Assembly (NCBI RefSeq): GCF_004210375.1
Contig: NC_134831.1
Coordinates: forward strand, 98,959,522 to 99,023,521
Direction: 5' to 3'
Source: Tachypleus tridentatus
Lineage: Eukaryota
Length of the DNA stretch: 64,000 nt
Part shown: positions 1 through 64,000 of the stretch, piece after piece
Position numbering within the stretch: position 1 is the stretch's first letter
Layout of the letters: each line of letters starts with the position of its first letter
Made by a program: the position numbers and the translations under genes
The notes under the pieces: generated by a model
What the model saw: the letters and a program-made list of their open reading frames with translations, nothing else
Databases searched by the model: none
What the model was told of the DNA's origin: nothing

Positions 1-3000
1 ATATATACCAAATACCTAGAGAGAGAGAGAGGTCTGTGCCTGACCCTCCTGGGTATACAAATATATATACCAAAAAATACCTGCAGAGAGAGAGAGGGGT
101 CTAGTGTACCTGACCCTCATGGGTATACAAAATATATACCAAATACCTAGAGAGAGAGCTGGCTAGTGTGCCTGACCCTCCTGGGTATACAAATATATAT
201 ACCACAAATACCTGAGAGAGAGAGAGGTCTAGTGTACCTGGACCCTCCTGGGTATACACAAATATATATACCAAATACCAGAGAGAGAGGTCAAAGTGTA
301 CCTGACCCTCTCATTGTATACATAATATATACCAAATACCTAGAGAGAGACAGAGGTCTAGTGTACCTGACCCTCCTGGGTATACAAATATATATACCAA
401 ATACCTAGAGAGAGAGAGAGAGAGGTTCTAGTGTACCTGACTCTCCTGATGGGTATACAAATATATATACCTTGATACAGAGAGAGAGAAGTCTAGTGTA
501 CCTGACCCTCCTGGGTATACAAATATATATACCATAAAACCTCAGAGAGAGAGAGAGGTCTAGTGTACCTGACCCTCCTGGGTGCTTCAAATGATATATA
601 TACCAAAAATACCAATAGAGAGAGAGAGGTCTAGTGTGCCTGACCCCTCCTGGGTATACAAATATATATGCCAAAATACCGATAGAGAGAGAGGTCCTAT
701 TGTACTTAACCCTCCTTGGTATACAAATATATATGCTACCAAATACATAGAGAGAGAGGTCTAGTGTACCTAACCCTCCTGGGTATACAAATGTATATAC
801 CAAATACCTAGAGAGAGAGAGGTCTAGTGTACCTGAGCCTCCTGGGTATACAAATATACCATACCAAATATCTAGAGAGAGAGAGAGGTTTAGTGTACCT
901 GATCCTCCTGGGTATACAAATATATATACTAAATACCTAGAGAGAGAGAGGTCTAATGTACCTGATCCTCCTGGGTATACAAATATATATACTAAATACC
1001 TAGAAAGAGAGAGAGAGAGAGGTCTAGTGTACCTAACCCTCCTCGGTATACAAATATATATACCAAATACATAAAGAGAGAGAGAGAGGTCTAGTTTACC
1101 TGACCCTCCTGGGTATACAAACATATATACCCAAATACCTAGAGAGAGAGAGAGGTCTAGTGTACCTCACCCTCCTGGGTATACAAATATATATACCAAA
1201 ATACCTAGAGAGAGAGAGCTCTAGTGTACCTGACCCTATTGGGTATACAAATATATATACCAAAATACCTAAAGAAAGAGAGACGTCTAGTGTACCTGAC
1301 CCTCCTAAGTATACAAATATATATACCCAAATACCTACAGAGAGAGAGGCATCCAGTGTACCTGACCCTCATGGGTATACAAATATATATACCAATATAC
1401 CTAGAGAGAGAGAGGTCTAGTGTACCTGACCCTCCAGAGTATACAAATATATATACCAAATACCTAGTAAGAAAGGTCTAGTGTACCTGACACTCCTGGG
1501 TATACAAATATATATACCAGATACATAGAGAGAGAGGGGTCCAGTGTACCTGACCCTACTGGGTATACAAATATATATACCAGATACATAGAGAGTGAAG
1601 TCCAATGTACCTGACCCTCCTGGGTATACAAATATATATACCAAATACCTAGAGAGAGAGAGGTCTAGTGTACCTGACCCTCCTGGGTATACAAATATAT
1701 ATACCAAAATACCTAGAGAGAGAGAGGTCTAGTGTACCTGACCCTCCTGGAGTATACAAATATATATACCAAATACCTAGAGAGAGAGGGGTCTAGTGTA
1801 CCTGACCCTCCTGGGTACACAAATATATATACCAAATACCTAGAGAAAGAGAGAGAGGTCTAGTGTACCGCACCCTCCTGGGTATACAAATATATATACC
1901 AAAACACCTAGAGAGAGAGAGAGGTCTAGTGTACCTGAACCTCCAGGGTATACAAATATATATACCAAATACCTAGATAGAGAGAGAGGTCTAGTGTACC
2001 TGACCCTCCTGGGTATACAAATATATATACCAAATACCTAGAGAGAGAGAGAGGTCTAGTGTACCTAGGGACCTGGGCACCTCCTCAGGGCAAATACAAA
2101 TATATATACCAAAATACCTAGAGAGAGAGGGTCTAGTGTACCTGAACCTCCTGGGTATACAAATATATATATCCAAATACCTAGAGAGAGAGGTCTAGTG
2201 TACCTGACCCTCCTGGGTATACAAATATATATACCCAAATACCTAGAGAGAGAGAGGTCTAGTGTACCTGACCCTCCAGGGTATACAAATATATATACCA
2301 AATACCTAGAGAGAGAGGTCTAGTGTACCTGACCCTCCTGGGTATACAAATATATATACCAAATACCTAGAGAGAGAGAGGTCTAGTGTACCTGACCCTC
2401 CTGGGTATACAAATATATATATACCAAAACATCTAGAGAGAGAGAGAGGTCTAGTGTACCTGACCCTCCTCGGTATACAAATATATATACCAAATACCTA
2501 AAGAGAGAGATCTAGTGTAGCTGACCCTCCTGGGTATACATATATATATACCAAATACCTAGAGAGAGAGAGGTCTAGTGTACCTGACCCTCCTGGGTAT
2601 ACAAATATATATACCAAAATACCTAGAGAGAGAGAGGGTCTAGTGTACCTGACCCTCCTGGGTATACAAATATATATACCAAAATACCTAGAGAGAGAGA
2701 GGTCTAGTGTACCTGACCCTCCTGGGTATACAAATATATATACCAAAATACCTATAGAGAGAGAGGTCTAGTGTACCTGACCCTCCTGGGTATACAAATA
2801 TATATACCAAATACTAGAGAGGAGAGAGAGAGAGGTCTAGTGTACCTGACCCTCCTGGGTATACAAATATATATACCAAATACCTAGAGAGAGAGAGGTC
2901 TAGTGTACCTGACCCTCCTGGGTATACAAATATATATACCAAATACCTAGAGAGAGAGAGGTCTAGTGTACCTGACCCTCCTGGGTATACAAATATATAT

Positions 3001-6000
3001 ACCAAATACCTAGAGAGAGAGAGAGGTCTAGTGTACCTGACAAATACCTCCTGGGTATACAAAATCATATATACCAAATACCTAGAGAGAGAGAGAGGTC
3101 TAGTGTACCTGACCCTCCTGGGTATACAAATATATATACCAAATACCTGAGAGAGAGAGAGAGGTCTAGTGTACCTGACCCTCCTGGGTATACAAATATA
3201 TATACCAAATACCTGAGAGAGAGAGAGAGGTCTAGTGTACCTGACCCTCCTGGGTATACAAATATATATACCAAATACCTAGAGAGAGAGAGTCTAGTGA
3301 CCCAACCCTCCTGGGTATACAAATATATATACCAAAATAGTGTACCTGACCCTCCTGGGTATACAAATATATATACCAAATACCTAGAGAGAGAGAGAGG
3401 TCTAGTGTACCTGACCCTCCTGGGTATACAAAATATATACCAAATACCTAGAGAGAGAGGTCTAGTGTACCTGACCCTCCTGGGTATACAAATATATATA
3501 CCAAATACCTAGAGAGAGAGAGGTCTAGTGTACCTGACCCTCCTGGGTATACAAATATATATACCAAATACCTAGAGAGAGAGAGAGGTCTAGTGTACCT
3601 GACCCTCCTGGGTATACAAATATATATACCAAATACCTAGAGAGAGAGAGAGGGTCTAGTGTACCTGACCCTCCTGGGTATACAAATATATATACCAAAA
3701 TACCTAGAGAGAGAGAGAGGTCTAGTGTACCTGACCCTCCTGGGTATACAAATATATATACCAAAATACCTAGAGAGAGAGAGGTCTAGTGTACCTGACC
3801 CTCCTGGGTATACAAATATATATACCCAAATACCTAGAGAGAGAGAGGTCTAGTGTACCTGACCCTCCTGGGTATACAAATATATATACCAAATACCTAG
3901 AGAGAGAGAGGTCTAGTGTACCTGACCCTCCTGGGTATACAAATATATATACCAAATACCTAGAGAGAGAGAGGTCTAGTGTACCTGACCCTCCTGGGTA
4001 TACAAATATATATATACCAAATACCTAGAGAGAGAGAGGTCTAGTGTACCTGACCCTCCTGGGTATACAAATATATATACCAAATACCTAGAGAGAGAGA
4101 GAGGTCTAGTGTACCTGACCCTCCTGGGTATACAAATATATATACCAAATACCTAGAGAGAGAGAGAGTGTACCTGACCTAGAGAGAGAGAGAGAAGGGG
4201 TCCTGGGTATACAAATATATATACCAAATACCTAGAGAGAGAGAGAGGTCTAGTGTACCTGACCCTCCTGGGTATACAAATATATATACCAAATACCTAG
4301 AGAGAGAGAGAGGTCTAGTGTACCTGACTCTCCTGAGTATACAAATATATATACCAAATACCTAGAGAGAGAGAGAGGTCTAGTGTACCTGACCCTCATG
4401 GGTATACAAATATATATACCAAATACATAGAGAGAGAGAAGTCTAGTGTACCTGACACTCCTGGGTATACAAATATATATACCATAAAACCTAGAGAGAG
4501 AGAGAGGTATAGTGTACCCAACCCTCCTGGGTATACAAATATATATACCAAAATACCGATAGAGAGAGAGAGGTCTAGTGTACCCGACCCTCCTGGGTAC
4601 ACAAATATATATACCAAATACCTAGAGAGAGAGGCCAAGTGTAGCTGACCCTCCTGGGTATACAAATATATATACCCAAATACCTAGAGAGAGAGAGGTC
4701 TAGTGTACCTGACCCTCCTGGGTATACAAATATATATACCAAATACCTAGAGAGAGAGGTCAAGTGTAGCTGACCCTCCTTGGTATACATACATATATAC
4801 CAAATACCTAGAGAGAGAGAGAGGTCTAGTGTACGTGACCCTCCTGGGTATACAAATATATATACCAAATACCTAGAGAGAGAGAGAGAGAGGTCTAGTG
4901 TACCTGACTCTCCTGAGTATACAAATATATATACCAAATACCTAGAGAGAGAGAGAGGTCTAGTGTACCTGACCCTCATGGGTTTTCAAATATATATACC
5001 AAATACCTAGAGAGAGAGAGAAGTCTAGTGTACCTGACCCTCCTGGGTATACAAATACATATACCATAAAACCTAGAGAGAGAGAGAGAGGTCTAGTGTA
5101 CCCGACCCTCCTGGGTATACAAATATATATACCAAAATACCAATAGAGAGAGAGAGGTCTAGTGTACCCGACCCTCCTGGGTATACAAATATATATACCA
5201 AAATTCCGATAGAGAGAGAGAGGTCTAGTGTACCCGACCCTCCTGGGTATACAAATATATATACCAAAATATCGATAGAGAGAGAGAGGTCTAATGTACC
5301 TGACCCTCCAGAGTATACAAATATATATACCAAATACCTAGTGAGAAAGGTCTAGTGTACCTGACCCTCCTCAGTATACAAATATATATACCAAATACCT
5401 AGACAGAGAGAGGTCTAGTGTACCTGACCCTCCTGGGTATACAAATATATATACCAAAACATCTTGAGAGAGAGAGGTCTAGTGTACCTGACCCTCCTGG
5501 GTATACAAATATATATACCAAATACCTAGAGAGTGAGAGGTCTAGTGTACCTGAGCCTCCTGGGTATACAAATATATATACCAAATACCTAGAGAGAGAG
5601 AGAGGTCTAGTGTTCCTGACCCTCATGGGTATACAAACAAATATTCCAAAATACCTAGAGAAAGAGAGGTCTAGTGTACCTGACCCTCCTGGGTATACAA
5701 ATATATATATCCAAATACCTAGAGAGAGAGAGAGAGGTCTAGTGTACCTAACCCTCCTGGGTAGACAAATATATACCAAAATACCTAGAGAGAGAGAGAG
5801 GTCTAGTGTACCTGACCTCCTGGGTATACAAATATATATACCAAATACCTAGAGAGAGAGAGAGGTCTAGTGTACCTGACCCTCCTGGGTATACAAATAT
5901 ATATACCAAAATACCCGAGAGAGAGAGAGGTCTAGTGTACCCGACCCTCCTGGGTATACAAATATATATACCAAAATACCGATAGAGAGAGAGAGGTCTA

Positions 6001-9000
6001 GTGTACCCGACCCTCCTGGGTATACAAATATATATACCAAATACCTAGAGAGAGAGAGGTCTAGTGTACCTGACCCTCCTGGGTATACAAATATATATAC
6101 CAAATACCTAGAGAGAGAGGTCAAGTGTAGCTGACCCTCCTTGGTATACATACATATATACCAAATACCTAGAGAGAGAGAGAGGTCTAGTGTACCTGAC
6201 CCTCCTGGGTATACAAATATATATACCATAAAACCTAGAGAGAGAGAGGTCTAGTGTACCCGACCCTCCTGGGTATACAAATATATATACCAAAATACCA
6301 ATAGAGAGAGAGAGAGGTCTAGTGTACCCGACCCTCCTGGGTATACAAATATATATACCAAAATACCGATAGAGAGAGAGAGGTCTAGTGTACCCGACCC
6401 TCCTGGGTATACAAATATATATACCAAATACCTAGAGAGAGAGAGGTCTAGTGTACCTGACCCTCCTGGGTATACAAATATATATACCAAATACCTAGAG
6501 AGTGAGAGGTCTAGTGTACCTGACCCTCCTGGGTATACAAATATATATACCAAATACCTAGAGAGAGAGAGGTCTAGTGTACCTGACCCTCCTGGGTATA
6601 CAAATATATATACCAAATACCTAGAGAGAGAGGTCAAGTGTACCTGACCCTCCTGGGTATACAATATATATATACCAAATACCTAGAGAGAGAGAGAGGT
6701 CTAGTGTACCTGACCCTCCTGGGTATACAAATATATATACCAAATACCTAGAGAGAGAGAGGTCTAGTGTACCTGACCCTCCTGGGTATACAAATATATA
6801 TACCAAAATACCTAGAGAGAGAGAGAGGTCTAGTGTACCTGACCCTCCTGGGTATACAAATATATATACCAAATACCTAGAGAGAGAGAGGTCTAGTGTA
6901 CCTGACCCTCCTGGGTATACACATATATATACCAAATACCTAGAGAGAGAGGCCAAGTGTACCTGACCCTCCTGGGTATACAAATATATATACCAAATAC
7001 CTAGAGAGAGAGAGAGGTCTAGTGTACCTGACCCTCCTGGGTATACAAATATATATACCAAATACCTAGAGAGAGAGAGAGGTCTAGTGTACCTGACCCT
7101 CCTGGGTATACAAATATATATACCAAATACCTAGAGAGAGAGAGAGGTCTAGTGTACCTGACCCTCCTGGGTATACAAATATATATACCAAATACATAGA
7201 GAGAGAGAAGTCTAGTGTACCTGACCCTCCTGGGTATACAAATATATATACCAAATACCTAGAGAGAGAGAGAGGTCTAGTGTACCTGACCCTCCTGGGT
7301 ATACAAATATATATACCAAATACCTAGAGAGAGAGAGGTCTAGTGTACCTGACCCTCCTGGGTATACAAATATATATACCAAATACCTAGAGAGAGAGGT
7401 CTAGTGTAGCTGACCCTCCTGGGTATACAAATATATATACCAAATACCTAGAGAGAGAGGTCTAGTGTACCTGACCCTCCTGGGTATACAAATATATATA
7501 CCAAATACCTAGAGAGAGAGAGGTCTAGTGTAGCTGACCCTCCTGGGTATACAAATATATATACCAAATACCTAGAGAGAGAGAGAGGTCTAGTGTACCT
7601 GACCCTCCTGGGTATACAAATATATATACCAAATACCTAGAGAGAGAGAGGTCTAGTGTACCTGACCCTCCTGGGTATACAAATATATATACCAAATACC
7701 TAGAGAGAGAGAGGTCTAGTGTACCTGACCCTCCTGGGTATACAAATATATATACCAAATACCTAGAGAGAGAGAGGTCTAGTGTACCTGACCCTCCTGG
7801 GTATACAAATATATATACCAAAATACCGAGAGAGAGAGAGGTCTAGTGTACCTGACCCTCCTGGTATACAAATATATATACCAAATACCTAGAGAGAGAG
7901 AAGGTCTAGTGTACCTGACCCTCCTGGGTATACAAATATATATACCCAAATACCTAGAGAGAGAGAGAGGTCTAGTGTACCTGACCCTCCTGGGTATACA
8001 AATATATATACCATAAAACCTAGAGAGAGAGAGAGGTCTAGTGTACCTGACCCTCCTGGGTATACAAATATATATACCAAATACCTAGAGAGAGAGAGGT
8101 CTAGTGTACCTGACCCTCCTGGGTATACAAATATATATACCAAATACCTAGAGAGAGAGAGGTCTAGTGTACCTGACCCTCCTGGGTATACAAATATATA
8201 TACCAAATACCTAGAGAGAGAGGTCTAGTGTACCTGACCCTCCTGGGTTTACAAATATATATACCAAATACCTAGAGAGAGAGAGAGTCTAGTGTACCTG
8301 ACCCTCCTGGGTATACAAATATATATACCATAAAACCTAGAGAGAGAGAGAGGTCTAGTGTACCTGACCCTCCTGGGTATACAAATATATATACCAAAAT
8401 ACCAATAGAGAGAGAGAGGTCTAGTGTACCTGACCCTCCTGGGTATACAAATATATATACCAAATACCGATAGAGAGAGAGAGGTCTAGTGTACCTGACC
8501 CTCCTGGGTATACAAATATATATACCAAAATACCGATAGAGAGAGAGAGGTCTAGTGTACCTGACCCTCCTGGGTATACAAATATATATACCAAATACCT
8601 AGAGAGAGAAGGTCTAGTGTACCTGACCTCTCCGGTATACAAATATATATACCAAATACCTAGACAGAGAGAGGTCTAGTGTACCTGACCCTCCTGGGTA
8701 TACAAATATATATACCAAAACATCTTGAGAGAGAGAGGTCTAGTGTACCTGACCCTCCTGGGTATACAAATATATATACCAAATACCTAGAGAGAGAGAG
8801 AGAGAGGTCTAGTGTACCTGAGCCTCCTGGGTATACAAATATATATACCAAATACCTAGAGAGAGAGAGAGGTCTAGTGTACCTGACCCTCCTGGGTATA
8901 CAAATATATATACCAAATACCTAGAGAGAGAGAGGTCTAGTGTACCTGACCCTCCTGGGTATACAAATATATATACCAAATACCTAGAGAGAGAGAGAGG

Positions 9001-12000
9001 TCTAGTGTACCTGACCCTCCTGGGTATACAAATATATATACCAAAATACCTAGAGAGAGAGAGGTCTAGTGTACCTGACCCTCCTGGGTATACAAATATA
9101 TATACCAAATACCTAGAGAGAGAGGTCTAGTGTACCTGACCCTCCTGGGTATACAAATATATATACCAAATACCGAGAGAGAGAGAGAGGTCTAGTGTAC
9201 CTGACCCTCCTGGGTATACAAATATATATACCAAATACCTAGAGAGAGAGAGGTCTAGTGTACCTGACCCTCCTGGGTATACAAATATATATACCAAATA
9301 CCTAGAGAGAGAGAGGTCTAGTGTACCTGACCCTCCTGGGTATACAAATATATATACCAAATACCTAGAGAGAGAGAGAGGTCTGGTGTACCTGACCCTC
9401 CTGGGTATACAAATATATATACCAAATACCTAGAGAGAGAGGTCTAGTGTACCTGACCCTCCTGGGTATACAAATATATATACCAAATACCTAGACAGAG
9501 AGAGGTCTAGTGTACCTGACCCTCCTGGGTATACAAATATATATACCCAAATACCTAGAGAGAGAGAGAGGTCTAGTGTACCTGACCCTCCTGGGTATAC
9601 AAATATATATACCAAATACCTAGAGAGAGAGAGAGGTCTAGTGTACCTGACCCTCCTGGGTATACAAATATATATACCAAATACCTAGAGAGAGAGAGAG
9701 GTCTAGTGTACCTGACCCTCCTGGGTATACAAATATATATACCAAAATACCAGAGAGAGAGAGGTCTAGTGTACCTGACCCTCCTGGGTATACAAATATA
9801 TATACCAAATACCTAGAGAGAGAGAGGTCTAGTGTACCTGACCCTCCTGGGTATACAAATATATATACCAAATACCTAGAGAGAGAGAGAGGTCTAGTGT
9901 ACCTGACCCTCCTGGGTATACAAATATATATACCAAATACCTAGAGAGAGAGAGGTCTAGTGTACCTGACCCTCCTGGGTATACAAATATATATACCAAA
10001 TACCTAGAGAGAGAGAGAGGTCTAGTGTACCTGACCCTCCTGGGTATACAAATATATATACCAAATACCTAGAGAGAGAGAGAGTGTACCTGACCCTCCT
10101 GGGTATACAAATATATATACCTAGAGAGAGAGAGAGGTCTAGTGACCCTCCTGGGTATACAAATATATATACCAAAATACCTAGAGAGAGAGAGGTCTAG
10201 TGTACCTGACCCTCCTGGGTATACAAATATATATACCAAATACCTAGAGAGAGAGAGGTCTAGTGTACCTGACCCTCCTGGGTATACAAATATATATACC
10301 AAATACCTAGAGAGAGAGAGGTCTAGTGTACCTGACTCTCCTGGGTATACAAATATATATACCAAATACCTAGAGAGAGAGAGAGGTCTAGTGTACCTGA
10401 CCCTCCTGGGTATACAAATATATATACCAAATACCTAGAGAGAGAGAGAGGTCTAGTGTACCTGACCCTCCTGGGTATACAAATATATATACCAAATACC
10501 TAGAGAGAGAGAGAGAGGTCTAGTGTACCTGACCCTCCTGGGTATACAAATATATATACCAAATACCAGAGAGAGAGAGAGGTCTAGTGTACCTGACCCT
10601 CCTGGGTATACAAATATATATACCAAATACCTAGAGAGAGAGAGGTCTAGTGTACCTGACCCTCCTGGGTATACAAATATATATACCAAATACCTAGAGA
10701 GAGAGAGAGGTCTAGTGTACCTGACCCTCCTGGGTATACAAATATATATACCAAAACATCTAGAGAGAGAGAGGTCTAGTGTACCTGATCCTCCTGGGTA
10801 TACAAATATATATACCAAAAACCTAGAGAGAGGTCTAGTATACCTGATCCTCCTGGGTATACAAATAAATATACCAAATACCTAGAGAGAGAGAGGTCTA
10901 GTGTACCTGACCCTCCTGGGTATACAAATATATATACCAAATACCTAGAGAGAGAGAGGTCTAGTGTACCTGACCCTCCTGGGTATACAAATATATATAC
11001 CAAATACCTAGAGAGAGAGAGGTCTAGTGTACCTGACCCTCCTGGGTATACAAATATATATACCAAATACCTAGAGAGAGAGAGGTCTAGTGTACCTGAC
11101 CCTCCTGGGTATACAAATATATATACCAAATACCTAGAGAGAGAGAGAGGTCTAGTGTACCTGACCCTCCTGGGTATACAAATATATATACCAAATACCT
11201 AGAGAGAGAGAGGTCTAGTGTACCTGACCCTCCTGGGTATACAAATATATATACCAAATACCTAGAGAGAGAGAGGTCTAGTGTACCTGACCCTCCTGGG
11301 TATACAAATATATATACCAAATACCTAGAGAGAGAGAGGTCTAGTGTACCTGACCCTCCTGGGTATACAAATATATATACCAAATACCTAGAGAGAGAGA
11401 GGTCTAGTGTACCTGACCCTCCTGGGTATACAAATATATATACCAAATACCTAGAGAGAGAGAGAGTCTAGTGTACCTGACCCTCCTGGGTATACAAATA
11501 TATATACCAAATACCTAGAGAGAGAGAGAGGTCTAGTGTACCTGACCCTCCTGGGTATACAAATATATATACCAAAATACCAATAGAGAGAGAGAGGTCT
11601 AGTGTACCTGACCCTCCTGGGTATACAAATATATATACCAAAATACCGAGAGAGAGAGAGAGGTCTAGTGTACCTGACCCTCCTGGGTATACAAATATAT
11701 ATACCAAATACCTAGAGAGAGAGAGGTCTAGTGTACCTGACCCTCCTGGGTATACAAATATATATACCAAATACCTAGAGAGAGAGAGGTCTAGTGTACC
11801 TGACCCTCCTGGGTATACAAATATATATACCAAATACCTAGAGAGAGAGAGGTCTAGTGTACCTGACCCTCCTGGGTATACAAATATATATACCAAATAC
11901 CTAGAGAGAGAGAGGTCTAGTGTACCTGACCCTCCTGGGTATACAAATATATATACCAAATACCTAGAGAGAGAGAGGTCTAGTGTACCTGACCCTCCTG

Positions 12001-15000
12001 GGTATACAAATATATATACCAAATACATAGAGAGAGAGAAGTCTAGTGTACCTGACCCTCCTGGGTATACAAATATATATACCAAATACCTAGAGAGAGA
12101 GAGAGAGAGAGGTCTAGTGTACCTGACCCTCCTGGGTATACAAATATATATACCAAAATACCTAGAGAGAGAGAGGTCTAGTGTACCTGACCCTCCTGGG
12201 TATACAAATATATATACCAAATACCTAGAGAGAGAGAGGTCTAGTGTACCTGACCCTCCTGGGTATACAAATATATATACCAAATACCTAGAGAGAGAGA
12301 GAGGTCTAGTGTACCTGACCCTCCTGGGTATACAAATATATATACCAAAATACCTAGAGAGAGAGAGGTCTAGTGTACCTGACCCTCCTGGGTATACAAA
12401 TATATATACCAAAAACCTAGAGAGAGGTCTAGTATACCTGATCCTCCTGGGTATACAAATATATATACCAAAATAGAGAGAGGGTCTAGTGTACCTGACC
12501 CTCCTGGGTATACAAAATATATACCTAGAGAGAGAGAGGTCTAGTGTACCTGACCCTCCTGGGTATACAAATATATATACCAAATACCTAGAGAGAGAGA
12601 GGTCTAGTGTACCTGACCCTCCTGGGTATACAAATATATATACCAAATACCTAGAGAGAGAGGTCTAGTGTACCTGACCCTCCTGGGTATACAAATATAT
12701 ATACCAAATACCTAGAGAGAGAGAGGTCTAGTGTACCTGACCCTCCTGGGTATACAAATATATATACCAAAATACCTAGAGAGAGAGAGGTCTAGTGTAC
12801 CTGACCCTCCTGGGTATACAAATATATATACCAAATACCTAGAGAGAGAGAGGTCTAGTGTACCTGACCCTCCTGGGTATACAAATATATATACCAAATA
12901 CCTAGAGAGAGAGAGAGGTCTAGTGTACCTGACCCTCCTGGGTATACAAATATATATACCAAATACCTAGAGAGAGAGAGGTCTAGTGTACCTGACCCTC
13001 CTGGGTATACAAATATATATACCAAATACCTAGAGAGAGAGAGAGAGGTCTAGTGTACCTGACCCTCCTGGGTATACAAATATATATACCAAATACCTAG
13101 AGAGAGAGAGAGGTCTAGTGTACCTGACCCTCCTGGGTATACAAATATATATACCAAATACCTAGAGAGAGAGAGAGGTCTAGTGTACCTGACCCTCCTG
13201 GGTATACAAATATATATACCAAAATACCTAGAGAGAGAGAGGTCTAGTGTACCTGACCCTCCTGGGTATACAAATATATATACCAAATACCTAGAGAGAG
13301 AGAGGTCTAGTGTACCTGACCCTCCTGGGTATACAAATATATATACCAAATACCTAGAGAGAGAGAGAGAGGTCTAGTGTACCTGACTCTCCTGAGTATA
13401 CAAATATATATACCAAATACCTAGAGAGAGAGAGAGGTCTAGTGTACCTGACCCTCCTGGGTATACAAATATATATACCAAATACCTAGAGAGAGAGGTC
13501 TAGTGTACCTGACCCTCCTGGGTATACAAATATATATACCAAATACCTAGACAGAGAGAGGTCTAGTGTACCTGACCCTCCTGGGTATACAAATATATAT
13601 ACCAAAATACCTAGAGAGAGAGAGGTCTAGTGTACCTGACCCTCCTGGGTATACAAATATATATACCAAATACCGAGAGAGAGAGAGAGGTCTAGTGTAC
13701 CTGACCCTCCTGGGTATACAAATATATATACCAAATACCTAGAGAGAGAGGTCTAGTGTACCTGACCCTCCTGGGTATACAAATATATATACCAAATACC
13801 TAGAGAGAGAGGTCTAGTGTACCTGACCCTCCTGGGTATACAAATATATATACCAAATACCTAGAGAGAGAGGTCTAGTGTACCTGACCCTCCTGGGTAT
13901 ACAAATATATATACCAAATACCTAGAGAGAGAGAGAGGTCTAGTGTACCTGACCCTCCTGGGTATACAAATATATATACCAAATACCTAGAGAGAGAGAG
14001 GTCTAGTGTACCTGACCCTCCTGGGTATACAAATATATATACCAAATACCTAGAGAGAGAGAGAGGTCTAGTGTACCTGACCCTCCTGGGTATACAAATA
14101 TATATACCAAATACCTAGAGAGAGAGAGAGGTCTAGTGTACCTGACCCTCCTGGGTATACAAATATATATACCAAATACCTAGAGAGAGAGAGAGGTCTA
14201 GTGTACCTGACCCTCCTGGGTATACAAATATATATACCAAAATACCTAGAGAGAGAGAGGTCTAGTGTACCTGACCCTCCTGGGTATACAAATATATATA
14301 CCAAATACCTAGAGAGAGAGAGAGAGGTCTAGTGTACCTGACCCTCCTGGGTATACAAATATATATACCAAATACCTAGAGAGAGAGAGGTCTAGTGTAC
14401 CTGACCCTCCTGGGTATACAAATATATATACCAAAATACCGATAGAGAGAGAGAGGTCTAGTGTACCCGACCCTCCTGGGTATACAAATATATATACCAA
14501 ATACCTAGAGAGAGAGAGGTCTAGTGTACCTGACCCTCCTGGGTATACAAATATATATACCAAATACCTAGAGAGAGAGAGGTCTAGTGTACCTGACCCT
14601 CCTGGGTATACAAATATATATACCAAATACCTAGAGAGAGAGAGAGGTCTAGTGTACCTGACCCTCCTGGGTATACAAATATATATACCAAATACCTAGA
14701 GAGAGAGAGAGGTCTAGTGTACCTGACCCTCCTGGGTATACAAATATATATACCAAATACCTAGAGAGAGAGAGGTCTAGTGTACCTGACCCTCCTGGGT
14801 ATACAAATATATATACCAAATACCTAGAGAGAGAGAGAGAGGTCTAGTGTACCTGACCCTCCTGAGTATACAAATATATATACCAAATACCTAGAGAGAG
14901 AGAGGTCTAGTGTACCTGACCCTCATGGGTATACAAATATATATACCAAATACATAGAGAGAGAGAAGTCTAGTGTACCTGACCCTCCTGGGTATACAAA

Positions 15001-18000
15001 TACATATACCATAAAACCTAGAGAGAGAGAGAGGTCTAGTGTACCCAACCCTCCTGGGTATACAAATATATATACCAAAATACCAATAGAGAGAGAGAGG
15101 TCTAGTGTACCCGACCCTCCTGGGTATACAAATATATATACCAAAATACCGATAAAGAGAGAGAGGTCTAGTGTACCCGACCCTCCTGGGTATATAAATA
15201 TATATACCAAATACCGATAGAGAGAGAGAGAGGTCTAATGTACCTGACCCTCCAGAGTATACAAATATATATACCAAATACCTAGTGAGAAAGGTCTAGT
15301 GTACCAGACCCTCCTCGGTATACAAATATATATACCAAATACCTAAAGAGAGAGGTCTAGTGTAGCTGACCCTCCTTGGTAAACATATATATATACCAAA
15401 TACCTAGACAGAGAGAGGTCTAGTGTACCTGACCCTCCTGGGTATACAAATATATATACCAAAACATCTAGAGAGAGAGAGGTCTAGTGTAGCTGACCCT
15501 CCTTGGTAAACATATATATATACCAAATACCTAGACAGAGAGAGGTCTAGTGTACCTGACCCTCCTGGGTATACAAATATATATACCAAAACATCTAGAG
15601 AGAGAGAGGTCTAGTGTACCTGACCCTCCTGGGTATACAAATATATATACCAAATACCTAGAGAGTGAGAGGTCTAGTGTACCTGAGCCTCCTGGGTATA
15701 CAAATATATATACCAAATACCTAGAGAGAGAGGTCAAGTGTAGCTCTCCCTCCTTGGTATACATATATATATATACCAAATACCTAGAGAGAGAGAGAGG
15801 TCTAGTGTACCTGACCCTCCTGAATATACAAATATATATTCCCAAATACCTAGAGAGAGAGGTCTAGTGTACCGCACCCTCCTGGGTATACAAATATATA
15901 TACCAAAACATCTAGAGAGAGAGAGGTCTAGTGTACCTGACCCTCCTCGGTATACAAATATATATACCAAATACCTAAAGAGAGAGGTCTAGTGTAGCTG
16001 ACCCTCCTTGGTAAACATATATATATACCAAATACCTAGAGAGAGAGGCCAAGTGTAGCTGACCCTCCTGGGTATACAAATATATATACCAAATACCTAG
16101 AGAGAGAGAGAGGTCTAGTGTACCTGACCCTCCTGGGTATACAAATATATATACCAAATACCTAGAGAGAGAAAGAGGTCTAGTGTACCTGACTCTCCTG
16201 AGTATACAAATATATATACCAAATACCTAGAGAGAGAGAGAGGTCTAGTGTACCTGACCCTCATGGGTATACAAATATATATACCAAATACATAGAGAGA
16301 GAGAAGTCTAGTGTACCTGACACTCCTGGGTATACAAATATATATACCATAAAACCTAGAGAGAGAGAGAGGTATAGTGTACCCAACCCTCCTGGGTATA
16401 CAAATATATATACCAAAATACCGATAGAGAGAGAGAGGTCTAGTGTACCCGACCCTCCTGGGCACACAAATATATATACCAAATACCTAGAGAGAGAGGC
16501 CAAGTGTAGCTGACCCTCCTGGGTATACAAATATATATACACAAATACCTAGAGAGAGAGAGGTCTAGTGTACCTGACCCTCCTGGGTATACAAATATAT
16601 ATACCAAATACCTAGAGAGAGAGGTCAAGTTTAGCTGACCCTCCTTGGTATACATACATATATACCAAATACCTAGAGAGAGACACAGGTCTAGTGTACG
16701 TGACCCTCCTGGGTATACAAATATATATACCAAATACCTAGAGAGAGAGAGAGGTCTAGTGTACCTGACTCTCCTGAGTATACAAATATATATACCAAAT
16801 ACCTAGAGAGAGAGAGAGGTCTAGTGAACCCGACCCTCCTGGGTATACAAATATATATACCAAAATTCCGATAGAGAGAGAGAGGTCTAGTGTACCCGAC
16901 CCTCCTGGGTATACAAATATATATACCAAAATATCGATAGAGAGAGAGAGGTCTAATGTACCTGACCCTCCTGAGTATACAAATATATATACCAAATACC
17001 TAGTGAGAAAGGTCTAGTGTACCTGACCCTCCTCGGTATACAAATATATATACCAAATACCTAGAGAGAGAGAGGTCTAGTGTACCTGACCCTCCTGGGT
17101 ATACAAATATATATACCAAAAACCTAGAGAGAGAGAGAGGTCTAGTGTACCCGACCCTCCTGGGTATACAAATATATATACCAAAATACCAATAGAGAGA
17201 GAGGTCTAGTGTACCCGACCCTCCTGGGTATACAAATATATATACCAAAATATCGATAGAGAGAGAGAGGTCTAATGTACCTGACCCTCCAGAGTATACA
17301 AATATATATACCAAATACCTAGTGAGAAAGGTCTAGTGTACCTGACCCTCATGGGTTTTCAAATATATATACCAAATACCTAGAGAGAGAGAAGTCTAGT
17401 GTACCTGACCCTCCTGGGTATACAAATACATATACCATAAAACCTAGAGAGAGAGAGAGGTCTAGTGTACCTGACCCTCCTGGGTATACAAATATATATA
17501 CCAAAATACCAATAGAGAGAGAGAGGTCTAGTGTACCCGACCCTCCTGGGTATACAAATATATATACCAAAATTCCGATAGAGAGAGAGAGGTCTAGTGT
17601 ACCCGACCCTCCTGGGTATACAAATATATATACCAAAATATCGATAGAGAGAGAGAGGTCTAATGTACCTGACCCTCCAGAGTATACAAATATATATACC
17701 AAATACCTAGTGAGAAAGGTCTAGTGTACCTGACCCTCCTCGGTATACAAATATATATACCAAATACCTAGACAGAGAGAGGTCTAGTGTACCTGACCCT
17801 CCTGGGTATACAAATATATATACCAAAACATCTAGAGAGAGAGAGGTCTAGTGTACCTGACCCTCCTGGGTATACAAATATATATACCAAATACCTAGAG
17901 AGAGAGAGGTCTAGTGTACCTGAGCCTCCTGGGTATACAAATATATATACCAAATACCTAGAGAGAGAGAGAGGTCTAGTGTTCCTGACCCTCATGGGTA

Positions 18001-21000
18001 TACAAACAAATATTCCAAAATACCTAGAGAGAGAGAGGTCTAGTGTACCTGACCCTCCTGGGTATACAAATATATATATCCAAATACCTAGAGAGAGAGA
18101 GAGGTCTAGTGTACCTGACCCTCCTGGGTATACAAATATATATACCAAAATACCTAGAGAGAGAGAGAGGTCTAGTGTACCTGACCCTCCTGGGTATACA
18201 AATATATATACCAAATACCTAGAGAGAGAGAGGTCTAGTGTACCTGACCCTCCTGGGTATACAAATATATATACCAAATACCTAGAGAGAGAGAGAGGTC
18301 TAGTGTACCTGACCCTCCTGGGTATACAAATATATATACCAAATACCTAGACAGAGAGAGGTCTAGTGTACCTGACCCTCCTGGGTATACAAATATATAT
18401 ACCAAATACCTAGAGAGAGAGAGGTCTAGTGTACCTGAGCCTCCTGGGTATACAAATATATATACCAAATACCTAGAGAGAGAGAGGTCTAGTGTACCTG
18501 ACCCTCCTGGGTATACAAATATATATACCAAATACCTAGAGAGAGAGAGGTCTAGTGTACCTGACCCTCCTGGGTATACAAATATATATACCAAATACCT
18601 AGAGAGAGAGAGAGGTCTAGTGTACCTGACCCTCCTGGGTATACAAATATATATACCAAATACCTAGAGAGAGAGAGGTCTAGTGTACCTGACCCTCCTG
18701 GGTATACAAATATATATACCAAAATACCGATAGAGAGAGAGAGGTCTAGTGTACCCGACCCTCCTGGGTATACAAATATATATACCAAATACCTAGAGAG
18801 AGAGAGGTCTAGTGTACCTGACCCTCCTGGGTATACAAATATATATACCAAATACCTAGAGAGAGAGAGAGGCCTAGTGTACCTGACCCTCCTGGGTATA
18901 CAAATATATATACCAAATACCTAGAGAGAGAGAGGTCTAGTGTACCTGACCCTCCTGGGTATACAAATATATATACCAAATACCTAGAGAGAGAGAGGTC
19001 TAGTGTACCTGACCCTCCTGGGTATACAAATATATATACCAAATACCTAGAGAGAGAGAGGTCTAGTGTACCTGACCCTCCTGGGTATACAAATATATAT
19101 ACCAAATACCTAGAGAGAGAGAGGTCTAGTGTACCTGACCCTCCTGGGTATACAAATATATATACCAAATACCTAGAGAGAGAGAGAGGTCTAGTGTACC
19201 TGACCCTCATGGGTATACAAATATATATACCAAATACCTAGAGAGAGAGAGGTCTAGTGTACCTGACCCTCCTGGGTATACAAATATATATACCAAATAC
19301 CTAGAGAGAGAGGTCTAGTGTACCTGACCCTCCTGGGTATACAAATATATATACCAAATACCTAGACAGAGAGAGGTCTAGTGTACCTGACCCTCCTGGG
19401 TATACAAATATATATACCAAATACCTAGAGAGAGAGAGAGGTCTAGTGTACCTGACCCTCCTGGGTATACAAATATATATACCAAATACCTAGAGAGAGA
19501 GAGAGGTCTAGTGTACCTGACCCTCCTGGGTATACAAATATATATACCAAATACCTAGAGAGAGAGAGAGGTCTAGTGTACCTGACCCTCCTGGGTATAC
19601 AAATATATATACCAAATACCTAGAGAGAGAGAGGTCTAGTGTACCTGACCCTCCTGGGTATACAAATATATATACCAAATACCTAGAGAGAGAGAGGTCT
19701 AGTGTACCTGACCCTCCTGGGTATACAAATATATATACCAAAATACCTAGAGAGAGAGAGGTCTAGTGTACCTGACCCTCCTGGGTATACAAATATATAT
19801 ACCAAATACCTAGAGAGAGAGAGAGGTCTAGTGTACCTGACCCTCCTGGGTATACAAATATATATACCAAATACCTAGAGAGAGAGAGGTCTAGTGTACC
19901 TGACCCTCCTGGGTATACAAATATATATACCAAATACCTAGAGAGAGAGAGAGGTCTAGTGTACCTGACCCTCCTGGGTATACAAATATATATACCAAAT
20001 ACCTAGAGAGAGAGAGGTCTAGTGTACCTGACCCTCCTGGGTATACAAATATATATACCAAATACCTAGAGAGAGAGAGGTCTAGTGTACCTGACCCTCC
20101 TGGGTATACAAATATATATACCAAATACCTAGAGAGAGAGAGGTCTAGTGTACCTGACCCTCCTGGGTATACAAATATATATACCAAATACCTAGAGAGA
20201 GAGAGGTCTAGTGTACCTGACCCTCCTGGGTATACAAATATATATACCAAATACCTAGAGAGAGAGAGGTCTAGTGTACCTGACCCTCCTGGGTATACAA
20301 ATATATATACCAAATACCTAGAGAGAGAGAGAGGTCTAGTGTACCTGACCCTCCTGGGTATACAAATATATATACCAAATACCGAGAGAGAGAGAGGTCT
20401 AGTGTACCTGACCCTCCTGGGTATACAAATATATATACCAAATACCTAGAGAGAGAGAGGTCTAGTGTACCTGACCCTCCTGGGTATACAAATATATATA
20501 CCAAAATACCTAGAGAGAGAGAGGTCTAGTGTACCTGACCCTCCTGGGTATACAAATATATATACCAAATACCTAGAGAGAGAGAGGTCTAGTGTACCTG
20601 ACCCTCCTGGGTATACAAATATATATACCAAATACCTAGAGAGAGAGAGGTCTAGTGTACCTGACCCTCCTGGGTATACAAATATATATACCAAATACCT
20701 AGAGAGAGAGAGAGGTCTAGTGTACCTGACCCTCCTGGGTATACAAATATATATACCAAATACCTACCTAGAGAGAGAGAGGTCTAGTGTACCTGACCCT
20801 CCTGGGTATACAAATATATATACCAAATACCTAGAGAGAGAGAGAGGTCTAGTGTACCTGACCCTCCTGGGTATACAAATATATATACCAAATACCTAGA
20901 GAGAGAGAGAGAGGTCTAGTGTACCTGACCCTCCTGGGTATACAAATATATATACCAAATACCTAGAGAGAGAGAGAGGTCTAGTGTACCTGACCCTCCT

Positions 21001-24000
21001 GGGTATACAAATATATATACCAAATACCTAGAGAGAGAGAGAGAGGTCTAGTGTACCTGACCCTCCTGGGTATACAAATATATATACCAAAATACCATAT
21101 AGAGAGAGAGGTCTAGTGTACCTGACCCTCCTGGGTATACAAATATATATACCAAAATACCGATAGAGAGAGAGAGGTCTAGTGTACCCGACCCTCCTGG
21201 GTATACAAATATATATACCAAATACCTAGAGAGAGAGAGGTCTAGTGTACCTGACCCTCCTGGGTATACAAATATATATACCAAATACCTAGAGAGAGAG
21301 AGAGGTCTAGTGTACCTGACCCTCCTGGGTATACAAATATATATACCAAATACCTAGAGAGAGAGAGGTCTAGTGTACCTGACCCTCCTGGGTATACAAA
21401 TATATATACCAAATACCTAGAGAGAGAGAGAGGTCTAGTGTACCTGACCCTCCTGGGTATACAAATATATATACCAAATACCTAGAGAGAGAGAGGTCTA
21501 GTGTACCTGACCCTCCTGGGTATACAAATATATATACCAAATACCTAGAGAGAGAGGTCTAGTGTACCTGACCCTCCTGGGTATACAAATATATATACCA
21601 AATACCTAGAGAGAGAGAGGTCTAGTGTACCTGACCCTCCTGGGTATACAAATATATATACCAAATACCTAGAGAGAGAGAGGTCTAGTGTACCTGACCC
21701 TCCTGGGTATACAAATATATATACCAAATACCTAGAGAGAGAGAGAGGTCTAGTGTACCTGACCCTCCTGGGTATACAAATATATATACCAAATACCTAG
21801 AGAGAGAGAGGTCTAGTGTACCTGACCCTCCTGGGTATACAAATATATATACCAAAAAATACCTGACCCTCCTGGAGAGAGAGAGAGGTCTAGTGTACCT
21901 GACCCTCCTGGGTATACAAATATATATACCAAATACCTAGAGAGAGAGAGAGGTCTAGTGTACCTGACCCTCCTGGGTATACAAATATATATACCAAATA
22001 CCTAGAGAGAGAGAGGTCTAGTGTACCTGACCCTCCTGGGTATACAAATATATATACCAAATACCTAGAGAGAGAGAGGTCTAGTGTACCTGACCCTCCT
22101 GGGTATACAAATATATATACCAAATACCTAGAGAGAGAGAGGTCTAGTGTACCTGACCCTCCTGGGTATACAAATATATATACCAAATACCTAGAGAGAG
22201 AGAGGTCTAGTGTACCTGACCCTCCTGGGTATACAAATATATATACCAAATACCTAGAGAGAGAGAGGTCTAGTGTACCTGACCCTCCTGGGTATACAAA
22301 TATATATACCAAATACCTAGAGAGAGAGAGGTCTAGTGTACCTGACCCTCCTGGGTATACAAATATATATACCAAATACCTAGAGAGAGAGAGGTCTAGT
22401 GTACCTGACCCTCCTGGGTATACAAATATATATACCAAATACCTGACCCTCCTGGGTATACAAATATATATACCAAATAGAGAGAGAGAGGTCTAGTGTA
22501 CCTGACCCTCCTGGGTATACAAATATATATACCAAATACCTAGAGAGAGAGAGAGGTCTAGTGTACCTGACCCTCCTGGGTATACAAATATATATACCAA
22601 ATACCTAAAGAGAGAGGTCTAGTGTAGCTGACCCTCCTGGGTATACAAATATATATACCAAATACCTAGAGAGAGAGAGAGAGGTCTAGTGTACCTGACC
22701 CTCCTGGGTATACAAATATATATACCAAATACCTAGAGAGAGAGAGGTCTAGTGTACCTGACCCTCCTGGGTATACAAATATATATACCAAATACCTAGA
22801 GAGAGAGAGAGGTCTAGTGTACCTGACCCTCCTGGGTATACAAATATATATACCAAATACCTAGAGAGAGAGAGAGAGGTCTAGTGTACCTGACCCTCCT
22901 GGGTATACAAATATATATACCAAATACCTAGAGAGAGAGAGGTCTAGTGTACCTGACCCTCCTGGGTATACAAATATATATACCAAATACCTAGAGAGAG
23001 AGAGAGGTCTAGTGTACCTGACCCTCCTGGGTATACAAATATATATACCAAATACCTAGAGAGAGAGAGAGAGGTCTAGTGTACCTGACCCTCCTGGGTA
23101 TACAAATATATATACCAAATACCTAGAGAGAGAGAGAGGTCTAGTGTACCTGACCCTCCTGGGTATACAAATATATATACCAAATACCTAGAGAGAGAGA
23201 GAGGTCTAGTGTACCTGACCCTCCTGGGTATACAAATATATATACCAAATACCTAGAGAGAGAGAGGTCTAGTGTACCTGACCCTCCTGGGTATACAAAT
23301 ATATATACCAAATACCTAGAGAGAGAGAGGTCTAGTGTACCTGAGCCTCCTGGGTATACAAATATATATACCCAAATACCTAGAGAGAGAGAGAGAGGTC
23401 TAGTGTACCTGACCCTCCTGGGTATACAAATATATATACCAAATACCTAGAGAGAGAGAGGTCTAGTGTACCTGACCCTCCTGGGTATACAAATATATAT
23501 ACCAAATACCTAGAGAGAGAGAGAGGTCTAGTGTACCTGACCCTCCTGGGTATACAAATATATATACCAAATACCTAGAGAGAGAGAGAGGTCTAGTGTA
23601 CCTGACCCTCCTGGGTATACAAATATATATACCAAATACCTAGAGAGAGAGAGGTCTAGTGTACCTGACCCTCCTGGGTATACAAATATATATACCAAAT
23701 ACCTAGAGAGAGAGAGAGGTCTAGTGTACCTGACCCTCCTGGGTATACAAATATATATACCAAATACCTAGAGAGAGAGAGGTCTAGTGTACCTGACCCT
23801 CCTGGGTATACAAATATATATACCAAATACCTAGAGAGAGAGAGGTCTAGTGTACCTGACCCTCCTGGGTATACAAATATATATACCAAATACCTAGAGA
23901 GAGAGGTCTAGTGTACCTGAGAGAGAGAGAGGTCTAGTGTACCTGACCCTCCTGGGTATACAAATATATATACCAAATACCTAGAGAGAGAGAGGTCTAG

Positions 24001-27000
24001 TGTACCTGACCCTCCTGGGTATACAAATATATATACCAAATACCTAGAGAGAGAGAGAGGTCTAGTGTACCTGACCCTCCTGGGTATACAAATATATATA
24101 CCAAATACCTAGAGAGAGAGAGAGGTCTAGTGTACCTGACCCTCCTGGGTATACAAATATATATACCAAATACCTAGAGAGAGAGAGAGGTCTAGTGTAC
24201 CTGACCCTCCTGGGTATACAAATATATATACCAAATACCTAGAGAGAGAGAGGTCTAGTGTACCTGACCCTCCTGGGTATACAAATATATATACCAAAAT
24301 ATAGAGAGAGAGAGAGGTCTAGTGTACCTGACCCTCCTGGGTATACAAATATATATACAAAATACCTAGAGAGAGAGAGAGGTCTAGTGTACCTGACCCT
24401 CCTGGGTATACAAATATATATACCCAAATACCTAGAGAGAGAGAGGTCTAGTGTACCTGACCCTCCTGGGTATACAAATATATATACCAAATACCCAGAG
24501 AGAGAGAGGTCTAGTGTACCTGACCCTCCTGGGTATACAAATATATATACCAAATACCTAGAGAGAGAGAGGTCTAGTGTACCTGACTCTCCTGAGTATA
24601 CAAATATATATACCAAATACCTAGAGAGAGAGAGAGGTCTAGTGTACCTGACCCTCCTGGGTATACAAATATATATACCAAATACCTAGAGAGAGAGAGA
24701 GAGGTCTAGTGTACCTGACCCTCCTGGGTATACAAATATATATACCAAATACCTAGAGAGAGAGAGAGGTCTAGTGTACCTGACCCTCCTGGGTATACAA
24801 ATATATATACCAAAATACCTAGAGAGAGAGAGGTCTAGTGTACCTGACCCTCCTGGGTATACAAATATATATATCCAAATACCTAGAGAGAGAGAGAGGT
24901 CTAGTGTACCTGACCCTCCTGGGTATACAAATATATATACCAAATACCTAGAGAGAGAGAGAGGTCTAGTGTACCTGACCCTCCTGGGTATACAAATATA
25001 TATACCAAATACCTAGAGAGAGAGAGGTCTAGTGTACCTGACCCTCCTGGGTATACAAATATATATACCAAATACCTAGAGAGAGAGAGAGGTCTAGTGT
25101 ACCTGACCCTCCTGGGTATACAAATATATATACCAAATACCTAGAGAGAGAGAGGTCTAGTGTACCTGACCCTCCTGGGTATACAAATATATATACCAAA
25201 TACCTAGAGAGAGAGAGGTCTAGTGTACCTGACCCTCCTGGGTATACAAATATATATACCAAATACCTAGAGAGAGAGAGGTCTAGTGTACCTGACCCTC
25301 CTGGGTATACAAATATATATACCAAATACCTAGAGAGAGAGAGAGGTCTAGTGTACCTGACCCTCCTGGGTATACAAATATATATACCAAATACCTAGAG
25401 AGAGAGAGAGAGGTCTAGTGTACCTGACCCTCCTGGGTATACAAATATATATACCAAATACCTAGAGAGAGAGAGGTCTAGTGTACCTGACCCTCCTGGG
25501 TATACAAATATATATACCAAAATACCTAGTGTACCTGACCCTCCTGGGTATACAAATATATATACCAAAGAGAGAGAGGTCTAGTGTACCTGACCCTCCT
25601 GGGTATACAAATATATATACCAAATACCTAGAGAGAGAGAGAGGTCTAGTGTACCTGACCCTCCTGGGTATACAAATATATATACCAAATACCTAGAGAG
25701 AGAGAGGTCTAGTGTACCTGACCCTCCTGGGTATACAAATATATATACCAAATACCTAGAGAGAGAGAGGTCTAGTGTACCTGACCCTCCTGGGTATACA
25801 AATATATATACCAAATACCTAGAGAGAGAGAGGTCTAGTGTACCTGACCCTCCTGGGTATACAAATATATATACCAAATACCTAGAGAGAGAGAGAGGTC
25901 TAGTGTACCTGACCCTCCTGGGTATACAAATATATATACCATAAAACCTAGAGAGAGAGAGAGGTCTAGTGTACCTAACCCTCCTCGGTATACAAATATA
26001 TATACCAAATACCTAGAGAGAGAGAGGTCTAGTGTACCTGACCCTCCTGGGTATACAAATATATATACCAAATACCTAGAGAGAGAGAGGTCTAGTGTAC
26101 CTGACCCTCCTGGGTATACAAATATATATACCAAATACCTAGAGAGAGAGAGAGGTCTAGTGTACCTGACCCTCCTGGGTATACAAATATATATACCAAA
26201 TACCTAGAGAGAGAGAGGTCTAGTGTACCTGACCCTCCTGGGTATACAAATATATATACCAAATACCTAGAGAGAGAGAGAGGTCTAGTGTACCTGACCC
26301 TCCTGGGTATACAAATATATATACCAAATACCTAGAGAGAGAGAGAGTCTAGTGTACCTGACCCTCCTGGGTATACAAATATATATACCAAATACATAAA
26401 GAGAGAGAGAGGTCTAGTTTACCTGACCCTCCTGGGTATACAAACATATATACCCAAATACCTAGAGAGAGAGAGAGGTCTAGTGTACCTGACCCTCCTG
26501 GGTATACAAATATATATACCAAAATACCTAGAGAGAGAGAGGTCTAGTGTACCTGACCCTCCTGGGTATACAAATATATATACCAAATACCTAGAGAGAG
26601 AGAGGTCTAGTGTACCTGACCCTCCTGGGTATACAAATATATATACCAAATACCTAGAGAGAGAGAGAGGTCTAGTGTACCTGACCCTCCTGGGTATACA
26701 AATATATATACCAAATACCTGACCCTCCTGGGAGAGAGAGAGGTCTAGTGTACCTGACCCTCCTGGGTATACAAATATATATACCAAATACCTAGAGAGA
26801 GAGAGAGACAGAGAGGTCTAGTGTACCTGACCCTCCTGAGTATACAAATATATATACCAAATACCTAGAGAGAGAGAGGTCTAGTGTACCTGACCCTCCT
26901 GGGTATACAAATATATATACCAAATACCTAGAGAGAGAGAGGTCTAGTGTACCTGACCCTCCTGGGTATACAAATATATATACCAAATACCTAGAGAGAG

Positions 27001-30000
27001 AGAGAGGTCTAGTGTACCTGACCCTCCTGGGTATACAAATATATATACCAAATACCTAGAGAGAGAGAGGTCTAGTGTACCTGACCCTCCTGGGTATACA
27101 AATATATATACCAAATACCTAGAGAGAGAGAGAGGTCTAGTGTACCTGACCCTCCTGGGTATACAAATATATATACCAAAATACCTAGAGAGAGAGAGGT
27201 CTAGTGTACCTGACCCTCCTGGGTATACAAATATATATACCAAAATACCTAGATAGAGAGAGAGAGGTCTAGTGTACCTGACCCTCCTGGGTATACAAAT
27301 ATATATACCAAATACCTAGAGAGAGAGGTCTAGTGTACCTGACCCTCCTGGGTATACAAATATATATACCAAATACCTAGAGAGAGAGAGAGGTCTAGTG
27401 TACCTGACCCTCCTGGGTATACAAATATATATACCAAATACCTAGAGAGAGAGAGGTCTAGTGTACCTGACCCTCCTGGGTATACAAATATATATACCAA
27501 ATACCTAGAGAGAGAGAGGTCTAGTGTACCTGACCCTCCTGGGTATACAAATATATATACCAAATACCTAGAGAGAGAGAGGTCTAGTGTACCTGACCCT
27601 CCTGGGTATACAAATATATATACCAAATACCTAGAGAGAGAGAGGTCTAGTGTACCTGACCCTCCTGGGTATACAAATATATATACCAAAATACCTAGTG
27701 AGAGAGAGAGAGAGGTCTAGTGTACCTGACCCTCCTGGGTATACAAATATATATACCAAATAGGTCTAGTGTACCTGACCCTCCTGGGAGAGAGAGAGGT
27801 CTAGTGTACCTGACCCTCCTGGGTATACAAATATATATACCAAATACCTAGAGAGAGAGAGGTCTAGTGTACCTGACCCTCCTGGGTATACAAATATATA
27901 TACCAAATACCTAGAGAGAGAGAGGTCTAGTGTACCTGACCCTCCTGGGTATACAAATATATATACCAAATACCTAGAGAGAGAGAGGTCTAGTGTACCT
28001 GACCCTCCTGGGTATACAAATATATATACCAAATACCTAGAGAGAGAGAGGTCTAGTGTACCTGACCCTCCTGGGTATACAAATATATATACCAAATACC
28101 TAGAGAGAGAGAGGTCTAGTGTACCTGACCCTCCTGGGTATACAAATATATATACCAAATACCTAGAGAGAGAGAGGTCTAGTGTACCTGACCCTCCTGG
28201 GTATACAAATATATATACCAAATACCTAGAGAGAGAGAGAGGTCTAGTGTACCTGACCCTCCTGGGTATACAAAATATATACCCAAATACCTAGAGAGAG
28301 AGAGGTCTAGTGTACCTGACCCTCCTGGGTATACAAATATATATACCAAATACCTAGAGAGAGAGAGGTCTAGTGTACCTGACCCTCCTGGGTATACAAA
28401 TATATATACCAAATACCTAGAGAGAGAGAGGTCTAGTGTACCTGACCCTCCTGGGTATACAAATATATATACCAAATACCTAGAGAGAGAGAGAGGTCTA
28501 GTGTACCTGACCCTCCTGGGTATACAAATATATATACCAAATACCTAGAGAGAGAGAGGTCTAGTGTACCTGACCCTCCTGGGTATACAAATATATATAC
28601 CAAATACCTAGAGAGAGAGAGGTCTAGTGTACCTGACCCTCCTGGGTATACAAATATATATACCAAATACCTAGAGAGAGAGAGAGGTCTAGTGTACCTG
28701 ACCCTCCTGGGTATACAAATATATATACCAAATACCTAGAGAGAGAGAGAGGTCTAGTGTACCTGACCCTCCTGGGTATACAAATATATATACCAAAATA
28801 CCTCCTGGGTATACAAATATATATAGAGAGAGAGAGGTCTAGTGTACCTGACCCTCCTGGGTATACAAATATATATACCAAATACCTAGAGAGAGAGAGG
28901 TCTAGTGTACCTGACCCTCCTGGGTATACAAATATATATACCCAAATACCTAGAGAGAGAGAGAGGTCTAGTGTACCTGACCCTCCTGGGTATACAAATA
29001 TATATACCCAAATACCTAGAGAGAGAGAGAGAGGTCTAGTGTACCTGACCCTCCTGGGTATACAAATATATATACCAAATACCTAGAGAGAGAGAGAGGT
29101 CTAGTGTACCTGACCCTCCTGGGTATACAAATATATATACCAAATACCTAGAGAGAGAGAGGTCTAGTGTAGGTCTGACCCTCCTGGGTATACAAATATA
29201 TATACCAAATACCTAGAGAGAGAGAGGTCTAGTGTACCTGACCCTCCTGGGTATACAAATATATATACCAAATACCTAGAGAGAGAGAGAGGTCTAGTGT
29301 ACCTGACCCTCCTGGGTATACAAATATATATACCAAATACCTAGAGAGAGAGAGAGGTCTAGTGTACCTGACCCTCCTGGGTATACAAATATATATACCA
29401 AATACCTAGAGAGAGAGAGGTCTAGTGTACCTGACCCTCCTGGGTATACAAATATATATACCAAATACCTAGAGAGAGAGAGAGGTCTAGTGTACCTGAC
29501 CCTCCTGGGTATACAAATATATATACCAAATACCTAGACAGAGAGAGGTCTAGTGTACCTGACCCTCCTGGGTATACAAATATATATACCAAATACCTAG
29601 AGAGTGAGAGGTCTAGTGTACCTGACCCTCCTGGGTATACAAATATATATACCCAAATACCTAGAGAGAGAGAGGTCTAGTGTACCTGACCCTCCTGGGT
29701 ATACAAATATATATACCAAATACCTAGAGAGAGAGGTCAAGTGTAGCTGACCCTCCTGGGAGAGAGAGAGAGGTCTAGTGTACCTGACCCTCCTGGGTAT
29801 ACAAATATATATACCAAATACCTAGAGAGAGAGAGAGGTCTAGTGTACCTGACCCTCCTGGGTATACAAATATATATACCAAATACCTAGAGAGAGAGAG
29901 GTCTAGTGTACCTGACCCTCCTGGGTATACAAATATATATACCAAATACCTAGAGAGAGAGAGAGGTCTAGTGTACCTGACCCTCCTGGGTATACAAATA

Positions 30001-33000
30001 TATATACCAAATACCTAGAGAGAGAGAGGTCTAGTGTACCTGACCCTCCTGGGTATACAAATATATATACCAAATACCTAGAGAGAGAGAGGTCTAGTGT
30101 AGCTGACCCTCCTGGGTATACAAATATATATACCAAATACCTAGAGAGAGAGAGAGAGGTCTAGTGTACCTGACCCTCCTGGGTATACAAATATATATAC
30201 CAAATACCTAGAGAGAGAGAGGTCTAGTGTACCTGACCCTCCTGGGTATACAAATATATATACCAAATACCTAGAGAGAGAGAGAGGTCTAGTGTACCTG
30301 ACCCTCCTGGGTATACAAATATATATACCAAATACCTAGAGAGAGAGAGGTCTAGTGTACCTGACCCTCCTGGGTATACAAATATATATACCAAATACCT
30401 AGAGAGAGAGAGAGGTCTAGTGTACCTGACCCTCCTGGGTATACAAATATATATACCAAATACCTAGAGAGAGAGAGGTCTAGTGTACCTGACCCTCCTG
30501 GGTATACAAATATATATACCAAATACCTAGAGAGAGAGAGAGGTCTAGTGTACCTGACCCTCCTGGGTATACAAATATATATACCAAATACCATAGAGAG
30601 AGAGAGGTCTAGTGTACCTGACCCTCCTGGGTATACAAATATATATACCAAAATACCTAGATAGAGAGAGAGAGGTCTAGTGTACCTGACCCTCCTGGGT
30701 ATACAAATATATATACCAAAATACCAATAGAGAGAGAGAGGTCTAGTGTACCCGACCCTCCTGGGTATACAAATATATATACCAAAATACCGATAGAGAG
30801 AGAGAGGTCTAGTGTACCTGACCCTCCTGGGTATACAAATATATATACCAAATACCTAGAGAGAGAGAGGTCTAGTGTACCTGACCCTCCTGGGTATACA
30901 AATATATATACCAAATACCTAGAGAGAGAGGTCTAGTGTACCTGACCCTCCTGGGTATACAAATATATATACCAAATACCTAGAGAGAGAGAGGTCTAGT
31001 GTAGCTGACCCTCCTTGGTAAACATATATATATACCAAATACCTAGACAGAGAGAGGTCTAGTGTACCTGACCCTCCTGGGTATACAAATATATATACCA
31101 AAACATCTAGAGAGAGAGAGGTCTAGTGTACCTGACCCTCCTGGGTATACAAATATATATACCAAATACCTAGAGAGTGAGAGGTCTAGTGTACCTGAGC
31201 CTCCTGGGTATACAAATATATATACCCAAATACCTAGAGAGAGAGAGGTCTAGTGTACCTGACCCTCCTGGGTATACAAATATATATACCAAATACCTAG
31301 AGAGAGAGAGGTCTAGTGTACCTGACCCTCCTGGGTATACAAATATATATACCAAATACCTAGAGAGAGAGAGGTCTAGTGTACCTGACCCTCCTGGGTA
31401 TACAAATATATATACCAAATACCTAGAGAGAGAGAGAGGTCTAGTGTACCTGACCCTCCTGGGTATACAAATATATATCCCAAATACCTAGAGAGAGAGA
31501 GAAGTCTAGTGTACCCAACCCTCCTGGGTATACAAATATATATACCAAATACCTAGAGAGAGAGAGGTCTAGTGTACCTGAGTGTACCCTCCTGGGTATA
31601 CAAATATATATACCAAATACCTAGAGAGAGAGAGAGGTCTAGTGTACCTGACTCTCCTGAGTATACAAATATATATACCAAATACCTAGAGAGAGAGAGG
31701 TCTAGTGTACCTGACCCTCCTGGGTATACAAATATATATACCAAAATACCTAGAGAGAGAGAGAGGTCTGGTGTACCTGACCCTCCTGGGTATACAAATA
31801 TATATACCAAATACCTAGAGAGAGAGAGGTCTAGTGTACCTGACCCTCCTGGGTATACAAATATATATACCAAATACCTAGAGAGAGAGAGGTCTAGTGT
31901 ACCTGACCCTCCTGGGTATACAAATATATATACCAAAATACCTAGAGAGAGAGAGGTCTAGTGTACCTGACCCTCCTGGGTATACAAATATATATACCCA
32001 AATACCTAGAGAGAGAGAGGTCTAGTGTACCTGACCCTCCTGGGTATACAAATATATATACCAAATACCTAGAGAGAGAGGTCAAGTGTAGCTGACCCTC
32101 CTTGGTATACATACATATATACCAAATACCTAGAGAGAGAGAGAGGTCTGGTGTACCTGACCCTCCTGGGTATACAAATATATATACCAAATACCTAGAG
32201 AGAGAGAGAGGTCTAGTGTACCTGACCCTCCTGGGTATACAAATATATATACCAAAATACCTAGAGAGAGAGAGAGGTCTAGTGTACCTGACCCTCCTGG
32301 GTATACAAATATATATACCAAAATACCGATAGAGAGAGAGAGGTCTAGTGTACCCGACCCTCCTGGGTATACAAATATATATACCAAAATACCGATAGAG
32401 AGAGAGAGGTCTAGTGTACCCGACCCTCCTGGGTATACAAATATATATACCAAAATACTGATAGAGAGAGAGAGGTCTAGTGTACCCGACCCTCCTGGGT
32501 ATACAAATATATATACCAAGATACCGATAGAGAGAGAGAGGTCTAGTGTACCTAACCCTCCTGGGTATATAAATATATATACCAAATACCTAGAAAGTGA
32601 GGTCTAGTGTACCTGACCCTCCTGGGTATACAAATATATATACCATAAAACCTAGAGAGAGAGAGAGGTCTAGTGTACCCGACCCTCCTGGGTATACAAA
32701 TATATATACCAAAATACCGATAGAGAGAGAGGGGTCTAGTGTACCCGACCCTCCTGGGTATACAAATATATATACCAAATACCTAGAGAGAGAGGTCTAG
32801 TGTACCTGACCCTCCTGGGTATACAAATATATATACCAAATACCTAGAGAGAGAGGTCAAGTGTAGCTGACCCTCCTGGGTATACAAATATATATACCAA
32901 ATACCTAGAGAGAGAGAGAGGTCTAGTGTACCTGACCCTCCTGGGTATACAAATATATATACCAAATACCTAGAGAGAGAGAGAAGTCTAGTGTACCTGA

Positions 33001-33436
33001 CCCTCATGGGTATACAAATATATATACCAAATACCTAGAGAGAGAGAAGTCTAGTGTACCTGACCCTCCTGGGTATACAAATATATATACCATAAAACCT
33101 AGAGAGAGAGAGAGGTCTAGTGTACCCGACCCTCCTGGGTATACAAATATATATACCAAAATACCGAGAGAGAGAGAGGTCTAGTGTACCCGACCCTCCT
33201 GGGTATACAAATATATATACCAAAATACCGATAGAGAGAGAGAGGTCTAGTGTACCCGACCCTCCTGGGTATACAAATATATATACCAAAATACCGATAG
33301 AGAGAGAGAGGTCTAGTGTACCTAACCCTCCTGGGTATATAAATATATATACCAAATACCTAGAAAGTGAGGTCTAGTGCACCTGACCCTCCTGGGTATA
33401 CAAATATATATACCCAAACACCTAGAGAGAGAGAGA
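1..33436. repeat. Tandem satellite array, unit ~61-63 bp (consensus approx GGTCTAGTGTACCTGACCCTCCTGGGTATACAAATATATATACCAAATACCTAGAGAGAGAGA), ~540 head-to-tail copies; truncated by the window start and ending abruptly at ~33436
   Basis: Direct reading: the TACCTAG landmark recurs every 59-65 nt throughout (for example at 2881, 2944, 3007). Unit length varies mainly through the internal (GA)n tract (4-9 repeats) and the (TA)n tract. All units share one orientation. The last unit is cut after its (GA)n at 33436, followed by unique sequence gtgtttgttgaagatc. Confidence 0.97.
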
Positions 33437-34120
33437 GAGGTGTTTGTTGAAGATCTGCAATTTTTCTGGTGTGACCAATTATATGAAGCATAGCAAACCC
33501 ATCAATCAACAAGAAGAACATGAGGTTTCCACTGATGGTGTGGCCAATCATAACTCAGTTGATATTTGTCCAATTTGATAATAACCGTAAGTTGAAATTG
33601 TCATTTCTCATCATATACTAAATTCTTTACAAGTTTCACAAAAATCAGAAAATCCTGCATTTTTTACATTTGATCCCTGCTACGGAGGTGCTTCCGGTTG
33701 AGAGAAAGTTAGATCATGTGTTAACAACAACAGAAGATATTGATTATTTACTATACACTCATGTCATTTCTTCTCAAGCTCATATCAATCCACTTCAGAT
33801 TTACCAATCAAGTGAACAACTTCATTCATTGTATTAACTAACTGAAATGATGAGCCTTGTGTGCTCAATCATAGTTAACGTTCTGCATGAAATGCATTGT
33901 CTCATTAATAGGGCTACTTAAACATATTTAGCTGTCCACATATTTTGTAATGAGCTTCTATGCATTTAAATGTAACAATAAAATTTCATACAGCTGGTAA
34001 TATCATTTTTAATAAATAGAACTAACTTAACATAGTGTTGAAACACTTAAGGATGGCAAAGTATTGAAATTTTTTTCACATTTAAGCAAAAAGTTATAAT
34101 TTTCATGTACTGAAAATATA

Positions 34121-35819
34121 TTTCTGATATGTATTTCCCTCTGCTCGTAAGATTAGCTATTCTAGGTAAGTGCTGCCCTCTATGTAAAAGTTTTTTCTTT
34201 ACACATGCCACAAGCCTTCTCTCCTCAATTGAAATTAAATGATTTCAACATGTCTCTCATGTAACTCATTATGTGTCACCTCTCCACTGATAGAAGCACA
34301 GACTACTCAAATGATGTATGTGACTCCCACTATGCACCTTTACTGAACTATCAGTTTAAAGTCACAGAAGACAGGTACACTCAAAGAGTGAGAGAAAAAA
34401 GTGTGAGTGGAGTATAGGAAAATTATAACTTCCGACACAAGATTAGCTAGAATTTGATTGATTAAGAGGAAGGACTGGTGCATGGAAAGAACAGATGTAT
34501 TCTTCAAAAGCATCTGAAGGATACCTCCACAGATAAAGAAAATTTGAAGAGAGGAACCACACCACTCCTGACTAGATATACTCTTCACCCATGTGTGGAA
34601 TGTGTACATCTGAGTGGGGAAAATGTAGCAGTAAAGTGATCTAACCAAAGAAGGATAATGTAATTCAATCTCACAATAAAAAAAATGGATAAACAACAAT
34701 GTTCCCCTGGATGTAGAGTGGTTATGGCACAGTGAACCATATTCGGTAAGACAATAACTTCCAAAACCTCTTCACAGGGTACCGACATCTTCACCAACCC
34801 TATTAACTAGAGAACTGAAAACTACTCTTCATTCCTGGATAGAAGCAGGATTGGCTCTGAACTATTGATCTGGAAATATGACATCCAGTTTTGAAAGGAT
34901 GTCTATTGTTGCTTGCAAACAACTTCCCCAACTGTGATACACATTGGAACCTTTCAAATGGCAAGAACATCCCCATAAGAAGAGATAATGAAAAATTGCC
35001 AAGGATAAAACCAGAACAATCCCATGTACCACAGCTGTGACCCACAACAGAAACAGAGAAAATCAAGGAAGGAAGACAGAGAACCCAAAACCTGTGTGAG
35101 GACTTACGTTGATTGGTTCACTTTAAATCCAACACCAGGCCACAGGGTACAAACGACCATGCAAAGGTAGGATGAGGGTTTCCCATCAAAAAGGTAAACT
35201 GCATTTGCGACGACTCAACTTCAGAGGGCATGTAAATGGTATCAGGAGGCCAAGTTGTACCCTGTAACACACAATCTCCTGATGCATAAAAACAAAATTA
35301 TCATCAGGTCACCCACACCTGAGGCTTGCCAAAAACTCTAGTTGCTGGTGTAGTCTCCAATATGGTATGGTTAAATTCTGAATTCATTGCATAGAAAGGT
35401 TCAACCAAACTTACATGCAGAAAGAATGCAACTTGAATCAACTGATAAACATAAATATAAAAACTGAGTTGAATAAATTAAACTATGTTAAGAAATAACC
35501 ACTTTGTGAGGAAAACAAAGTCAAACATGCAGAAATAAAGAACAAAACAGCATGCCTGAACGCAAGTGCTGCCAAACTTCAAAATAATAGTTTGTTAGAG
35601 TCACACAGAGGGAATCATATGTGTCATGTTAGTATTATATGCTCTCACTGATGGAGAGATGATGCATGATGATTCACATGAGAGACATGTTGGAATTATT
35701 TAATCCCAATAGGGGGAGCAGAAGGCTTGTGCCATAAGTAAAATAAAAATGTCATATAGGAGGCAGCAATAAATGAAAACAGTTAATCTTGTAAACAAAG
35801 AAAAGTACTGTATCAGAAG
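34121..35819. mobile_element. Non-autonomous element (~1.7 kb) bounded by ~180-bp terminal inverted repeats (left ~34121-34300, right ~35640-35819; roughly 75 percent identical in inverted orientation)
   Basis: Left arm ...ctgccctctatgtaaaag..acacatgccacaagccttctctcctcaattgaaattaaatgatttcaacatgtctctcatgtaactcattatgtgtcacctctccactgatagaagca. Reverse complement of right arm ...ctgcctcctatatgacatttttatttacttatggcacaagccttctgctccccctattgggattaaataattccaacatgtctctcatgtgaatcatcatgcatcatctctccatcagtgagagca. Outermost ends ttctgatatgta / tactgtatcagaag also pair. No clear target-site duplication; internal ORFs have no recognisable domains. Confidence 0.5.
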
Positions 35820-36942
35820 CTACACAATGGGCAACCTGTGCTGTGCTCACAGTGGGTATCAAAACCCAATATCTAGAATTGTTAGTTTGTAGGCATACTG
35901 CTGAGCCACTGGGAAGCACACTACTCATGAATTACTACACAGCTAGTGTTACATACATGAGCTAATTACCTGTTCTTGAATTCAAAATGCAAGTACTTTA
36001 AGTCAAAGCATGCATATTAAGTTAAGATTCTTACTGTCTTTTTCTAAAATTTCCTGAACAAATAGTCAAGAAGTCATGCATGTATGTCATTTATCAAGTC
36101 CCTTTTGTTTTAGCCTACAAAATATGGTAGTTAGATTGTTAAAAATTCTGAGAATTTAGTATGTAAAAATAAGTGTGACATAAATTATAATCAGTAACTT
36201 TATATCAACAACCACTTCACTGAATACTAAAGACAATTTTCTAACAATCTCATTAAATAACTTTGTATATATAAAACTGTGGAACAAAAACTTGCAGAGT
36301 TCTATTAATATTTCAAGGTCATCAGATAAACTGTTATTTTATAATCGTCTTTCTTAAGAGGCTTTGACTTCCTTCTTGTTTATCTAAGAGTAAAACTTAT
36401 TTAATAAAATATTTTTTTCACATATACTTCCTTTGTCATAAGTAAAACCAAAAATATATATATTTAAATATCTTGTAAACACTTTACTACAATAAACAAG
36501 TTTTTAATTTTGTTGGGTTGTTTTCTTGTAGTTGAGGCTTCATCCCATTCTAAATCTATAAAATATTTATAAGTGTATTTGTCTATCTTATGATTTGTTT
36601 TCACATGACAGCTACAAAACTTTGATATGCTTTTCCATGAACTAAAATAAATAAAACAGTTTTTGAGGATTTATGTTTCAATAAATGATCCATTCTCAGA
36701 TAAACTGATAAAAATTATATGAAGCTATATTTTAAAAGACATTGTTAAACATAATGATGTTTGTGCAGTGAGCTTGTGAAGTTAAGTGTAGATGTTTTTC
36801 GTATAATTAAGTAGAATTAGTCTGATGTTATGAATTTTACATTATAATATATAACACTCATGGAAATGGCAGTGTGAACACTAAATGTTACCTATTGCAA
36901 TTATATGTTAATAAGTTACGTATATTTTATAAAATTCTTTAC

Positions 36943-37097
36943 CTTTCATTGTTTTTCCGAACGTAGTTTTGTGGTCCAACTTCGACTCTTGTTACGTTAG
37001 TCGTCTGATCTAACACGTGCAAATAGTAATACGTGGGAACACGGTAGATGCCATCATCATCACTTTGGCATCTTAAATTGTGTTTTGTTCCTGCCAT
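36943..37097 (-). CDS. MVP: Major vault protein, first coding exon: ATG at 37097-37095, 51 codons plus 2 nt (phase 2) to a GT donor at 36942-36941 (..AATGAAAG|gtaaag)
   Basis: Minus-strand translation is MAGTKHNLRCQSDDDGIYRVPTYYYLHVLDQTTNVTRVEVGPQNYVRKNNE(R). It aligns to the MVP N-terminus (human ..[36 protein letters not shown]|VLFAP..) with identical HVLDQ..NV.RVEVGP..Y.R..NER spacing. The exon ends exactly where R would be completed, followed by a consensus donor. An in-frame TGA lies 8 codons upstream of the ATG. At 52 aa it falls below the ORF-track cutoff. Confidence 0.7.
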
Positions 37098-38065
37098 CTC
37101 AGCAAACAATACAGCAAAACTTCATTCCATCAGACTTTACAATAGAAATGAAAAACAAGTAAAGTTATCCAATGCCCAGTTTTTATACAAATGTACATGT
37201 AAATATAAAAACTAACATTAAACCATGGTAACTTGCATACAGTATAAATCAAGTTTAGGAGAGTTATGAGGAATTAATACATTTTTATTAAGTTGAAATC
37301 ACACGACCACAACTCTATAGTTATATTCTTCTTTTAAAGTAACTTAGAGAGTGTCTTTGACAGATGAATTAATATACTTCTTGTGCTTTTATAAGCCAAA
37401 AAATACTGTCCAAGATAAACCCAAAACATCAGAAGTCCATTAAAAGTATGGGTCACCACCAGCGTTACTCCTAAGCAGCACGGCCACAGAATAACCAATC
37501 AAGTATGAAGCACTTAATTATTCTATACATACACATTCTCAGTAATGGTCAGGAGTCTCATCACACTGAAAGTCCTAATGAATTGGGCAATTAATAGGCC
37601 TAAAGCCCAAATGACCACACATTGATACTATTACATATAAAAAATTTGTTCTGTACATAAATTAAAAATGTTAGAGGGAACATTGATCACCACAAACTGA
37701 TGTGTTAATACAGAACACAATAACCATCATCACAATATATACAGAAAGAACAACGAAATATATAGTTTACTGACATCTAACAGTTCAAGTTGATGGCCTA
37801 AACCATACACCTTGGATGAAAACACAATGTTTAATAACACTACAAATGTTTGCTCAATAGGCAAGTTATATTTTCCAATTTCAGGATTCAGTATTTTAAA
37901 GTCTATCAAAGTGTCTATCAATTTTAAATAAGAATACTTAAGCACTTAAGACTTCCTTTATCAAGTTTACTAATTTTATATATGAATGTCAACAATGCCA
38001 ACATATGAATGCTGTGTCTGTGATGAAGTAGTGAACCAGCGTTCTGATCAAATCTTATTATGTAA

Positions 38066-40674
38066 CAACTGGGTCATTCCATCTCAAATCATCCAGAGGG
38101 CTACAGGCGACCCCAACAGAATGCCTTGAAAAAGTTCACATGTGCTCATCTACCCATATAATGAAAAACTGCCAAAGATTAGATCAATATCTCTAATAGT
38201 TTCTGATTTACAGCCCTGTAAAATGTAGGTAATTTTGTTTTATTTTTGGCAAGAGTAATGGTGGTAGAATGCTGAGATTTACTACACTGACTGAATTAAT
38301 CTCACAGAATTCAAACATGGTCTCAAACCAAGTTTATCTCTCTTAGGAATTTCATAGTGAGGCTGTAAAATCACCTGAAAACCCAAAATTGTAAGAAACA
38401 TTGGTTTCTGTAATAAGTCATAGCCCTAAGACTTAATATGATACAAAGCTGAATATTGTTTTCTAATTTCCTATAACATATCAGTTGATAAATCAGCAAT
38501 TGTTGTTATTAAAAGTCTGTTAGATCTCCTGTACAAAAATGTAGCTGCAAGCAACTTTTTATGATGTAGCTCAAAATAGCCCTACTTCAGGCCACAGTTT
38601 GACCATGTCACCAGCTATTCAGCCTTTTCAGATTTTTACCATATATTCTTACATCACTGAATATGATCTACAAAAAAAAATCAGGATGGTGTACAACCTA
38701 ATTTTTGAGTTATAATTTTTTGAAAGTATCCTCTGACCATACGTTTTTTTTTTTTTTAAAAAATTCAGTTCAGGCGTGTTACTTTGTGCAAATATACCAT
38801 ACAATTTTGAAAAATACCTGTCAAAATTTTATGAATCCCACTTGAATATTCTAACCAGCCTTTCACAATGTAAAATAATGAAGTTGTAAGATACAAGAAA
38901 GAATTAATTCATTTCTGAACAAGTTTATTGGCATAACTAGTTAGATCACATGGCAATGCAAATATATTGTGTATGCATTACAGATATGGCTGAGTTTAAG
39001 AATCATAATATAATTAATTCAAAGGTAAATCAGACACAAAAAGCTCAGTGCTACAACAAAGGATAACTGAGAAAGAGTATAGTCACACCAAACTGCAATA
39101 ATCGTGACAATGAAATGTTCCAAAAACTGCTTTGGCGATAAATCAGCCTTAACAACATCAAATAAACATTGCTTTGTTCAGAAAGCTTGAATAAATTTCT
39201 GAAATTCAAGTTTGACTATGTTGAGGTCACTTTGACTTAGAACATAGTGGCATGCATATCTGCCTTGCATGGTAGGTGCACTATCAGACAAAGAATATGT
39301 TGGAAAGGAATCCAGCTTTCATCTTTATGTGACCTTGCAGGCCAAGAGAACAGTTCATTTCTTGATTTCTTCATAAATAACACCAACACATTGGAATGTT
39401 CATCTGATCTATCTTTTATGTTTCACACAACCATTCATGATCGTATATGCATGCTACATATTTCCCTGGCTGATAATTGTCATTGCTATCATTAGACTCT
39501 ATTTGAGCTGCTGTAGCATCACTTTCACTGCTACTACCAACAGTTACAACTGTGTACACATCATCACCTTCTCATATAGAATGTGTTGGTAGAATAAAGC
39601 TATGATGTGACCTAATACCTGCCACAGTTTTGTGTTTTTCATAGTGCTCAAGTTGATCAAACTTTACATAATTCTGCAGGACTGATTCCTGATTGACAAG
39701 AAAGAACTGAATGCCCTGAATGTGGTTCTTTGCCCAATGGTGCATATCAGAGACACTTAAAAATTGATAATTTATTATTTTTCACAACCTTGATTTTTTT
39801 TTAAGATCATGTTCAGAGATGTAAGAATATATGGTAAAGGCTGATTAGAATATTTCAATGGGATTCATAAATTATTTCAAAATTGTATGGATATATTTGC
39901 ACACAGTAACACACCTGACTTGAAGTGGTTTTTTTTTCCAAGTAAACAACATATGGTCAGGGGATACGTTAAAAAACTATAACTCAAAAAGTAGGTTGAA
40001 CACCATCTTGATTTTTATTGTAGATCATATTCAGAGATGTAAGAATATATGGTAAAAATCTGAAAAGGCTGAATAATTGGTGACATGGTCAAACTGTGAC
40101 CTGAAGTAGGGCTATTTTGAGCTACATCATAAAAAGTTGCTTGCAGCTACATTTTTTTACAGGAGATCTAACAGACTTTTAATTACAACAATTGCTGATT
40201 TATCAACTGATATGTTATAGGAAATTAGAAAACAATATTCAGCTTTGTATCATATTAAGTCTTAGAGCTATAGCTTATTAAATAAACCAATGTTTTTTTA
40301 TGATTTGGGGTTTTCAGGTGATTTTACAGCCTCACTATGAAAATCCTAAGAGAGATAAACTTGGTTTGAGACCATTTTTGAATTCTGTGAGATTAATTCA
40401 GTCAGTGTTGCAAATTTCAGCCTTCTACCACCATTAGTCTTGCAGCTTTAAGCAGCCAAAGTTGCACGAAAATGAATTTGCCAAAAATAACAAAAAATTA
40501 ACTAAAGTTTATAGGGCTCTAAATCAGAAGCTATTAGAGATATTGATCTTATCTTTGGTAATGTTTCATTATATGGGTAAATGAACACTTGTAAATTTTT
40601 TCAAGGCATTCCGAAGGGGTCACCTGGAAAATTGTCCAAAATCTGGATGATTTGACATGGAATGACCCAACTGT
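38066..40674. repeat. Foldback-type large inverted repeat: left arm ~38066-38866, right arm ~39835-40674 (about 800-840 bp each, ~85 percent identical as reverse complements) separated by a ~0.95 kb spacer. The right arm carries an extra ~38 bp internal duplication (39803-39840 vs 40020-40066)
   Basis: Example pairings: left gggtcattccatctcaaatcatccagagggctacaggcgaccccaacagaatgccttgaaaaagttcacatgtgctcatctacccatataatgaaa vs reverse complement of right gtttcattatatgggtaaatgaacacttgtaaattttttcaaggcattccgaaggggtcacctggaaaattgtccaaaatctggatgatttgacatggaatgaccc. Left gccacagtttgaccatgtcaccagctattcagccttttcagatttttaccatatattcttacatcactgaatatgatcta pairs with right tagatcatattcagagatgtaagaatatatggtaaaaatctgaaaaggctgaataattggtgacatggtcaaactgtgacc. 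Confidence 0.8.
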
Positions 40675-41458
40675 ATCCAGAATTAAGCCATCTAAAGACT
40701 ATCTTTTATCCTAAATGTCACAATATTATTTCACTGGTTCATATCCAAATCAATAACAACTACACAAAAGTAAAGAACAATAATAATATAAACAACCAGA
40801 CAAAGTTATCTCTTGATTTTTAGACAATTATAACATGTCTACATAAATTAGTGATATTTACAATTGTATGTTTTTCACTTCAAATAAGTGCTAGACCTTA
40901 CTGTTAAATTTGATTCAGAGAAACACGTTAACGATTAATTTGCAGTAGTAGCAATTGTATCATAAAAGAGCTATCTTGACAATATTCTGCTACAAAAACT
41001 TTCAACATATTTCTTCCAGCTTTTTGTATCTGAAAAAACAAAACACCTGTTCATCCCTACATATCGTCCTTAGCCTAATATTCAACCTACTTAGAATTAT
41101 ATCCCCAGAGTAACATCATGCCAATCTTTATTAATTACCCTTACATGCAACATTAGCCCCTATGTGAATAATAAAACTTTTGTCAATGCTACACCCTTTA
41201 TATTACCTCACTTACCTTATCATTTATGTCCTTCAACCACACTTCTGGTAATATGATTAACTAAGACATAGTTTCAAAAGCAACTACCAAATGTTTACAT
41301 TTGAATAATGACATGTTTGTCTGCTATACCACTGTCCTAATCTTAGAATTATCTCTGAGGTGCATATGTATTTCACCAGCTTTTCTTCTAAACTACTTAT
41401 ATAACAAATTCCTCATAGGTACATAACTGTTAGTAACATGTAAAGCACAAAAAAAAAT

Positions 41459-41733
41459 TAAACAAAAGGTAACTGTAACTATCCCTCTAATAACTGTTAA
41501 ACAAAAGGTAACTTTAACTATCCTTCTAATAACTGTTAAACAAAAGGTAACTGTAACTATTCTTCTAATAACTGTTAAACAAAAGGTAACTGTAACTATC
41601 CTTCTAATAACTGTTAAACAAAAGGTAACTGTAACTATTCTTCTAATAACTGTTAAACAAAAGGTAACTGTAACTATCCTTCTAATAACTGTTAAACAAA
41701 AGGTAACTTTAACTATCCTTCTAATAACTGTTC
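41459..41733. repeat. 39-bp minisatellite, ~7 copies (unit aacaaaaggtaactgtaactatccttctaataactgtta)
   Basis: Direct reading. The minus-strand ORF 41393..41779 with the 13-aa periodic VIRRIVTVTFCLT peptide is a by-product of this repeat. Confidence 0.92.
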
Positions 41734-44372
41734 GGGTTCCAATTTTTTTTATATACACAAAATATGTGTGAAGTTTCACATTTTGGTTCCTTTCTTTATA
41801 ATAACTGTAGTAATGGACAAAATAAAAGGTTTACTCAATAGAACTCACCATATGTTTAGAGCTCCAAAGGTAAATAAAACAAAACAATAATTTGAGGGTT
41901 AACAAATTTTCAACCAATGATTATAGTGCATTTTGATAATACTGAGATATATTACATGCAATCAGAATTGACTGCACTCATTAAAAGAGCATATATCATA
42001 AACAAATGTGTTAGTTAATTCACAATCTATATAGTGTAAACTTACATTGGACATTTATCCTAAAATATACATGTCTGTTACAGAACTATACCCTGTCTGT
42101 TAAGAATAATTTGTTGAAACCAAAATTTACAAATATTACTATTACATTATATTAGATTAGATATATTTAAACAACAGTATAATTACACCTTTTCCTAGCT
42201 TTCTTATGATAATTACTTCTAATGTGGTTGGATGTTGTACAAATATCATATTGTACAGACATATTCTAAAATAAAAGTGCATATCAGTGAAGAATTCATA
42301 CCCAGTGTTTGTCTGTAACTTTAACATTCCTTTTCTTTATTAAACGTTAATAATAACAAAACCACTGTTTGTTAATTTAATCCCAGTAAAACTATGACAA
42401 AGTAATACTATACTATTACTAGCAGTATCGCTTGCACTGCAAATAGCACAGGTGAGAAAAATATTAAGTATTGACGTAAGTATAATTAATTTAATTATTA
42501 AATACTTTAATATGTTCATACTCTAACTCACCTCTTTAACATTTTTTTAAGTACAAGTTAACTAAATTTAAAATTTAACTTAAACTTTAATAAATTAATG
42601 TTACAGCATTACTTTGAGCACTTGTAAAAATGTTTGCTAAATACCGCCCTTTAGTTACGATATCAAAAACAAACAAATTGACCAATTTTATAACTCCGCG
42701 TTTGTATAGAAAACAGTGGATATTAATATTCGTACATGTATTACTAGTTTTCTCAACTCGTTCCTACCAGAAACAGGGAAGACGTTTATACTTTCACAGT
42801 CCAATATTTCACCCTGTATTCATATTATTATTACACAAACTATTGCTCAAAATGGTGAAATAAAATACTATCTACTCGTCCCAGCCGAAGATAAATTACG
42901 ATGTTGTTTTGTTTGAAGTTTCATATTGTAATCCATGAGAGGGCCCTAAAAATGACCGATTTGTTCCATCTGAGGTAGCAAATTCTAAAGTTTATGTTTT
43001 ATGAAAACGTAATTTCGATATGAACTGTTTTGGCATGATAAACATCTGGTTAAAATCGATTTTTTTATATTTTTTCATCGTCTTCTCCGCATCCCCTATG
43101 TTTTGTGCAGTGCCAGTGCCAAGAGGGGGATTTGTCCCGAGAGAACGCTCTGCTCCAAATTGACCCTCCAGTAAAAATTTGAAAAATTACCGAAGAAGTA
43201 AATATGAAGAGTCTGTTGGCTAAAATAAGAAAATGTATGCTCTTTAACGGGACTCAGATTTGGGTTATTAATCCACCTTGATAAAACCTTTGAGACAAAT
43301 AGTCCCTCCAAACACAAATAACATCTGTCACCTCAGAAGGAGACCTTGTCCCTCACTTGCTTCACCACTGAATAAAATCTGATGCTTCTGCTGGATTTGT
43401 GATTTTCTAACCTCGAGGGGGAGTCTTCCAAGTAAATGTCATTTCTAAGTGTTAGTACTTACCTCCATCCGCTTTGCTTCAAACTTAGTACTAAATTAAA
43501 CTGTGTGACTGAAAAAAGAAAAAGACTATGAAATTTCATGTTGATATTTACTACAGCTTAGGAGTCATTTCCGTTTTATCTCAAAATGATCAACTTTTTT
43601 TATTGCAAAACATTCAAAATAATATTGATTATTAGTGAAAAATTGGAAATAAATATGCCGGTAATCACTAATTTTGTATGGTTTACATAAATCCAATATT
43701 TGCATGGGAATAACGTAGCGTTTTGGAACAACGTGGGACCTCTTGAGCTGCCTCAGCTGTTCCATATTCTAAACTAAACTACAACTATTGACAAATATAT
43801 TTTTAAAAGATCTTAAAGCTGGTCCTTATCATTCATGTACTTATTAAACTTTTCAAAACTTATTTACGTTTACTTCATTCACATCTGAAGACAACTACCC
43901 TGTTAGAAAAATGAAAATGCCATAGCATGATGCTACCTTTCCAAAATTTATACTTGTACCCCCTAATCGTACTATCCTCATTGTCAAAAAAAAAAGATTA
44001 TGCATTAACACTATCAATTTCCTTTATAATTTAAATACCCCAATCATATCCTCCCTAACTTTTCTTTTTCGAGAAAACACAGTTTGATAGATTTCACTCT
44101 CTCCTCATATGACAACCTTTCCATCACAGACATCATTCAAGTAACCCTTCGCTGAACCCTCTTCAATATTTCAGTGTTTTTCCTTAAGTAAGGATTCCAA
44201 TATAATGTTCAAAATGGGGCCTAAACAGCCACTTAGACAAGGAATTAAAAACCTGTCTGCTTTCTGGGTGTCGTGTATTGACATGACCGATATAATGCTA
44301 TTCTTAATCCGTTTTTCAGGTGAATATTACTGGCTTCTATATTTAAGCTTGCTTTGTGCCATCATTCCTTGA

Positions 44373-45079
44373 ATGTTTGTGTATGATAAACTCAGTTATG
44401 CACAGCACTTATCAGTATATTATGCAGACATACAACAACTAATGAACAAGCATCCGTTTGCCTTCGCTCATTTCAAAGCTGGGTCTGCAGATAAACTCCT
44501 TCGTGTAAAAGAAACAAGAGAAAAGGCATACCAAGAATTAAAAAATAATCATCTTAAATCCCCAAAAAACTTCATGATAATATGATCAAACACAAGCTAA
44601 AAACATTTCCTAACCTCAAGGAGAGAAGTGTAGCTCAAAGGAGAAAGCCATTCGCTTGGCCACATGCTCATAACTGCATAGAAAAGAAACGTAACATTAA
44701 AGAAGTGCTCGCACACTCATTGTATTTATTTCCATGGTCACTAGCCAATTTTTATGGCTCACCATGGAAGATTAACAAGGCAGCTTTCAGCAGGGAAATG
44801 ACAAAGAATTTATCATCGGCAAAAAGTATTGCATCATTGGCGAAATGACATTTATTAACAAGGTAAGAGGAAACAACAAGATTTTTGCCGAATCAGCAGA
44901 ATATGCATTGTCAGTTATTTCACACGATGCAACAGTTGGTTGAAGGATTAATGTTTTTGATATCTACTGTGAATATGGAAAGACGTAACAGAAGGTCTGC
45001 AGCAGATCAAGTACAACAGAACAGTGAAGGAAATGTTTGGATAACTCAGAAAACAAAGAAAGGCTTATTACATTTCTGA
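44373..45079 (+). pseudogene. Three consecutive plus-strand ORFs (44373-44585, 44582-44848, 44885-45079) in shifting frames; unassigned, possibly a decayed gene or transposon ORF
   Basis: Contiguous ORFs separated by one frameshift and one stop, with slightly higher GC than surroundings. I recognise no domain, so this is weak. Confidence 0.12.
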
Positions 45080-45132
45080 CAACTAAGTGGAAGAAATAAA
45101 AGACTTTTTTTCTCATTTTCTGGTAGGTCAGT

Positions 45133-45392
45133 TTGGTTTGATTTGTTTTGAATTTCGTGCAGAGCTACACGAGGACTATCTGTGCTAGCAGTGTAAGACA
45201 AGAGGGAAGGCAGCTAGTCGTCATCACCCACCGCCAACTCTTGGGTTACTCTTTTACCAACGACTAGTGGGATTGGCCGTAACAGTATAATGTCCCCATG
45301 GCTGAAAGGGCGAGCATGTTTGGTGTGACGGGGATAGGTCAGTGGTAATTCTAATACCTTACAATGCTAAAAATCGGCTTGCGATACTCCTA
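45133..45392 (-). mobile_element. tRNA-derived SINE copy (minus orientation), variant with a different tRNA-like head
   Basis: Body tttgaatttcgtgcagagctacacgaggactatctgtgctagcagtgtaagacaagagggaaggcagctagtcgtcatcacccaccgccaactcttgggttactcttttaccaacgactagtgggattggccgtaac... is shared with the other copies. The head region ...ggggataggtcagtggtaattctaataccttacaatgctaaaaatcggcttgcgatactcc differs from the main family. Confidence 0.6.
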
Positions 45393-45703
45393 GTGAGCAG
45401 AGAACAGATAGCAATTGTATTTAATAACAAACTTTCTCTTTTTTATCGTGATTTCATAAAAAAATAAAATTCAAAATTACAATTACACTTTCTCTTATAT
45501 TTAAATATAATCAGGCAAGAAGCATATAATACAGGTTGTCGTTGAATTACCAAAGGTCATAAGATTTTATTCATTGTAGAATTTGAACATACATGTCAAG
45601 AAAACATTTGGAAACTTTGTTAATTATGTTTTTAATATTTAGTTATTTTTTATTTTGCAGGACGTGATGAACACATGACATCTTCAGTTTTCTGAAAACC
45701 TGG

Positions 45704-45969
45704 GGTTTGTTTTTTGGAATTTCGCACAAAGCTACTCGAGGGCTATCTGTGCTAGCCGTCCCTAATTTAGCAGTGTAAGACTAGAGGAAAGGCAGCTAGT
45801 CATTACCACCAACTCTTGGGCTACTCTTTTACCAACGAATAGTGGGATTGACCGTAACATTATACAACCCCACGGCTGGGAAGGCGAGCATGTTTAGCGC
45901 GACGCGAGCGCGAACCCGCGACCCTCGGATTACGAGTCGCACGCCTTACGCGCTTGGCCATGCCAGGCC
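45704..45969 (-). mobile_element. tRNA-derived SINE copy (minus orientation), flanked by ~9-bp target-site duplication aaaacctgg (45695-45703 and ~45972-45980)
   Basis: gtttgttttttggaatttcgcacaaagctactcgagggctatctgtgctagccgtccctaatttagcagtgtaagactagaggaaaggcagctagtcattaccaccaactcttgggctactcttttaccaacgaatagtgggattgaccgtaac...gcgaacccgcgaccctcggattacgagtcgcacgccttacgcgcttggccatgccaggcc. Poly-T (poly-A on minus) at the left, tRNA-like head at the right; direct repeats on both flanks. Confidence 0.8.
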
Positions 45970-46792
45970 TTAAAAACCTGGAGAGAAATATGTAACAATG
46001 TTTAAAGAACACTGCTTTCGAGATAGGTCTAGGATCAAAGGCCATGTCATAGCGTTTCTTGACTAACATTCAAACTGTTATTGAACTATTATTTTATGAA
46101 TTTATGTTATTAAGTTTGGGATATCAAACTATAGATTATAATTCAAATTTTCCTGTTATACATTATTTAGTTTGTTAGTTTAAAGGTAAATATTAAAAAC
46201 ACATCTAAACATCGACTTTTGTTTCTCATGGTGTGTTGAATGCATTACTGGTTCAAATTATATGTTTGTGAAGTCAAAATACTCAGTGTGTAACTTTGTA
46301 CGAATTATAAACTCAAATTACCAATATTGACAAACTAGAATACAAAATAATTACATCCCACCTTTTCTGTTTGCTGAGATATCGCTCTTGTACTGAATCA
46401 AATACAATGGTCCACTCACCACTTTCCAGTTTTGAAAACTGTCCCTTTTATACAGTCATATCTCTATATGACATGTAATAACCAATAGAAAGCAAAGAAT
46501 GCTTCTTTAGTGTTTTTTCTTAGCCATTTTCAAATACACTGCTGGCCAAAATCTTAAGGCCAATGAACATAAAGAAAAATATGCATTTTGCGTTGTTAGA
46601 CTCAACCACTTATTTGAGTAGAGCTTCGAAAGATGAAAATAAGAAAAAAGAAAGTAAAAATAAAAACTCTTTTAGCATTTAATAGGGAAAATGTGAACGC
46701 TATGAAATTAGCCTAAATACTAGCTGGTCAAAAGTTTAAGACAATACCAAAAAGAAGTCCTAAACAGGGTAGGAAATGCCAAACAAGAGGTC

Positions 46793-47801
46793 TCAGTAGT
46801 GAGTTGTACGGCCGTCATTGCAAATAACTTCAAAAATTCGCTTTGGCATGGTCGATATAAGCGTTTGCAGAAGGCTGGCTGGAATGTTATTCAAAGTGGT
46901 GAAGATGGCTTCACAAAAATTATGCATTATTTGGAATTGACGTCCATTTCTGTAGATTTCCCTTGTCATCCACCCCCAAACATTGTCAACGGGGTTCAGT
47001 TCAGGCGAACACGCTTGATGGTCCAAAAGAATCACGTTATTCGCCATGAAAAGTCCTTTGTCCTGCGGGCATTGTGGATTGCAACATTGTCCTGCTGAAA
47101 GATCCAGTCCACACAAGCGAGGGCCTTCAGTCAATAAGGATGCTCTCTCCAACATGCCAATGTAGCCTGCTGCTGTTTGACAGCCCTATATAACCTGAAG
47201 CTCCATTGTTCCATGAAAGGAGAAAAGCACCCCAGATCATGAAGGAACCTCCTCCACTGTGTCGTGTAGAAAATGTCTTCGGTTGGATATCCTTATCGTG
47301 CCAGTAACGTTAGAAGCCATCTGGACCATCCAGGTTAATTTTTTTCTCATCAGAGAACAAAACATTCTTCCACTTTTCTACATCCCATGTTTGGTGCTTC
47401 TCAGCAAAGTTTAACCGAGCTGTTTCATGGTGTGGAAGGAGACGTGGCCTTTGAAGATAGTTACAGTTTTTAAAGCCTTTCTCTCGTATATGCTGTCTTA
47501 TTGTTCTTGAGCCGCATTCTACGTCCGTAAAAGCCTTAATCTAGTTTGACGATCGGCTGGTGTCTTGCCGGACGACCCGTCGAATCCTCCTGCTCAACAC
47601 CAGCAAAATTTTCTTGGGCCGACCACTTGAAATTCTCGTTCCATATCCCTCAGGGTCTTTTAAGAAATTTGCAACAGCAGTTTTAAGACGTCCAATCTCA
47701 CCAACGATGGCACGTTGAGAGAGACCTTGCTTTTGCAGCTCCACAATTCTGCCACGCTCAAACTCTGTCAACGTTTTAGCCTTTGCCACGTATTTACCCA
47801 A
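46793..47801 (-). pseudogene. Tc1-like transposase, frameshifted into at least two ORFs (N-terminal helix-turn-helix ORF 47541-47801; C-terminal catalytic ORF 46793-47155)
   Basis: N-terminal part MGKYVAKAKTLTEFERGRIVELQKQGLSQRAIVGEIGRLKTAVANFLKDPEGYGTRISSGRPKKILLVLSRRIRRVV.. resembles Tc1/Sleeping-Beauty-type paired-like DNA-binding domains. C-terminal part ..NNVILLDHQACSPELNPVDNVWGWMTREIYRNGRQFQIMHNFCEAIFTTLNNIPASLLQTLISTMPKRIFEVICNDGRTTHY aligns to the Tc1 motif ..[25 protein letters not shown]...MPRR...AVI.AKGG.TKY. The central catalytic region is broken by frameshifts, and the third catalytic residue reads D (NPVD) instead of E. Confidence 0.8.
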
Positions 47802-48116
47802 TGTAACACAGGAGATGTCAGTGGGAGATATTGATAACGCTAATGCTTGAACACAAATGACTAAATTTCGTTACGTGTTTACAGATTAACGCTTCGTTTC
47901 TGTACGGTTTTAAACGTTTGACCAGCTAGTATTTAGGCTAATTTTATAGTGTTTACATTTTCCGTATTAAATGCTAAAAAGTTTTTTAATTTTATTTTCC
48001 TTTTCTTATTTTCATCTTTCGAAGCTCTACTCAAATAAGTGGTTCAGTCTAACAACGCAAAATGCGTATTTTTTCTTTATATTCATTGGCCTTTAGATTT
48101 TGGCCAGCAGTGAACA

Positions 48117-48396
48117 TTAACTTGTTTGTTTGTTTGGAATTTCGCACAAAGCTACTCGAGGGCTATCTGTGCTAGCCGTCCCTAATTTAGCAGTGTAAAA
48201 CTAGAGGGAAGGCAGCTAGTCATCACCACCCACCGCCAACTCTTGGGCTACTCTTTTACCAACGAAAAGTGGGATTGACCGTCACATTATACGCCCCCAC
48301 GGCTGGGAGGGCGAGCATGTTTAGCGCGACGCGGGCGCGAACCCGCGACCCTCGGATTACGAGTCGCACGCCTTACGCGCTTGGCCATGCCGGGCC
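48117..48396 (-). mobile_element. tRNA-derived SINE copy (minus orientation) nested in the Tc1 3' inverted repeat; 11-bp target-site duplication agcagtgaaca at 48106-48116 and 48397-48407
   Basis: Sequence ttaacttgtttgtttgtttggaatttcgcacaaagctactcgagggctatctgtgctagccgtccctaatttagcagtgtaaaactagagggaaggcagctagtcatcaccacccaccgccaactcttgggctactcttttaccaacgaaaagtgggattgaccgtcac...gcgaacccgcgaccctcggattacgagtcgcacgccttacgcgcttggccatgccgggcc. An identical 11-mer on both sides includes the Tc1 terminal CAGTG. Confidence 0.8.
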
Positions 48397-50004
48397 AGCA
48401 GTGAACAAAAATGGACATCTCTTTCTTTCGAAACAAACATTCGTACTGGTAAGTTGAGTTCTTAGCCTGTTTGAAATATATTTTATTAAACCCAAATAGA
48501 GCTAAGTTACTAAATTATAAAGGAAACCTGTGATATCGATATAGTAATTTATGTTTTTTGTTATTCAAATATATGTATAAAATCTATAAATACAATTCAC
48601 ATTTTCCACATGTGCATTTTTTACAGCTTAGTAGGCTTCAAGCAGCAACCAAGTACAAAGGACAGAATTAGTGAGTAGTTCATAATAAGAAATGGCGCAC
48701 AGAAGATATCGCTAGTAGTTTTACAGTTAAACAAAATGCAAATATGATTTTTTGTATTATTTCAATTTTTCTGTTGTCGTCAAAATATAGTTTGTTTGAT
48801 CTGGTTTTCAATGAAATTATCCCTGTTCTTAACCCTACTTCCGTTCTTTTAACTCTTCTGTCAAATTCTTACCTCTTAATCTTTCTACAATTGTTATGGT
48901 CTTGTGTTAATTGTTTTCCTGTCATTTTTCTCTCAATTTTTAACTATTTCCAACAAATTCCTGTTTTAACTCTTATTATTTTAAAGTTACATCTAGTTGA
49001 GTCTTTTTTTTTTTTTATCAAAACAACTCCACTTTTGACACCAGAATTTTAACAGTTTCTATCGTCGGGCGAGTTTTTAGATTGCTGTTAAAAATCTTGC
49101 AAAGACCATTCCACTTGACGCTAACAAAAGCGAATTATTTATTTCACCATAAATACAAGTACTATAGGCAGGGTTCGTTGCTGTGACAAATTCCCAAATA
49201 AAACTTAACAATTCCTCAGTAACAAACTCTATAGTCTATACCTCTTGAAATCCAAGTTCCAAATACACACTAAAGTAGTTGATAAATATCATTTCACTGA
49301 AATCTTTAACGAAACCCGACTCCACGGGCCATCCAATCATGTACACGTAATATCTAAAGGTCATAGTTGCACCTATGTATAAACCGTAATAAAGATGACC
49401 GGTCACATGGTATCGAATGTTGCTAAGGTTAATACAACGTTCTTTCGAAGCCAGAAACCTCGAATGTAGTTACTTGGGTGTTTTAGACCGGAGAAAACGA
49501 CTTCCAAAGGTAACGTAAGTAACTATAGAGTATTTTTGTTTCTTGTATTATAAATATTTTTATTTGTGCATTACACATTATGCTCAGGCTATTTATTCCT
49601 TAGAAGGCTTAGCTTAAGCCCATTAGGTGAAACCTTTAGCATTATTTTTAATACTTGTATCTTAATTATTGTTTGTATTACAGAAAAGCTATACTGGGTA
49701 CCCTGATGTGTCCACCGCGAGTAGTTGAAGCCCAGATTTTAGAGTTGTTATTGTGTAAACTTATCACTGTCCCAGCAAGGACGTATCTTGATTAAATGAC
49801 TGGGTTACGAGAGCACTTTGAATGTCTTCAGATATGCTAGCTTCTGTTTAAATAGAACCAGGACTTTAACATATCACTGTGTTTCATTATAGATCCACTA
49901 CTGTATGTGACGATTGTGCGTTGCCATATTTTAATTCCAATTTCCATTTTAGTTTTATTTCGAATTTTTCAACATTTAAGACAGTTCCGGAACGTAAACT
50001 AAAC

Positions 50005-50190
50005 AGCATTTACTCGTGTCCGACTGTGGGTTATTTTAAAGTGAAATTACACAGGACTATCTGCTGTGTCCCCAGAGGGAAATCGAACCCCAGGTTTTAA
50101 TGTTTTAAGTTTGTAAACGCACCGCTATCTCGCTGCAGGGAATCAAACCTTGAATTTTAGCATTGCAAGCGATAAACCAATAGGGACACG
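50005..50190 (-). mobile_element. Short SINE-related copy (minus orientation): partial family body (acacaggactatctgctgtg) followed by two tandem degenerate tRNA-like segments
   Basis: gtgaaattacacaggactatctgctgtgtccccagagggaaatcgaaccccaggttt...ctgcagggaatcaaaccttgaattttagcattgcaagcgataaaccaatagggacacgg. The reverse complement contains GGGGTTCGATTTCCC and GGTTTGATTCCC (B-box-like). The ttttagcattgcaag segment is shared with the head of the 45133-45392 copy. Confidence 0.45.
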
Positions 50191-50298
50191 GTTTCTTTTC
50201 GATTCATCTGCACATGTTCTTATTGTCACGTCCCATTCACGAAAATACTCGAATCTCTCGGTAGGCACGGTTAGCTTATATTAATCCTCCAAATCGCG

Positions 50299-50563
50299 AG
50301 GCCCAGCATGGCCAAGTGGTTAAGGCACTCGACTCGTAATCCGAGGGTCCCGGGTTCGAATCCCTGTCAGACCAAACGTGCTCGCTCTTTCAGGCATGGG
50401 GGCGTTATAATGATACGACCAATCCTACTATTCGTTGATAAAAAGAGTAGCCCAAGAGTTGGCGGTGATGACTAACTGCCTTCCGTCTAGACTTACACTG
50501 CTCAAGTGGGGACGACGAGCGCAGATAGCTCTTGTGTAGCTTTGCGCGAAATTAAAAAAAAAA
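50299..50563 (+). mobile_element. tRNA-derived SINE copy (plus orientation): best-preserved tRNA-like head, then family body, then A-rich tail
   Basis: GGCCCAGCATGGCCAAGTGGTTAAGGCACTCGACTCGTAATCCGAGGGTCCCGGGTTCGAATCCCTGTCAGACC followed by the reverse complement of the shared body (..gatacgaccaatcctactattcgttgataaaaagagtagcccaagagttggcggtgatgactaactgccttcc..gcagatagctcttgtgtagctttgcgcgaaatt) and aaaaaaaaaa. The anticodon arm is non-canonical (CTCGACTCG duplication), so this is not a functional tRNA gene. Confidence 0.8.
50308..50362 (+). promoter_or_regulatory. Putative internal Pol III promoter of the SINE: A box TGGCCAAGTGG (50308-50318) and B box GGTTCGAATCC (50352-50362)
   Basis: Matches the consensus A box TRGCNNAGTGG and B box GGTTCGANTCC with tRNA-like spacing. 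The other SINE copies carry mutated B boxes (GGTTCGCGCCC). Confidence 0.5.
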
Positions 50564-52586
50564 CAATTAGTAATTTATGACATCCAAAAAAGTTTCTTTT
50601 AAGGAAGGAGAAACGACTCTTAAAAACCCAAATCATTTCCTTTTAAAAAAACCTTTATTTTTATTACATAAATACAAGACAAAATAATTCTCTACGCACA
50701 GTTTCAATATATTTCTGAAGGCACTATTTTAGTGTTAAAGCTTAAGAATAAATTTTTGCAATGAAAACAATAACAACTACATAATATATATATATGTTAT
50801 GACATGTCATATTAAAGTTATTTTAACATGACTTACTTTTAAGGCAAAATCTTGATTCGTATTTATGTTACAAATAAAAAACGTTTAAAGTTATATTAAT
50901 AATAAAAAACAATAATTATGTTTACATTTTTATCTACTGAAACTTGAACTATCGAAACTTTTGACACATAAAATACTTGGAGTTTTTCATTCTTATATAA
51001 TAACATCTTTACTTTTCTTATTTCTACAAGATAACACAGATGGCGTTTACAAGTCTTACAGGGATAATATGTAAATACACATCTGAAACACTACAATATC
51101 CATAATACTTGCTTATCCGTAACATCGTGTCAAAAATTTTAAAACTATATTAAAATTATAGATATTATTTTAAAAAAACTACTGATACCCAAATATTTTA
51201 AAATGAATTCACGAGCTTCATTTTGAATAAAATGAAATGGGTTGCTTTTATTAAAATAATAAATGATAAAACCCGAATTTAGTATATTTCAAAATAATGT
51301 TTACGATTAAAAACATAAGGGTGTAATATATTGAAATAACTAATTGTAGTTTGAAAAATTTTTGTGCAATAAATAACAAAATTCAATTGTTGTGACAATA
51401 AAATAATTGAAATCTTTATCTTTCTATTTTATTTTTTAACACATCGAAAACCTAAATAAATATCTGAACAGTTACAACACATATTTAAACAATTTCATAA
51501 AAACTGTACCAGTTTAAACATTAGATGATAAATTCAGTGGACTTTTGATTATTGAGATATCTGAACAATTTTCTCAAGATTTTATAATCAAAGGAAGTTG
51601 TCATATAAATATTATGTAGATAAGTTTTACAAAAACTTTTAAACGAAATTACAAAAACAACTATTGGATATAAGCTAATGATTATTGTGACAATTTGCTG
51701 AATAATAATTGATATTAAAAATTGTCTAACCTCACGTCTTGGGAAGATTTCATGTAAATAATACATTATTAAAATATTTTATGACAGATAAATAATTTCC
51801 AGAAAAGCAGTAGTTGTATTACAATAAAAATGGTCAATCACTTTCTTCATTTCTTGGAAATTTGTGAAGAATTTATGTAGACACAGAAATCTAGGGGGAG
51901 CAAAAACATATAAAAATAAAATCCTAAATTCTCTGTCACTGATATTGTGTTCTCACGTATGATTAAAGCAAAAAGAACTAAATAAACTTAGTTAGAGATT
52001 ATTTAATTTTATGATTTCTGTAGTTTCTAAACAGTCCCTTTCTTTCCTTTTCTTTAAGTGTTAGGTTCTCATAGAAGAATAATTTCATCCCAAAGTAGTT
52101 TGTGACTTGTTTCATACTGATGATACATTAAGACAGAAATCTCGTCTAAAATACGTAGATGATATCTTCAACGTATGGCAACATGGGAAAGAGACACCAC
52201 ACTACGCAATTTCAATGAATTCTTAGACACGTTAAAACCTAATATCATAATCTTCATACATGAAATAGAATCCAACAATTCTCTTCCATTTTAGATGTGA
52301 CTGTAAAAAGAGATAATGATAAAGTATACATAGGTAATACCATTCCATCACCATGTTGCCACACATAAGATCTAATCACCATTTATCACAGAAAATATCC
52401 TCCTACTTCATTTACATACATTGTGTCAGAAAACTTGACATCAACAGAGAAGACTTATTTATTGATTTGAACTATTTAAATAACACACTACTATCTAGAG
52501 GTTCCAATCCCAATATCACTGGTAGAGCTTGTATCAAACTTCAAAACAGTGTAAAATATTATGTTAACTCTGATTTATCACATATA

Positions 52587-53043
52587 CCGTATTTTCCGCC
52601 TAATAAGCCGAATTTCTGGCCCTAAATTTTGGACCTGATTTTTGGGGGTCGGTTTATTGGCCGATCACTCCTTTCGGAAATTTCTTCTTCTTAGGAAATG
52701 TTTTTCTTTTGAAAATTACCATAGGCGGTAATTTTGTCCCATCAGCAAAGCACGTTAAGTGAAACGTTGTTTCTGGAATTTCATTGGTTACCTAATTACA
52801 GTGAGTGGAGCCAATAATGAATGACATATTGATTCCATCTCTGTCTCAATACGACACGTTCTGCTTTACTACAGAACGCCAATGATCACACACAACATGC
52901 ATGCTGACGCTGAAACGAGACTAAGAACTCATTTTGAAGAAGCTTGTCACTTCTTAAAAATGGCTTCGGCTTATTGGGCGGTAATAAGCAAAAACCCTCA
53001 TTTTCAGAGCTGAAAATTGGCCTCGGCTTATTAACCGGAAAAT
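52587..53043. mobile_element. Stowaway-like MITE (457 bp) with terminal inverted repeats CCGTATTTTCCGCCTAATAAGCCGA... / ...TCGGCTTATTAACCGGAAAATACGG and TA target-site duplication (52585-52586, 53044-53045)
   Basis: Left end cataTA|CCGTATTTTCCGCCTAATAAGCCGAatttctggccc; right end ggcctCGGCTTATTAACCGGAAAATACGG|TAaac. The inverted-repeat similarity continues more weakly for ~80 bp. There is no coding capacity. The TA duplication implicates a Tc1/mariner-type transposase. Confidence 0.7.
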
Positions 53044-53980
53044 ACGGTAAACAAAATGCAACAAATTTGTTTCATTCCCTTTTATGTCAGAAACTGCGAA
53101 TGAAATAACTAAATATTTTAATAACAGGAGCATTGACATAAAAACTGTATTCATAAAAATTAACATCTTACTACCTGATCCAAAAGAATCCATATTAAAA
53201 GAACAAAAACAGGGTATATATATATAATATCCTATGTGAATGTGTAAAGAAATACACAGAACAAATAACACATCTCTATGAAATAAGGTGAAAGGAACAC
53301 CACAGTCACATGTGTAGAGGTGATTTCCAGTAACTTTCTTAACATATCATTAATAAGAAGCAGGTCACAAGAAATTTTAGGGTAAAATTCTTTTCTTAAC
53401 ACCAACCCAAAACTAAAAAAATGAAAGATATCGTTTAGAAACTACAGAAATAATAAAAATAAACAATCATTCACTAGACCATGATAATGGCCCTAGCAAC
53501 ATCAGCCATATTTGGCAATGTTTATTCACTGTTCATACACTTGACCTCTACTCATATCCTGTCACCTAATAACAAGGTTTCCATCAAATTTCATCTCTAT
53601 TGTCTTTGCAATTATATATAAACCTTGTATTATTTACAATTGATCATACCTAAAGAAAAACCTGCGTTCTGTCGAAAACACATAGTATGTTTCACCATTT
53701 CAGTTAACCTTTTCCTCATGCTTATAAATTGTTTGTCTACCTGTTATTATATTAGTATAAATATTTACTCATTTTTTCTAGGACTGTTATTGTCAATACA
53801 TCAGTCAAGTTGCTCACAGATAGACCTATAAAACAAAAGGTATTCTTTGTTCTAGTTTAAATGGTGTGAGAAAACAAAATAAAAAAAAAGTCTCCTTAAA
53901 GGTAATGAACAAGCTAGAAATGAAGATACAAGAGTCTGACAGAGATTGCCCATTTCAAAGATTAAGACAATAATAACTTT

Positions 53981-54938
53981 ACAGTTCTAGTTATTACCTA
54001 CCACAGTAAGATGGCCATACAGTTCTAGTTATTACGTATGTACTTACCACAGTAAGATGGCCATACAGTTCTAGTTATTACGTATGTACCTACCACAGTA
54101 AGATGGCCATACAGTTCTAGTTATTATGTATGTACCTACCACAGTAAGATGGCCATACAGTTCTAGTTATTACGTATGTACCTACCACAGTAAGATGGCC
54201 ATACAGTTCTAGTTATTACGTATGTACTTACCACAGTAAGATGGCCATACAGTTCTAGTTATTACGTATGTACCTACCACAGTAAGATGGCCATACAGTT
54301 CTAGTTATTATGTATGTACCTACCACAGTAAGATGGCCATACAGTTCTAGTTATTACGTATGTACCTACCACAGTAAGATGGCCATACAGTTCTAGTTAT
54401 TACGTATGTACCTACCACAGTAAGATGGCCATACAGTTCTAGTTATTATGTATGTACCTACCACAGTAAGATGGCCATACAGTTCTAGTTATTACGTATG
54501 TACCTACCACAGTAAGATGGCCATACAGTTCTAGTTATTACGTATGTACCTACCACAGTAAGATGGCCATACAGTTCTAGTTATTACGTATGTACCTACC
54601 ACAGTAAGATGGCCATACAGTTCTAGTTATTATGTATGTACCTACCACAGTAAGATGGCCATACAGTTCTAGTTATTACGTATGTACCTACCACAGTAAG
54701 ATGGCCATACAGTTCTAGTTATTACGTATGTACCTACCACAGTAAGATGGCCATACAGTTCTAGTTATTACGTATGTACCTACCACAGTAAGATGGCCAT
54801 ACAGTTCTAGTTATTACGTATGTACCTACCACAGTAAGATGGCCATACAGTTCTAGTTATTATGTATGTACCTATCACAGTAAGATGGCCATACAGTTCT
54901 AGTTATTACGTATGTACTTACCACAGTAAGATGGCCAT
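53981..54938. repeat. 46-bp minisatellite, ~21 copies (unit ccacagtaagatggccatacagttctagttattacgtatgtaccta), with three unit subtypes (..cgtatgtaccta, ..tgtatgtaccta, ..cgtatgtactta)
   Basis: Direct reading. The T-subtype recurs at 54125, 54310, 54448, 54632 and 54862, that is every 3-5 units. The plus-strand ORF 54862..55119 starts inside the last units and is an artefact. Confidence 0.95.
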
Positions 54939-55920
54939 CCTTGCCTTTGGTAATCTCAGGATTTATTCCTTTACAAAAGTTTATAATTCCTTGTTTGCCA
55001 CTTGCCAGATAATGAGGTATGCTGCAAAAATTCAGCCAGGTTTTAACAATTTATCTTACCATAAAAAAACCAACAAATCCCATATTATATGTTTGGTCAC
55101 AAGTCACAAACTGATTTAACACTTTATTAATGAACTTGAGTCTTCCATTTGAAGAAAAATGAAACTAGTGATATGATTAAGTAATTTTATATTCTGTCTA
55201 AATCTGATTTGTTTGTTACAGTATAGTTAAGCTGTATTTAAATTTGTTAGCAAGCCAAAAGCCCTTCAAATAACAGAGATTTTTTATTAATAAAGATAGT
55301 GTGTTTATTACTTCTGTATACTTTTTATATTCCACCTCAGATACAATACCTACTTATTGATTATATATATAAACTATAAATTATTGTTTGGATATTATAA
55401 GTCTCACCATCCTGATTCTTCCACTTTTACTAAAGATTTTCTATTGCTGGCCATAACAATTTTTACAACTACTTCCACCAGATGGTCTCTACAGTCCAGA
55501 ATTAAGTCACCCTGCAAATATAATTTAAAAAATTAAAATGTCAATATGCCTCTAAACCAATGATGAAACTTAAACAAAATCGATGACTGAATCCTGAAAA
55601 AGAAATAACATAATAGTCAAGACACAATACTGAACAAATCATTCTGTTCATGATCAGTTTATTTCAAATCTTCCAGTACAATAATGTTGATTAAGCACTC
55701 ATGAAATAAGATGGTTTATTTTTCCATATTTATGGCCAAATCTAACTCCTCCAATATCAACAAAACAAAGAAAAATACTAGGAATTCAAATAGAAAAACC
55801 TAGTACAATTACAAATAATGTTCCTTAATAAAATATTAAGTCAATAAATTAAAACTACTTTGGAATATTTTTGAAATCCTACACTGAATTGGTCACTCTT
55901 TTCCTACCACCGCATTAAAT

Positions 55921-56070
55921 AAACAGTTATATAATTAAACCTGTAACGTTTTGGACATTCTGTCAGATTTTCTAATTATTATCACTATACCTTATAAACA
56001 GTTATATTATTAAACCTGTAACGTTTTGGACATTCTGTCAGATTTTCTAATTATTATCACTATACCTTAT
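55921..56070. repeat. 75-bp tandem duplication (2 copies)
   Basis: aaacagttatataattaaacctgtaacgttttggacattctgtcagattttctaattattatcactataccttat occurs twice with one mismatch. Confidence 0.85.
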
Positions 56071-56934
56071 AAAACTTCTGGTCTGTTTATAAAACGTTGT
56101 TAATAACACGGTTTGGATTAGTTTTCGGCTAAAGAGAAATAAATGTTATTGGATGCTGTCAATGGGTAAATTAGGATTTTTGGGTGGGTACTGTCAATGT
56201 CTACTCAGGTTTAAGGAGTGACGTCAAATATTTTTGTGACAATGTGAATTGACAATTTATTCTTTCAAACTACAAACAAATTTTTAAGACACTTGAATTT
56301 ATAAGGTTTTATTTAGACAATTATAGAGACAATGCTAATAAAATGTAATTTTGTTTAAACATAAGAAATAACAATAAAAACAAGTTTAATAGAGAACTTA
56401 TTATGGATTATAAACTTTTTCTTGTTACAGAGGCTCATTTGATTAGGTACTATAATACTATTCTCCAGAGGCATAAAAGCATGGTTCTCATCAAACATTT
56501 TAACAAGCCAGTTTAAGGTAACTGTATAACTCTGTAAAAGAGATTTAAACCTGTTTTTATATAAATAATGATGATAGTAGTTTAAAAAACGTTTGATAAT
56601 TAATTTTAGTGAGACTACAATTTTATTAAATTGACCATATTAATGGTAAGTTAAGTATGAAAGCTCTGATTTTTTTTGCGAGTACATAATGTGCACAGCA
56701 GATGGCAGTGTATCCAATGTTACTGATCAGTCAAGACAGCTAAATGGATCTCTTACAGAAGATTTTAAAATGAGAATCACATATAACCTGAAAAAACATT
56801 GTATATAATTCCACTTTGTTTATTAAACCAACAGTTTTTCCAAAAGTCGTGGTGGTGATTATGGTATGACACCGTACATGTTTTTTTTATGTTTTTGAAA
56901 TTGAATTGTAAATATAAAATTATACTATGGTGTA

Positions 56935-57115
56935 TCACTTAAAGGTTATTATTTTAAAATATTTTAAGACACTTTTTTCTGAACCTAGATGTACATCAGG
57001 GAGCATCAGCTTATCATTCATCACTTCATGACTGTCAAATAAGTCATGACACATGATTATAAAATCACTATAACCCGAGCATTTTTGAAAGGTTGGCCTT
57101 TCTTCTTCAGAGTCA
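56935..57115 (-). CDS. Class-I myosin tail, putative terminal coding exon (..SDFIIMCHDLFDSHEVMNDKLMLPDVHLGSEKS.. to the stop near 56935); acceptor position and phase unresolved
   Basis: Minus-strand translation ..GYSDFIIMCHDLFDSHEVMNDKLML.. aligns to the myosin-I tail segment ..[20 protein letters not shown].. (human MYO1D-type). An AATAAA lies ~110 bp downstream on the minus strand (plus tttatt near 56818). I could not find an acceptor that keeps phase with the preceding exon. My reading of the text is 1 nt out of register with ORF-track entry 56935..57129 somewhere in this interval, so frames here are uncertain. Confidence 0.35.
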
Positions 57116-57373
57116 CCTTTCAAAAGCACTTAAGATAGTGTTTTTATCCTCTTTTATCAAGATGTCTTGAACCCACGTGCTTTTCTGACATCATGTCAGA
57201 TAAGTCATATAGTTTGATTTAATGAGAAAACGAATAAACTTAAATTGAAACAGAAAATCCCACACAAAGGTAACACTAAAATATCACATAAGACCCATAT
57301 AAGTAATAACTCGTTACCTGCATAAAATATAGAAAAAAGAAATTGTGGAATGTAAACATATAAAGTAACAAAC

Positions 57374-57444
57374 CTTGTCTTTCTTAAAATCGCTAGGTAT
57401 CCTTAACACCAACACACCATCAGTCAGGTTACTTACAGACAAAC
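57374..57444 (-). CDS. Class-I myosin tail exon (phase 1 start): (T)GLSVSNLTDGVLVLRIPSDFKKDK; 3' boundary uncertain
   Basis: Acceptor ttttattctacag|GTTTGTCTG (AG at 57446-57445) joins the 1-nt overhang of the upstream exon to give ..ILTG LSVSNLTDGVLVLRIPSDFKKDK. This matches the myosin-I tail ..[29 protein letters not shown]... The donor AAG|GTTTGT at 57373 is weak; a CAG|GTAACG further downstream (57319) is an alternative. Confidence 0.6.
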
Positions 57445-57620
57445 CTGTAGAATAAAACATATCCTTTGTTTGGATGAGGTAGAAAAATTGATTGATGGTA
57501 AAAAGCTGCCTCATTAAAAGTAAGGAATTTCTAGATAAAACAATAGAAGTTAATACAGTTAGTAAATAATGCCTTCTCTCCCATTTAAAGAAGGAAACCA
57601 TCACATATGAAGTGCTATAT

Positions 57621-58557
57621 GGTAAGAAAGACAAAAGTTCCAGCTTTATAGATATAATAGTGATATATAAGCTAATGAATAAGTTTTGCCAGACACAGTT
57701 TAGACTTTATAGACATGGAACTATTACATAATAAGACATAATCAGTTAAGGGAGACAAAGTTTCAACTTTATAGATATAATAGTGATATATAAGCTAATT
57801 AATAAGTTATGCCAGACACAGTTTAGACTTTATAGACATGGAACTATTACATAATAAGACATAATCAGTTAAGGGAGACAAAGTTTCAACTTCAAAGATA
57901 GTGAACTGCTACATGAGAAGATACAATCACTTAAGATAAGCCAAAGTTGTAACTTCAAAGATAGGGAACTGCTACATGAGAAGATACAATCCCTTAAGAT
58001 AAGCCAAAGTTGTAACTTCAAAGATAGGGAACTGATACATGAGAAGATACAATCACTTAAGGTAAGCCAAAGTTGTAACTTCAAAGATAGGGAACTGATA
58101 CATGAGAAGATACAATCACTTAAGGTAAGCCAAAGTTGTAACTTCAAAGATAGGGAACTGATACATGAGAAGATACAATCACTTAAGGTAAGCCAAAGTT
58201 GTAACTTCAAAGATAGGGAACTGCTACATAAAAAGATACAATCATTTAAGGTAAGCCAAAGTTGTAACTTCAAAGATAGGGAACTGCTACATAAGAAGAT
58301 ACAATCACTTAAGATAAGCCAAAGTTGTAACTTAAAAGACAGGGAACTGCTACATGAGAAGATACAATCACTTAAGATGAGCCAAAGTTGTAACTTCAAA
58401 GATAGGGAACTGATACATGAGAAGATACAATCACTTAAGGTAAGCCAAAGTTGTAACTTCAAAGATAGGGAACTGATACATGAGAAGATACAATCACTTA
58501 AGATAAGCCAAAGTTGTAACTTCAAAGATAGGGAACTGCTACATGAGAAGATGCAGT
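57621..58557. repeat. Complex intronic minisatellite: 122-bp unit x2 (57627-57870) followed by a related 63-bp unit x~10.6 (57889-58557; unit ggaactgctacatgagaagatacaatcacttaagataagccaaagttgtaacttcaaagata)
   Basis: Direct reading. The 63-mer shares its ...aagggagacaaagtttcaactt.aaagata core with the 122-mer. Minus-strand ORF 57869..58525 (218 aa, 21-aa periodic LKLQLWL.LSDCIFSC.SSLS) and plus-strand ORF 58377..58559 are repeat artefacts. The array lies in the intron between the myosin exons at 59066-59207 and 57374-57444. Confidence 0.9.
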
Positions 58558-59065
58558 GAATTAAGGGAGAATGTATTTGCTTTTAAAGTTTGAAATACAT
58601 ACAGATAGAGAGGAATAAAGATCTGTGAGATAAACCTCCATTTTGGATGTAAAGACAAAGAGAATTCTAGAATAGAGGTTGTTAGTATTCCCTTTTGATG
58701 CAGATAGTCTCTACAGGGGTAGGAGATTGTTCAGTGAAACATATTTGTGGAAGTACAGCAGAAACGTGTTAAGAAAAACAAAGAAAGATGAAATAGAAAA
58801 CACTTTCCACTAAAGGTATAAGAAACACACAGAGACGGATACTCATGAAAACAATAGTATCACCCAATAGAAACCTTAAAAAATGAACCACAGATATAGT
58901 ATAAGGTATATGTAGCACTTTGATTTAAAGGCTATACGAAAGTAAAAAAAGAAAAAAAAACACATTGTTTATCACTTTGCTTTAATGCTGTAAAAAAAAA
59001 AACCTCATTGGTTGGCACTTTGTTTTTAAGGTTCTGGTTTTGTTAAATTAAAAAAAAACAATTAC

Positions 59066-59207
59066 CTGTTAAAATCTGAAAATCCAACCTATGTTTCTGT
59101 TTAAAATCTTTTTCGTTTAGAAGATAAATAGCCTTGTCGGACACCACAAGAATTCGTCCACGAGCCTTGTAGCCATGACGATCATATTTGATCACTGGTG
59201 CACAGTA
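59066..59207 (-). CDS. Class-I myosin tail-domain exon: YCAPVIKYDRHGYKARGRILVVSDKAIYLLNEKDFKQKHRLDFQILT(G), phase 0 start, 142 nt
   Basis: Acceptor tgttatgttttttttag|TACTGT (AG at 59209-59208) and donor TTAACAG|GTAATTG (GT at 59065-59064). Only one frame is open. The peptide aligns to the myosin-I tail core (human MYO1D-type ..[46 protein letters not shown]..), with the K-Y-D-R-x-G-Y-K-x-R-x-R signature intact. Confidence 0.75.
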
Positions 59208-60393
59208 CTAAAAAAAACATAACACCTGAAATATGCCTTACCTAATTAGCTTACCTAATCTGCAATCAATAATTTTGTGTTACTTCATATTAATAACACT
59301 ATGTAACACAAATTTTGTTCCTCAATAGTATGTGTTATTTCTTAATTGCTTATGTTGTAAAAGTACAGAAAATGGTCATTTTTCCCTTCAAACTTTGCTT
59401 TTGTGACCTGGATAATCAAATTTAGAAATTAACCTATTTTCTGTATAAAAATGGGCACATTTGCACATTTTCATTTACATAAGGTCCAAATAAACCAACA
59501 TATGAATCAAGATTTACATTTATTTATACTAAAGTTATACAAAAATGTTTAGAAGTGAGTAGTTTTTCAAGATTTGCGACTGTAATGTAAATCACTTTCA
59601 TGTATCAGCCCCCAAATATAGTCTCCCATCATGTTTTTGTTATATGCTTCCAGGTCACAAAAGCAAAGTTTGAAAAGAAAAATAGGTCTTTTCCACTTAC
59701 TTTAGGCATAAGCAATTGGGAAATAACACTTTCTGTCCAGGAACAAGAAAAAGTAAAAATTTTGTTACATAGTGTAATCTGTCCTTCTTTACTCACAGTG
59801 AGTGTACTGGCCAATAGGAACACGAATTTGAAAAACTAATACACTAACTATTATCCAGTGTTATAAAACCATTATAAAGTGCGAATCCTTTTGTCATTAG
59901 AGATGAACTTCTGTACTGTAAAAACATTCATTTTGTTGCAGAAATTTAGCTTTAAAATTCTGGCTTGCTGAGTTTTATTGGAACTAAACTCACATATAAG
60001 GTGTGAGGTTCTACATTTAATATGCGAATGGGGGATTAGTACCAGAAAATATCACATCAAAAATGTAGTACAGCTATTATAATTACAATTTATATCAACT
60101 TCTTATCACAGACCACACTACCAACTTAGATAAAAAAACAAAAATTAACATGGTAAAGATTGTAGCTTATTAGATATATGGTTGTATTGTTTCTTCAGTT
60201 CACTAGCTCTTGCTATTAATTATATTTAGGACTATGAACCCAATAATAACTCGAGATTTTGATGAGACTAGGAGATTTATGTTAGTCCTAAATTCAAATA
60301 CTAAGCTAAGAGTAACAATAACTTCAATATTAAAAATAATAAATTATGATGAAACATTGTAGAATGGATGGATACTGCCTGTTGTGGAGACAC

Positions 60394-60513
60394 AATTTTA
60401 CAGGATGACATTTCGAAAGTCTTCCACTTTTCGTCTTCAGGACAGGCAGTTGCCATCCACTCTACAGTTTCATCATGAATACTCTGCCTACACAGTCTAT
60501 CAAAGAATAACCA
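60394..60513 (-). CDS. Putative class-I myosin tail exon (120 nt, phase 0 to phase 0): WLFFDRLCRQSIHDETVEWMATACPEDEKWKTFEMSSCKI
   Basis: Acceptor ttattttaag|TGG (AG at 60515-60514). The end ..TGT AAA ATT|gtgtct is a weak donor. It joins in frame to the next exon to give ..SSCKI|YCAPVIKYDR, which parallels MYO1D ..SEPIQ|[10 protein letters not shown]. The body loosely parallels ..[24 protein letters not shown]... Phase is consistent with both neighbouring exon models. Confidence 0.4.
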
Positions 60514-60689
60514 CTTAAAATAATACATGCCTATGTATTATAACAGAGATTACTTTGCTTATAGAACACAAAGGTTAGTTGTTTTTGTATGTTGATGATA
60601 AAGCTACTGGGATTACATGCTACTGTTCCTAATTTTGAATTGTCAGTCATAAGGAAGAAAACTGGTTAGCATCTTCTGACATAAAATCT

Positions 60690-60850
60690 TGGGCTACTCT
60701 TTAAAATGAATAGTGGGATTAACTGTAACATTACAATGCTCCCACAGCTTAAAGGACTAGCATGTTCAATGATTGGTTTAGATCTTACAACTTTGCAGAT
60801 GGTAAGTTGAGTGTCCTAATCATCAGGCCCAATAGCTGTTAGCTTACTTT
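60690..60850 (-). mobile_element. Degenerate SINE fragment of the same family (intronic)
   Basis: cttgggctactctttaaaatgaatagtgggattaactgtaacattacaatgctcccacagcttaaaggactagcatgttcaatgattggttt... parallels cttgggctactcttttaccaacgaatagtgggattgaccgtaacattata...ccacggctgg.aaggcgagcatgttt. Confidence 0.35.
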
Positions 60851-62168
60851 TAATGTACTACGTGATGTGGTTGTACATCAGCAATGAACACCTGCTTTGT
60901 CACTTAAGAAAAAAATGTCTGTAATGAGTTACAATGTATTATGTAACCAGATATGGGTGAATTATATTACAAATAGATAATATATTTGTATGTAATGCTG
61001 ACCTAATTTTTCATTCTTGGTTTCTTCTGTTCCAAGTTTTCATCCAATACACCAACTAGTTATTACTAGCAGCCCTTTATTTAACAATGTATGTACTGTT
61101 TAAACAGAAGGATTTGAAAAAAAACATTTTAACAATTGAAATTAGTTGACTAAAGAACCTACATATTAAGTTTAAACCATCTGCTTCAAAGCTGGAAAAA
61201 ATGAAGACTTTATATAAACAAAAAGTCCAGATGCAAAAAACCACATATTTTTACTTAATCAATATTGTACTTCAAAATACTGTTAACTGTTACGATTAAG
61301 GTGGAAAAAAAAGGATGAGTGTATTTAAATACTGATTATCGAACTCAAATAAGATACGCATATGGGTATTTCATAAAACATAGAACTATGTGTTTATGAT
61401 GTTTTTTTACTGAAAACAATATTCCAATGACTCAAACAATTTAACAAACATGAGCTTTATGAGCTGGTAAAATTATTATTTTTTCTGTATATTCAATATA
61501 ATCATTTTAATTTCAACTGAATTATCTTAAAGTTTCAAGTGTACTGATTTTAACTGACATATTTCTTTATATGACAGGAATAAAAACTTTAATAAGACAT
61601 ATTTCAAAAATAACATATTTTTCTAGTAATACAATTCACCCAAATCAAGAGATAAAAATGAAATGTTATTTCAATAAACTGTATTCCTATAAGGTAGTAA
61701 TACGTGGAACATAGATTTAGATATACTTTCAATAGCATCTGGAATATAAAATTACAAAACAGATTAGATTTTAAGATCATTTGCAGAATGTCTGAGAAAT
61801 GGGGTGGGGTTTGGTTTGTAAGATCAAAAACCAACACATGTCATGTAAAGCTCAATCAGCATGCTAATACCATGAGGGGAATGAGGACATGTGATGTTTT
61901 CAAGCCAAAATATTTTAATGCTTCATCAAAAGAATACAGATTATGTAGGAAATGTTAAATATCGTAAACAATTGTGCTACAACTATACATCACAAAAATA
62001 GGGGTCTCCTTGATCTACATTGGTATTTAAATGTTCATATTATAAATACTGTGTTCATTTATAAATATCAGTAGATTTATTTTTAAATGGGTTATTTAAA
62101 TTAATTACTCTACAAGAATCACATTACAGTTATATAAAACTGAAAGGAAGACATATAGTTGTTCTTAC

Positions 62169-62239
62169 CAACGATTTTTCACCCTGAATATTAAAGAAGC
62201 TATCGAAGGCATTTGCTTTCAATGTATTTTGTTCACGAG
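62169..62239 (-). CDS. Putative class-I myosin exon (71 nt): (A)REQNTLKANAFDSFFNIQGEKSL, ending in phase 0
   Basis: Acceptor ttttattttag|CTCGTGAAC (AG at 62241-62240) and strong donor TCGTTG|GTAAGAAC (GT at 62168-62167). Loose similarity to the MYO1D segment ..ASEILKGKKDNYPQSV.. that precedes the tail core. Phase is compatible with the 60394-60513 model. Confidence 0.3.
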
Positions 62240-62409
62240 CTAAAATAAAAAAAATTTCAAAATTACATAATATAATAACAACAATTAACATAACAATACT
62301 ATATGTTGAGGAGGTACACAAATAGGTTATACAGGATGGGATGGGTCACAAAAACACAACAAAAACTCATGCTAAGAAAGCTGAGATGGCATAAAAAAAC
62401 TTTAATCCA

Positions 62410-62490
62410 TCTCTCTCTCTACAAAATCTTTGAATTAGTTATAATCCAAACCCTCTCTCTATAAAATCTTTGAATTGGTTGTAATCTAAG
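62410..62490. repeat. ~40-bp tandem repeat x2 (ctctctctacaaaatctttgaattagttataatccaaac), member of a small dispersed family
   Basis: Related copies lie at 63293-63400 (aaaatccttgatctgactgtaattcagttcc / tctctctacaaaatccttgaactgattgcaatccaatcatt / tctctctctccaaaaccctttataat). Confidence 0.6.
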
Positions 62491-63292
62491 AAATCCTTGA
62501 AATCCATTTGTTTCAGCTTGATGAGTATGACGTATGATGCTGGATATGTATTGCAAAAGTCCTCACTATTCTGAAAATTTGTAGAAGATTCTTAAAAAAA
62601 AGAATCACAAAGTATTTGTTTTATGCTAGAACACTGTTGAAATTTTTACAACCTTGTGTTATTCCTATAAAAAGCATCTAGCTGAAAGATAGGAAGAATA
62701 TTATTGGTCAGCTACAGTCAGTGTGTTATAGGCATAAGAAGCTATAATTGTGATTAACACATATTAATTAGAAAATTACAAAATTGGACAAGGATCATTT
62801 ATAGATTTTGAACATTACAAACCATTCTGCTTCAGTGAATTAAATTTGGACTTTAGCATTTCTAAGGGAAAATTAAATATCTTCGTTGGTAAAAAGACAG
62901 CTTATAAGCTGTGTGAGGCCAGCCAAGCTAGTTCGCTTAAGCAAGGTACAACAACATCAATTGAGAATTAATTTTTCTCATCGTGTACTTGGATTATCAA
63001 TAGAATATTCAGTTCTAGACTAGATAAAAGACTTGTAAGAGTTTGTAAGACTTTTGTACATAAACCAATATTTGTGGTAACTATTTGAAATAACTAACTG
63101 TTATTATAAATTGTATTGTTGCTTGTATATTAAAATATATTTATGTTAGAAAGAAAACAGTGTGTATCAATCTTACTGGCAAGCATCATAAATTTGATAC
63201 ATATTAACATTCAATTAACTTCTGAATTAAAATTTCCAGTTATTTGAGTTCTTAATACCTTTTAATTTATAATGATAAATTATAACACATAA

Positions 63293-63400
63293 CACTTCAA
63301 AATCCTTGATCTGACTGTAATTCAGTTCCTCTCTCTACAAAATCCTTGAACTGATTGCAATCCAATCATTTCTCTCTCTCCAAAACCCTTTATAATACAT
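63293..63400. repeat. ~40-bp tandem repeat x~3, same family as 62410-62490
   Basis: See the previous feature. Both sites lie inside presumed introns of the minus-strand myosin gene. Confidence 0.55.
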
Positions 63401-63887
63401 CACATTAAATGAAACCCTGTAAAAGTTAAAAATGCACATTTTGACACCCATCTCTGAATACAGGGTTAAAGTATTAAAAAAAAAAACATCTTAGGAAGTT
63501 TATCCATGAAATGAACAAAATTAAATACAAAGCTAAGAAGGACTATAAGAAAACATAAAACTGATACATGAAACTTCTACATCTGTTTAATTTTATGCTA
63601 TAGTGATAGGTTTTTTAAATGGTTTTATTTGCACACCCCTTGTGTTATATCTCTCAGTATAAACAAAGTGAATCTAGATATATTCAGACATTTGGCTGTT
63701 TAACAAATACATACATAAAGCTTTCTTTCTGTATCAAAAACAGTAAATCTAGATTGCCTTCCACAAACTTTATTCACATCCAGGTCTTTGGCCATTGGCT
63801 ACAACTTTGGATCTGACATCAGTTTAAAAAAATCTTACTTGTGTTAACAAAACAAGATCTGCACTTGTACACAAAACAGCTGTGGAC

Positions 63888-64000
63888 TGTCATGTACATC
63901 TAATTACATTTCCATATCATGACTCACTACAGAATGATTCCTGTCATGTACATCTAATTACATTTCCATATCATGACTCACTACAGAATGATTCCTGTCA
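63888..64000. repeat. 54-bp tandem repeat (>=2 copies, runs off the window end)
   Basis: ctgtcatgtacatctaattacatttccatatcatgactcactacagaatgattc repeated exactly at 63888-63941 and 63942-63995; a third copy starts at 63996. Confidence 0.8.

Follow-up and report, generated by a model that had tools for sequence, protein, structure and literature searches.

Genes and repeats at the locus

The window, by which we mean the whole analyzed stretch of 64,000 nucleotides, began within a tandem array of at least 33 kb, which was followed by unique DNA, the first coding exon of a major vault protein homologue and, ca. 24 kb from the array, two spliced exons of a myosin-I tail with intact splice signals (Table 1). 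The vault exon was identified by its match to the major vault protein chains in the PDB (E = 4e-12), where it aligned to the extreme N-terminus. An exhaustive search with this exon returned 196 homologues at E ≤ 0.001, with an identity of at most 71%, and a word-indexed search with it returned no match. The exon lies 3.5 kb from the array and is transcribed in the direction of the array. Further vault protein exons were not detected in the window with a human MVP probe, nor when the search was repeated with database proteins, and no further myosin exons were detectable in the window.

Between the vault exon and the myosin-I exons, the flank contained six minisatellites and the remnants of transposable elements (TEs), including a Tc1/Tc3-type element, four tRNA-derived SINE copies and a long-inverted-repeat element, which bore out the initial annotation of a transposon-rich neighborhood. 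The best matches of the Tc1/Tc3-type transposase were only 72% identical and included fish and amphipod proteins. The SINE may be the abundant horseshoe-crab element, and a literature search with SINE fragments found no paper. The six minisatellites were of an ordinary kind. An origin of the array from the flank or from these other minisatellites was considered and rejected, as no similarity was found, including to an unrelated array of 11 copies of a 63-bp unit at 57,840.

Table 1. Coordinates of the array, its domains and the neighboring features in the window.
Feature	Position	Strand	Description
Satellite array, 523 units	1–33441	+	Tandem Repeats Finder and wrap-around alignment; cut by the window start
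Most diverged block	1–2600	+	Core pairwise identity 0.894; 5% exact-consensus units; divergence climbs toward position 1; holds the disrupted unit
Internal old block A	4201–6300	+	Core identity 0.930; 4312–5667 is one copy of the 21-unit segmental duplication
Homogenized domain 1	6301–14800	+	Core identity 0.982; 47% exact-consensus units
Internal old block B	14801–18100	+	Core identity 0.92; 16177–16817 and 17330–18036 are the second duplicate copy, with 8 extra units between
Homogenized domain 2	18101–31000	+	Core identity 0.984; 66% exact-consensus units; includes partial/compound units
Diverged right edge	31001–33441	+	Core identity 0.919; enriched in CpG-bearing variants GTACCCGACC and ACCGATAGAG
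Unique DNA between array and vault exon	33442–36941	-	Strongly CpG-depleted (CpG o/e 0.16); would form the beginning of intron 1 in an intact gene
Weak inverted repeat	34223–34362 / 35576–35715		Inside 33442–36941
First coding exon, major vault protein homologue	36942–37096	-	ATG at 37096; 52 codons; AG/GTAAAG donor

Unit structure and mosaic organization of the array

The array was recovered by Tandem Repeats Finder in a single call (1–33,435; period 63, 521.5 copies, 91% matches, score 36,715), while wrap-around alignment to the consensus counted 523 head-to-tail units, rather than the ~540 of the initial annotation, and placed the array end at ~33,441. These results upheld the earlier description of a long, uninterrupted array in one orientation that is cut by the window start. 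All 523 units shared the same orientation, and because the longest was only 87 nt, the array contained no foreign insert and no interspersed unique sequence. The left end is the window boundary and not a demonstrated array end, and the length of at least 33 kb is a lower bound; at the right junction, the sequence showed that the array ends inside a (GA)n run.

The unit consensus was GGTCTAGTGTACCTGACCCTCCTGGGTATACAAATATATATACCAAATACCT(AG)5-7A, in a phase of our choice, and the monomer can be described as a unique 51-nt core, which includes the AT-rich stretch TATATATA, joined to a (GA)5-7 microsatellite. Unit length ranged from 61 to 67 nt, with modes at 63 nt (184 units) and 65 nt (117 units), which revised the earlier value of 61–63 bp. 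Most of this variation arose because the internal (GA)n run varies, with lengths of 9, 11, 13 and 15 being the commonest. The exact consensus was carried by 215 units, as a 63-mer (135) or a 65-mer (80), and 191 distinct unit strings were present. The disrupted unit previously placed at 2041–2100 was real, and was found to occupy 2053–2129 with a length of 77 nt.

Divergence along the array did not describe a homogenized core with ragged edges. Instead, the array was a mosaic of two homogenized domains (6.3–14.8 and 18.1–31 kb), with ~98% core identity (98.2–98.4%), and four diverged blocks (1–2.6, 4.2–6.3, 14.8–18.1 and 31–33.4 kb), with 89–93% core identity. The initial annotation had described a nearly identical interior at about 18–30 kb between more diverged ends. 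Our per-unit comparison with the consensus agreed that divergence is non-uniform, that both ends are more diverged and that units at 18–31 kb are near-identical, but the pattern was not confined to the edges, as the blocks at 4.2–6.3 kb (0.93) and 14.8–18.1 kb (0.92) matched the right edge and a second homogenized domain at 6.3–14.8 kb had been missed. Judged solely from divergence, the homogenized domains would be young and the diverged blocks old. CpG density was 0.6–1.4 per kb in the young domains versus 6–7 per kb in the old blocks, and the old blocks had derived variants in common (column 14 T>C, column 12 C>G, column 24 G>T and column 33 A>T). Around 20 partial or compound units lay inside the homogenized core. 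The pentamer TACCT, which occurs twice per unit, was the junction site in several of the partial or compound units of domain 2, three of which had such junctions at 21810, 22439 and 26669.

Within one internal old block, a run of 21 units had a second copy 12 kb away, at a distance of 186–194 units. Because everything in the array aligns at 90–95%, BLAST self-alignment was uninformative, and the duplicated block was detected by counting shared derived variants. All or nearly all of the derived variants in the duplicated stretch of block A were also present in block B. Identity was 98.6% between 4312–4956 and 16177–16817 and between 5020–5667 and 17330–18036, whereas shifted or unrelated controls reached 90–93%. 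The duplicate therefore represents direct evidence of long-register unequal exchange, and it supports the earlier proposal of ongoing homogenization by unequal exchange or conversion.

A mechanism consistent with these observations is one in which out-of-register recombination, by unequal exchange between sister chromatids or homologues and by gene conversion, probably both enlarges and homogenizes the array. One CpG-free variant, the 63/65-mer, may have recently spread through 6.3–14.8 and 18.1–31 kb, and this spread would have bypassed older diverged blocks, which persist at the right end, at the left end cut by the window and in two places within the array. The length classes, which differ by ±2 bp and are interspersed almost randomly, would reflect replication slippage in the (GA)n run, and the partial and compound units could have arisen when the two TACCT pentamers within the unit recombined with each other. 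The array is a clean, fully resolved satellite mosaic, and models of unequal exchange could draw on its two young domains, its stranded old blocks and its duplicated block.

Class of the repeat and its chromosomal setting

The array is real and is very probably an ordinary non-coding satellite DNA family of an animal genome. It is a long, one-orientation tandem array of a single monomer, it is non-coding, and its units evolve in concert; no observation in our study contradicted this reading. Similar to classical satellites such as primate alpha satellite, it runs head to tail in one orientation for tens of kb, with a near-identical interior, units that are more diverged toward the ends, and duplicated blocks as a sign of unequal exchange. 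The array-end model of a homogenized interior with diverged ends is said to have been described by Smith in 1976, Stephan in 1989 and McAllister and Werren in 1999. Unlike classical satellites, the array has a 63-bp monomer that is not nucleosome-sized, no higher-order repeat, diverged blocks that are also internal and a gene-bearing flank. Its unit length falls in the range of minisatellites and VNTRs (10–100 bp), and its length polymorphism comes from an internal microsatellite; however, those arrays typically span 0.5–30 kb, and the present one exceeds 33 kb and 520 copies, with a satellite-like domain structure.

The initial annotation had named the array a megasatellite. This term does not fit. 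The units of megasatellites and macrosatellites exceed about 135 bp and can reach several kb, with motifs of 135–417 bp in Candida glabrata and kb-sized units in human RS447 and D4Z4. The unit of the array, at 63 bp (61–67), is non-coding and falls below the monomer size of that class, and the only likeness is the large tandem array.

A higher-order repeat was considered, as Tandem Repeats Finder also gave a period of 128, but core identity was flat against lag, with no peak at any lag. Unit-length autocorrelation was ~0 (0.08 at lag 1), and diagonals of exact units were only chance runs; we therefore rejected a higher-order repeat. A hairpin or dyad symmetry in the unit (GGTATA...TATACC) was rejected as well, as DNA folding was no better than for shuffles (z = -0.4 to -1.5).

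Exact 38-mer scans of viral contigs and environmental metagenomes gave 0 matches to the 63-mer satellite, a result that says little about animal genomes, and a full-text literature search with unit fragments found no paper. No sequence-specific function could be demonstrated for the array, and neutral or selfish tandem DNA is the most suitable description of it, though the array could conceivably act as a chromatin boundary, a regulator of transcripts or a centromere. Satellite arrays are routine in animal genomes, and as a satellite array alone it would be of little significance.

A location in centromeric, pericentromeric or subtelomeric heterochromatin, as the initial annotation suggested, is unlikely. 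A homogenized array of at least 33 kb with diverged edges would suit such a location, as would the TE remnants and six other minisatellites in the 30-kb flank and the CpG depletion of the local non-coding DNA. However, conserved host genes with intact splice signals lie 3.5 kb and ~24 kb away, no telomere-type repeat adjoins the array, and the 63-bp monomer shows no dyad symmetry above that of shuffles; higher-order repeats and dyad symmetry, features that are frequent though not universal in centromeric satellites, were both absent. If the SINE is indeed a horseshoe-crab element, the candidate centromeres of Limulus also argue against this location, as they are Gypsy-dominated and without tandem arrays (PMC11836539). 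Positive evidence for such a placement did not emerge from the window, and the conserved genes within 3.5 kb illustrate that a large array accompanied by transposons does not imply a centromere.

We regard it as quite improbable that the array was created, wholly or for much of its length, by an error of assembly, either as an over-expanded or as a mis-joined repeat. Assemblies are notoriously error-prone in satellite arrays, and the lack of partner exons for the vault exon in the window would likewise follow from a mis-join at the array. Against this, there were 191 distinct unit strings, the variant domains were structured, and the two copies of the duplicated block differed by ~1.4% in addition to an insertion of 8 units. 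Exact internal repeats did not exceed 457 nt, and the variation therefore looks natural and not assembler-made. Together, the unit diversity, structured domains, diverged duplicate and short exact repeats indicated real sequence evolution and not looped or copied paths of an assembly graph.

Amplification of an internal tandem repeat of a TE, such as a satellite borne by a Helitron, MITE or foldback element, has a very low probability. The several TE-associated features and other minisatellites in the flank pointed to a genome prone to such arrays, but the 30.6-kb flank contained no copy of the unit, whether full or partial, the unit did not resemble the five tandem-repeat consensus units compared (39, 46, 63, 75 and 54 bp), and the junction at 33,441 carried no terminal repeats or TE coding remnants. 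Coding of a repetitive protein by the array can be virtually dismissed. In its favor, 63 bp corresponds to 21 codons, and ORFs reaching 392 aa extend along series of 63-bp units on the minus strand. However, each unit of 61, 64, 65 or 66 nt interrupts the frame, the majority of the units differ from 63 nt in length, array ORFs are present on both strands, the exact ORF is not on record, and the translated repeat had 0 matches and no homologue among 5.8 billion proteins.

A candidate intronic position

The satellite may fill intron 1 of a functional major vault protein gene, a reading that we put forward tentatively from the position of exon 1 and judge somewhat less probable than its negation. 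In agreement with it, the ATG and the GT donor are intact, the donor is located at a conserved exon boundary, and CpG o/e is 1.2 in the exon versus 0.16–0.3 around it. Against this reading, the exon carries three substitutions at sites that 91% or more of the homologues conserve, and no downstream exon is visible within the window. The vault exon is alternatively a possible relic of a duplicated gene, or the product of a possible mis-join at the array.

A comparable arrangement was described in the Drosophila Y-linked fertility genes kl-3 and kl-5, which reportedly contain gigantic introns filled with satellite DNA (PMC6508621). Both cases involve a tandem satellite with a strongly purine/pyrimidine-biased strand, which here is possibly intronic and transcribed through. 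The Drosophila introns span megabases of simple 5–7-mers, versus at least 33 kb of a 63-mer here, and belong to Y-linked testis genes, versus a broadly conserved vault protein gene, whose exon 1 suggests the intronic position here. If the array is truly intronic, satellite-containing giant introns would extend beyond the Y-linked genes of Drosophila, and the locus would provide a non-Drosophila, autosomal-type, satellite-filled giant intron in a conserved gene of housekeeping type.

An intronic position would also require each transcript to traverse a CU-rich unit more than 520 times over. Read in the sense of the vault gene, each unit carries a textbook acceptor-like site of the form (Y)≥10-YAG/G, with 411 such sites and 2,133 CUCUCU motifs counted, and the unit lacked both a GTRAGT donor and a CTRAY branch-point consensus. 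If intronic, the array would be a natural system in which to study how the spliceosome passes over decoy 3' splice sites by the hundred, which are perhaps masked, for example by polypyrimidine-tract-binding proteins.

Extent and mosaic structure of the array

The best-supported reading of the array is that of an ordinary satellite DNA family lying in gene-bearing DNA, its units probably kept alike and renewed through unequal exchange, conversion, and slippage. The window opens inside the array, and Tandem Repeats Finder followed it over 1-33,435 (period 63, 521.5 copies, 91% matches, 4% indels, score 36,715). Units were cut out with a wrap-around dynamic programme against the cyclic consensus of the array, the phase of which was our choice; this alignment yielded 523 units and placed the array end at ~33,441. 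The large one-monomer array of the initial annotation was thereby borne out, with its count of ~540 units corrected; its unit length of 61-63 bp gave way to modal lengths of 63 and 65 nt, its disrupted unit was real (2053-2129), and its label "megasatellite" was wrong for a 63-bp unit.

Unit lengths were 63 nt (n = 184), 65 (n = 117), 66 (n = 64), 64 (n = 48), 61 (n = 41), and 67 (n = 21). The consensus was GGTCTAGTGTACCTGACCCTCCTGGGTATACAAATATATATACCAAATACCT followed by (AG)nA, and most of the length variation arose because this terminal purine run varied, being mostly 11 nt (254 units) or 13 nt (149 units). Among 191 distinct unit strings, the exact 63-mer consensus occurred in 135 units and the exact 65-mer in 80. 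No unit exceeded 87 nt, and therefore the array held no foreign insert; its longest exact internal repeat was only 457 nt, so that it does not resemble an assembler-made copy. GC content was steady at 0.40-0.42 with an A-rich skew, dropping to ~0.30 in the flank (the 30.6 kb to the right), and the array stopped within a (GA)n run at ~33,441, giving way to unique AT-rich DNA.

Scoring of divergence from the consensus in 1-kb bins, and of pairwise identity per domain in the 51-nt core outside the (GA)n microsatellite, showed that the array is a mosaic of diverged and near-identical domains (see table). Both margins were more diverged, as first proposed, with divergence climbing toward the right end and, on the left, toward the window start, but two internal blocks were just as diverged, so it was not a matter of edges alone. 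The old blocks (1-2.6, 4.2-6.3, 14.8-18.1, and 31-33.4 kb) had in common derived states that were rare elsewhere in the array (consensus columns 14 T>C, 12 C>G, 24 G>T, and 33 A>T). Their CpG density was 6-7 per kb, most of it contributed by the variants GTACCCGACC and ACCGATAGAG, whereas the young, homogenised domains (6.3-14.8 and 18.1-31 kb) had almost none (0.6-1.4 per kb). This contrast would fit a methylated genome in which a deaminated (TpG) derivative was amplified; non-coding DNA of the flank (33442-64000) was CpG-depleted (observed/expected, o/e, 0.16-0.46), which implies that cytosines of the source genome are methylated in the germline.

Evidence of exchange within the array

Shared derived states counted along diagonals revealed a second copy of units 67-76 (4312-4956) at units 253-262 (16177-16817) and one of units 77-87 (4957-5667) at units 271-281 (17330-18036), the halves of the second copy being set apart by eight extra units. 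Nearly all variants were common to both copies, and identity was 98.6% in each tested pair (4312-4956 vs 16177-16817; 5020-5667 vs 17393-18036), as against 90-93% for one-unit-shifted or unrelated partners. This is a segmental duplication of ~1.36 kb spanning ~12 kb inside the array, and therefore direct evidence of long-register unequal exchange or conversion; the homogenisation mechanism proposed earlier from the near-identity of units is now documented by it. Several partial or compound units in the homogeneous domains (21810, 22439, and 26669) had junctions at TACCT, a pentamer found twice per unit, which suggests microhomology-mediated deletion or duplication.

The array has no higher-order repeat, core identity being flat (0.963-0.965) from lag 1 to lag 100 and the lengths of neighboring units uncorrelated (0.08 at lag 1); a period-128 row from Tandem Repeats Finder was simply 63 + 65. 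A coding repeat was dismissed, as open reading frames of up to 392 aa occurred where several 63-nt units followed one another, on both strands, and were broken by every unit of another length; a protein search gave no homologue of the consensus peptide, and a protein look-up no exact record of the array frame. The apparent palindrome GGTATA...TATACC folded no better in unit or dimer than dinucleotide shuffles (z = -0.7, -0.4, -1.5). The flank held no full or partial copy of the unit, and the other tandem-repeat units compared, another 63-bp one included, were unrelated to it. The absence of copies from metagenome and viral contigs, which are not eukaryotic genome collections, and of a match in the literature is weak evidence.

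Mobile elements and minisatellites of the flank

Domains of the array and features of the flank (window positions; identity, core pairwise identity; exact, exact-consensus units)
Feature	Position	Strand	Description
Array domain	1-2,600		identity 0.894; exact 5%
Array domain	2,601-4,200		identity 0.964; exact 40%
Array domain	4,201-6,300		identity 0.930; exact 3%
Array domain	6,301-14,800		identity 0.982; exact 47%
Array domain	14,801-18,100		identity 0.922; exact 2%
Array domain	18,101-31,000		identity 0.984; exact 66%
Array domain	31,001-33,445		identity 0.919; exact 13%
Major vault protein homologue, first coding exon	36942-37096	minus	ATG, 52 codons, AG/GTAAAG donor
Long inverted-arm element	38104-40626		arms ~0.5-0.6 kb, 86-94% complementary; core ~1.3 kb
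Tandem repeat	41458-41732		39 bp x 7
tRNA-derived SINE	45142-45340	minus	
tRNA-derived SINE	45709-45970	minus	
Degenerate Tc1/Tc3-type DNA transposon	46537-48112		terminal inverted repeats ~230 bp
tRNA-derived SINE	48117-48392	minus	in Tc1/Tc3-type transposon terminus
tRNA-derived SINE	50299-50561	plus	head 50308-50367 scores as tRNA in Rfam
ORF fragment	52083-52223	plus	reverse-transcriptase-like YVDD motif, no Pfam support; near pogo remnant
Pogo-type DDE_1 remnant, weak	52657-52791	minus	E = 0.004
Tandem repeat	53995-54938		46 bp x 20.5, 98% identical
Tandem repeat	55919-56073		75 bp x 2
Myosin-I tail exons	59046-59207, 57374-57445	minus	continuous match when joined, E = 2.3e-12, to the myosin-Ic TH1 tail (PDB 4r8g)
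Tandem repeat	63887-64000		54 bp x 2.1, cut by window end

The reconstructed Tc1/Tc3-type transposase matched Tc1-like proteins (E = 4e-165; best match 72% identical, named matches from fish and amphipod) and was readable over three frames, with stop codons and frameshifts. A target-site duplication of 15 bp, GGCCAGCAGTGAACA, bounded the SINE in its terminus (48102-48116 and 48393-48407); this SINE family may be the abundant one of horseshoe crabs. The inverted-arm element resembles a foldback or long-TIR transposon and sits ~1 kb upstream of the ATG of the vault-protein gene. Tandem Repeats Finder reported six further minisatellites besides the array; those at 41458, 53995, 55919, and 63887 were unrelated, and the minisatellite density over 30 kb was striking. 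The intron between the myosin exons contained a 63 bp x 11 minisatellite (57840-58552) and a 123 bp x 2.2 repeat (57629-57900).

Conserved exons and a possible satellite-filled intron

The two exons, from the tail of an unconventional myosin-I, were consecutive, with canonical splice sites. The vault peptide aligned to solved structures of major vault protein at their very N-terminus (E = 4e-12), and 196 homologues fell within E <= 0.001. A placement in centromeric, pericentromeric, or subtelomeric heterochromatin, as suggested earlier, found no positive support and squares poorly with the presence of conserved spliced genes 3.5 and ~24 kb from the array. If the SINE is indeed a horseshoe-crab element, a comparison with Limulus would apply, whose published candidate centromeres are dominated by Gypsy elements, with no tandem arrays seen in them (PMC11836539).

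Genomic read-through fragments of the vault homologues part ways just past the same ...NE(R/K), and the donor therefore lies at a conserved exon boundary, ruling out a processed pseudogene. CpG o/e was 1.2 in the exon, compared with 0.16 in the 3.5 kb between array and exon and 0.3-0.46 in the remaining flank, with no CpG island around the exon; a value so high against depleted surroundings suggests coding constraint, now or recently. Counting against this, the substitutions P22T, T44N, and D49N fell at sites where at least 91% of homologues agree, a deviation matched in size by only 5 of 153.

The gene is aimed into the array, and no further vault-protein exon was detectable across the whole window, including the 3.5 kb of unique DNA before the array, in a search with a human MVP probe and its repeat with database proteins. 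With exon 1 facing the array and no second exon in that unique DNA, an intact gene would have a first intron of at least 37 kb, at least 33 kb of it satellite. That the array fills this intron is possible, though we would not call it probable; the exon may instead be a relic left by a duplicated gene, or the assembly may be mis-joined at the array. In the gene's sense (minus strand), the unit reads TCTCTCTCTCTAG/GTATTTGG...CAG/GTACAC..., and each unit bears an acceptor-like (TC)n-TAG/G motif. On that strand, the array (1-33441) contained neither GTRAGT nor CTRAY, the latter occurring at ~4 per kb in the flanks, together with 2,133 CTCTCT motifs and 411 acceptor-like sites (at least 10 pyrimidines, then YAG/G). 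The closest precedent for an intronic array would be in Drosophila, where the Y-linked genes kl-3 and kl-5 have giant introns filled with satellite DNA (PMC6508621).

Follow-up and report, generated by a model that had tools for sequence, protein, structure and literature searches.

The window, as we term the whole 64-kb stretch of DNA analysed here, contains on its minus strand a 155-nt exon (37097-36943) that starts with an ATG, comprises 51 codons plus 2 nt in an open frame and points towards a large satellite. Its translation is MAGTKHNLRCQSDDDGIYRVPTYYYLHVLDQTTNVTRVEVGPQNYVRKNNE(R), and AG/GTAAAG follows directly (the slash marks the splice junction). Since 51 codons and 2 nt precede this junction, the exon ends in phase 2. 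The 5' splice donor GTAAAG, as read from the sequence (36937-36942, minus strand; exon ...GAAAG/GTAAAG), is overlapped by an in-frame TAA immediately after the exon, so that intron retention would yield a 52-aa peptide. The exon is homologous to the MVP N-terminus (..R-I/V-P-P-Y-x-Y-x-H-V-L-D-Q-N/T-T-N-V-T-R-x-E-x-G-P..). Human MVP matched the window by tblastn over residues 2-42 (E 3e-11, 56% identity), and an N-terminal MVP profile compared with the six frames found the exon at E 2e-21. Eleven full-length MVPs (570-1017 aa) matched it at E 1e-11 to 1e-14, all stopping at 36942/36945. A phmmer search with the exon peptide against 1.84 billion representatives returned 196 matches at E<=1e-3, the best having 71% identity, and the closest relatives are only 66-73% identical. 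No match was obtained for the 52-aa peptide in a word-index protein search, nor for the 52-aa ORF, a 56-aa ORF and a transposase ORF in exact-protein look-ups. These data uphold two claims of an earlier note on this DNA, namely that an MVP start exon lies on the minus strand facing the satellite and that it ends in a clean phase-2 GT donor.

The exon was compared with 47 related MVP loci, four from ENA assemblies (L001-L004) and 43 from JGI metagenomes and metatranscriptomes. N-terminal identity to human MVP and to these loci is 56-73% over about 40 residues. Other MVP genes likewise have an exon-intron boundary after NE[RK]. In L001, the junction after NE[RKQ] (CG/GTTAGT, phase 2) occupies the same position as that of the window, and in L002 and L003 it is found 1 nt later (AAG/GT, phase 0). 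Many read-through ORFs diverge exactly after NE[RKQ], one of them mammal-like, and on this basis mammals probably use the same boundary. A search of the literature on MVP intron positions found no paper. The disabling lesions tested (stop, frameshift, lost ATG or splice site) are absent, and ATG, frame and GT donor are intact. Judged by homology and boundary, the exon is a real MVP 5' coding exon.

It is the first coding exon, probably preceded by a non-coding one, because AG acceptor candidates stand before the ATG as they do in relatives. The putative short 5' leader (37098-37136, minus strand) has two such candidates, ...ctattgtaaAG/TCTG at 37136-37135 and ...gtttgctgAG/ATG at 37099-37098 (37 and 1 nt upstream of the ATG); in each of L001-L003, a pyrimidine-rich tract with an AG is found 7-24 nt before the start codon. 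A candidate promoter and non-coding exon 1 may be placed at 42526-43250 on the minus strand, where a TATAAAA (42692-42686) and a consensus donor AG/GTGAGT (GT at 42531-42530) coincide with a rise in CpG o/e, from 0.16 in 37098-42500 to 0.6-1.0 in 42501-43500. A 2.6-kb foldback element (38070-40669), with arms of about 800 nt (38070-38863 versus 40669-39836, 84% identity over 848 nt), lies in the putative 5'-UTR intron that precedes the ATG exon. On the non-satellite side of the exon, ∼30 kb form a gene desert with TEs and minisatellites. Among all ORFs >=58 aa between 33.4 and 64 kb, the sole Pfam match was a Tc1/Tc3-type transposase remnant. The only Rfam match was a tRNA-like SINE head, and ARAGORN detected no tRNA genes in the window. 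Capture of the exon by a transposon was considered and rejected, since the 20-nt inverted repeat that flanks it (36819-36838/37117-37136) recurs in 4 of 30 1-kb Markov shuffles and is thus attributable to chance.

On the other side, a 63-bp satellite occupies positions 1-33437 (∼521 copies, 91% matches) and extends past the left end of the window. It ends at 33435/33437, with monomers mostly of 63-66 bp and a dimer periodicity of 128 bp. The array is uninterrupted and in a single orientation, and therefore cannot conceal an exon; an exon inside the satellite is ruled out, as there is no non-satellite island >=15 bp. Mean homogeneity is 97%, with a single repeat family. The edge blocks are slightly more diverged than the interior, which indicates that the junction is not brand new. 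Within the window, we found no N runs, no orientation switch and no abrupt change of monomer variant. Read on the MVP sense strand, each monomer is (CT)n-AG/GTATTTGG, a motif that follows from its (GA)n block; this strand of the satellite carries 406 polypyrimidine-AG/GT motifs and the other strand 0. An origin of the satellite from local sequence was rejected, there being no monomer-like copy in 33438-64000. A satellite 30-mer had no match in JGI metagenomes, and no 23-mers of the satellite were found in the literature.

The 3.5 kb between donor and satellite (33438-36936, minus strand) are non-coding, with a CpG o/e of 0.16, and presumably represent intron; they hold no MVP-like sequence and no Pfam family in ORFs >=58 aa. 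They include an old 1.7-kb inverted-repeat element (34122-35818; arms about 245 nt, 71% identity) that resembles a foldback or non-autonomous DNA transposon, without recognisable coding capacity. For the rest of the gene, the window was searched with the N-terminal profile and with over 160 MVP queries, of which 13 were near full length. All queries matched 37097-36943 alone, so no second MVP exon was found in the 64-kb window. Searches for exon 2 inside 33438-36942 and in the rest of the window, by tblastn at E<=100 (150 homologues), the profile in six frames, a PPRHYC-type motif scan and the 11 further full-length MVPs, were all negative. The next-best window matches had per-query E >= 0.03 and fell in noise regions or on the wrong strand; those at 35378-35310 (E 0.21), 34951-34998 (wrong strand) and 60278-60234 (profile E 3.2) were dismissed as chance level. 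As a positive control, the same queries recovered exon 2 and all later exons in L001-L004; in three related genomic loci, the distance downstream to exon 2 is only 80-400 bp. The vault repeat, shoulder and cap-helix domains (Pfam Vault, Vault_2/3/4, MVP_shoulder), which adjoin exon 1 in L001-L004, are absent from the 64-kb window, which therefore holds only ∼6% of the MVP coding sequence. The earlier note was thus right that a satellite of at least 33 kb adjoins the exon, that a 1.7-kb inverted-repeat element lies between donor and satellite, and that no exon 2 is found between them.

The exon itself bears mixed marks of constraint. It carries rare residues at three conserved columns, T22 (98% of homologues have P), N44 and N49; homologues have P, T and D at positions 22, 44 and 49 in 89-98%. 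Only 6.7% of 149 homologues have at least three such residues, and the profile score of the exon lies at the 14th percentile. These substitutions are compatible with relaxed constraint and keep a stranded or recent fragment under consideration. The exon also retains 8 CpGs (o/e 1.25), whereas the rate in its flanks predicts 1.04 (P about 1e-5). A CpG desert (o/e 0.16) lies on both sides of it, from 33.4 to 42.5 kb, starting at the satellite edge. A synonymous decay path is open to six of the eight exon CpGs, and given the depleted surroundings a long-abandoned exon should have lost them. The earlier note had offered three options without choosing among them: an intron 1 containing the whole satellite, an exon 2 beyond the window, or a stranded pseudo-exon left by a rearrangement. 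The factual core of the note stands, and an old decayed pseudo-exon is argued against by the intact exon, its shared boundary and the retained CpGs. The position effects that the note raised for a housekeeping-type gene are speculative.

With a probability of roughly 45%, we favour the reading that the exon is a genuine one, the 5' coding exon of the organism's MVP gene, spliced across a satellite-filled intron of at least 37 kb. Transcription would start ∼5.5 kb upstream of the ATG exon, near 42.6 kb, and the transcript would cross the TE-bearing 5'-UTR intron and the ATG exon, leaving it at the conserved donor 36942 into a very large intron colonised by the old inverted-repeat element and by at least 33.4 kb of 63-bp satellite. 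Exon 2 (expected ...V-L/V-x-G/A-P-x-x-M-I-x-x-P-P-R-H-Y-C...) and the remaining gene would lie past the left edge of the window, and the ATG exon would be spliced to these exons across the array. The ATG, the open frame, the canonical donor at a shared boundary and the leader acceptor candidates, as in relatives, all appear to speak for such a gene. A germline-methylated gene body whose 5' end lay near 42.5 kb would be expected to show CpG depletion of this kind, from 33.4 to about 42.5 kb; accumulation of mCG in gene bodies is known from invertebrates (PMC4378273). Although the divergence at the array edge speaks against a brand-new junction, the exon has stayed undamaged, and the satellite-filled introns of Drosophila kl-3 and kl-5 would provide a precedent by analogy. 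Against this reading, residues past 'NER' follow within 0-400 bp in 47/47 related loci and a whole MVP gene fits 7-10 kb elsewhere, whereas in the window nothing follows over 36.9 kb or more; by this standard, an intron measuring at least 37 kb would be an extreme outlier. The 30-kb gene desert resembles heterochromatin, where gene fragments accumulate, the rare residues T22, N44 and N49 stand at conserved columns, and the ∼400 polypyrimidine-AG sites on the sense strand, all lying after the donor and before the true acceptor, would impose a heavy splicing load. That a compact MVP gene is transcribed through the satellite with ∼400 tandem polypyrimidine-AG/GT junctions, the decoys being silenced or the array removed stepwise, we hold to be very improbable; decoy acceptors might be silenced by CU-tract-binding proteins, for example, or recursive-type splicing might remove the array.

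The same missing exons could mean that we are dealing with a stranded 5' fragment, truncated or duplicated and unjoined to exons 2 onward, a doubtful but serious possibility. Such a fragment could be a partial duplicate of the promoter-proximal region of MVP, carried into satellite-flanking heterochromatin, or what was left when a rearrangement at the satellite border split an MVP gene in intron 1, and would give at most the 52-aa peptide or a non-coding or chimeric transcript. It would account for the lack of any other MVP exon in 64 kb, where relatives have exon 2 within 400 bp, and would suit the repeat-rich, gene-poor surroundings; the three rare substitutions and the 14th-percentile score are compatible with the relaxed constraint it implies. 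MVP has been lost repeatedly across eukaryote lineages, so its disruption is tolerable. However, there is no stop or frameshift, ATG and donor are intact, and the 8 CpGs survive where the flanks have decayed to an o/e of 0.16, so that the fragment would have to be young or to have inherited the pattern from its parent locus, while the gradient at the array edge suggests that the junction is not very recent. We regard it as unlikely that the problem arises from the assembly beyond the real junction at 33437, with the array length or its connection wrong, the true intron much shorter and exon 2 placed on a different contig. This could arise if a contig ended within the array, if a multi-locus satellite family led to a false join or if the array was mis-sized. 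The array does extend past the window edge, a 97% homogeneous single-family array is the sequence type where assemblers break or mis-join, and no independent copy of sequence from this species was present in the collections searched to corroborate the assembly. Nevertheless, the window lacks N runs, orientation switches and abrupt monomer-variant changes, and a satellite does in any case start 3.5 kb past the donor, so that an artefact would alter the size of the problem and not its nature.

A giant satellite-filled intron and a gene fragment are both already known kinds of event, and the value of the locus is mainly practical, in its annotation and in checking the assembly there. If the exon is spliced across the array, it would represent satellite-driven intron gigantism in an ordinary gene, a natural test case for splicing amid hundreds of acceptor-like repeats and a warning that genes of this kind will be cut short by annotation pipelines. 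If the satellite itself is handled as a series of splice-like junctions, this would place a satellite-in-intron system outside the Drosophila Y chromosome, one whose repeat itself resembles a splice site. A fragment would mark a rearrangement or duplication at the satellite border, and possibly the loss of MVP in the lineage.

Several known systems share features with the locus. Truncated gene fragments and pseudo-exons occur in satellite-flanking pericentromere-type DNA, as in primate pericentromeric duplications, and like the window these combine a lone exon and its intron flanks with a large satellite and TEs. They normally have an identifiable parent copy and often defects, whereas the window exon is intact and has kept its CpGs. 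The recursive (ratchet) splice sites of long introns, in Drosophila Ubx and others, have the form polypyrimidine-AG/GTAAGT, and the satellite monomer likewise reads (CT)n-AG/GT, with the acceptor abutting GT. This resemblance in sequence is limited in that the donor half of the satellite, GTATTT, matches GTAAGT poorly and that recursive sites exist in one or few conserved copies, compared with ∼400 in tandem here. The Drosophila Y-linked 'gigantic' genes kl-3 and kl-5 have satellite-filled introns (Fingerhut et al. 2019, PMC6508621). If the giant-intron reading of the window holds, the likeness would consist in exons split by a long satellite that is transcribed and spliced out. The kl-3 and kl-5 introns comprise megabases of 5-7-bp satellites in testis-specific dynein genes of the heterochromatic Y, whereas the array of the window has a 63-bp unit, spans at least 33 kb and adjoins, on one side, the start exon of a gene with broad expression in other animals.

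The window is AT-rich, eukaryotic DNA, and an exon opening with ATG and continuing through 51 codons and 2 nt lies on its minus strand at 37097-36943, reading MAGTKHNLRCQSDDDGIYRVPTYYYLHVLDQTTNVTRVEVGPQNYVRKNNE(R). A donor (AG|GTAAAG) lies directly 3' of it, overlapped by an in-frame TAA. A human major vault protein (MVP) sequence, used solely as a probe, aligned with this exon over residues 2-42 (56% identity, E 3e-11). Searched with phmmer against 1.84 billion representatives, the exon matched 196 proteins at E≤1e-3, with a top identity of 71%, and the named proteins among them were major vault protein; a profile of MVP N-termini scored it at E 2e-21. The exon is MVP, with a similarity beyond chance, and the earlier note had read its coordinates, strand, phase and donor correctly.

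The exon ends at the same place in three independent long-contig relatives (genomic loci L001, L002 and L003/L004). The boundary in L001 (...AATGAACG|GTTAGT) is in phase 2, as in the window, and in L002 and L003 it falls 1 nt later, in phase 0 (...GAAAAG|GT). Moreover, numerous ORF read-throughs, one of them mammal-like, diverge exactly past NE[RKQ]. Since the relatives' exons and the read-throughs break at the same place, this boundary is old and widely shared, which supports the window donor. Four other genomic contigs (L005, L008, L016 and L017, of the JAAUX and JAAUY series) encode MVP without an intron after NER; thus, the intron present in the window, in L001-L003 and probably in mammals is missing in some lineages. 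In the long-contig relatives a pyrimidine-rich tract and an AG lie 7-24 nt upstream of the ATG. As the window likewise has acceptor candidates at -1 and -37 relative to the ATG, its exon is probably the first with coding sequence but not the first of the gene.

The earlier note had reported no second exon between the donor and the satellite, and every search bore this out. In tblastn at E≤100, 150 homologues matched the window at 37097-36943 only, and an N-terminal profile, run with filters off on all six-frame stop-to-stop ORFs of at least 8 aa, likewise matched this exon alone. A scan of the window for PPRHYC-type motifs detected no MVP exon beyond it, and 11 further full-length MVPs (570-1017 aa, with N-termini 57-69% identical to the exon) matched the start exon and nothing else in the window. 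All MVP alignments end at 36942 or 36945. The next-best matches, many of them in satellite DNA or on the opposite strand, were rejected as noise (per-query E≥0.03, profile E≥3.2). As a positive control, the same queries recovered exon 2 (E 1e-12 to 3e-22) and every later exon in L001-L004.

The 63-bp satellite occupies positions 1-33437 (about 521 copies, 91% matches, 128-bp dimer periodicity) and continues past the left edge of the window. Its monomers vary in length (63, 65, 66, 64 and others) through a (GA)n block. An exon concealed within the array is ruled out, because monomer alignments in a single orientation cover 33435 of the 33437 bases, every gap being shorter than 15 bp. CpG is absent from the consensus, and the array has a CpG o/e of 0.05; CpG-creating variants (CCCGACC, ACCGA) are concentrated near the right edge. 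There, the terminal 1.3 kb is 94.6-95.1% identical to the consensus, against a mean of 96.7%, and identity climbs to 97-99% a few kb inside. As the edge is more diverged than the interior, the junction is not brand new. On the MVP sense strand the array holds 406 copies of (CT)≥4...AG|GT, 352 of which read AGGTATTTGG, and on the opposite strand none. Each monomer thereby presents (CT)n-AG|GTATTTGG, resembling a 3' or recursive splice site: a polypyrimidine tract and acceptor abut a weak GT, and such a tract might serve as a decoy acceptor or as a recursive-splice-like site. We attach no function to this motif, since the (GA)n block yields it mechanically. If the phase-2 donor were spliced to a satellite AG, reading would continue in a partly open frame (RYLVYIFVYPGGSGTLDLSLS...).

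The exon stands alone amid repeat-rich DNA. Between donor and satellite, the 1.7-kb inverted-repeat element mentioned in the note was located at 34122-35818 (arms about 245 nt, 71% identity), and a Pfam scan of ORFs of at least 58 aa revealed nothing coding in these 3.5 kb. On the other side lie a 2.6-kb foldback element at 38070-40669 (arms about 800 nt, 84% identity), whose short ORFs have no Pfam match, and a 39-bp minisatellite in seven tandem copies (41458-41732). Four CpG-rich, tRNA-related SINEs of about 200-270 bp follow (45135-45335, 45705-45970, 48122-48396 and 50299-50566); two share 93% identity, and the last contains an Rfam tRNA-like match (50308-50367). Two copies bracket a degenerate Tc1/Tc3-like DNA transposon (46537-48112; 222-nt terminal inverted repeats, 90% identity) with frameshifted transposase remnants (HTH_Tnp_Tc3_2, E 5e-7), the only Pfam family among ORFs of at least 58 aa in 33.4-64 kb. 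Further tandem arrays occur at 53980-54938 (46 bp, 20.5 copies, 98% matches) and 57623-58566 (63/123 bp, about 11 copies), and a 54-bp repeat (63887-64000) runs off the right edge.

The exon contains eight CpGs (o/e 1.25), whereas 1.04 would be expected at the rate of its flanks (P about 1e-5), the o/e being 0.16 over 3.5 kb on the downstream side and over 5.4 kb on the upstream side. By codon reading, a synonymous decay path is open to six of the eight, so a long-abandoned exon should have shed CpGs here. The CpGs therefore owe their survival to selection on the exon or to local protection, or else the exon arrived recently. The CpG-poor domain is uniform from the satellite edge (33438) to about 42.5 kb, and the o/e rises to 0.6-1.0 at about 42.5-43.3 kb. 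Because mCG builds up in gene bodies in mosaic-methylated invertebrate genomes (PMC4378273), this pattern fits a putative transcription unit beginning near 42.6 kb. The CpG-richer region includes TATAAAA (42692-42686, minus strand), and a consensus donor AG|GTGAGT lies near 42.5 kb on the same strand (GT at 42531-42530); a candidate promoter and a candidate non-coding exon 1 are possible at 42.5-43.3 kb.

A lone MVP start exon facing the satellite is thus confirmed, and the window sequence itself shows unique DNA giving way to satellite 3.5 kb past a valid donor. We tentatively favour, at a probability of about 0.45, a real MVP gene in which a transposable element and at least 33 kb of satellite would have invaded the intron that follows the first coding exon, exon 2 then lying beyond the window; the intact exon, its conserved boundary, the retained CpGs and a gene-body-like CpG domain reaching the array argue for it. 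A truncated or duplicated 5' fragment of MVP at the satellite border is possible, if somewhat doubtful. It would account for the extreme departure from all relatives: intron 1 measures about 400, 170 and 80 bp in the long-contig relatives, whose whole MVP gene takes 7-10 kb, and 43 further loci continue straight into residues 44 onward, so an interval of 36.9 kb or more lies far outside anything seen in them. The gene-desert surroundings and three rare substitutions also point to a fragment. T22 replaces a P found in 98% of homologues, N44 a T (92%) and N49 a D (89%), and three or more rare residues of this kind occur together in just 6.7% of homologues; among 149 distinct homologues, the profile score of the exon ranks at the 14th percentile. 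This is a hint of relaxed constraint or of change specific to the lineage. However, the CpG data demand that such a fragment be young. The interpretation in the note is thus supported in part: a long intron with exon 2 beyond the window and a stranded fragment both stay live, whereas an old pseudo-exon is disfavoured by its retained CpGs. Faulty assembly beyond the junction is improbable, and would alter the array size, not the question.

Giant introns and stranded fragments are both known kinds of event. If the giant intron were real, accurate splicing across 406 acceptor-like motifs would be a real problem. The closest known analogues would be kl-3 and kl-5 of Drosophila, whose giant introns are filled with satellite (PMC6508621), although the window shows an exon on one side of the array only.

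Follow-up and report, generated by a model that had tools for sequence, protein, structure and literature searches.

The long inverted-repeat structure at positions 38071–40668 of the 64,000-nucleotide stretch of Tachypleus tridentatus DNA analysed here (the window) is, very probably, one old, internally deleted and decayed non-autonomous insertion of a Sola2 transposon; it is a new element of an already known kind. Its exact limits and component parts are listed in Table 1.

Table 1. Components of the decayed Sola2 element and its flanking duplication, in window coordinates.
Feature	Position	Strand	Details
Target-site duplication, left copy (AACT)	38067–38070		Read from the sequence; identical to 40669–40672
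Left terminal inverted repeat (arm)	38071–38863	+	793 bp; 90.3% identity to 39836–40668 excluding gaps
Left terminal motif, GGGTCATTCCATCTCAAATCATCCAGA	38071–38097	+	26/27 bases equal to the right end
Spacer	38864–39835		972 bp
Internal non-coding segment	38864–39177	-	314 bp, from the left arm to the stop codon of the transposase; 3' UTR of the parent element
Sola2 transposase pseudogene remnant	39178–39782	-	Last ~190 codons, residues ~620–812 of P0010
56-nt filler	39783–39838	+	Direct duplicate of right-arm segment 40001–40056; 89% identical; coincides with the deletion junction
Right terminal inverted repeat (arm)	39836–40668	-	833 bp; 38-nt and 9-nt insertions relative to the left arm
Right terminal motif, GGGTCATTCCATGTCAAATCATCCAGA	40642–40668	-	28/28 bases equal to one end of the L007 miniature element (metagenome contig)
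Target-site duplication, right copy (AACT)	40669–40672		Read from the sequence; perfect 4-bp pair

The basic geometry described in the earlier note, inverted arms of about 0.8 kb around a spacer of about 0.95 kb, was confirmed, and its arm identity of about 85% was a fair estimate; the global alignment (708 matches, 76 mismatches and 68 gap columns in eight indels, which include one of 38 nt and one of 12 nt) gave 90.3% without gaps and 83% with gaps. When the region was compared with its own reverse strand by blastn, the arms were recovered as an outer match (38070–38252 vs. 40478–40669; 82.8% over 192 columns, E = 7.5e-43), a main match (38249–38815 vs. 39871–40443; 91.1% over 575 columns, E = 0), and a short inner inverted piece (38828–38863 vs. 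39836–39871). Arm identity was uneven, with 96% in the middle 200–300 nt and 81–87% outward (Fisher p = 0.002), a pattern that simple neutral decay does not predict and that counts against it. As comparison with a relative suggests, the divergence of the outer arms is in part inherited from the family: the 9-nt insertion in the right arm (ATTTTGGAC, after terminal position 26) has a counterpart at one end of the intact element L011. The sub-repeat previously reported for each arm was confirmed in part: it is a homologous segment of the two arms (38635–38688 and 40001–40056) plus one extra copy, the filler of Table 1. The arms do not appear to be coding; the longest stop-free frame in the left arm, the end facing the 3' end of the transposase remnant, is at most 59 codons. 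A search for further copies of the arms by way of a 501-aa concatenate of their translations (spurious ORFs) had no match in the protein collection, a negative of little weight. Scans of the element against Pfam, Rfam and a tRNA library were likewise empty, and scans against viral contigs found no match.

Tandem Repeats Finder detected no tandem arrays in 38066–40674, which bears on the comparison with Foldback elements drawn in the earlier note. Foldback (FB) elements of Drosophila have arms composed of short tandem repeats and are flanked by 9-bp duplications. The window element has their overall shape, with long inverted arms around a short middle, and likewise has no coding capacity of its own; yet two defining features fail, since its arms are without tandem sub-repeats and its duplication measures 4 bp instead of 9 bp, and both its internal remnant and its termini are those of Sola2. 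Membership in the FB family in the strict sense is thus extremely improbable; from the original description as a [quoted passage not shown], the non-autonomous transposon with long inverted ends can be retained, but not the Foldback family.

Both ends of the element start with GGGTCATTCCAT, and the flanking direct duplication stops at 4 bp; flanks of 5 bp or more do not match. The terminal motif, presumed at the left end to be the transposase-binding end, had only two matches in the 64-kb window, compared to 0.01 expected by chance, and it occurs at the outer arm ends only; the inner arm ends are without it. The initial 21 nt of the right motif recurred exactly in 12 other contigs, and the first 10–13 nt of the element are identical to both termini of the intact elements L009 and L011. 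Perfect 4-bp duplications, each of different sequence (AAAA, ATAT, CATT, GAAA and ACCT), flank five relatives elsewhere. According to the Repbase rule, non-autonomous elements share the duplication length of an autonomous family member and match its terminal positions 1–11 with no more than one mismatch (PMC4455052). In the window element, GGGTCATTCCA agrees at 11 of 11 positions with both ends of L009 and at 11 of 11 and 10 of 11 positions with the two ends of L011, and a duplication length of 4 bp is common to all three. As a side observation, the reconstructed empty site (TGTAACAACTGTATCCAG, with a single AACT) yields a 32-codon ORF with two CxxC motifs, probably by chance.

These termini also weigh on two ways in which the structure could have arisen other than as a single transposon. 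Ordinary, non-mobile DNA duplicated locally in inverted orientation, as by template switching during replication, would leave a palindrome-like structure unrelated to transposition; such an origin would be in keeping with the single occurrence of the arm pair within the window and with the templated 56-nt duplicate at the junction, which replication-based rearrangements also produce. It is nevertheless exceedingly improbable, since a perfect 4-bp direct duplication encloses the structure, the spacer contains a matching transposase remnant, and the outer 27-nt motif recurs at the ends of autonomous as well as miniature elements on unrelated contigs, all of which have 4-bp duplications of their own. 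The target-site duplication, together with termini specific to the family, excludes the simple local inversion-duplication that the earlier note had named as a refuting outcome. Alternatively, a repeat of about 0.8 kb could have inserted twice, independently and in opposite orientation, 1 kb apart, with an unrelated scrap of transposase in between. The inner and outer limits of both arms coincide, as they would for two full-length short repeats, but a motif confined to the outer ends, one duplication pair around the whole structure instead of one per arm, and the exact repeat-ORF-repeat layout of intact family members make two insertions very improbable.

Among other transposon families, Kolobok and piggyBac generate 4-bp duplications that are specific for TTAA, and Kolobok termini, like those of the window element, begin with purines (PMC9587614); none of the six duplications (AACT, AAAA, ATAT, CATT, GAAA, ACCT) is TTAA, and both families were rejected. 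Tc1/mariner was rejected in the absence of a TA duplication and of any match between the full-length transposases and Tc1/mariner Pfam models. Reading the ends as Tc1/mariner or hAT termini (CAGTTGGG/CAACTGGG) beside TA or an 8-bp duplication was likewise discarded, as the intact relatives fix the terminus at GGG and the duplication at 4 bp. Ends of the form CAGT... beside TA are also wrong; the apparent mismatch CAACT/CAGTT reflects the direct 4-bp duplication.

Copies related to the window element were found in other eukaryotic contigs, as the earlier note had anticipated for a mobile element: two intact elements, one derivative of near-identical foldback architecture, and two miniatures. 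The intact homologs, whose terminal inverted repeats (TIRs) start with the same GGGTCATTCC as the window element, are L009 (5183 bp, with 648-bp TIRs at 98% identity, duplication AAAA, and an 812-aa ORF) and L011 (4805 bp, with 642-bp aligned repeats at 96.7% identity, ~672 bp when counted from the terminal motif, duplication ATAT, and an 820-aa ORF). The miniature elements L015 (244 bp, duplication GAAA) and L007 (68 bp, duplication ACCT) share the common termini. In a further contig (L008), inverted repeats of at least 228 bp reach both contig ends. The derivative L017 (OZ220027.1, labelled as a Stappiaceae MAG; positions 3845–6108; 2264 bp, with ~0.8-kb arms at 91% identity and the duplication CATT) resembles the window copy in its termini, the length of its duplication, its arm size, and the C-terminal transposase scrap in its spacer, which begins no more than about four codons from the point where the window copy is broken. 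It differs in being an almost complete palindrome, in which the ORF scrap is duplicated in inverted orientation around a centre near element position 1228, and its arm DNA is unrelated to the window arms past the terminal ~27 nt. More generally, alignment of the window arms to the repeats of L009, L011 and L017 is confined to the terminal ~27–130 nt, a point against the Sola2 reading. Another such point is a full-length transposase homolog (L006) that showed no long inverted repeat in its available flanks of 1.3 kb and 2.0 kb; four metagenome contigs (L001–L004) match the coding remnant only, and L005 is too short for repeats to show. Two observations stand apart: the GGGTCATTCC termini of Sola2 stay conserved at transposase identities of only 25–50%, and several published bacterial MAG bins contain eukaryotic Sola2-bearing contigs.

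The family assignment proceeds through the full-length transposases. Residues 467–596 of the L009 transposase (P0010) were 52% identical over 130 aa to the catalytic core of Sola2-1_HM (E = 4e-48), vs. no match to the cores of Sola1-1_AP (E = 0.055) and Sola3-1_HM (E = 4.5); the Sola2-1_HM core is the one printed in the supplement of PMC3985635. The remnant in the window, whose reading frame shifts twice (near 39425 and near 39282) and contains one in-frame stop, is 73% identical to the Tachypleus tridentatus protein P0001 (E = 6e-76), and tblastn linked it to full-length transposases at E-values from 5e-10 (P0010) to 3e-21. Its homology to Sola2 is established by this chain, from the remnant to P0001 and P0010 and from there to the Sola2-1_HM core, as the remnant itself does not overlap with the core. 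The three aspartates D475, D560 and D601 were invariant in 23 of 23 full-length family members, and in a predicted structure (pLDDT 75.7) they are located at the ends of strands 1 and 4 and at the start of the following helix; on this model, the family's DDD triad is placed as expected for an RNase H-like core, and Foldseek returned weak matches to RNase H-like nucleases (E = 0.008–0.1). The window copy has none of the three putative catalytic residues; its remnant begins past all of them, after D601. It covers the C-terminus of the Sola2 transposase, which appears to be a Tudor-like domain.

Sola transposons are characterized by a DDD transposase, 4-bp duplications, repeats of 11–1124 bp, and a size of 2–9 kb (PMC10741241). 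The TIR lengths of 793/833 bp in the window, 648 bp in L009, ~672 bp in L011, and ~800 bp in L017 lie within this range, and since TIRs of 0.65–0.8 kb are normal for the family, the window copy is not unusual in having long arms. A Pfam scan of the remnant found no family; the empty Pfam scans fit the assignment, because Sola has no Pfam model (PMC5751038). With Sola2-1_HM (Hydra, Repbase), the window element has in common the 4-bp duplication, the long TIRs, and a DDD transposase without a Pfam model; it differs from Sola2 in being non-autonomous, as it keeps only the last ~190 codons of the transposase, frameshifted and outside the catalytic core. The distance from stop codon to arm, 314 bp, compares to 193 bp in L009 and 207 bp in L011, and this segment (38864–39177) matched none of the other sequences retrieved.

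Given the ends, the duplication, the identity of the remnant and the long repeats of intact relatives, the foldback shape is accounted for by two natural ends drawn close by an internal deletion of ~3 kb, in which the 5' internal region was lost along with ~620 of the ~820 codons; the C-terminal ~190 codons, now broken, and the 3' untranslated part are left. For the rest of its history, the following is proposed. The parent element would have inserted by cut-and-paste transposition with a DDD transposase, duplicating AACT. That the deletion occurred through interrupted repair of a double-strand gap is inferred because the junction contains a 56-nt filler whose template lies at a distance of 218 bp; this filler is also complementary to 38635–38688 and has no counterpart beside the left arm. 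A scenario in which the arms arose by copying one end onto the other is unnecessary, as autonomous relatives already have 650-bp repeats. After the deletion, the copy would have been mobile only with transposase supplied by another element, and it would have decayed neutrally since, to arms that differ by 7–10% plus eight indels.

The proximity to MVP, placed by the earlier note at about 1 kb, was verified: MVP exon 1 runs from 37096 to 36942 on the minus strand, with the ATG at 37096 and the splice donor AG/gtaaag, and the left end of the element lies 975 bp upstream of this ATG. RNA folding, a check suggested in the earlier note, yielded -1294 kcal/mol and ~700 arm-to-arm pairs for the 2609 nt of the plus strand, vs. 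-548 ± 8 kcal/mol for ten mononucleotide shuffles; transcription through the element would give a long imperfect hairpin, like any long-ended transposon. The element could be a co-opted relic that acts as a promoter element, or whose hairpin transcript is processed by dicing into small RNAs, silencing Sola2 relatives or fine-tuning the neighbouring MVP gene. Precedents exist in hairpin RNA loci, such as the hpRNA genes of Drosophila, and in the maize Mu killer locus, and the window element would share their duplex potential of several hundred base pairs, if transcribed; these loci are defined by transcripts and small RNAs, and what was computed for the window element is its folding potential. 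The predicted long imperfect duplex, the distance of 975 bp from the MVP start codon, and the better match in the middle of the arms are consistent with co-option, which is still unlikely overall: folding potential of this kind is common to every long-ended transposon, the element matches no Rfam family, and the 76 arm mismatches and eight indels, including the large ones of 38 nt and 12 nt, are as under unconstrained decay. The specific version in which a transcript across both arms, for example from or towards the MVP promoter, would give rise to small RNAs silencing Sola2 in trans or modulating MVP, with selection having kept the central arm pairing, is slightly more doubtful still. Existing knowledge of inverted repeats suggests that cruciform-driven fragility would be unlikely with a spacer of ~1 kb and 10% arm divergence. 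Read as a decayed Sola2 insertion, the element has no product of its own, and nothing points to a role for it in the host.

The result is mainly a correction, in that a raw structure of exotic appearance turns out to be the expected remains of a Sola2 element with normal ends of 0.65–0.8 kb. For annotation, it supplies the exact limits 38071–40668, the target-site duplication, and the family of a large inverted repeat that begins 1 kb upstream of the ATG of MVP. The conserved termini of Sola2, its apparent Tudor-like C-terminal end, and the occurrence of Sola2 contigs in bacterial MAG bins may be of interest to transposon specialists.

A comparison of the region 37.5–41.2 kb with its own opposite strand yielded three inverted matches, and the inverted repeat claimed in the earlier note is real, far beyond chance; the global alignment of the two arms comprised 708 matches, 76 mismatches (35 transitions and 41 transversions) and 8 indels spanning 68 columns, for 90.3% identity with gaps left out. 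As RNA, the 2609-nt foldback had a computed energy of -1294 kcal/mol with approximately 700 arm-to-arm pairs, against -548 ± 8 kcal/mol for ten mononucleotide shuffles. Arm identity varies along the length: 81–87% in the outer 190 nt, 96% at 38418–38617 and, over the innermost 150 nt, 85% (Fisher p = 0.002 for the outer versus the middle part); pre-existing asymmetry of the ends, gene conversion between the arms, or chance are possible causes. Further arm copies were not found within the 64-kb window, and Tandem Repeats Finder detected no arrays inside the arms. The observed/expected CpG ratio is 0.13–0.17 in both arms with their short flanks, suggesting that CpG sites in this genome are heavily methylated and have decayed.

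The minus strand of the spacer carries coding sequence for the C-terminal part of a protein, in which two frameshifts and a single in-frame stop interrupt the reading frame. Its conceptual translation found no match in Pfam; its best match was an "uncharacterized protein" of the horseshoe crab Tachypleus tridentatus (73% identity, E 6e-76), and it also matched four metagenome proteins. A profile made from two of the spacer-protein matches recovered 4141 proteins at E ≤ 0.001 among 1.8 billion representatives. The longest of these (800–880 aa) aligned only through their last ~260 residues, and therefore the window carries the tail of a protein of ~820 aa, belonging to a very large, multi-copy family as is typical for transposable-element proteins. 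The remnant corresponds to residues ~620–812 of P0010, the transposase of the related element in contig L009, all beyond the third catalytic aspartate.

The outermost 27 nt are near-identical between the arms (26/27), and an exact search with them in JGI metagenome contigs retrieved a single contig (L007), where the two ends almost abut, forming a miniature element of 68 bp; this contig also carries a 486-aa reading frame with weak matches to the CACTA-like families Transposase_21 and DUF4218, and its source is a transposon-rich eukaryote. The DNA flanking full-length relatives of the spacer protein was retrieved and checked for inverted repeats. In L009 both repeats start GGGTCATTCCATGCCAAC, with AAAA on either side; in a second contig, L011, they start GGGTCATTCCGTG and GGGTCATTCCACG, with ATAT on either side; in a third, L008, repeats of at least 228 bp reach both contig ends. 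With the terminus set at GGG, the window element has AACT as the four bases on both sides; the tip mismatches of a first reading (CAACT against CAGTT) are in fact this direct duplication. Between stop codon and arm there are 314 bp in the window; the corresponding distances in L009 and L011 are 193 and 207 bp. Arms and spacer therefore belong to one element, arranged as in its intact relatives. Past the first ~130 nt, arm DNA could not be aligned between lineages.

Exact matches to the 21 nt at the tip of the element turned up in 12 contigs from the GTDB genome collection; every one is labelled as a bacterial MAG, yet they have 34–45% G+C and carry a eukaryote-type element. Among them, L017 holds a foldback with a C-terminal transposase scrap inside, L015 a miniature element, and L023 and L019 portions of autonomous copies, from the 3' and the 5' side respectively. 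Perfect 4-bp duplications flank six of six complete elements (AACT, AAAA, ATAT, CATT, GAAA, and ACCT), each with a chance probability of 1/256, and TTAA is not among the six. The 12 contigs from the GTDB species set, some of which also carry Sola2 transposase reading frames, are filed as "Stappiaceae MAG chromosomes" (L013, OZ220008.1; L017, OZ220027.1), Saprospiraceae MAGs (L014, L020, L021), a Dysgonomonas MAG (L018, L023), or otherwise as bacterial MAG (L012, L015, L016, L019, L022); one measures 143 kb and another 813 kb, and DNA from eukaryotic hosts or the environment is probably present in their bins.

Coordinates of the inverted-repeat element, its relatives, and neighboring features
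Feature	Sequence	Position	Strand	Details
Element	window	38071-40668		
Left arm	window	38071-38863		793 bp
Right arm	window	39836-40668		833 bp
Arm match 1	window	38249-38815 / 39871-40443	inverted	91.1% over 575 columns, E=0
Arm match 2	window	38070-38252 / 40478-40669	inverted	82.8% over 192 columns, E 7.5e-43
Arm match 3	window	38828-38863 / 39836-39871	inverted	short, inner
Low-CpG segments	window	38030-38900; 39800-40710		
Spacer	window	38864-39835		
Transposase remnant	window	39782-39178	minus	
Predicted Tudor-like part	window	39282-39480	minus	
Junction filler	window	39783-39838		56 nt, 89% to 40001-40056
ATTTT(T)GGR insertion	window	40634-40642		
ATTTT(T)GGR insertion	L011	9317-9326		
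Reading frame	L009	10001-12439		812 aa
Inverted repeats	L009	8096-8743; 12633-13278		648 bp, 98% identity
Reading frame	L011			820 aa
Inverted repeats	L011			~670 bp, flanking; 642 bp aligned, 96.7%
Foldback	L017	3845-6108		2264 bp; arms ~0.8 kb at 91%; duplication CATT
Miniature element	L015			244 bp; duplication GAAA
Reading frame	L007	4-1464		486 aa
MVP exon 1	window	37096-36942	minus	ATG at 37096; donor AG/gtaaag
Satellite array	window	1-33435		63-bp unit, 128-bp dimer periodicity
Minisatellite	window	41458-41732		39 bp x 7
Minisatellite	window	53995-54938		46 bp x 20.5, 98% matches
Minisatellite	window	57840-58552		63 bp x 11
Tc1-like transposase remnant	window	46793-47801	minus	two reading frames
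tRNA-like sequence	window	50308-50367	plus	30.9 bits (Rfam gathering score 29)

Three aspartates (D475, D560, and D601 in P0010) and several cysteines and histidines are invariant in 23 full-length members. An AlphaFold model (mean pLDDT 75.7) predicts an RNase H-like beta-beta-beta-alpha-beta core in which the first two aspartates follow strands 1 and 4, and the third opens the next helix; for this core Foldseek returned only weak PDB matches (herpesvirus terminase nuclease, Argonaute PIWI, and NurA; E 0.008–0.1). The deciding comparison set P0010 against the Repbase reference RNase H cores in the supplement of PMC3985635: with that of the Hydra transposon Sola2-1_HM, 52% of residues were identical in a 130-aa alignment (E 4e-48), compared with E 0.055 over 12 residues for Sola1-1_AP and E 4.5 for Sola3-1_HM. 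The published description of Sola elements, with a DDD transposase, 4-bp duplications, repeats of 11–1124 bp and a size of 2–9 kb (PMC10741241), and, unlike most superfamilies, without a Pfam model (PMC5751038), agrees with the features of the window element and its relatives. Repbase groups non-autonomous elements by equal duplication length and at most one mismatch in terminal positions 1–11 (PMC4455052); the window element is therefore grouped with the Sola2 elements of L009 and L011. It is a non-autonomous Sola2 transposon that has decayed and lost internal sequence. The earlier note was right about a non-autonomous element with long inverted repeats, but the element is not a member of the Foldback family.

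The Sola2 transposase ends in a conserved region (GKYVA..YD..WY.G ... F.WP..D..W.P; P0010 ~715–780) predicted to fold as a Tudor-like barrel, and this is the portion that survives in the window. Foldseek aligned ~60 residues with the Tudor/chromo barrels of PHF1, PHF19, SMN, and TDRD3 (probability 1.0, TM 0.7–0.82); for PHF1 and PHF19, whose Tudor domains read H3K36me3, TM is 0.8 and the E-values are only 0.04–0.1. The modeled fold hints at chromatin-guided targeting.

Relative to L009 and L011, the window copy lacks ~3 kb, namely the 5' internal region and ~620 codons. At the deletion junction, which extends from the break in the reading frame (39782) to the inner limit of the right arm (39836), a filler copies sequence from 218 bp deeper in the right arm; the filler has no counterpart beside the left arm. 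Templated filler at deletion junctions is a trace of interrupted gap repair in other cut-and-paste transposons, and the internal deletion may have arisen in this way, leaving the 56-nt filler. The window break falls near codon 618–622 of P0010 and the palindrome center of L017 (element position ~1228) near codon 622–623, about four codons apart in a gene of ~820 codons, with arm DNA in common only at the tips; the shared position could reflect a breakage hotspot or coincidence (~1%, judged post hoc).

Of the 556 aligned bases in the inner, better-aligned part of the arms (38253–38815), 41 are mismatched (7.4%), against 9.7% over the whole arm. Because an insertion of 9–10 nt, ATTTT(T)GGR, follows terminal position 25/26 at one end only in both the window and L011, part of the outer difference predates insertion of the window element. 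The end with ATTTT(T)GGR lies 3' of the reading frame in L011 and 5' of the remnant in the window; the internal part may have been inverted when the long arms recombined with each other, or else the asymmetry may be independent of orientation. By way of illustration only, and very roughly, 7–10% arm divergence would correspond to 5–7 million years at a tick-genome rate (quoted in bioRxiv 10.1101/2024.03.13.584159) that may not be the rate of the host.

Since MVP is read from the minus strand, the element lies 975 bp upstream of its start codon, confirming the placement in the earlier note. Downstream of MVP exon 1 stands an uninterrupted satellite of more than 33 kb (~91% matches, uniform 41% G+C) that extends past the window start. 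A second MVP exon was not detectable in the 64-kb window; either the whole array lies inside MVP intron 1, or exon 1 is an orphan. In silico excision of the element with one AACT (37986–38070 joined to 40673 onward) produced a 32-codon reading frame, MSTMPTYECCVCDEVVNQRSDQILLCNNCIQN plus stop, with two CxxC motifs, probably by chance. Elsewhere in the window, a Tc1-like transposase remnant with weak Pfam matches (HTH_Tnp_Tc3_1 and DDE_3) bears no relation to the Sola2 element. A tRNA-like sequence without an ARAGORN call, overlapped on the other strand by a Plastid-ycf2 match well below threshold, may derive from the head of a SINE of tRNA origin. Three minisatellites were also recorded.

The arms hold no reading frame longer than 59 codons, Rfam and tRNA scans of the element were empty, and nothing points to a function of the element. 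The hairpin-derived small RNAs, influence on the MVP promoter and fragility raised in the earlier note would be hypothetical roles, and co-option of the element is unlikely. Judging from its well-kept termini, a related transposase could in principle still mobilize it.

Follow-up and report, generated by a model that had tools for sequence, protein, structure and literature searches.

The interval between positions 45133 and 50563 of the 64-kb stretch of DNA analysed here (the window) had been described, in a sequence-only reading, as holding five copies of one SINE family within 5.5 kb, with a conserved body and exchangeable tRNA-like heads. This raises the question of whether the heads of these elements have in fact been exchanged. 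The answer we favour, with a probability of roughly 0.85, is that the family, here called SINE1, is an ordinary tRNA-derived SINE, and that the appearance of swapped heads arises from subfamily divergence combined with a truncated copy nested in an unrelated SINE.

The family itself is real. The copies reported at 45704-45969, 48117-48396 and 50299-50563 are present as described, and in BLAST and full-length alignments the three of them align end to end, with E-values from 1e-62 to 1e-117 and the full length covered. Copy C (50300..50563, plus strand) consists of a canonical tRNA-Thr(CGU)-like head, a body and an A-rich tail. Copies B (48117..48396, minus strand, with a (CAAA)n tail) and A2 (45704..45969, minus strand) are likewise full length and carry a GC-rich version of the head; they are about 96% identical to each other without gaps, or 93% with a 7-nt indel counted. 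The head and body strings that had been quoted for these copies are found in the sequence, except that 45704-45969 deviates from the quoted GC-rich head at 2 positions. By BLAST and nhmmer, the window holds five SINE1 copies on both strands with unrelated flanks, and similarity between copies stops at the element boundaries. The two remaining copies are A1 (45133..45334, minus strand), which is 5'-truncated within the T-loop of its head and has a 15-nt deletion in the body and a (CAAA)-like tail, and F (60576..60767, minus strand), which is degraded and 5'-truncated (nhmmer E = 2e-18, model positions 91-288). The element proposed at 45133-45392 thus has the body, with the family limited to 45133-45334. 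Copy F lies outside the 45133-50563 interval, and the proposed copy at 50005-50190 has nothing in common with SINE1 by either BLAST or nhmmer, so that the interval contains four copies of the family and not five.

Three of the copies are bounded by perfect target-site duplications of 9-11 bp, each different. Copy B is flanked by AGCAGTGAACA (left 48106..48116, right 48397..48407; exact, 11/11), a duplication that spans the right end of a Tc3-like transposon; copy A2 by AAAACCTGG (left 45695..45703, right 45973..45981; exact, 9/9); and copy A1 by TAGGTCAGT (left 45124..45132, right 45335..45343; exact, 9/9). The flanks of copy C contain no clear target-site duplication, the best flank repeat being 6 bp. 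A-rich or (CAAA)n tails terminate all four well-preserved copies (AAAAAAAAAACAA, CCAAACAAACAAACAAG, CCAAAAAACAAACC, CAAAACAAATCAAACCAAAC); the sequence-only reading had noted A-rich tails in three of them. The full-length copies measure 264-280 bp and are non-coding, which fits a short non-autonomous element: none of the copies has a reading frame that spans the entire element, the longest one, in copy B, extends over about 67 codons, and a protein-database search with this 67-aa frame gave no matches. No LINE, and no LINE 3' end resembling the SINE1 tail, was found within the 64-kb window.

The assignment to the tRNA-derived SINEs draws on Rfam tRNA scores and a relaxed ARAGORN call, together with the target-site duplications, the tails and the 5' truncation, and upholds what had been proposed for the family. 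With the Rfam tRNA model, whose gathering score is 29, the head of copy C reaches 30.9 bits (50308-50367) and that of copy B 19.3 bits; by the Rfam alignment, CGU sits in the anticodon loop. At a relaxed threshold of 90%, ARAGORN called the B-type head tRNA-Thr(cgt); at default settings it called neither head a tRNA and found no tRNA gene in the window. The A-box consensus of pol III type 2 promoters is TRGCNNAGTGG, and copy C matches it at 11/11 positions (TGGCCAAGTGG, 50309..50319, plus strand); its B box (GGTTCGAATCC, 50353..50363, plus strand) is an exact match to GGTTCGANNCC and starts 44 nt past the start of the A box. In copies of the B type, both boxes are aberrant. The likeness to a tRNA is incomplete: copy C has a broken acceptor stem, and invariant tRNA residues are missing from the loops of B and A2. 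Minimum-energy folding of the heads did not give a cloverleaf, and its z-scores of -0.7 to -1.95 were uninformative. An Rfam match to 'Plastid-ycf2' antisense to the head was rejected, since its 34.5 bits fall far below the threshold of 65.7; it arises because a tRNA-like sequence is read backwards.

Next to one another, the canonical and GC-rich heads align gap-free over 74 positions. Copies C and B are identical at 57/74 positions of the head (77%) and at 150/178 of the body (84%), a non-significant difference between head and body (Fisher p = 0.21); the head diverges slightly more than the body (23% vs 16%). The B and A2 heads agree at 72/74 positions (97%), identity between the head types is 74-77%, and the anticodon arm is identical in both full-length types. 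Judged by this alignment, the two heads are best read as subfamily variants of a single tRNA-Thr(CGU)-like head. The differences between them are, however, clustered and G/C-biased (11 changes from A/T to G/C vs 2 in reverse), a pattern that plain neutral divergence would not predict and that counts against a same-head reading. An older subfamily, with canonical tRNA loops, would comprise copy C and probably also the truncated A1, and a younger one copies B and A2, with a head that is rich in CpGs and in which substitutions towards G/C are clustered; the heads would then have diverged together with the body and not been exchanged.

The third of the supposed heads has a different origin. It had been characterised by the string '..ttttagcattg.aag..', which proves to be the reverse complement of the CTTACAATGCTAAAA motif of an independent, second tRNA-like SINE family, SINE2, with five copies in the window (S2a-S2e). 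Copy S2a lies on the strand opposite to A1 and is split by it: the 5' part lies to the left of A1 and ends at 45132, and the 3' part (45335..45449, plus strand) opens with the right-hand duplicate that flanks A1. Both TAGGTCAGT duplicates fall in the D-arm of S2a, and when the flanks are rejoined without A1 and one copy of the duplication, a continuous alignment with the other SINE2 copies is obtained. The truncated A1 has inserted, on the opposite strand, into the D-arm of the older S2a, and the supposed third head, lying beyond a perfect 9-bp duplication, is therefore flanking DNA that belongs to the older insertion target. The stretch at 50005-50190 is SINE2 as well, and consists of two minus-strand pieces: S2b (50011..50134), which runs from the D-arm to the tail, and the adjoining S2c (50129..50199), a head only. 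The nhmmer E-value of S2b (9e-29) is low by construction, as this copy was included in the model, and the evidence for it is the alignment; S2e (35786..35940, minus strand) is supported by alignment and by an E-value of 7e-11 from a model that did not contain it. The remaining copy, S2d, is at 49652..49799 on the minus strand.

Taken together, these features describe SINE1 as an element of about 265 nt, in which a head of about 73 nt that goes back to a tRNA-Thr(CGU)-like gene is followed by a body of about 190 nt and an A-rich or (CAAA)n tail, and they suggest the following life cycle. RNA polymerase III would transcribe a source copy through the internal A and B boxes of the head, and the endonuclease and reverse transcriptase encoded by a LINE would copy the RNA at a nicked target. 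Such target-primed reverse transcription would leave duplications of 9-11 bp and, at times, 5'-truncated copies. One truncated copy, A1, has landed in the D-arm of a SINE2 element, which makes the apparent third head an artefact of nesting.

How strongly should an exchange of modules, or template switching during reverse transcription, still be considered as the way in which one SINE body came to carry several non-homologous tRNA-like heads? The differences between the heads are plainly visible, the identity of the head is lower than that of the body (77% vs 84%), and it is accepted that SINEs swap modules (PMC5804259, PMC4758252, PMC3531059). The two full-length head types are nevertheless homologous, aligning without gaps over 74 nt with the same anticodon arm, and the head-body difference is not significant (p = 0.21); that the heads are a single sequence that has diverged is the very outcome which the sequence-only reading had named as its refutation. 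The third, besides lying outside the perfect 9-bp duplication TAGGTCAGT, is antisense to the SINE1 body and thus unable to supply a pol III promoter; and the supposed fifth copy at 50005-50190 is without a SINE1 body. We consider head exchange very improbable on these grounds. Less credible still is the notion that the copies were not retroposed and are parts of a segment duplicated locally or in tandem by the satellite, or tRNA-Thr genes with a conserved downstream sequence. Their clustering in 5.5 kb, with a 33-kb satellite about 12 kb away, is what a duplication might produce, and one head, that of copy C, exceeds the Rfam gathering score for a tRNA. Against this stand unrelated flanks, similarity that ends with the element, a distinct perfect target-site duplication for each of three copies and the occurrence of SINE1 on both strands, while genes for tRNA-Thr are further contradicted by the negative ARAGORN result at default settings, the broken acceptor stem of copy C and the aberrant loops of B and A2.

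A different kind of modularity, which would supplement the subfamily-and-nesting explanation and not replace it, concerns the 3' end. The last 55-70 nt or so of SINE1 (CTTACACTGCTAAA...AGCACAGATAGCCC.TCGTGTAGCTTTGTGCGAAATTC) could derive from an element of the SINE2 type or from the LINE 3' end that is also carried by SINE2, giving two families with different heads, a shared 3' module and the same LINE partner; we regard such a composite origin as somewhat less probable than an even chance. In local alignments to the SINE1 consensus, two SINE2 copies outscored dinucleotide shuffles, S2e with p = 0.002 and S2a with p = 0.007, and S2b did so marginally (p = 0.057); the best match was inside SINE1 positions 192-249 for four of the five copies. 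Of the five significant matches, not one was antisense, and the sole antisense score (S2a) came from its overlap with A1. A profile of the 3' module ranked S2a and S2b over all 300 shuffles, and S2e is identical to AGCACAGgTtGCCCaTtGTGTAGCTT in 22 of 26 aligned columns. On the other side, nhmmer E-values at the scale of the window were non-significant (1.7 to 2.8), S2c and S2d gave no signal, S2e was missed by nhmmer and the matched stretch is short; moreover, SINE2 is represented by a small number of old, interrelated copies, so that these tests are not independent. The resemblance of the 3' end of SINE1 (about 55 nt) to the 3' part of SINE2 thus appears moderately supported, and would fit either a common LINE partner or a composite origin. 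One could speculate further that SINE1 is a chimera of a tRNA-Thr head, a body and a SINE2-type 3' part, whose younger head was remodelled to mimic a tRNA with dense CpGs and better pairing but aberrant loops, a fuller scenario that we hold to be a little more doubtful again. If true, it would be a documented case of SINE families shuffling their modules, and a shared 3' module, if real, would point to a common LINE partner and add another case to the module sharing known among SINEs.

[quoted passage not shown] Within the 64-kb window, SINE1 agrees with this definition in size, in its head and boxes, in its dispersal with target-site duplications and in its tail. Likened by architecture, it displays no structural difference from the generic element (PMC3531059): it is about 265 nt long, its tRNA-related head contains both the A and the B box, its body has no recognisable origin and its tail is A-rich or a simple repeat, and it has target-site duplications, 5' truncations and subfamilies. 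A parallel by description only is 'Lipo', a tRNA-headed CORE-SINE of Limulus polyphemus (Luchetti & Mantovani 2016, PMC5804259), which is like SINE1 in its tRNA-related head and in length, with a consensus of 265 bp, and which comes from the horseshoe crabs, the group suspected as the source in the sequence-only reading. Members of the CORE-SINE superfamily have a CORE domain of about 65 nt right after the tRNA-related head (PMC5804259). Unlike what is expected of such an element, the SINE1 body did not resemble the CORE region of mammalian MIR, its local alignment to the MIR consensus scoring no better than shuffles (z about -1 to 0.2); this comparison used one reference only, and the CORE domains of invertebrates have diverged. 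Mosaic or 'jigsaw' SINEs share modules between families, as in the SINE superfamilies of molluscs (PMC4758252), and HaSE1 and HaSE2 of Helicoverpa have a common 5' part and different tails (PMC3272025). The 3' module that SINE1 and SINE2 may have in common, with moderate support, is a possible likeness to these mosaic elements (PMC4758252, PMC3272025), whereas exchange of heads is not seen in SINE1. The gain is mainly one of annotation: a tRNA-Thr-like SINE is now described by its consensus, its boundaries and its two subfamilies, and a second tRNA-like family is flagged in the same genome. The descriptions of both families should be useful in repeat masking, and the case illustrates how nested insertions can imitate 'modular' elements.

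Searches beyond the window returned no further copies. Exact-pattern scans for conserved SINE1 motifs in metagenome, viral and prokaryote genome collections found no SINE1 copies; their sole match (L001) was a bacterial coding sequence with a chance 21-mer match and was rejected. SINE sequence strings in the full-text literature gave primer coincidences only. A degraded, TE-like open reading frame stitched together at 44.4-45.1 kb had no database matches and no Pfam match. The element into which copy B inserted is a degraded Tc3/Tc1-like DNA transposon (46537..48112, minus strand) with 221-bp terminal inverted repeats and Pfam matches to HTH_Tnp_Tc3_2 and DDE_3, and a search with its stitched transposase gave best matches of 72% identity, to short metagenomic contigs and to fish or amphipod entries.

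When every proposed copy was compared with the window by BLAST, three elements aligned with one another over their full length, at 50299-50563 on the plus strand (copy C) and at 48117-48396 and 45704-45969 on the minus strand (copies B and A2). With gaps counted, B and A2 are 93% identical, and C shares about 79-80% identity with each of them. Multiple alignments of this family, SINE1, describe an element of ~265 nt with a head of ~73 nt, a body of ~190 nt that reads ...AAACATGCTCGCCC...AATCCCACTATTCGTTGGTAAAAGAGTAGCCCAAGAGTTGG...GACTAGCTGCCTTCCCTCTAGTCTTACACTGCTAAATTAGGGACGGCTAGCACAGATAGCCCTCGTGTAGCTTTGTGCGAAATTC, and a tail that is A-rich or (CAAA)n. The BLAST alignment of 45133-45392 to SINE1 starts only at about position 60-65 of the element. 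A further copy, degraded and 5'-truncated, was recovered within the window by nhmmer with filters off (60576-60767, minus strand, E = 2e-18); it falls outside 45133-50563, where the sequence-only reading had counted five copies, a figure that becomes four SINE1 copies in that interval and one more elsewhere in the window.

Judged by its sequence, the head of SINE1 is tRNA-related. In the Rfam tRNA alignment, where the anticodon loop holds CGU, the head of copy C reaches 30.9 bits and so clears the gathering score (29), while that of copy B stays below it at 19.3 bits. ARAGORN called no tRNA in the SINE1 heads at default settings, read the B-type head (shared by B and A2) as tRNA-Thr(cgt) at 90% of threshold, and gave an aberrant Thr/Tyr-like structure for the C-type head of copy C at 80%. 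In copy C both promoter boxes are perfect: the A box, TGGCCAAGTGG, lies at 50309-50319 and the B box, GGTTCGAATCC, at 50353-50363, 44 nt apart from start to start. The D-arm and anticodon loop of the head probably resemble those of a eukaryotic tRNA-Thr(CGU). On the minus strand, antisense to the copy C head (50300-50375), Rfam gives a sub-threshold match to "Plastid-ycf2 5'UTR" (34.5 bits, gathering score 65.7), which we regard as the tRNA-like head seen from its other strand and not as a true member of that family.

The SINE interpretation itself was right, given the tRNA-related head, the A-rich or (CAAA)n tail and the perfect direct repeats lying exactly at the ends of three SINE1 copies: AGCAGTGAACA at 48106-48116 and 48397-48407 for B, AAAACCTGG at 45695-45703 and 45973-45981 for A2, and TAGGTCAGT at 45124-45132 and 45335-45343 for the copy we call A1 (45133-45334, minus strand). 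Apart from these repeats the flanks are unrelated, copies lie on both strands, and two are 5'-truncated. Such features are typical of pol III transcripts copied by LINE-mediated, target-primed reverse transcription, the route by which SINE1 would presumably have spread; no partner LINE for it was found within the window. Copy B landed astride the right end of a Tc3/Tc1-like DNA transposon (46537-48112) and is therefore younger than that transposon. The transposon is degraded; its terminal inverted repeats, 221 bp long, are 89.6% identical, and its transposase, with Pfam HTH_Tnp_Tc3_2 and DDE_3 domains, is broken by several frameshifts and stops and is only 72% identical to its closest external proteins. 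SINE1 is an ordinary element of an already known type.

The differing heads had been attributed to exchangeable modules or template switching, a reading that finds no support here; they are explained instead by subfamily divergence and a nested insertion. The C-type and B-type heads align gap-free over 74 positions with 57/74 identical (77%), compared with 150/178 (84%) for the body of C vs B, a difference that is not significant (Fisher p = 0.21 for C vs B, p = 0.12 for C vs A2), and the anticodon arm and variable region are wholly identical; as aligned, the two are one head that has diverged. The 17 differences between C and B cluster in the D-loop, 3' D-stem, T-loop, 3' T-stem and 3' acceptor strand. 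Relative to the C-type, 11 head changes in the B/A2 type run from A/T to G/C and 2 the reverse, the body counts being 12 and 10, and the 74-nt heads of A2 (45895-45969) and B (48322-48396) are dense in CpG, with 14-15 of them at an observed/expected ratio of about 1.5, where the copy C head has 5. Because copy C and the A1 head remnant keep canonical tRNA loops, the non-canonical D- and T-loops of the B-type (AAGCGCG and TTCGCGC) look derived when the three heads are compared, although the acceptor and T stems pair better in the B-type than in the C-type, which counts against this polarity. B and A2 form a younger subfamily of SINE1. The remaining "head", ttttagcattg.aag, had been assigned to 45133-45392, which is SINE1 up to 45334, where homology stops within the T-loop. 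The 9 nt that follow, TAGGTCAGT, repeat the 9 nt just before the A1 tail, and past this right repeat lies a second tRNA-like family, SINE2, in opposite orientation, the supposed head being the reverse complement of SINE2 CTTACAATGCTAAAA. With A1 and one copy of the duplication taken out, the rejoined flanks match the other copies of SINE2 without a break across the D-arm; this and the flanking duplication establish that the "head" is A1's insertion target and no part of the element, and since it is antisense to the A1 body it could not have supplied a promoter.

SINE2 is older than SINE1 and is represented within the window by five degraded copies, built of a ~75-nt head, in which the motifs CAGTGGTAA and GGTTCGATTCC occur, and a 3' part of ~50 nt. 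They are S2a, interrupted, around 45110-45449 on the plus strand, and, on the minus strand, S2b (50011-50134), S2c (50129-50199), S2d (49652-49799) and S2e (35786-35940; E = 7e-11 with a model built without it). The stretch at 50005-50190, proposed as a body-sharing copy, aligned to no other proposed copy by BLAST against the window, SINE1 included, and turned out to be two SINE2 pieces abutting head to tail on the minus strand.

SINE2 and SINE1 are alike in two places: the 3' part of the former (...GTGAGCACAGCACAGGTTGCCCATTGTGTAGCTT...) resembles the final ~55 nt of the latter (...AGCACAGATAGCCC-TCGTGTAGCTTTGTGCG...), and SINE2 CTTACAATGCTAAAA resembles SINE1 CTTACACTGCTAAAT. In pairwise local alignments against 1000 dinucleotide shuffles, S2e (p = 0.002) and S2a (p = 0.007) stood out and S2b was marginal (p = 0.057), with the best match in the same SINE1 region for four of the five copies; S2a and S2b also outscored all 300 shuffles with a SINE1 3'-module profile. 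No genuine antisense match between the families was seen, the sole antisense score reflecting the overlap of S2a with A1. Two SINE2 copies gave no 3'-module signal, and E-values for the likeness in window-scale nhmmer searches were not significant. A real common 3' module, arising either from a LINE partner that both families use or from SINE1 being composite, is a tentative reading to which we give slightly less than even odds. Module sharing among SINEs is already well described (PMC5804259, PMC4758252, PMC3272025, PMC3531059), and a 265-bp tRNA-headed CORE-SINE, "Lipo", is reported from Limulus polyphemus (PMC5804259). No likeness to the CORE region of MIR was seen in the SINE1 body. As to the horseshoe-crab attribution tentatively put forward in the sequence-only reading, protein searches, pattern scans of three DNA collections and literature string searches reached no related sequence.

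The window is eukaryotic. Its first 33.4 kb (1-33437) are a satellite whose 63-bp units pair into a 128-bp dimer, with about 91% matches and a (GA)n run in every unit; the remainder is AT-rich and crowded with repeats, both interspersed and tandem. Frameshifted ORFs at 44373-45100 (plus strand) look like a degraded transposon protein; they matched nothing in Pfam, and the protein collection searched held no homologue. An inverted pair of ~240-bp repeats (34122-34362 and 35576-35818, 71% identical) has one member directly adjoining the 3' end of S2e. Another, of ~800 bp (38070-38863 and 39836-40669, 83.6% identical, about 1 kb apart), may be two transposon copies or a single element whose inverted ends are long. 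There are four minisatellite arrays: the one at 41458-41732 has a 39-bp unit, that at 53995-54938 a 46-bp unit in 20 copies with 98% matches, that at 55919-56073 a 75-bp unit and that at 57629-58552 a unit of 63/123 bp.
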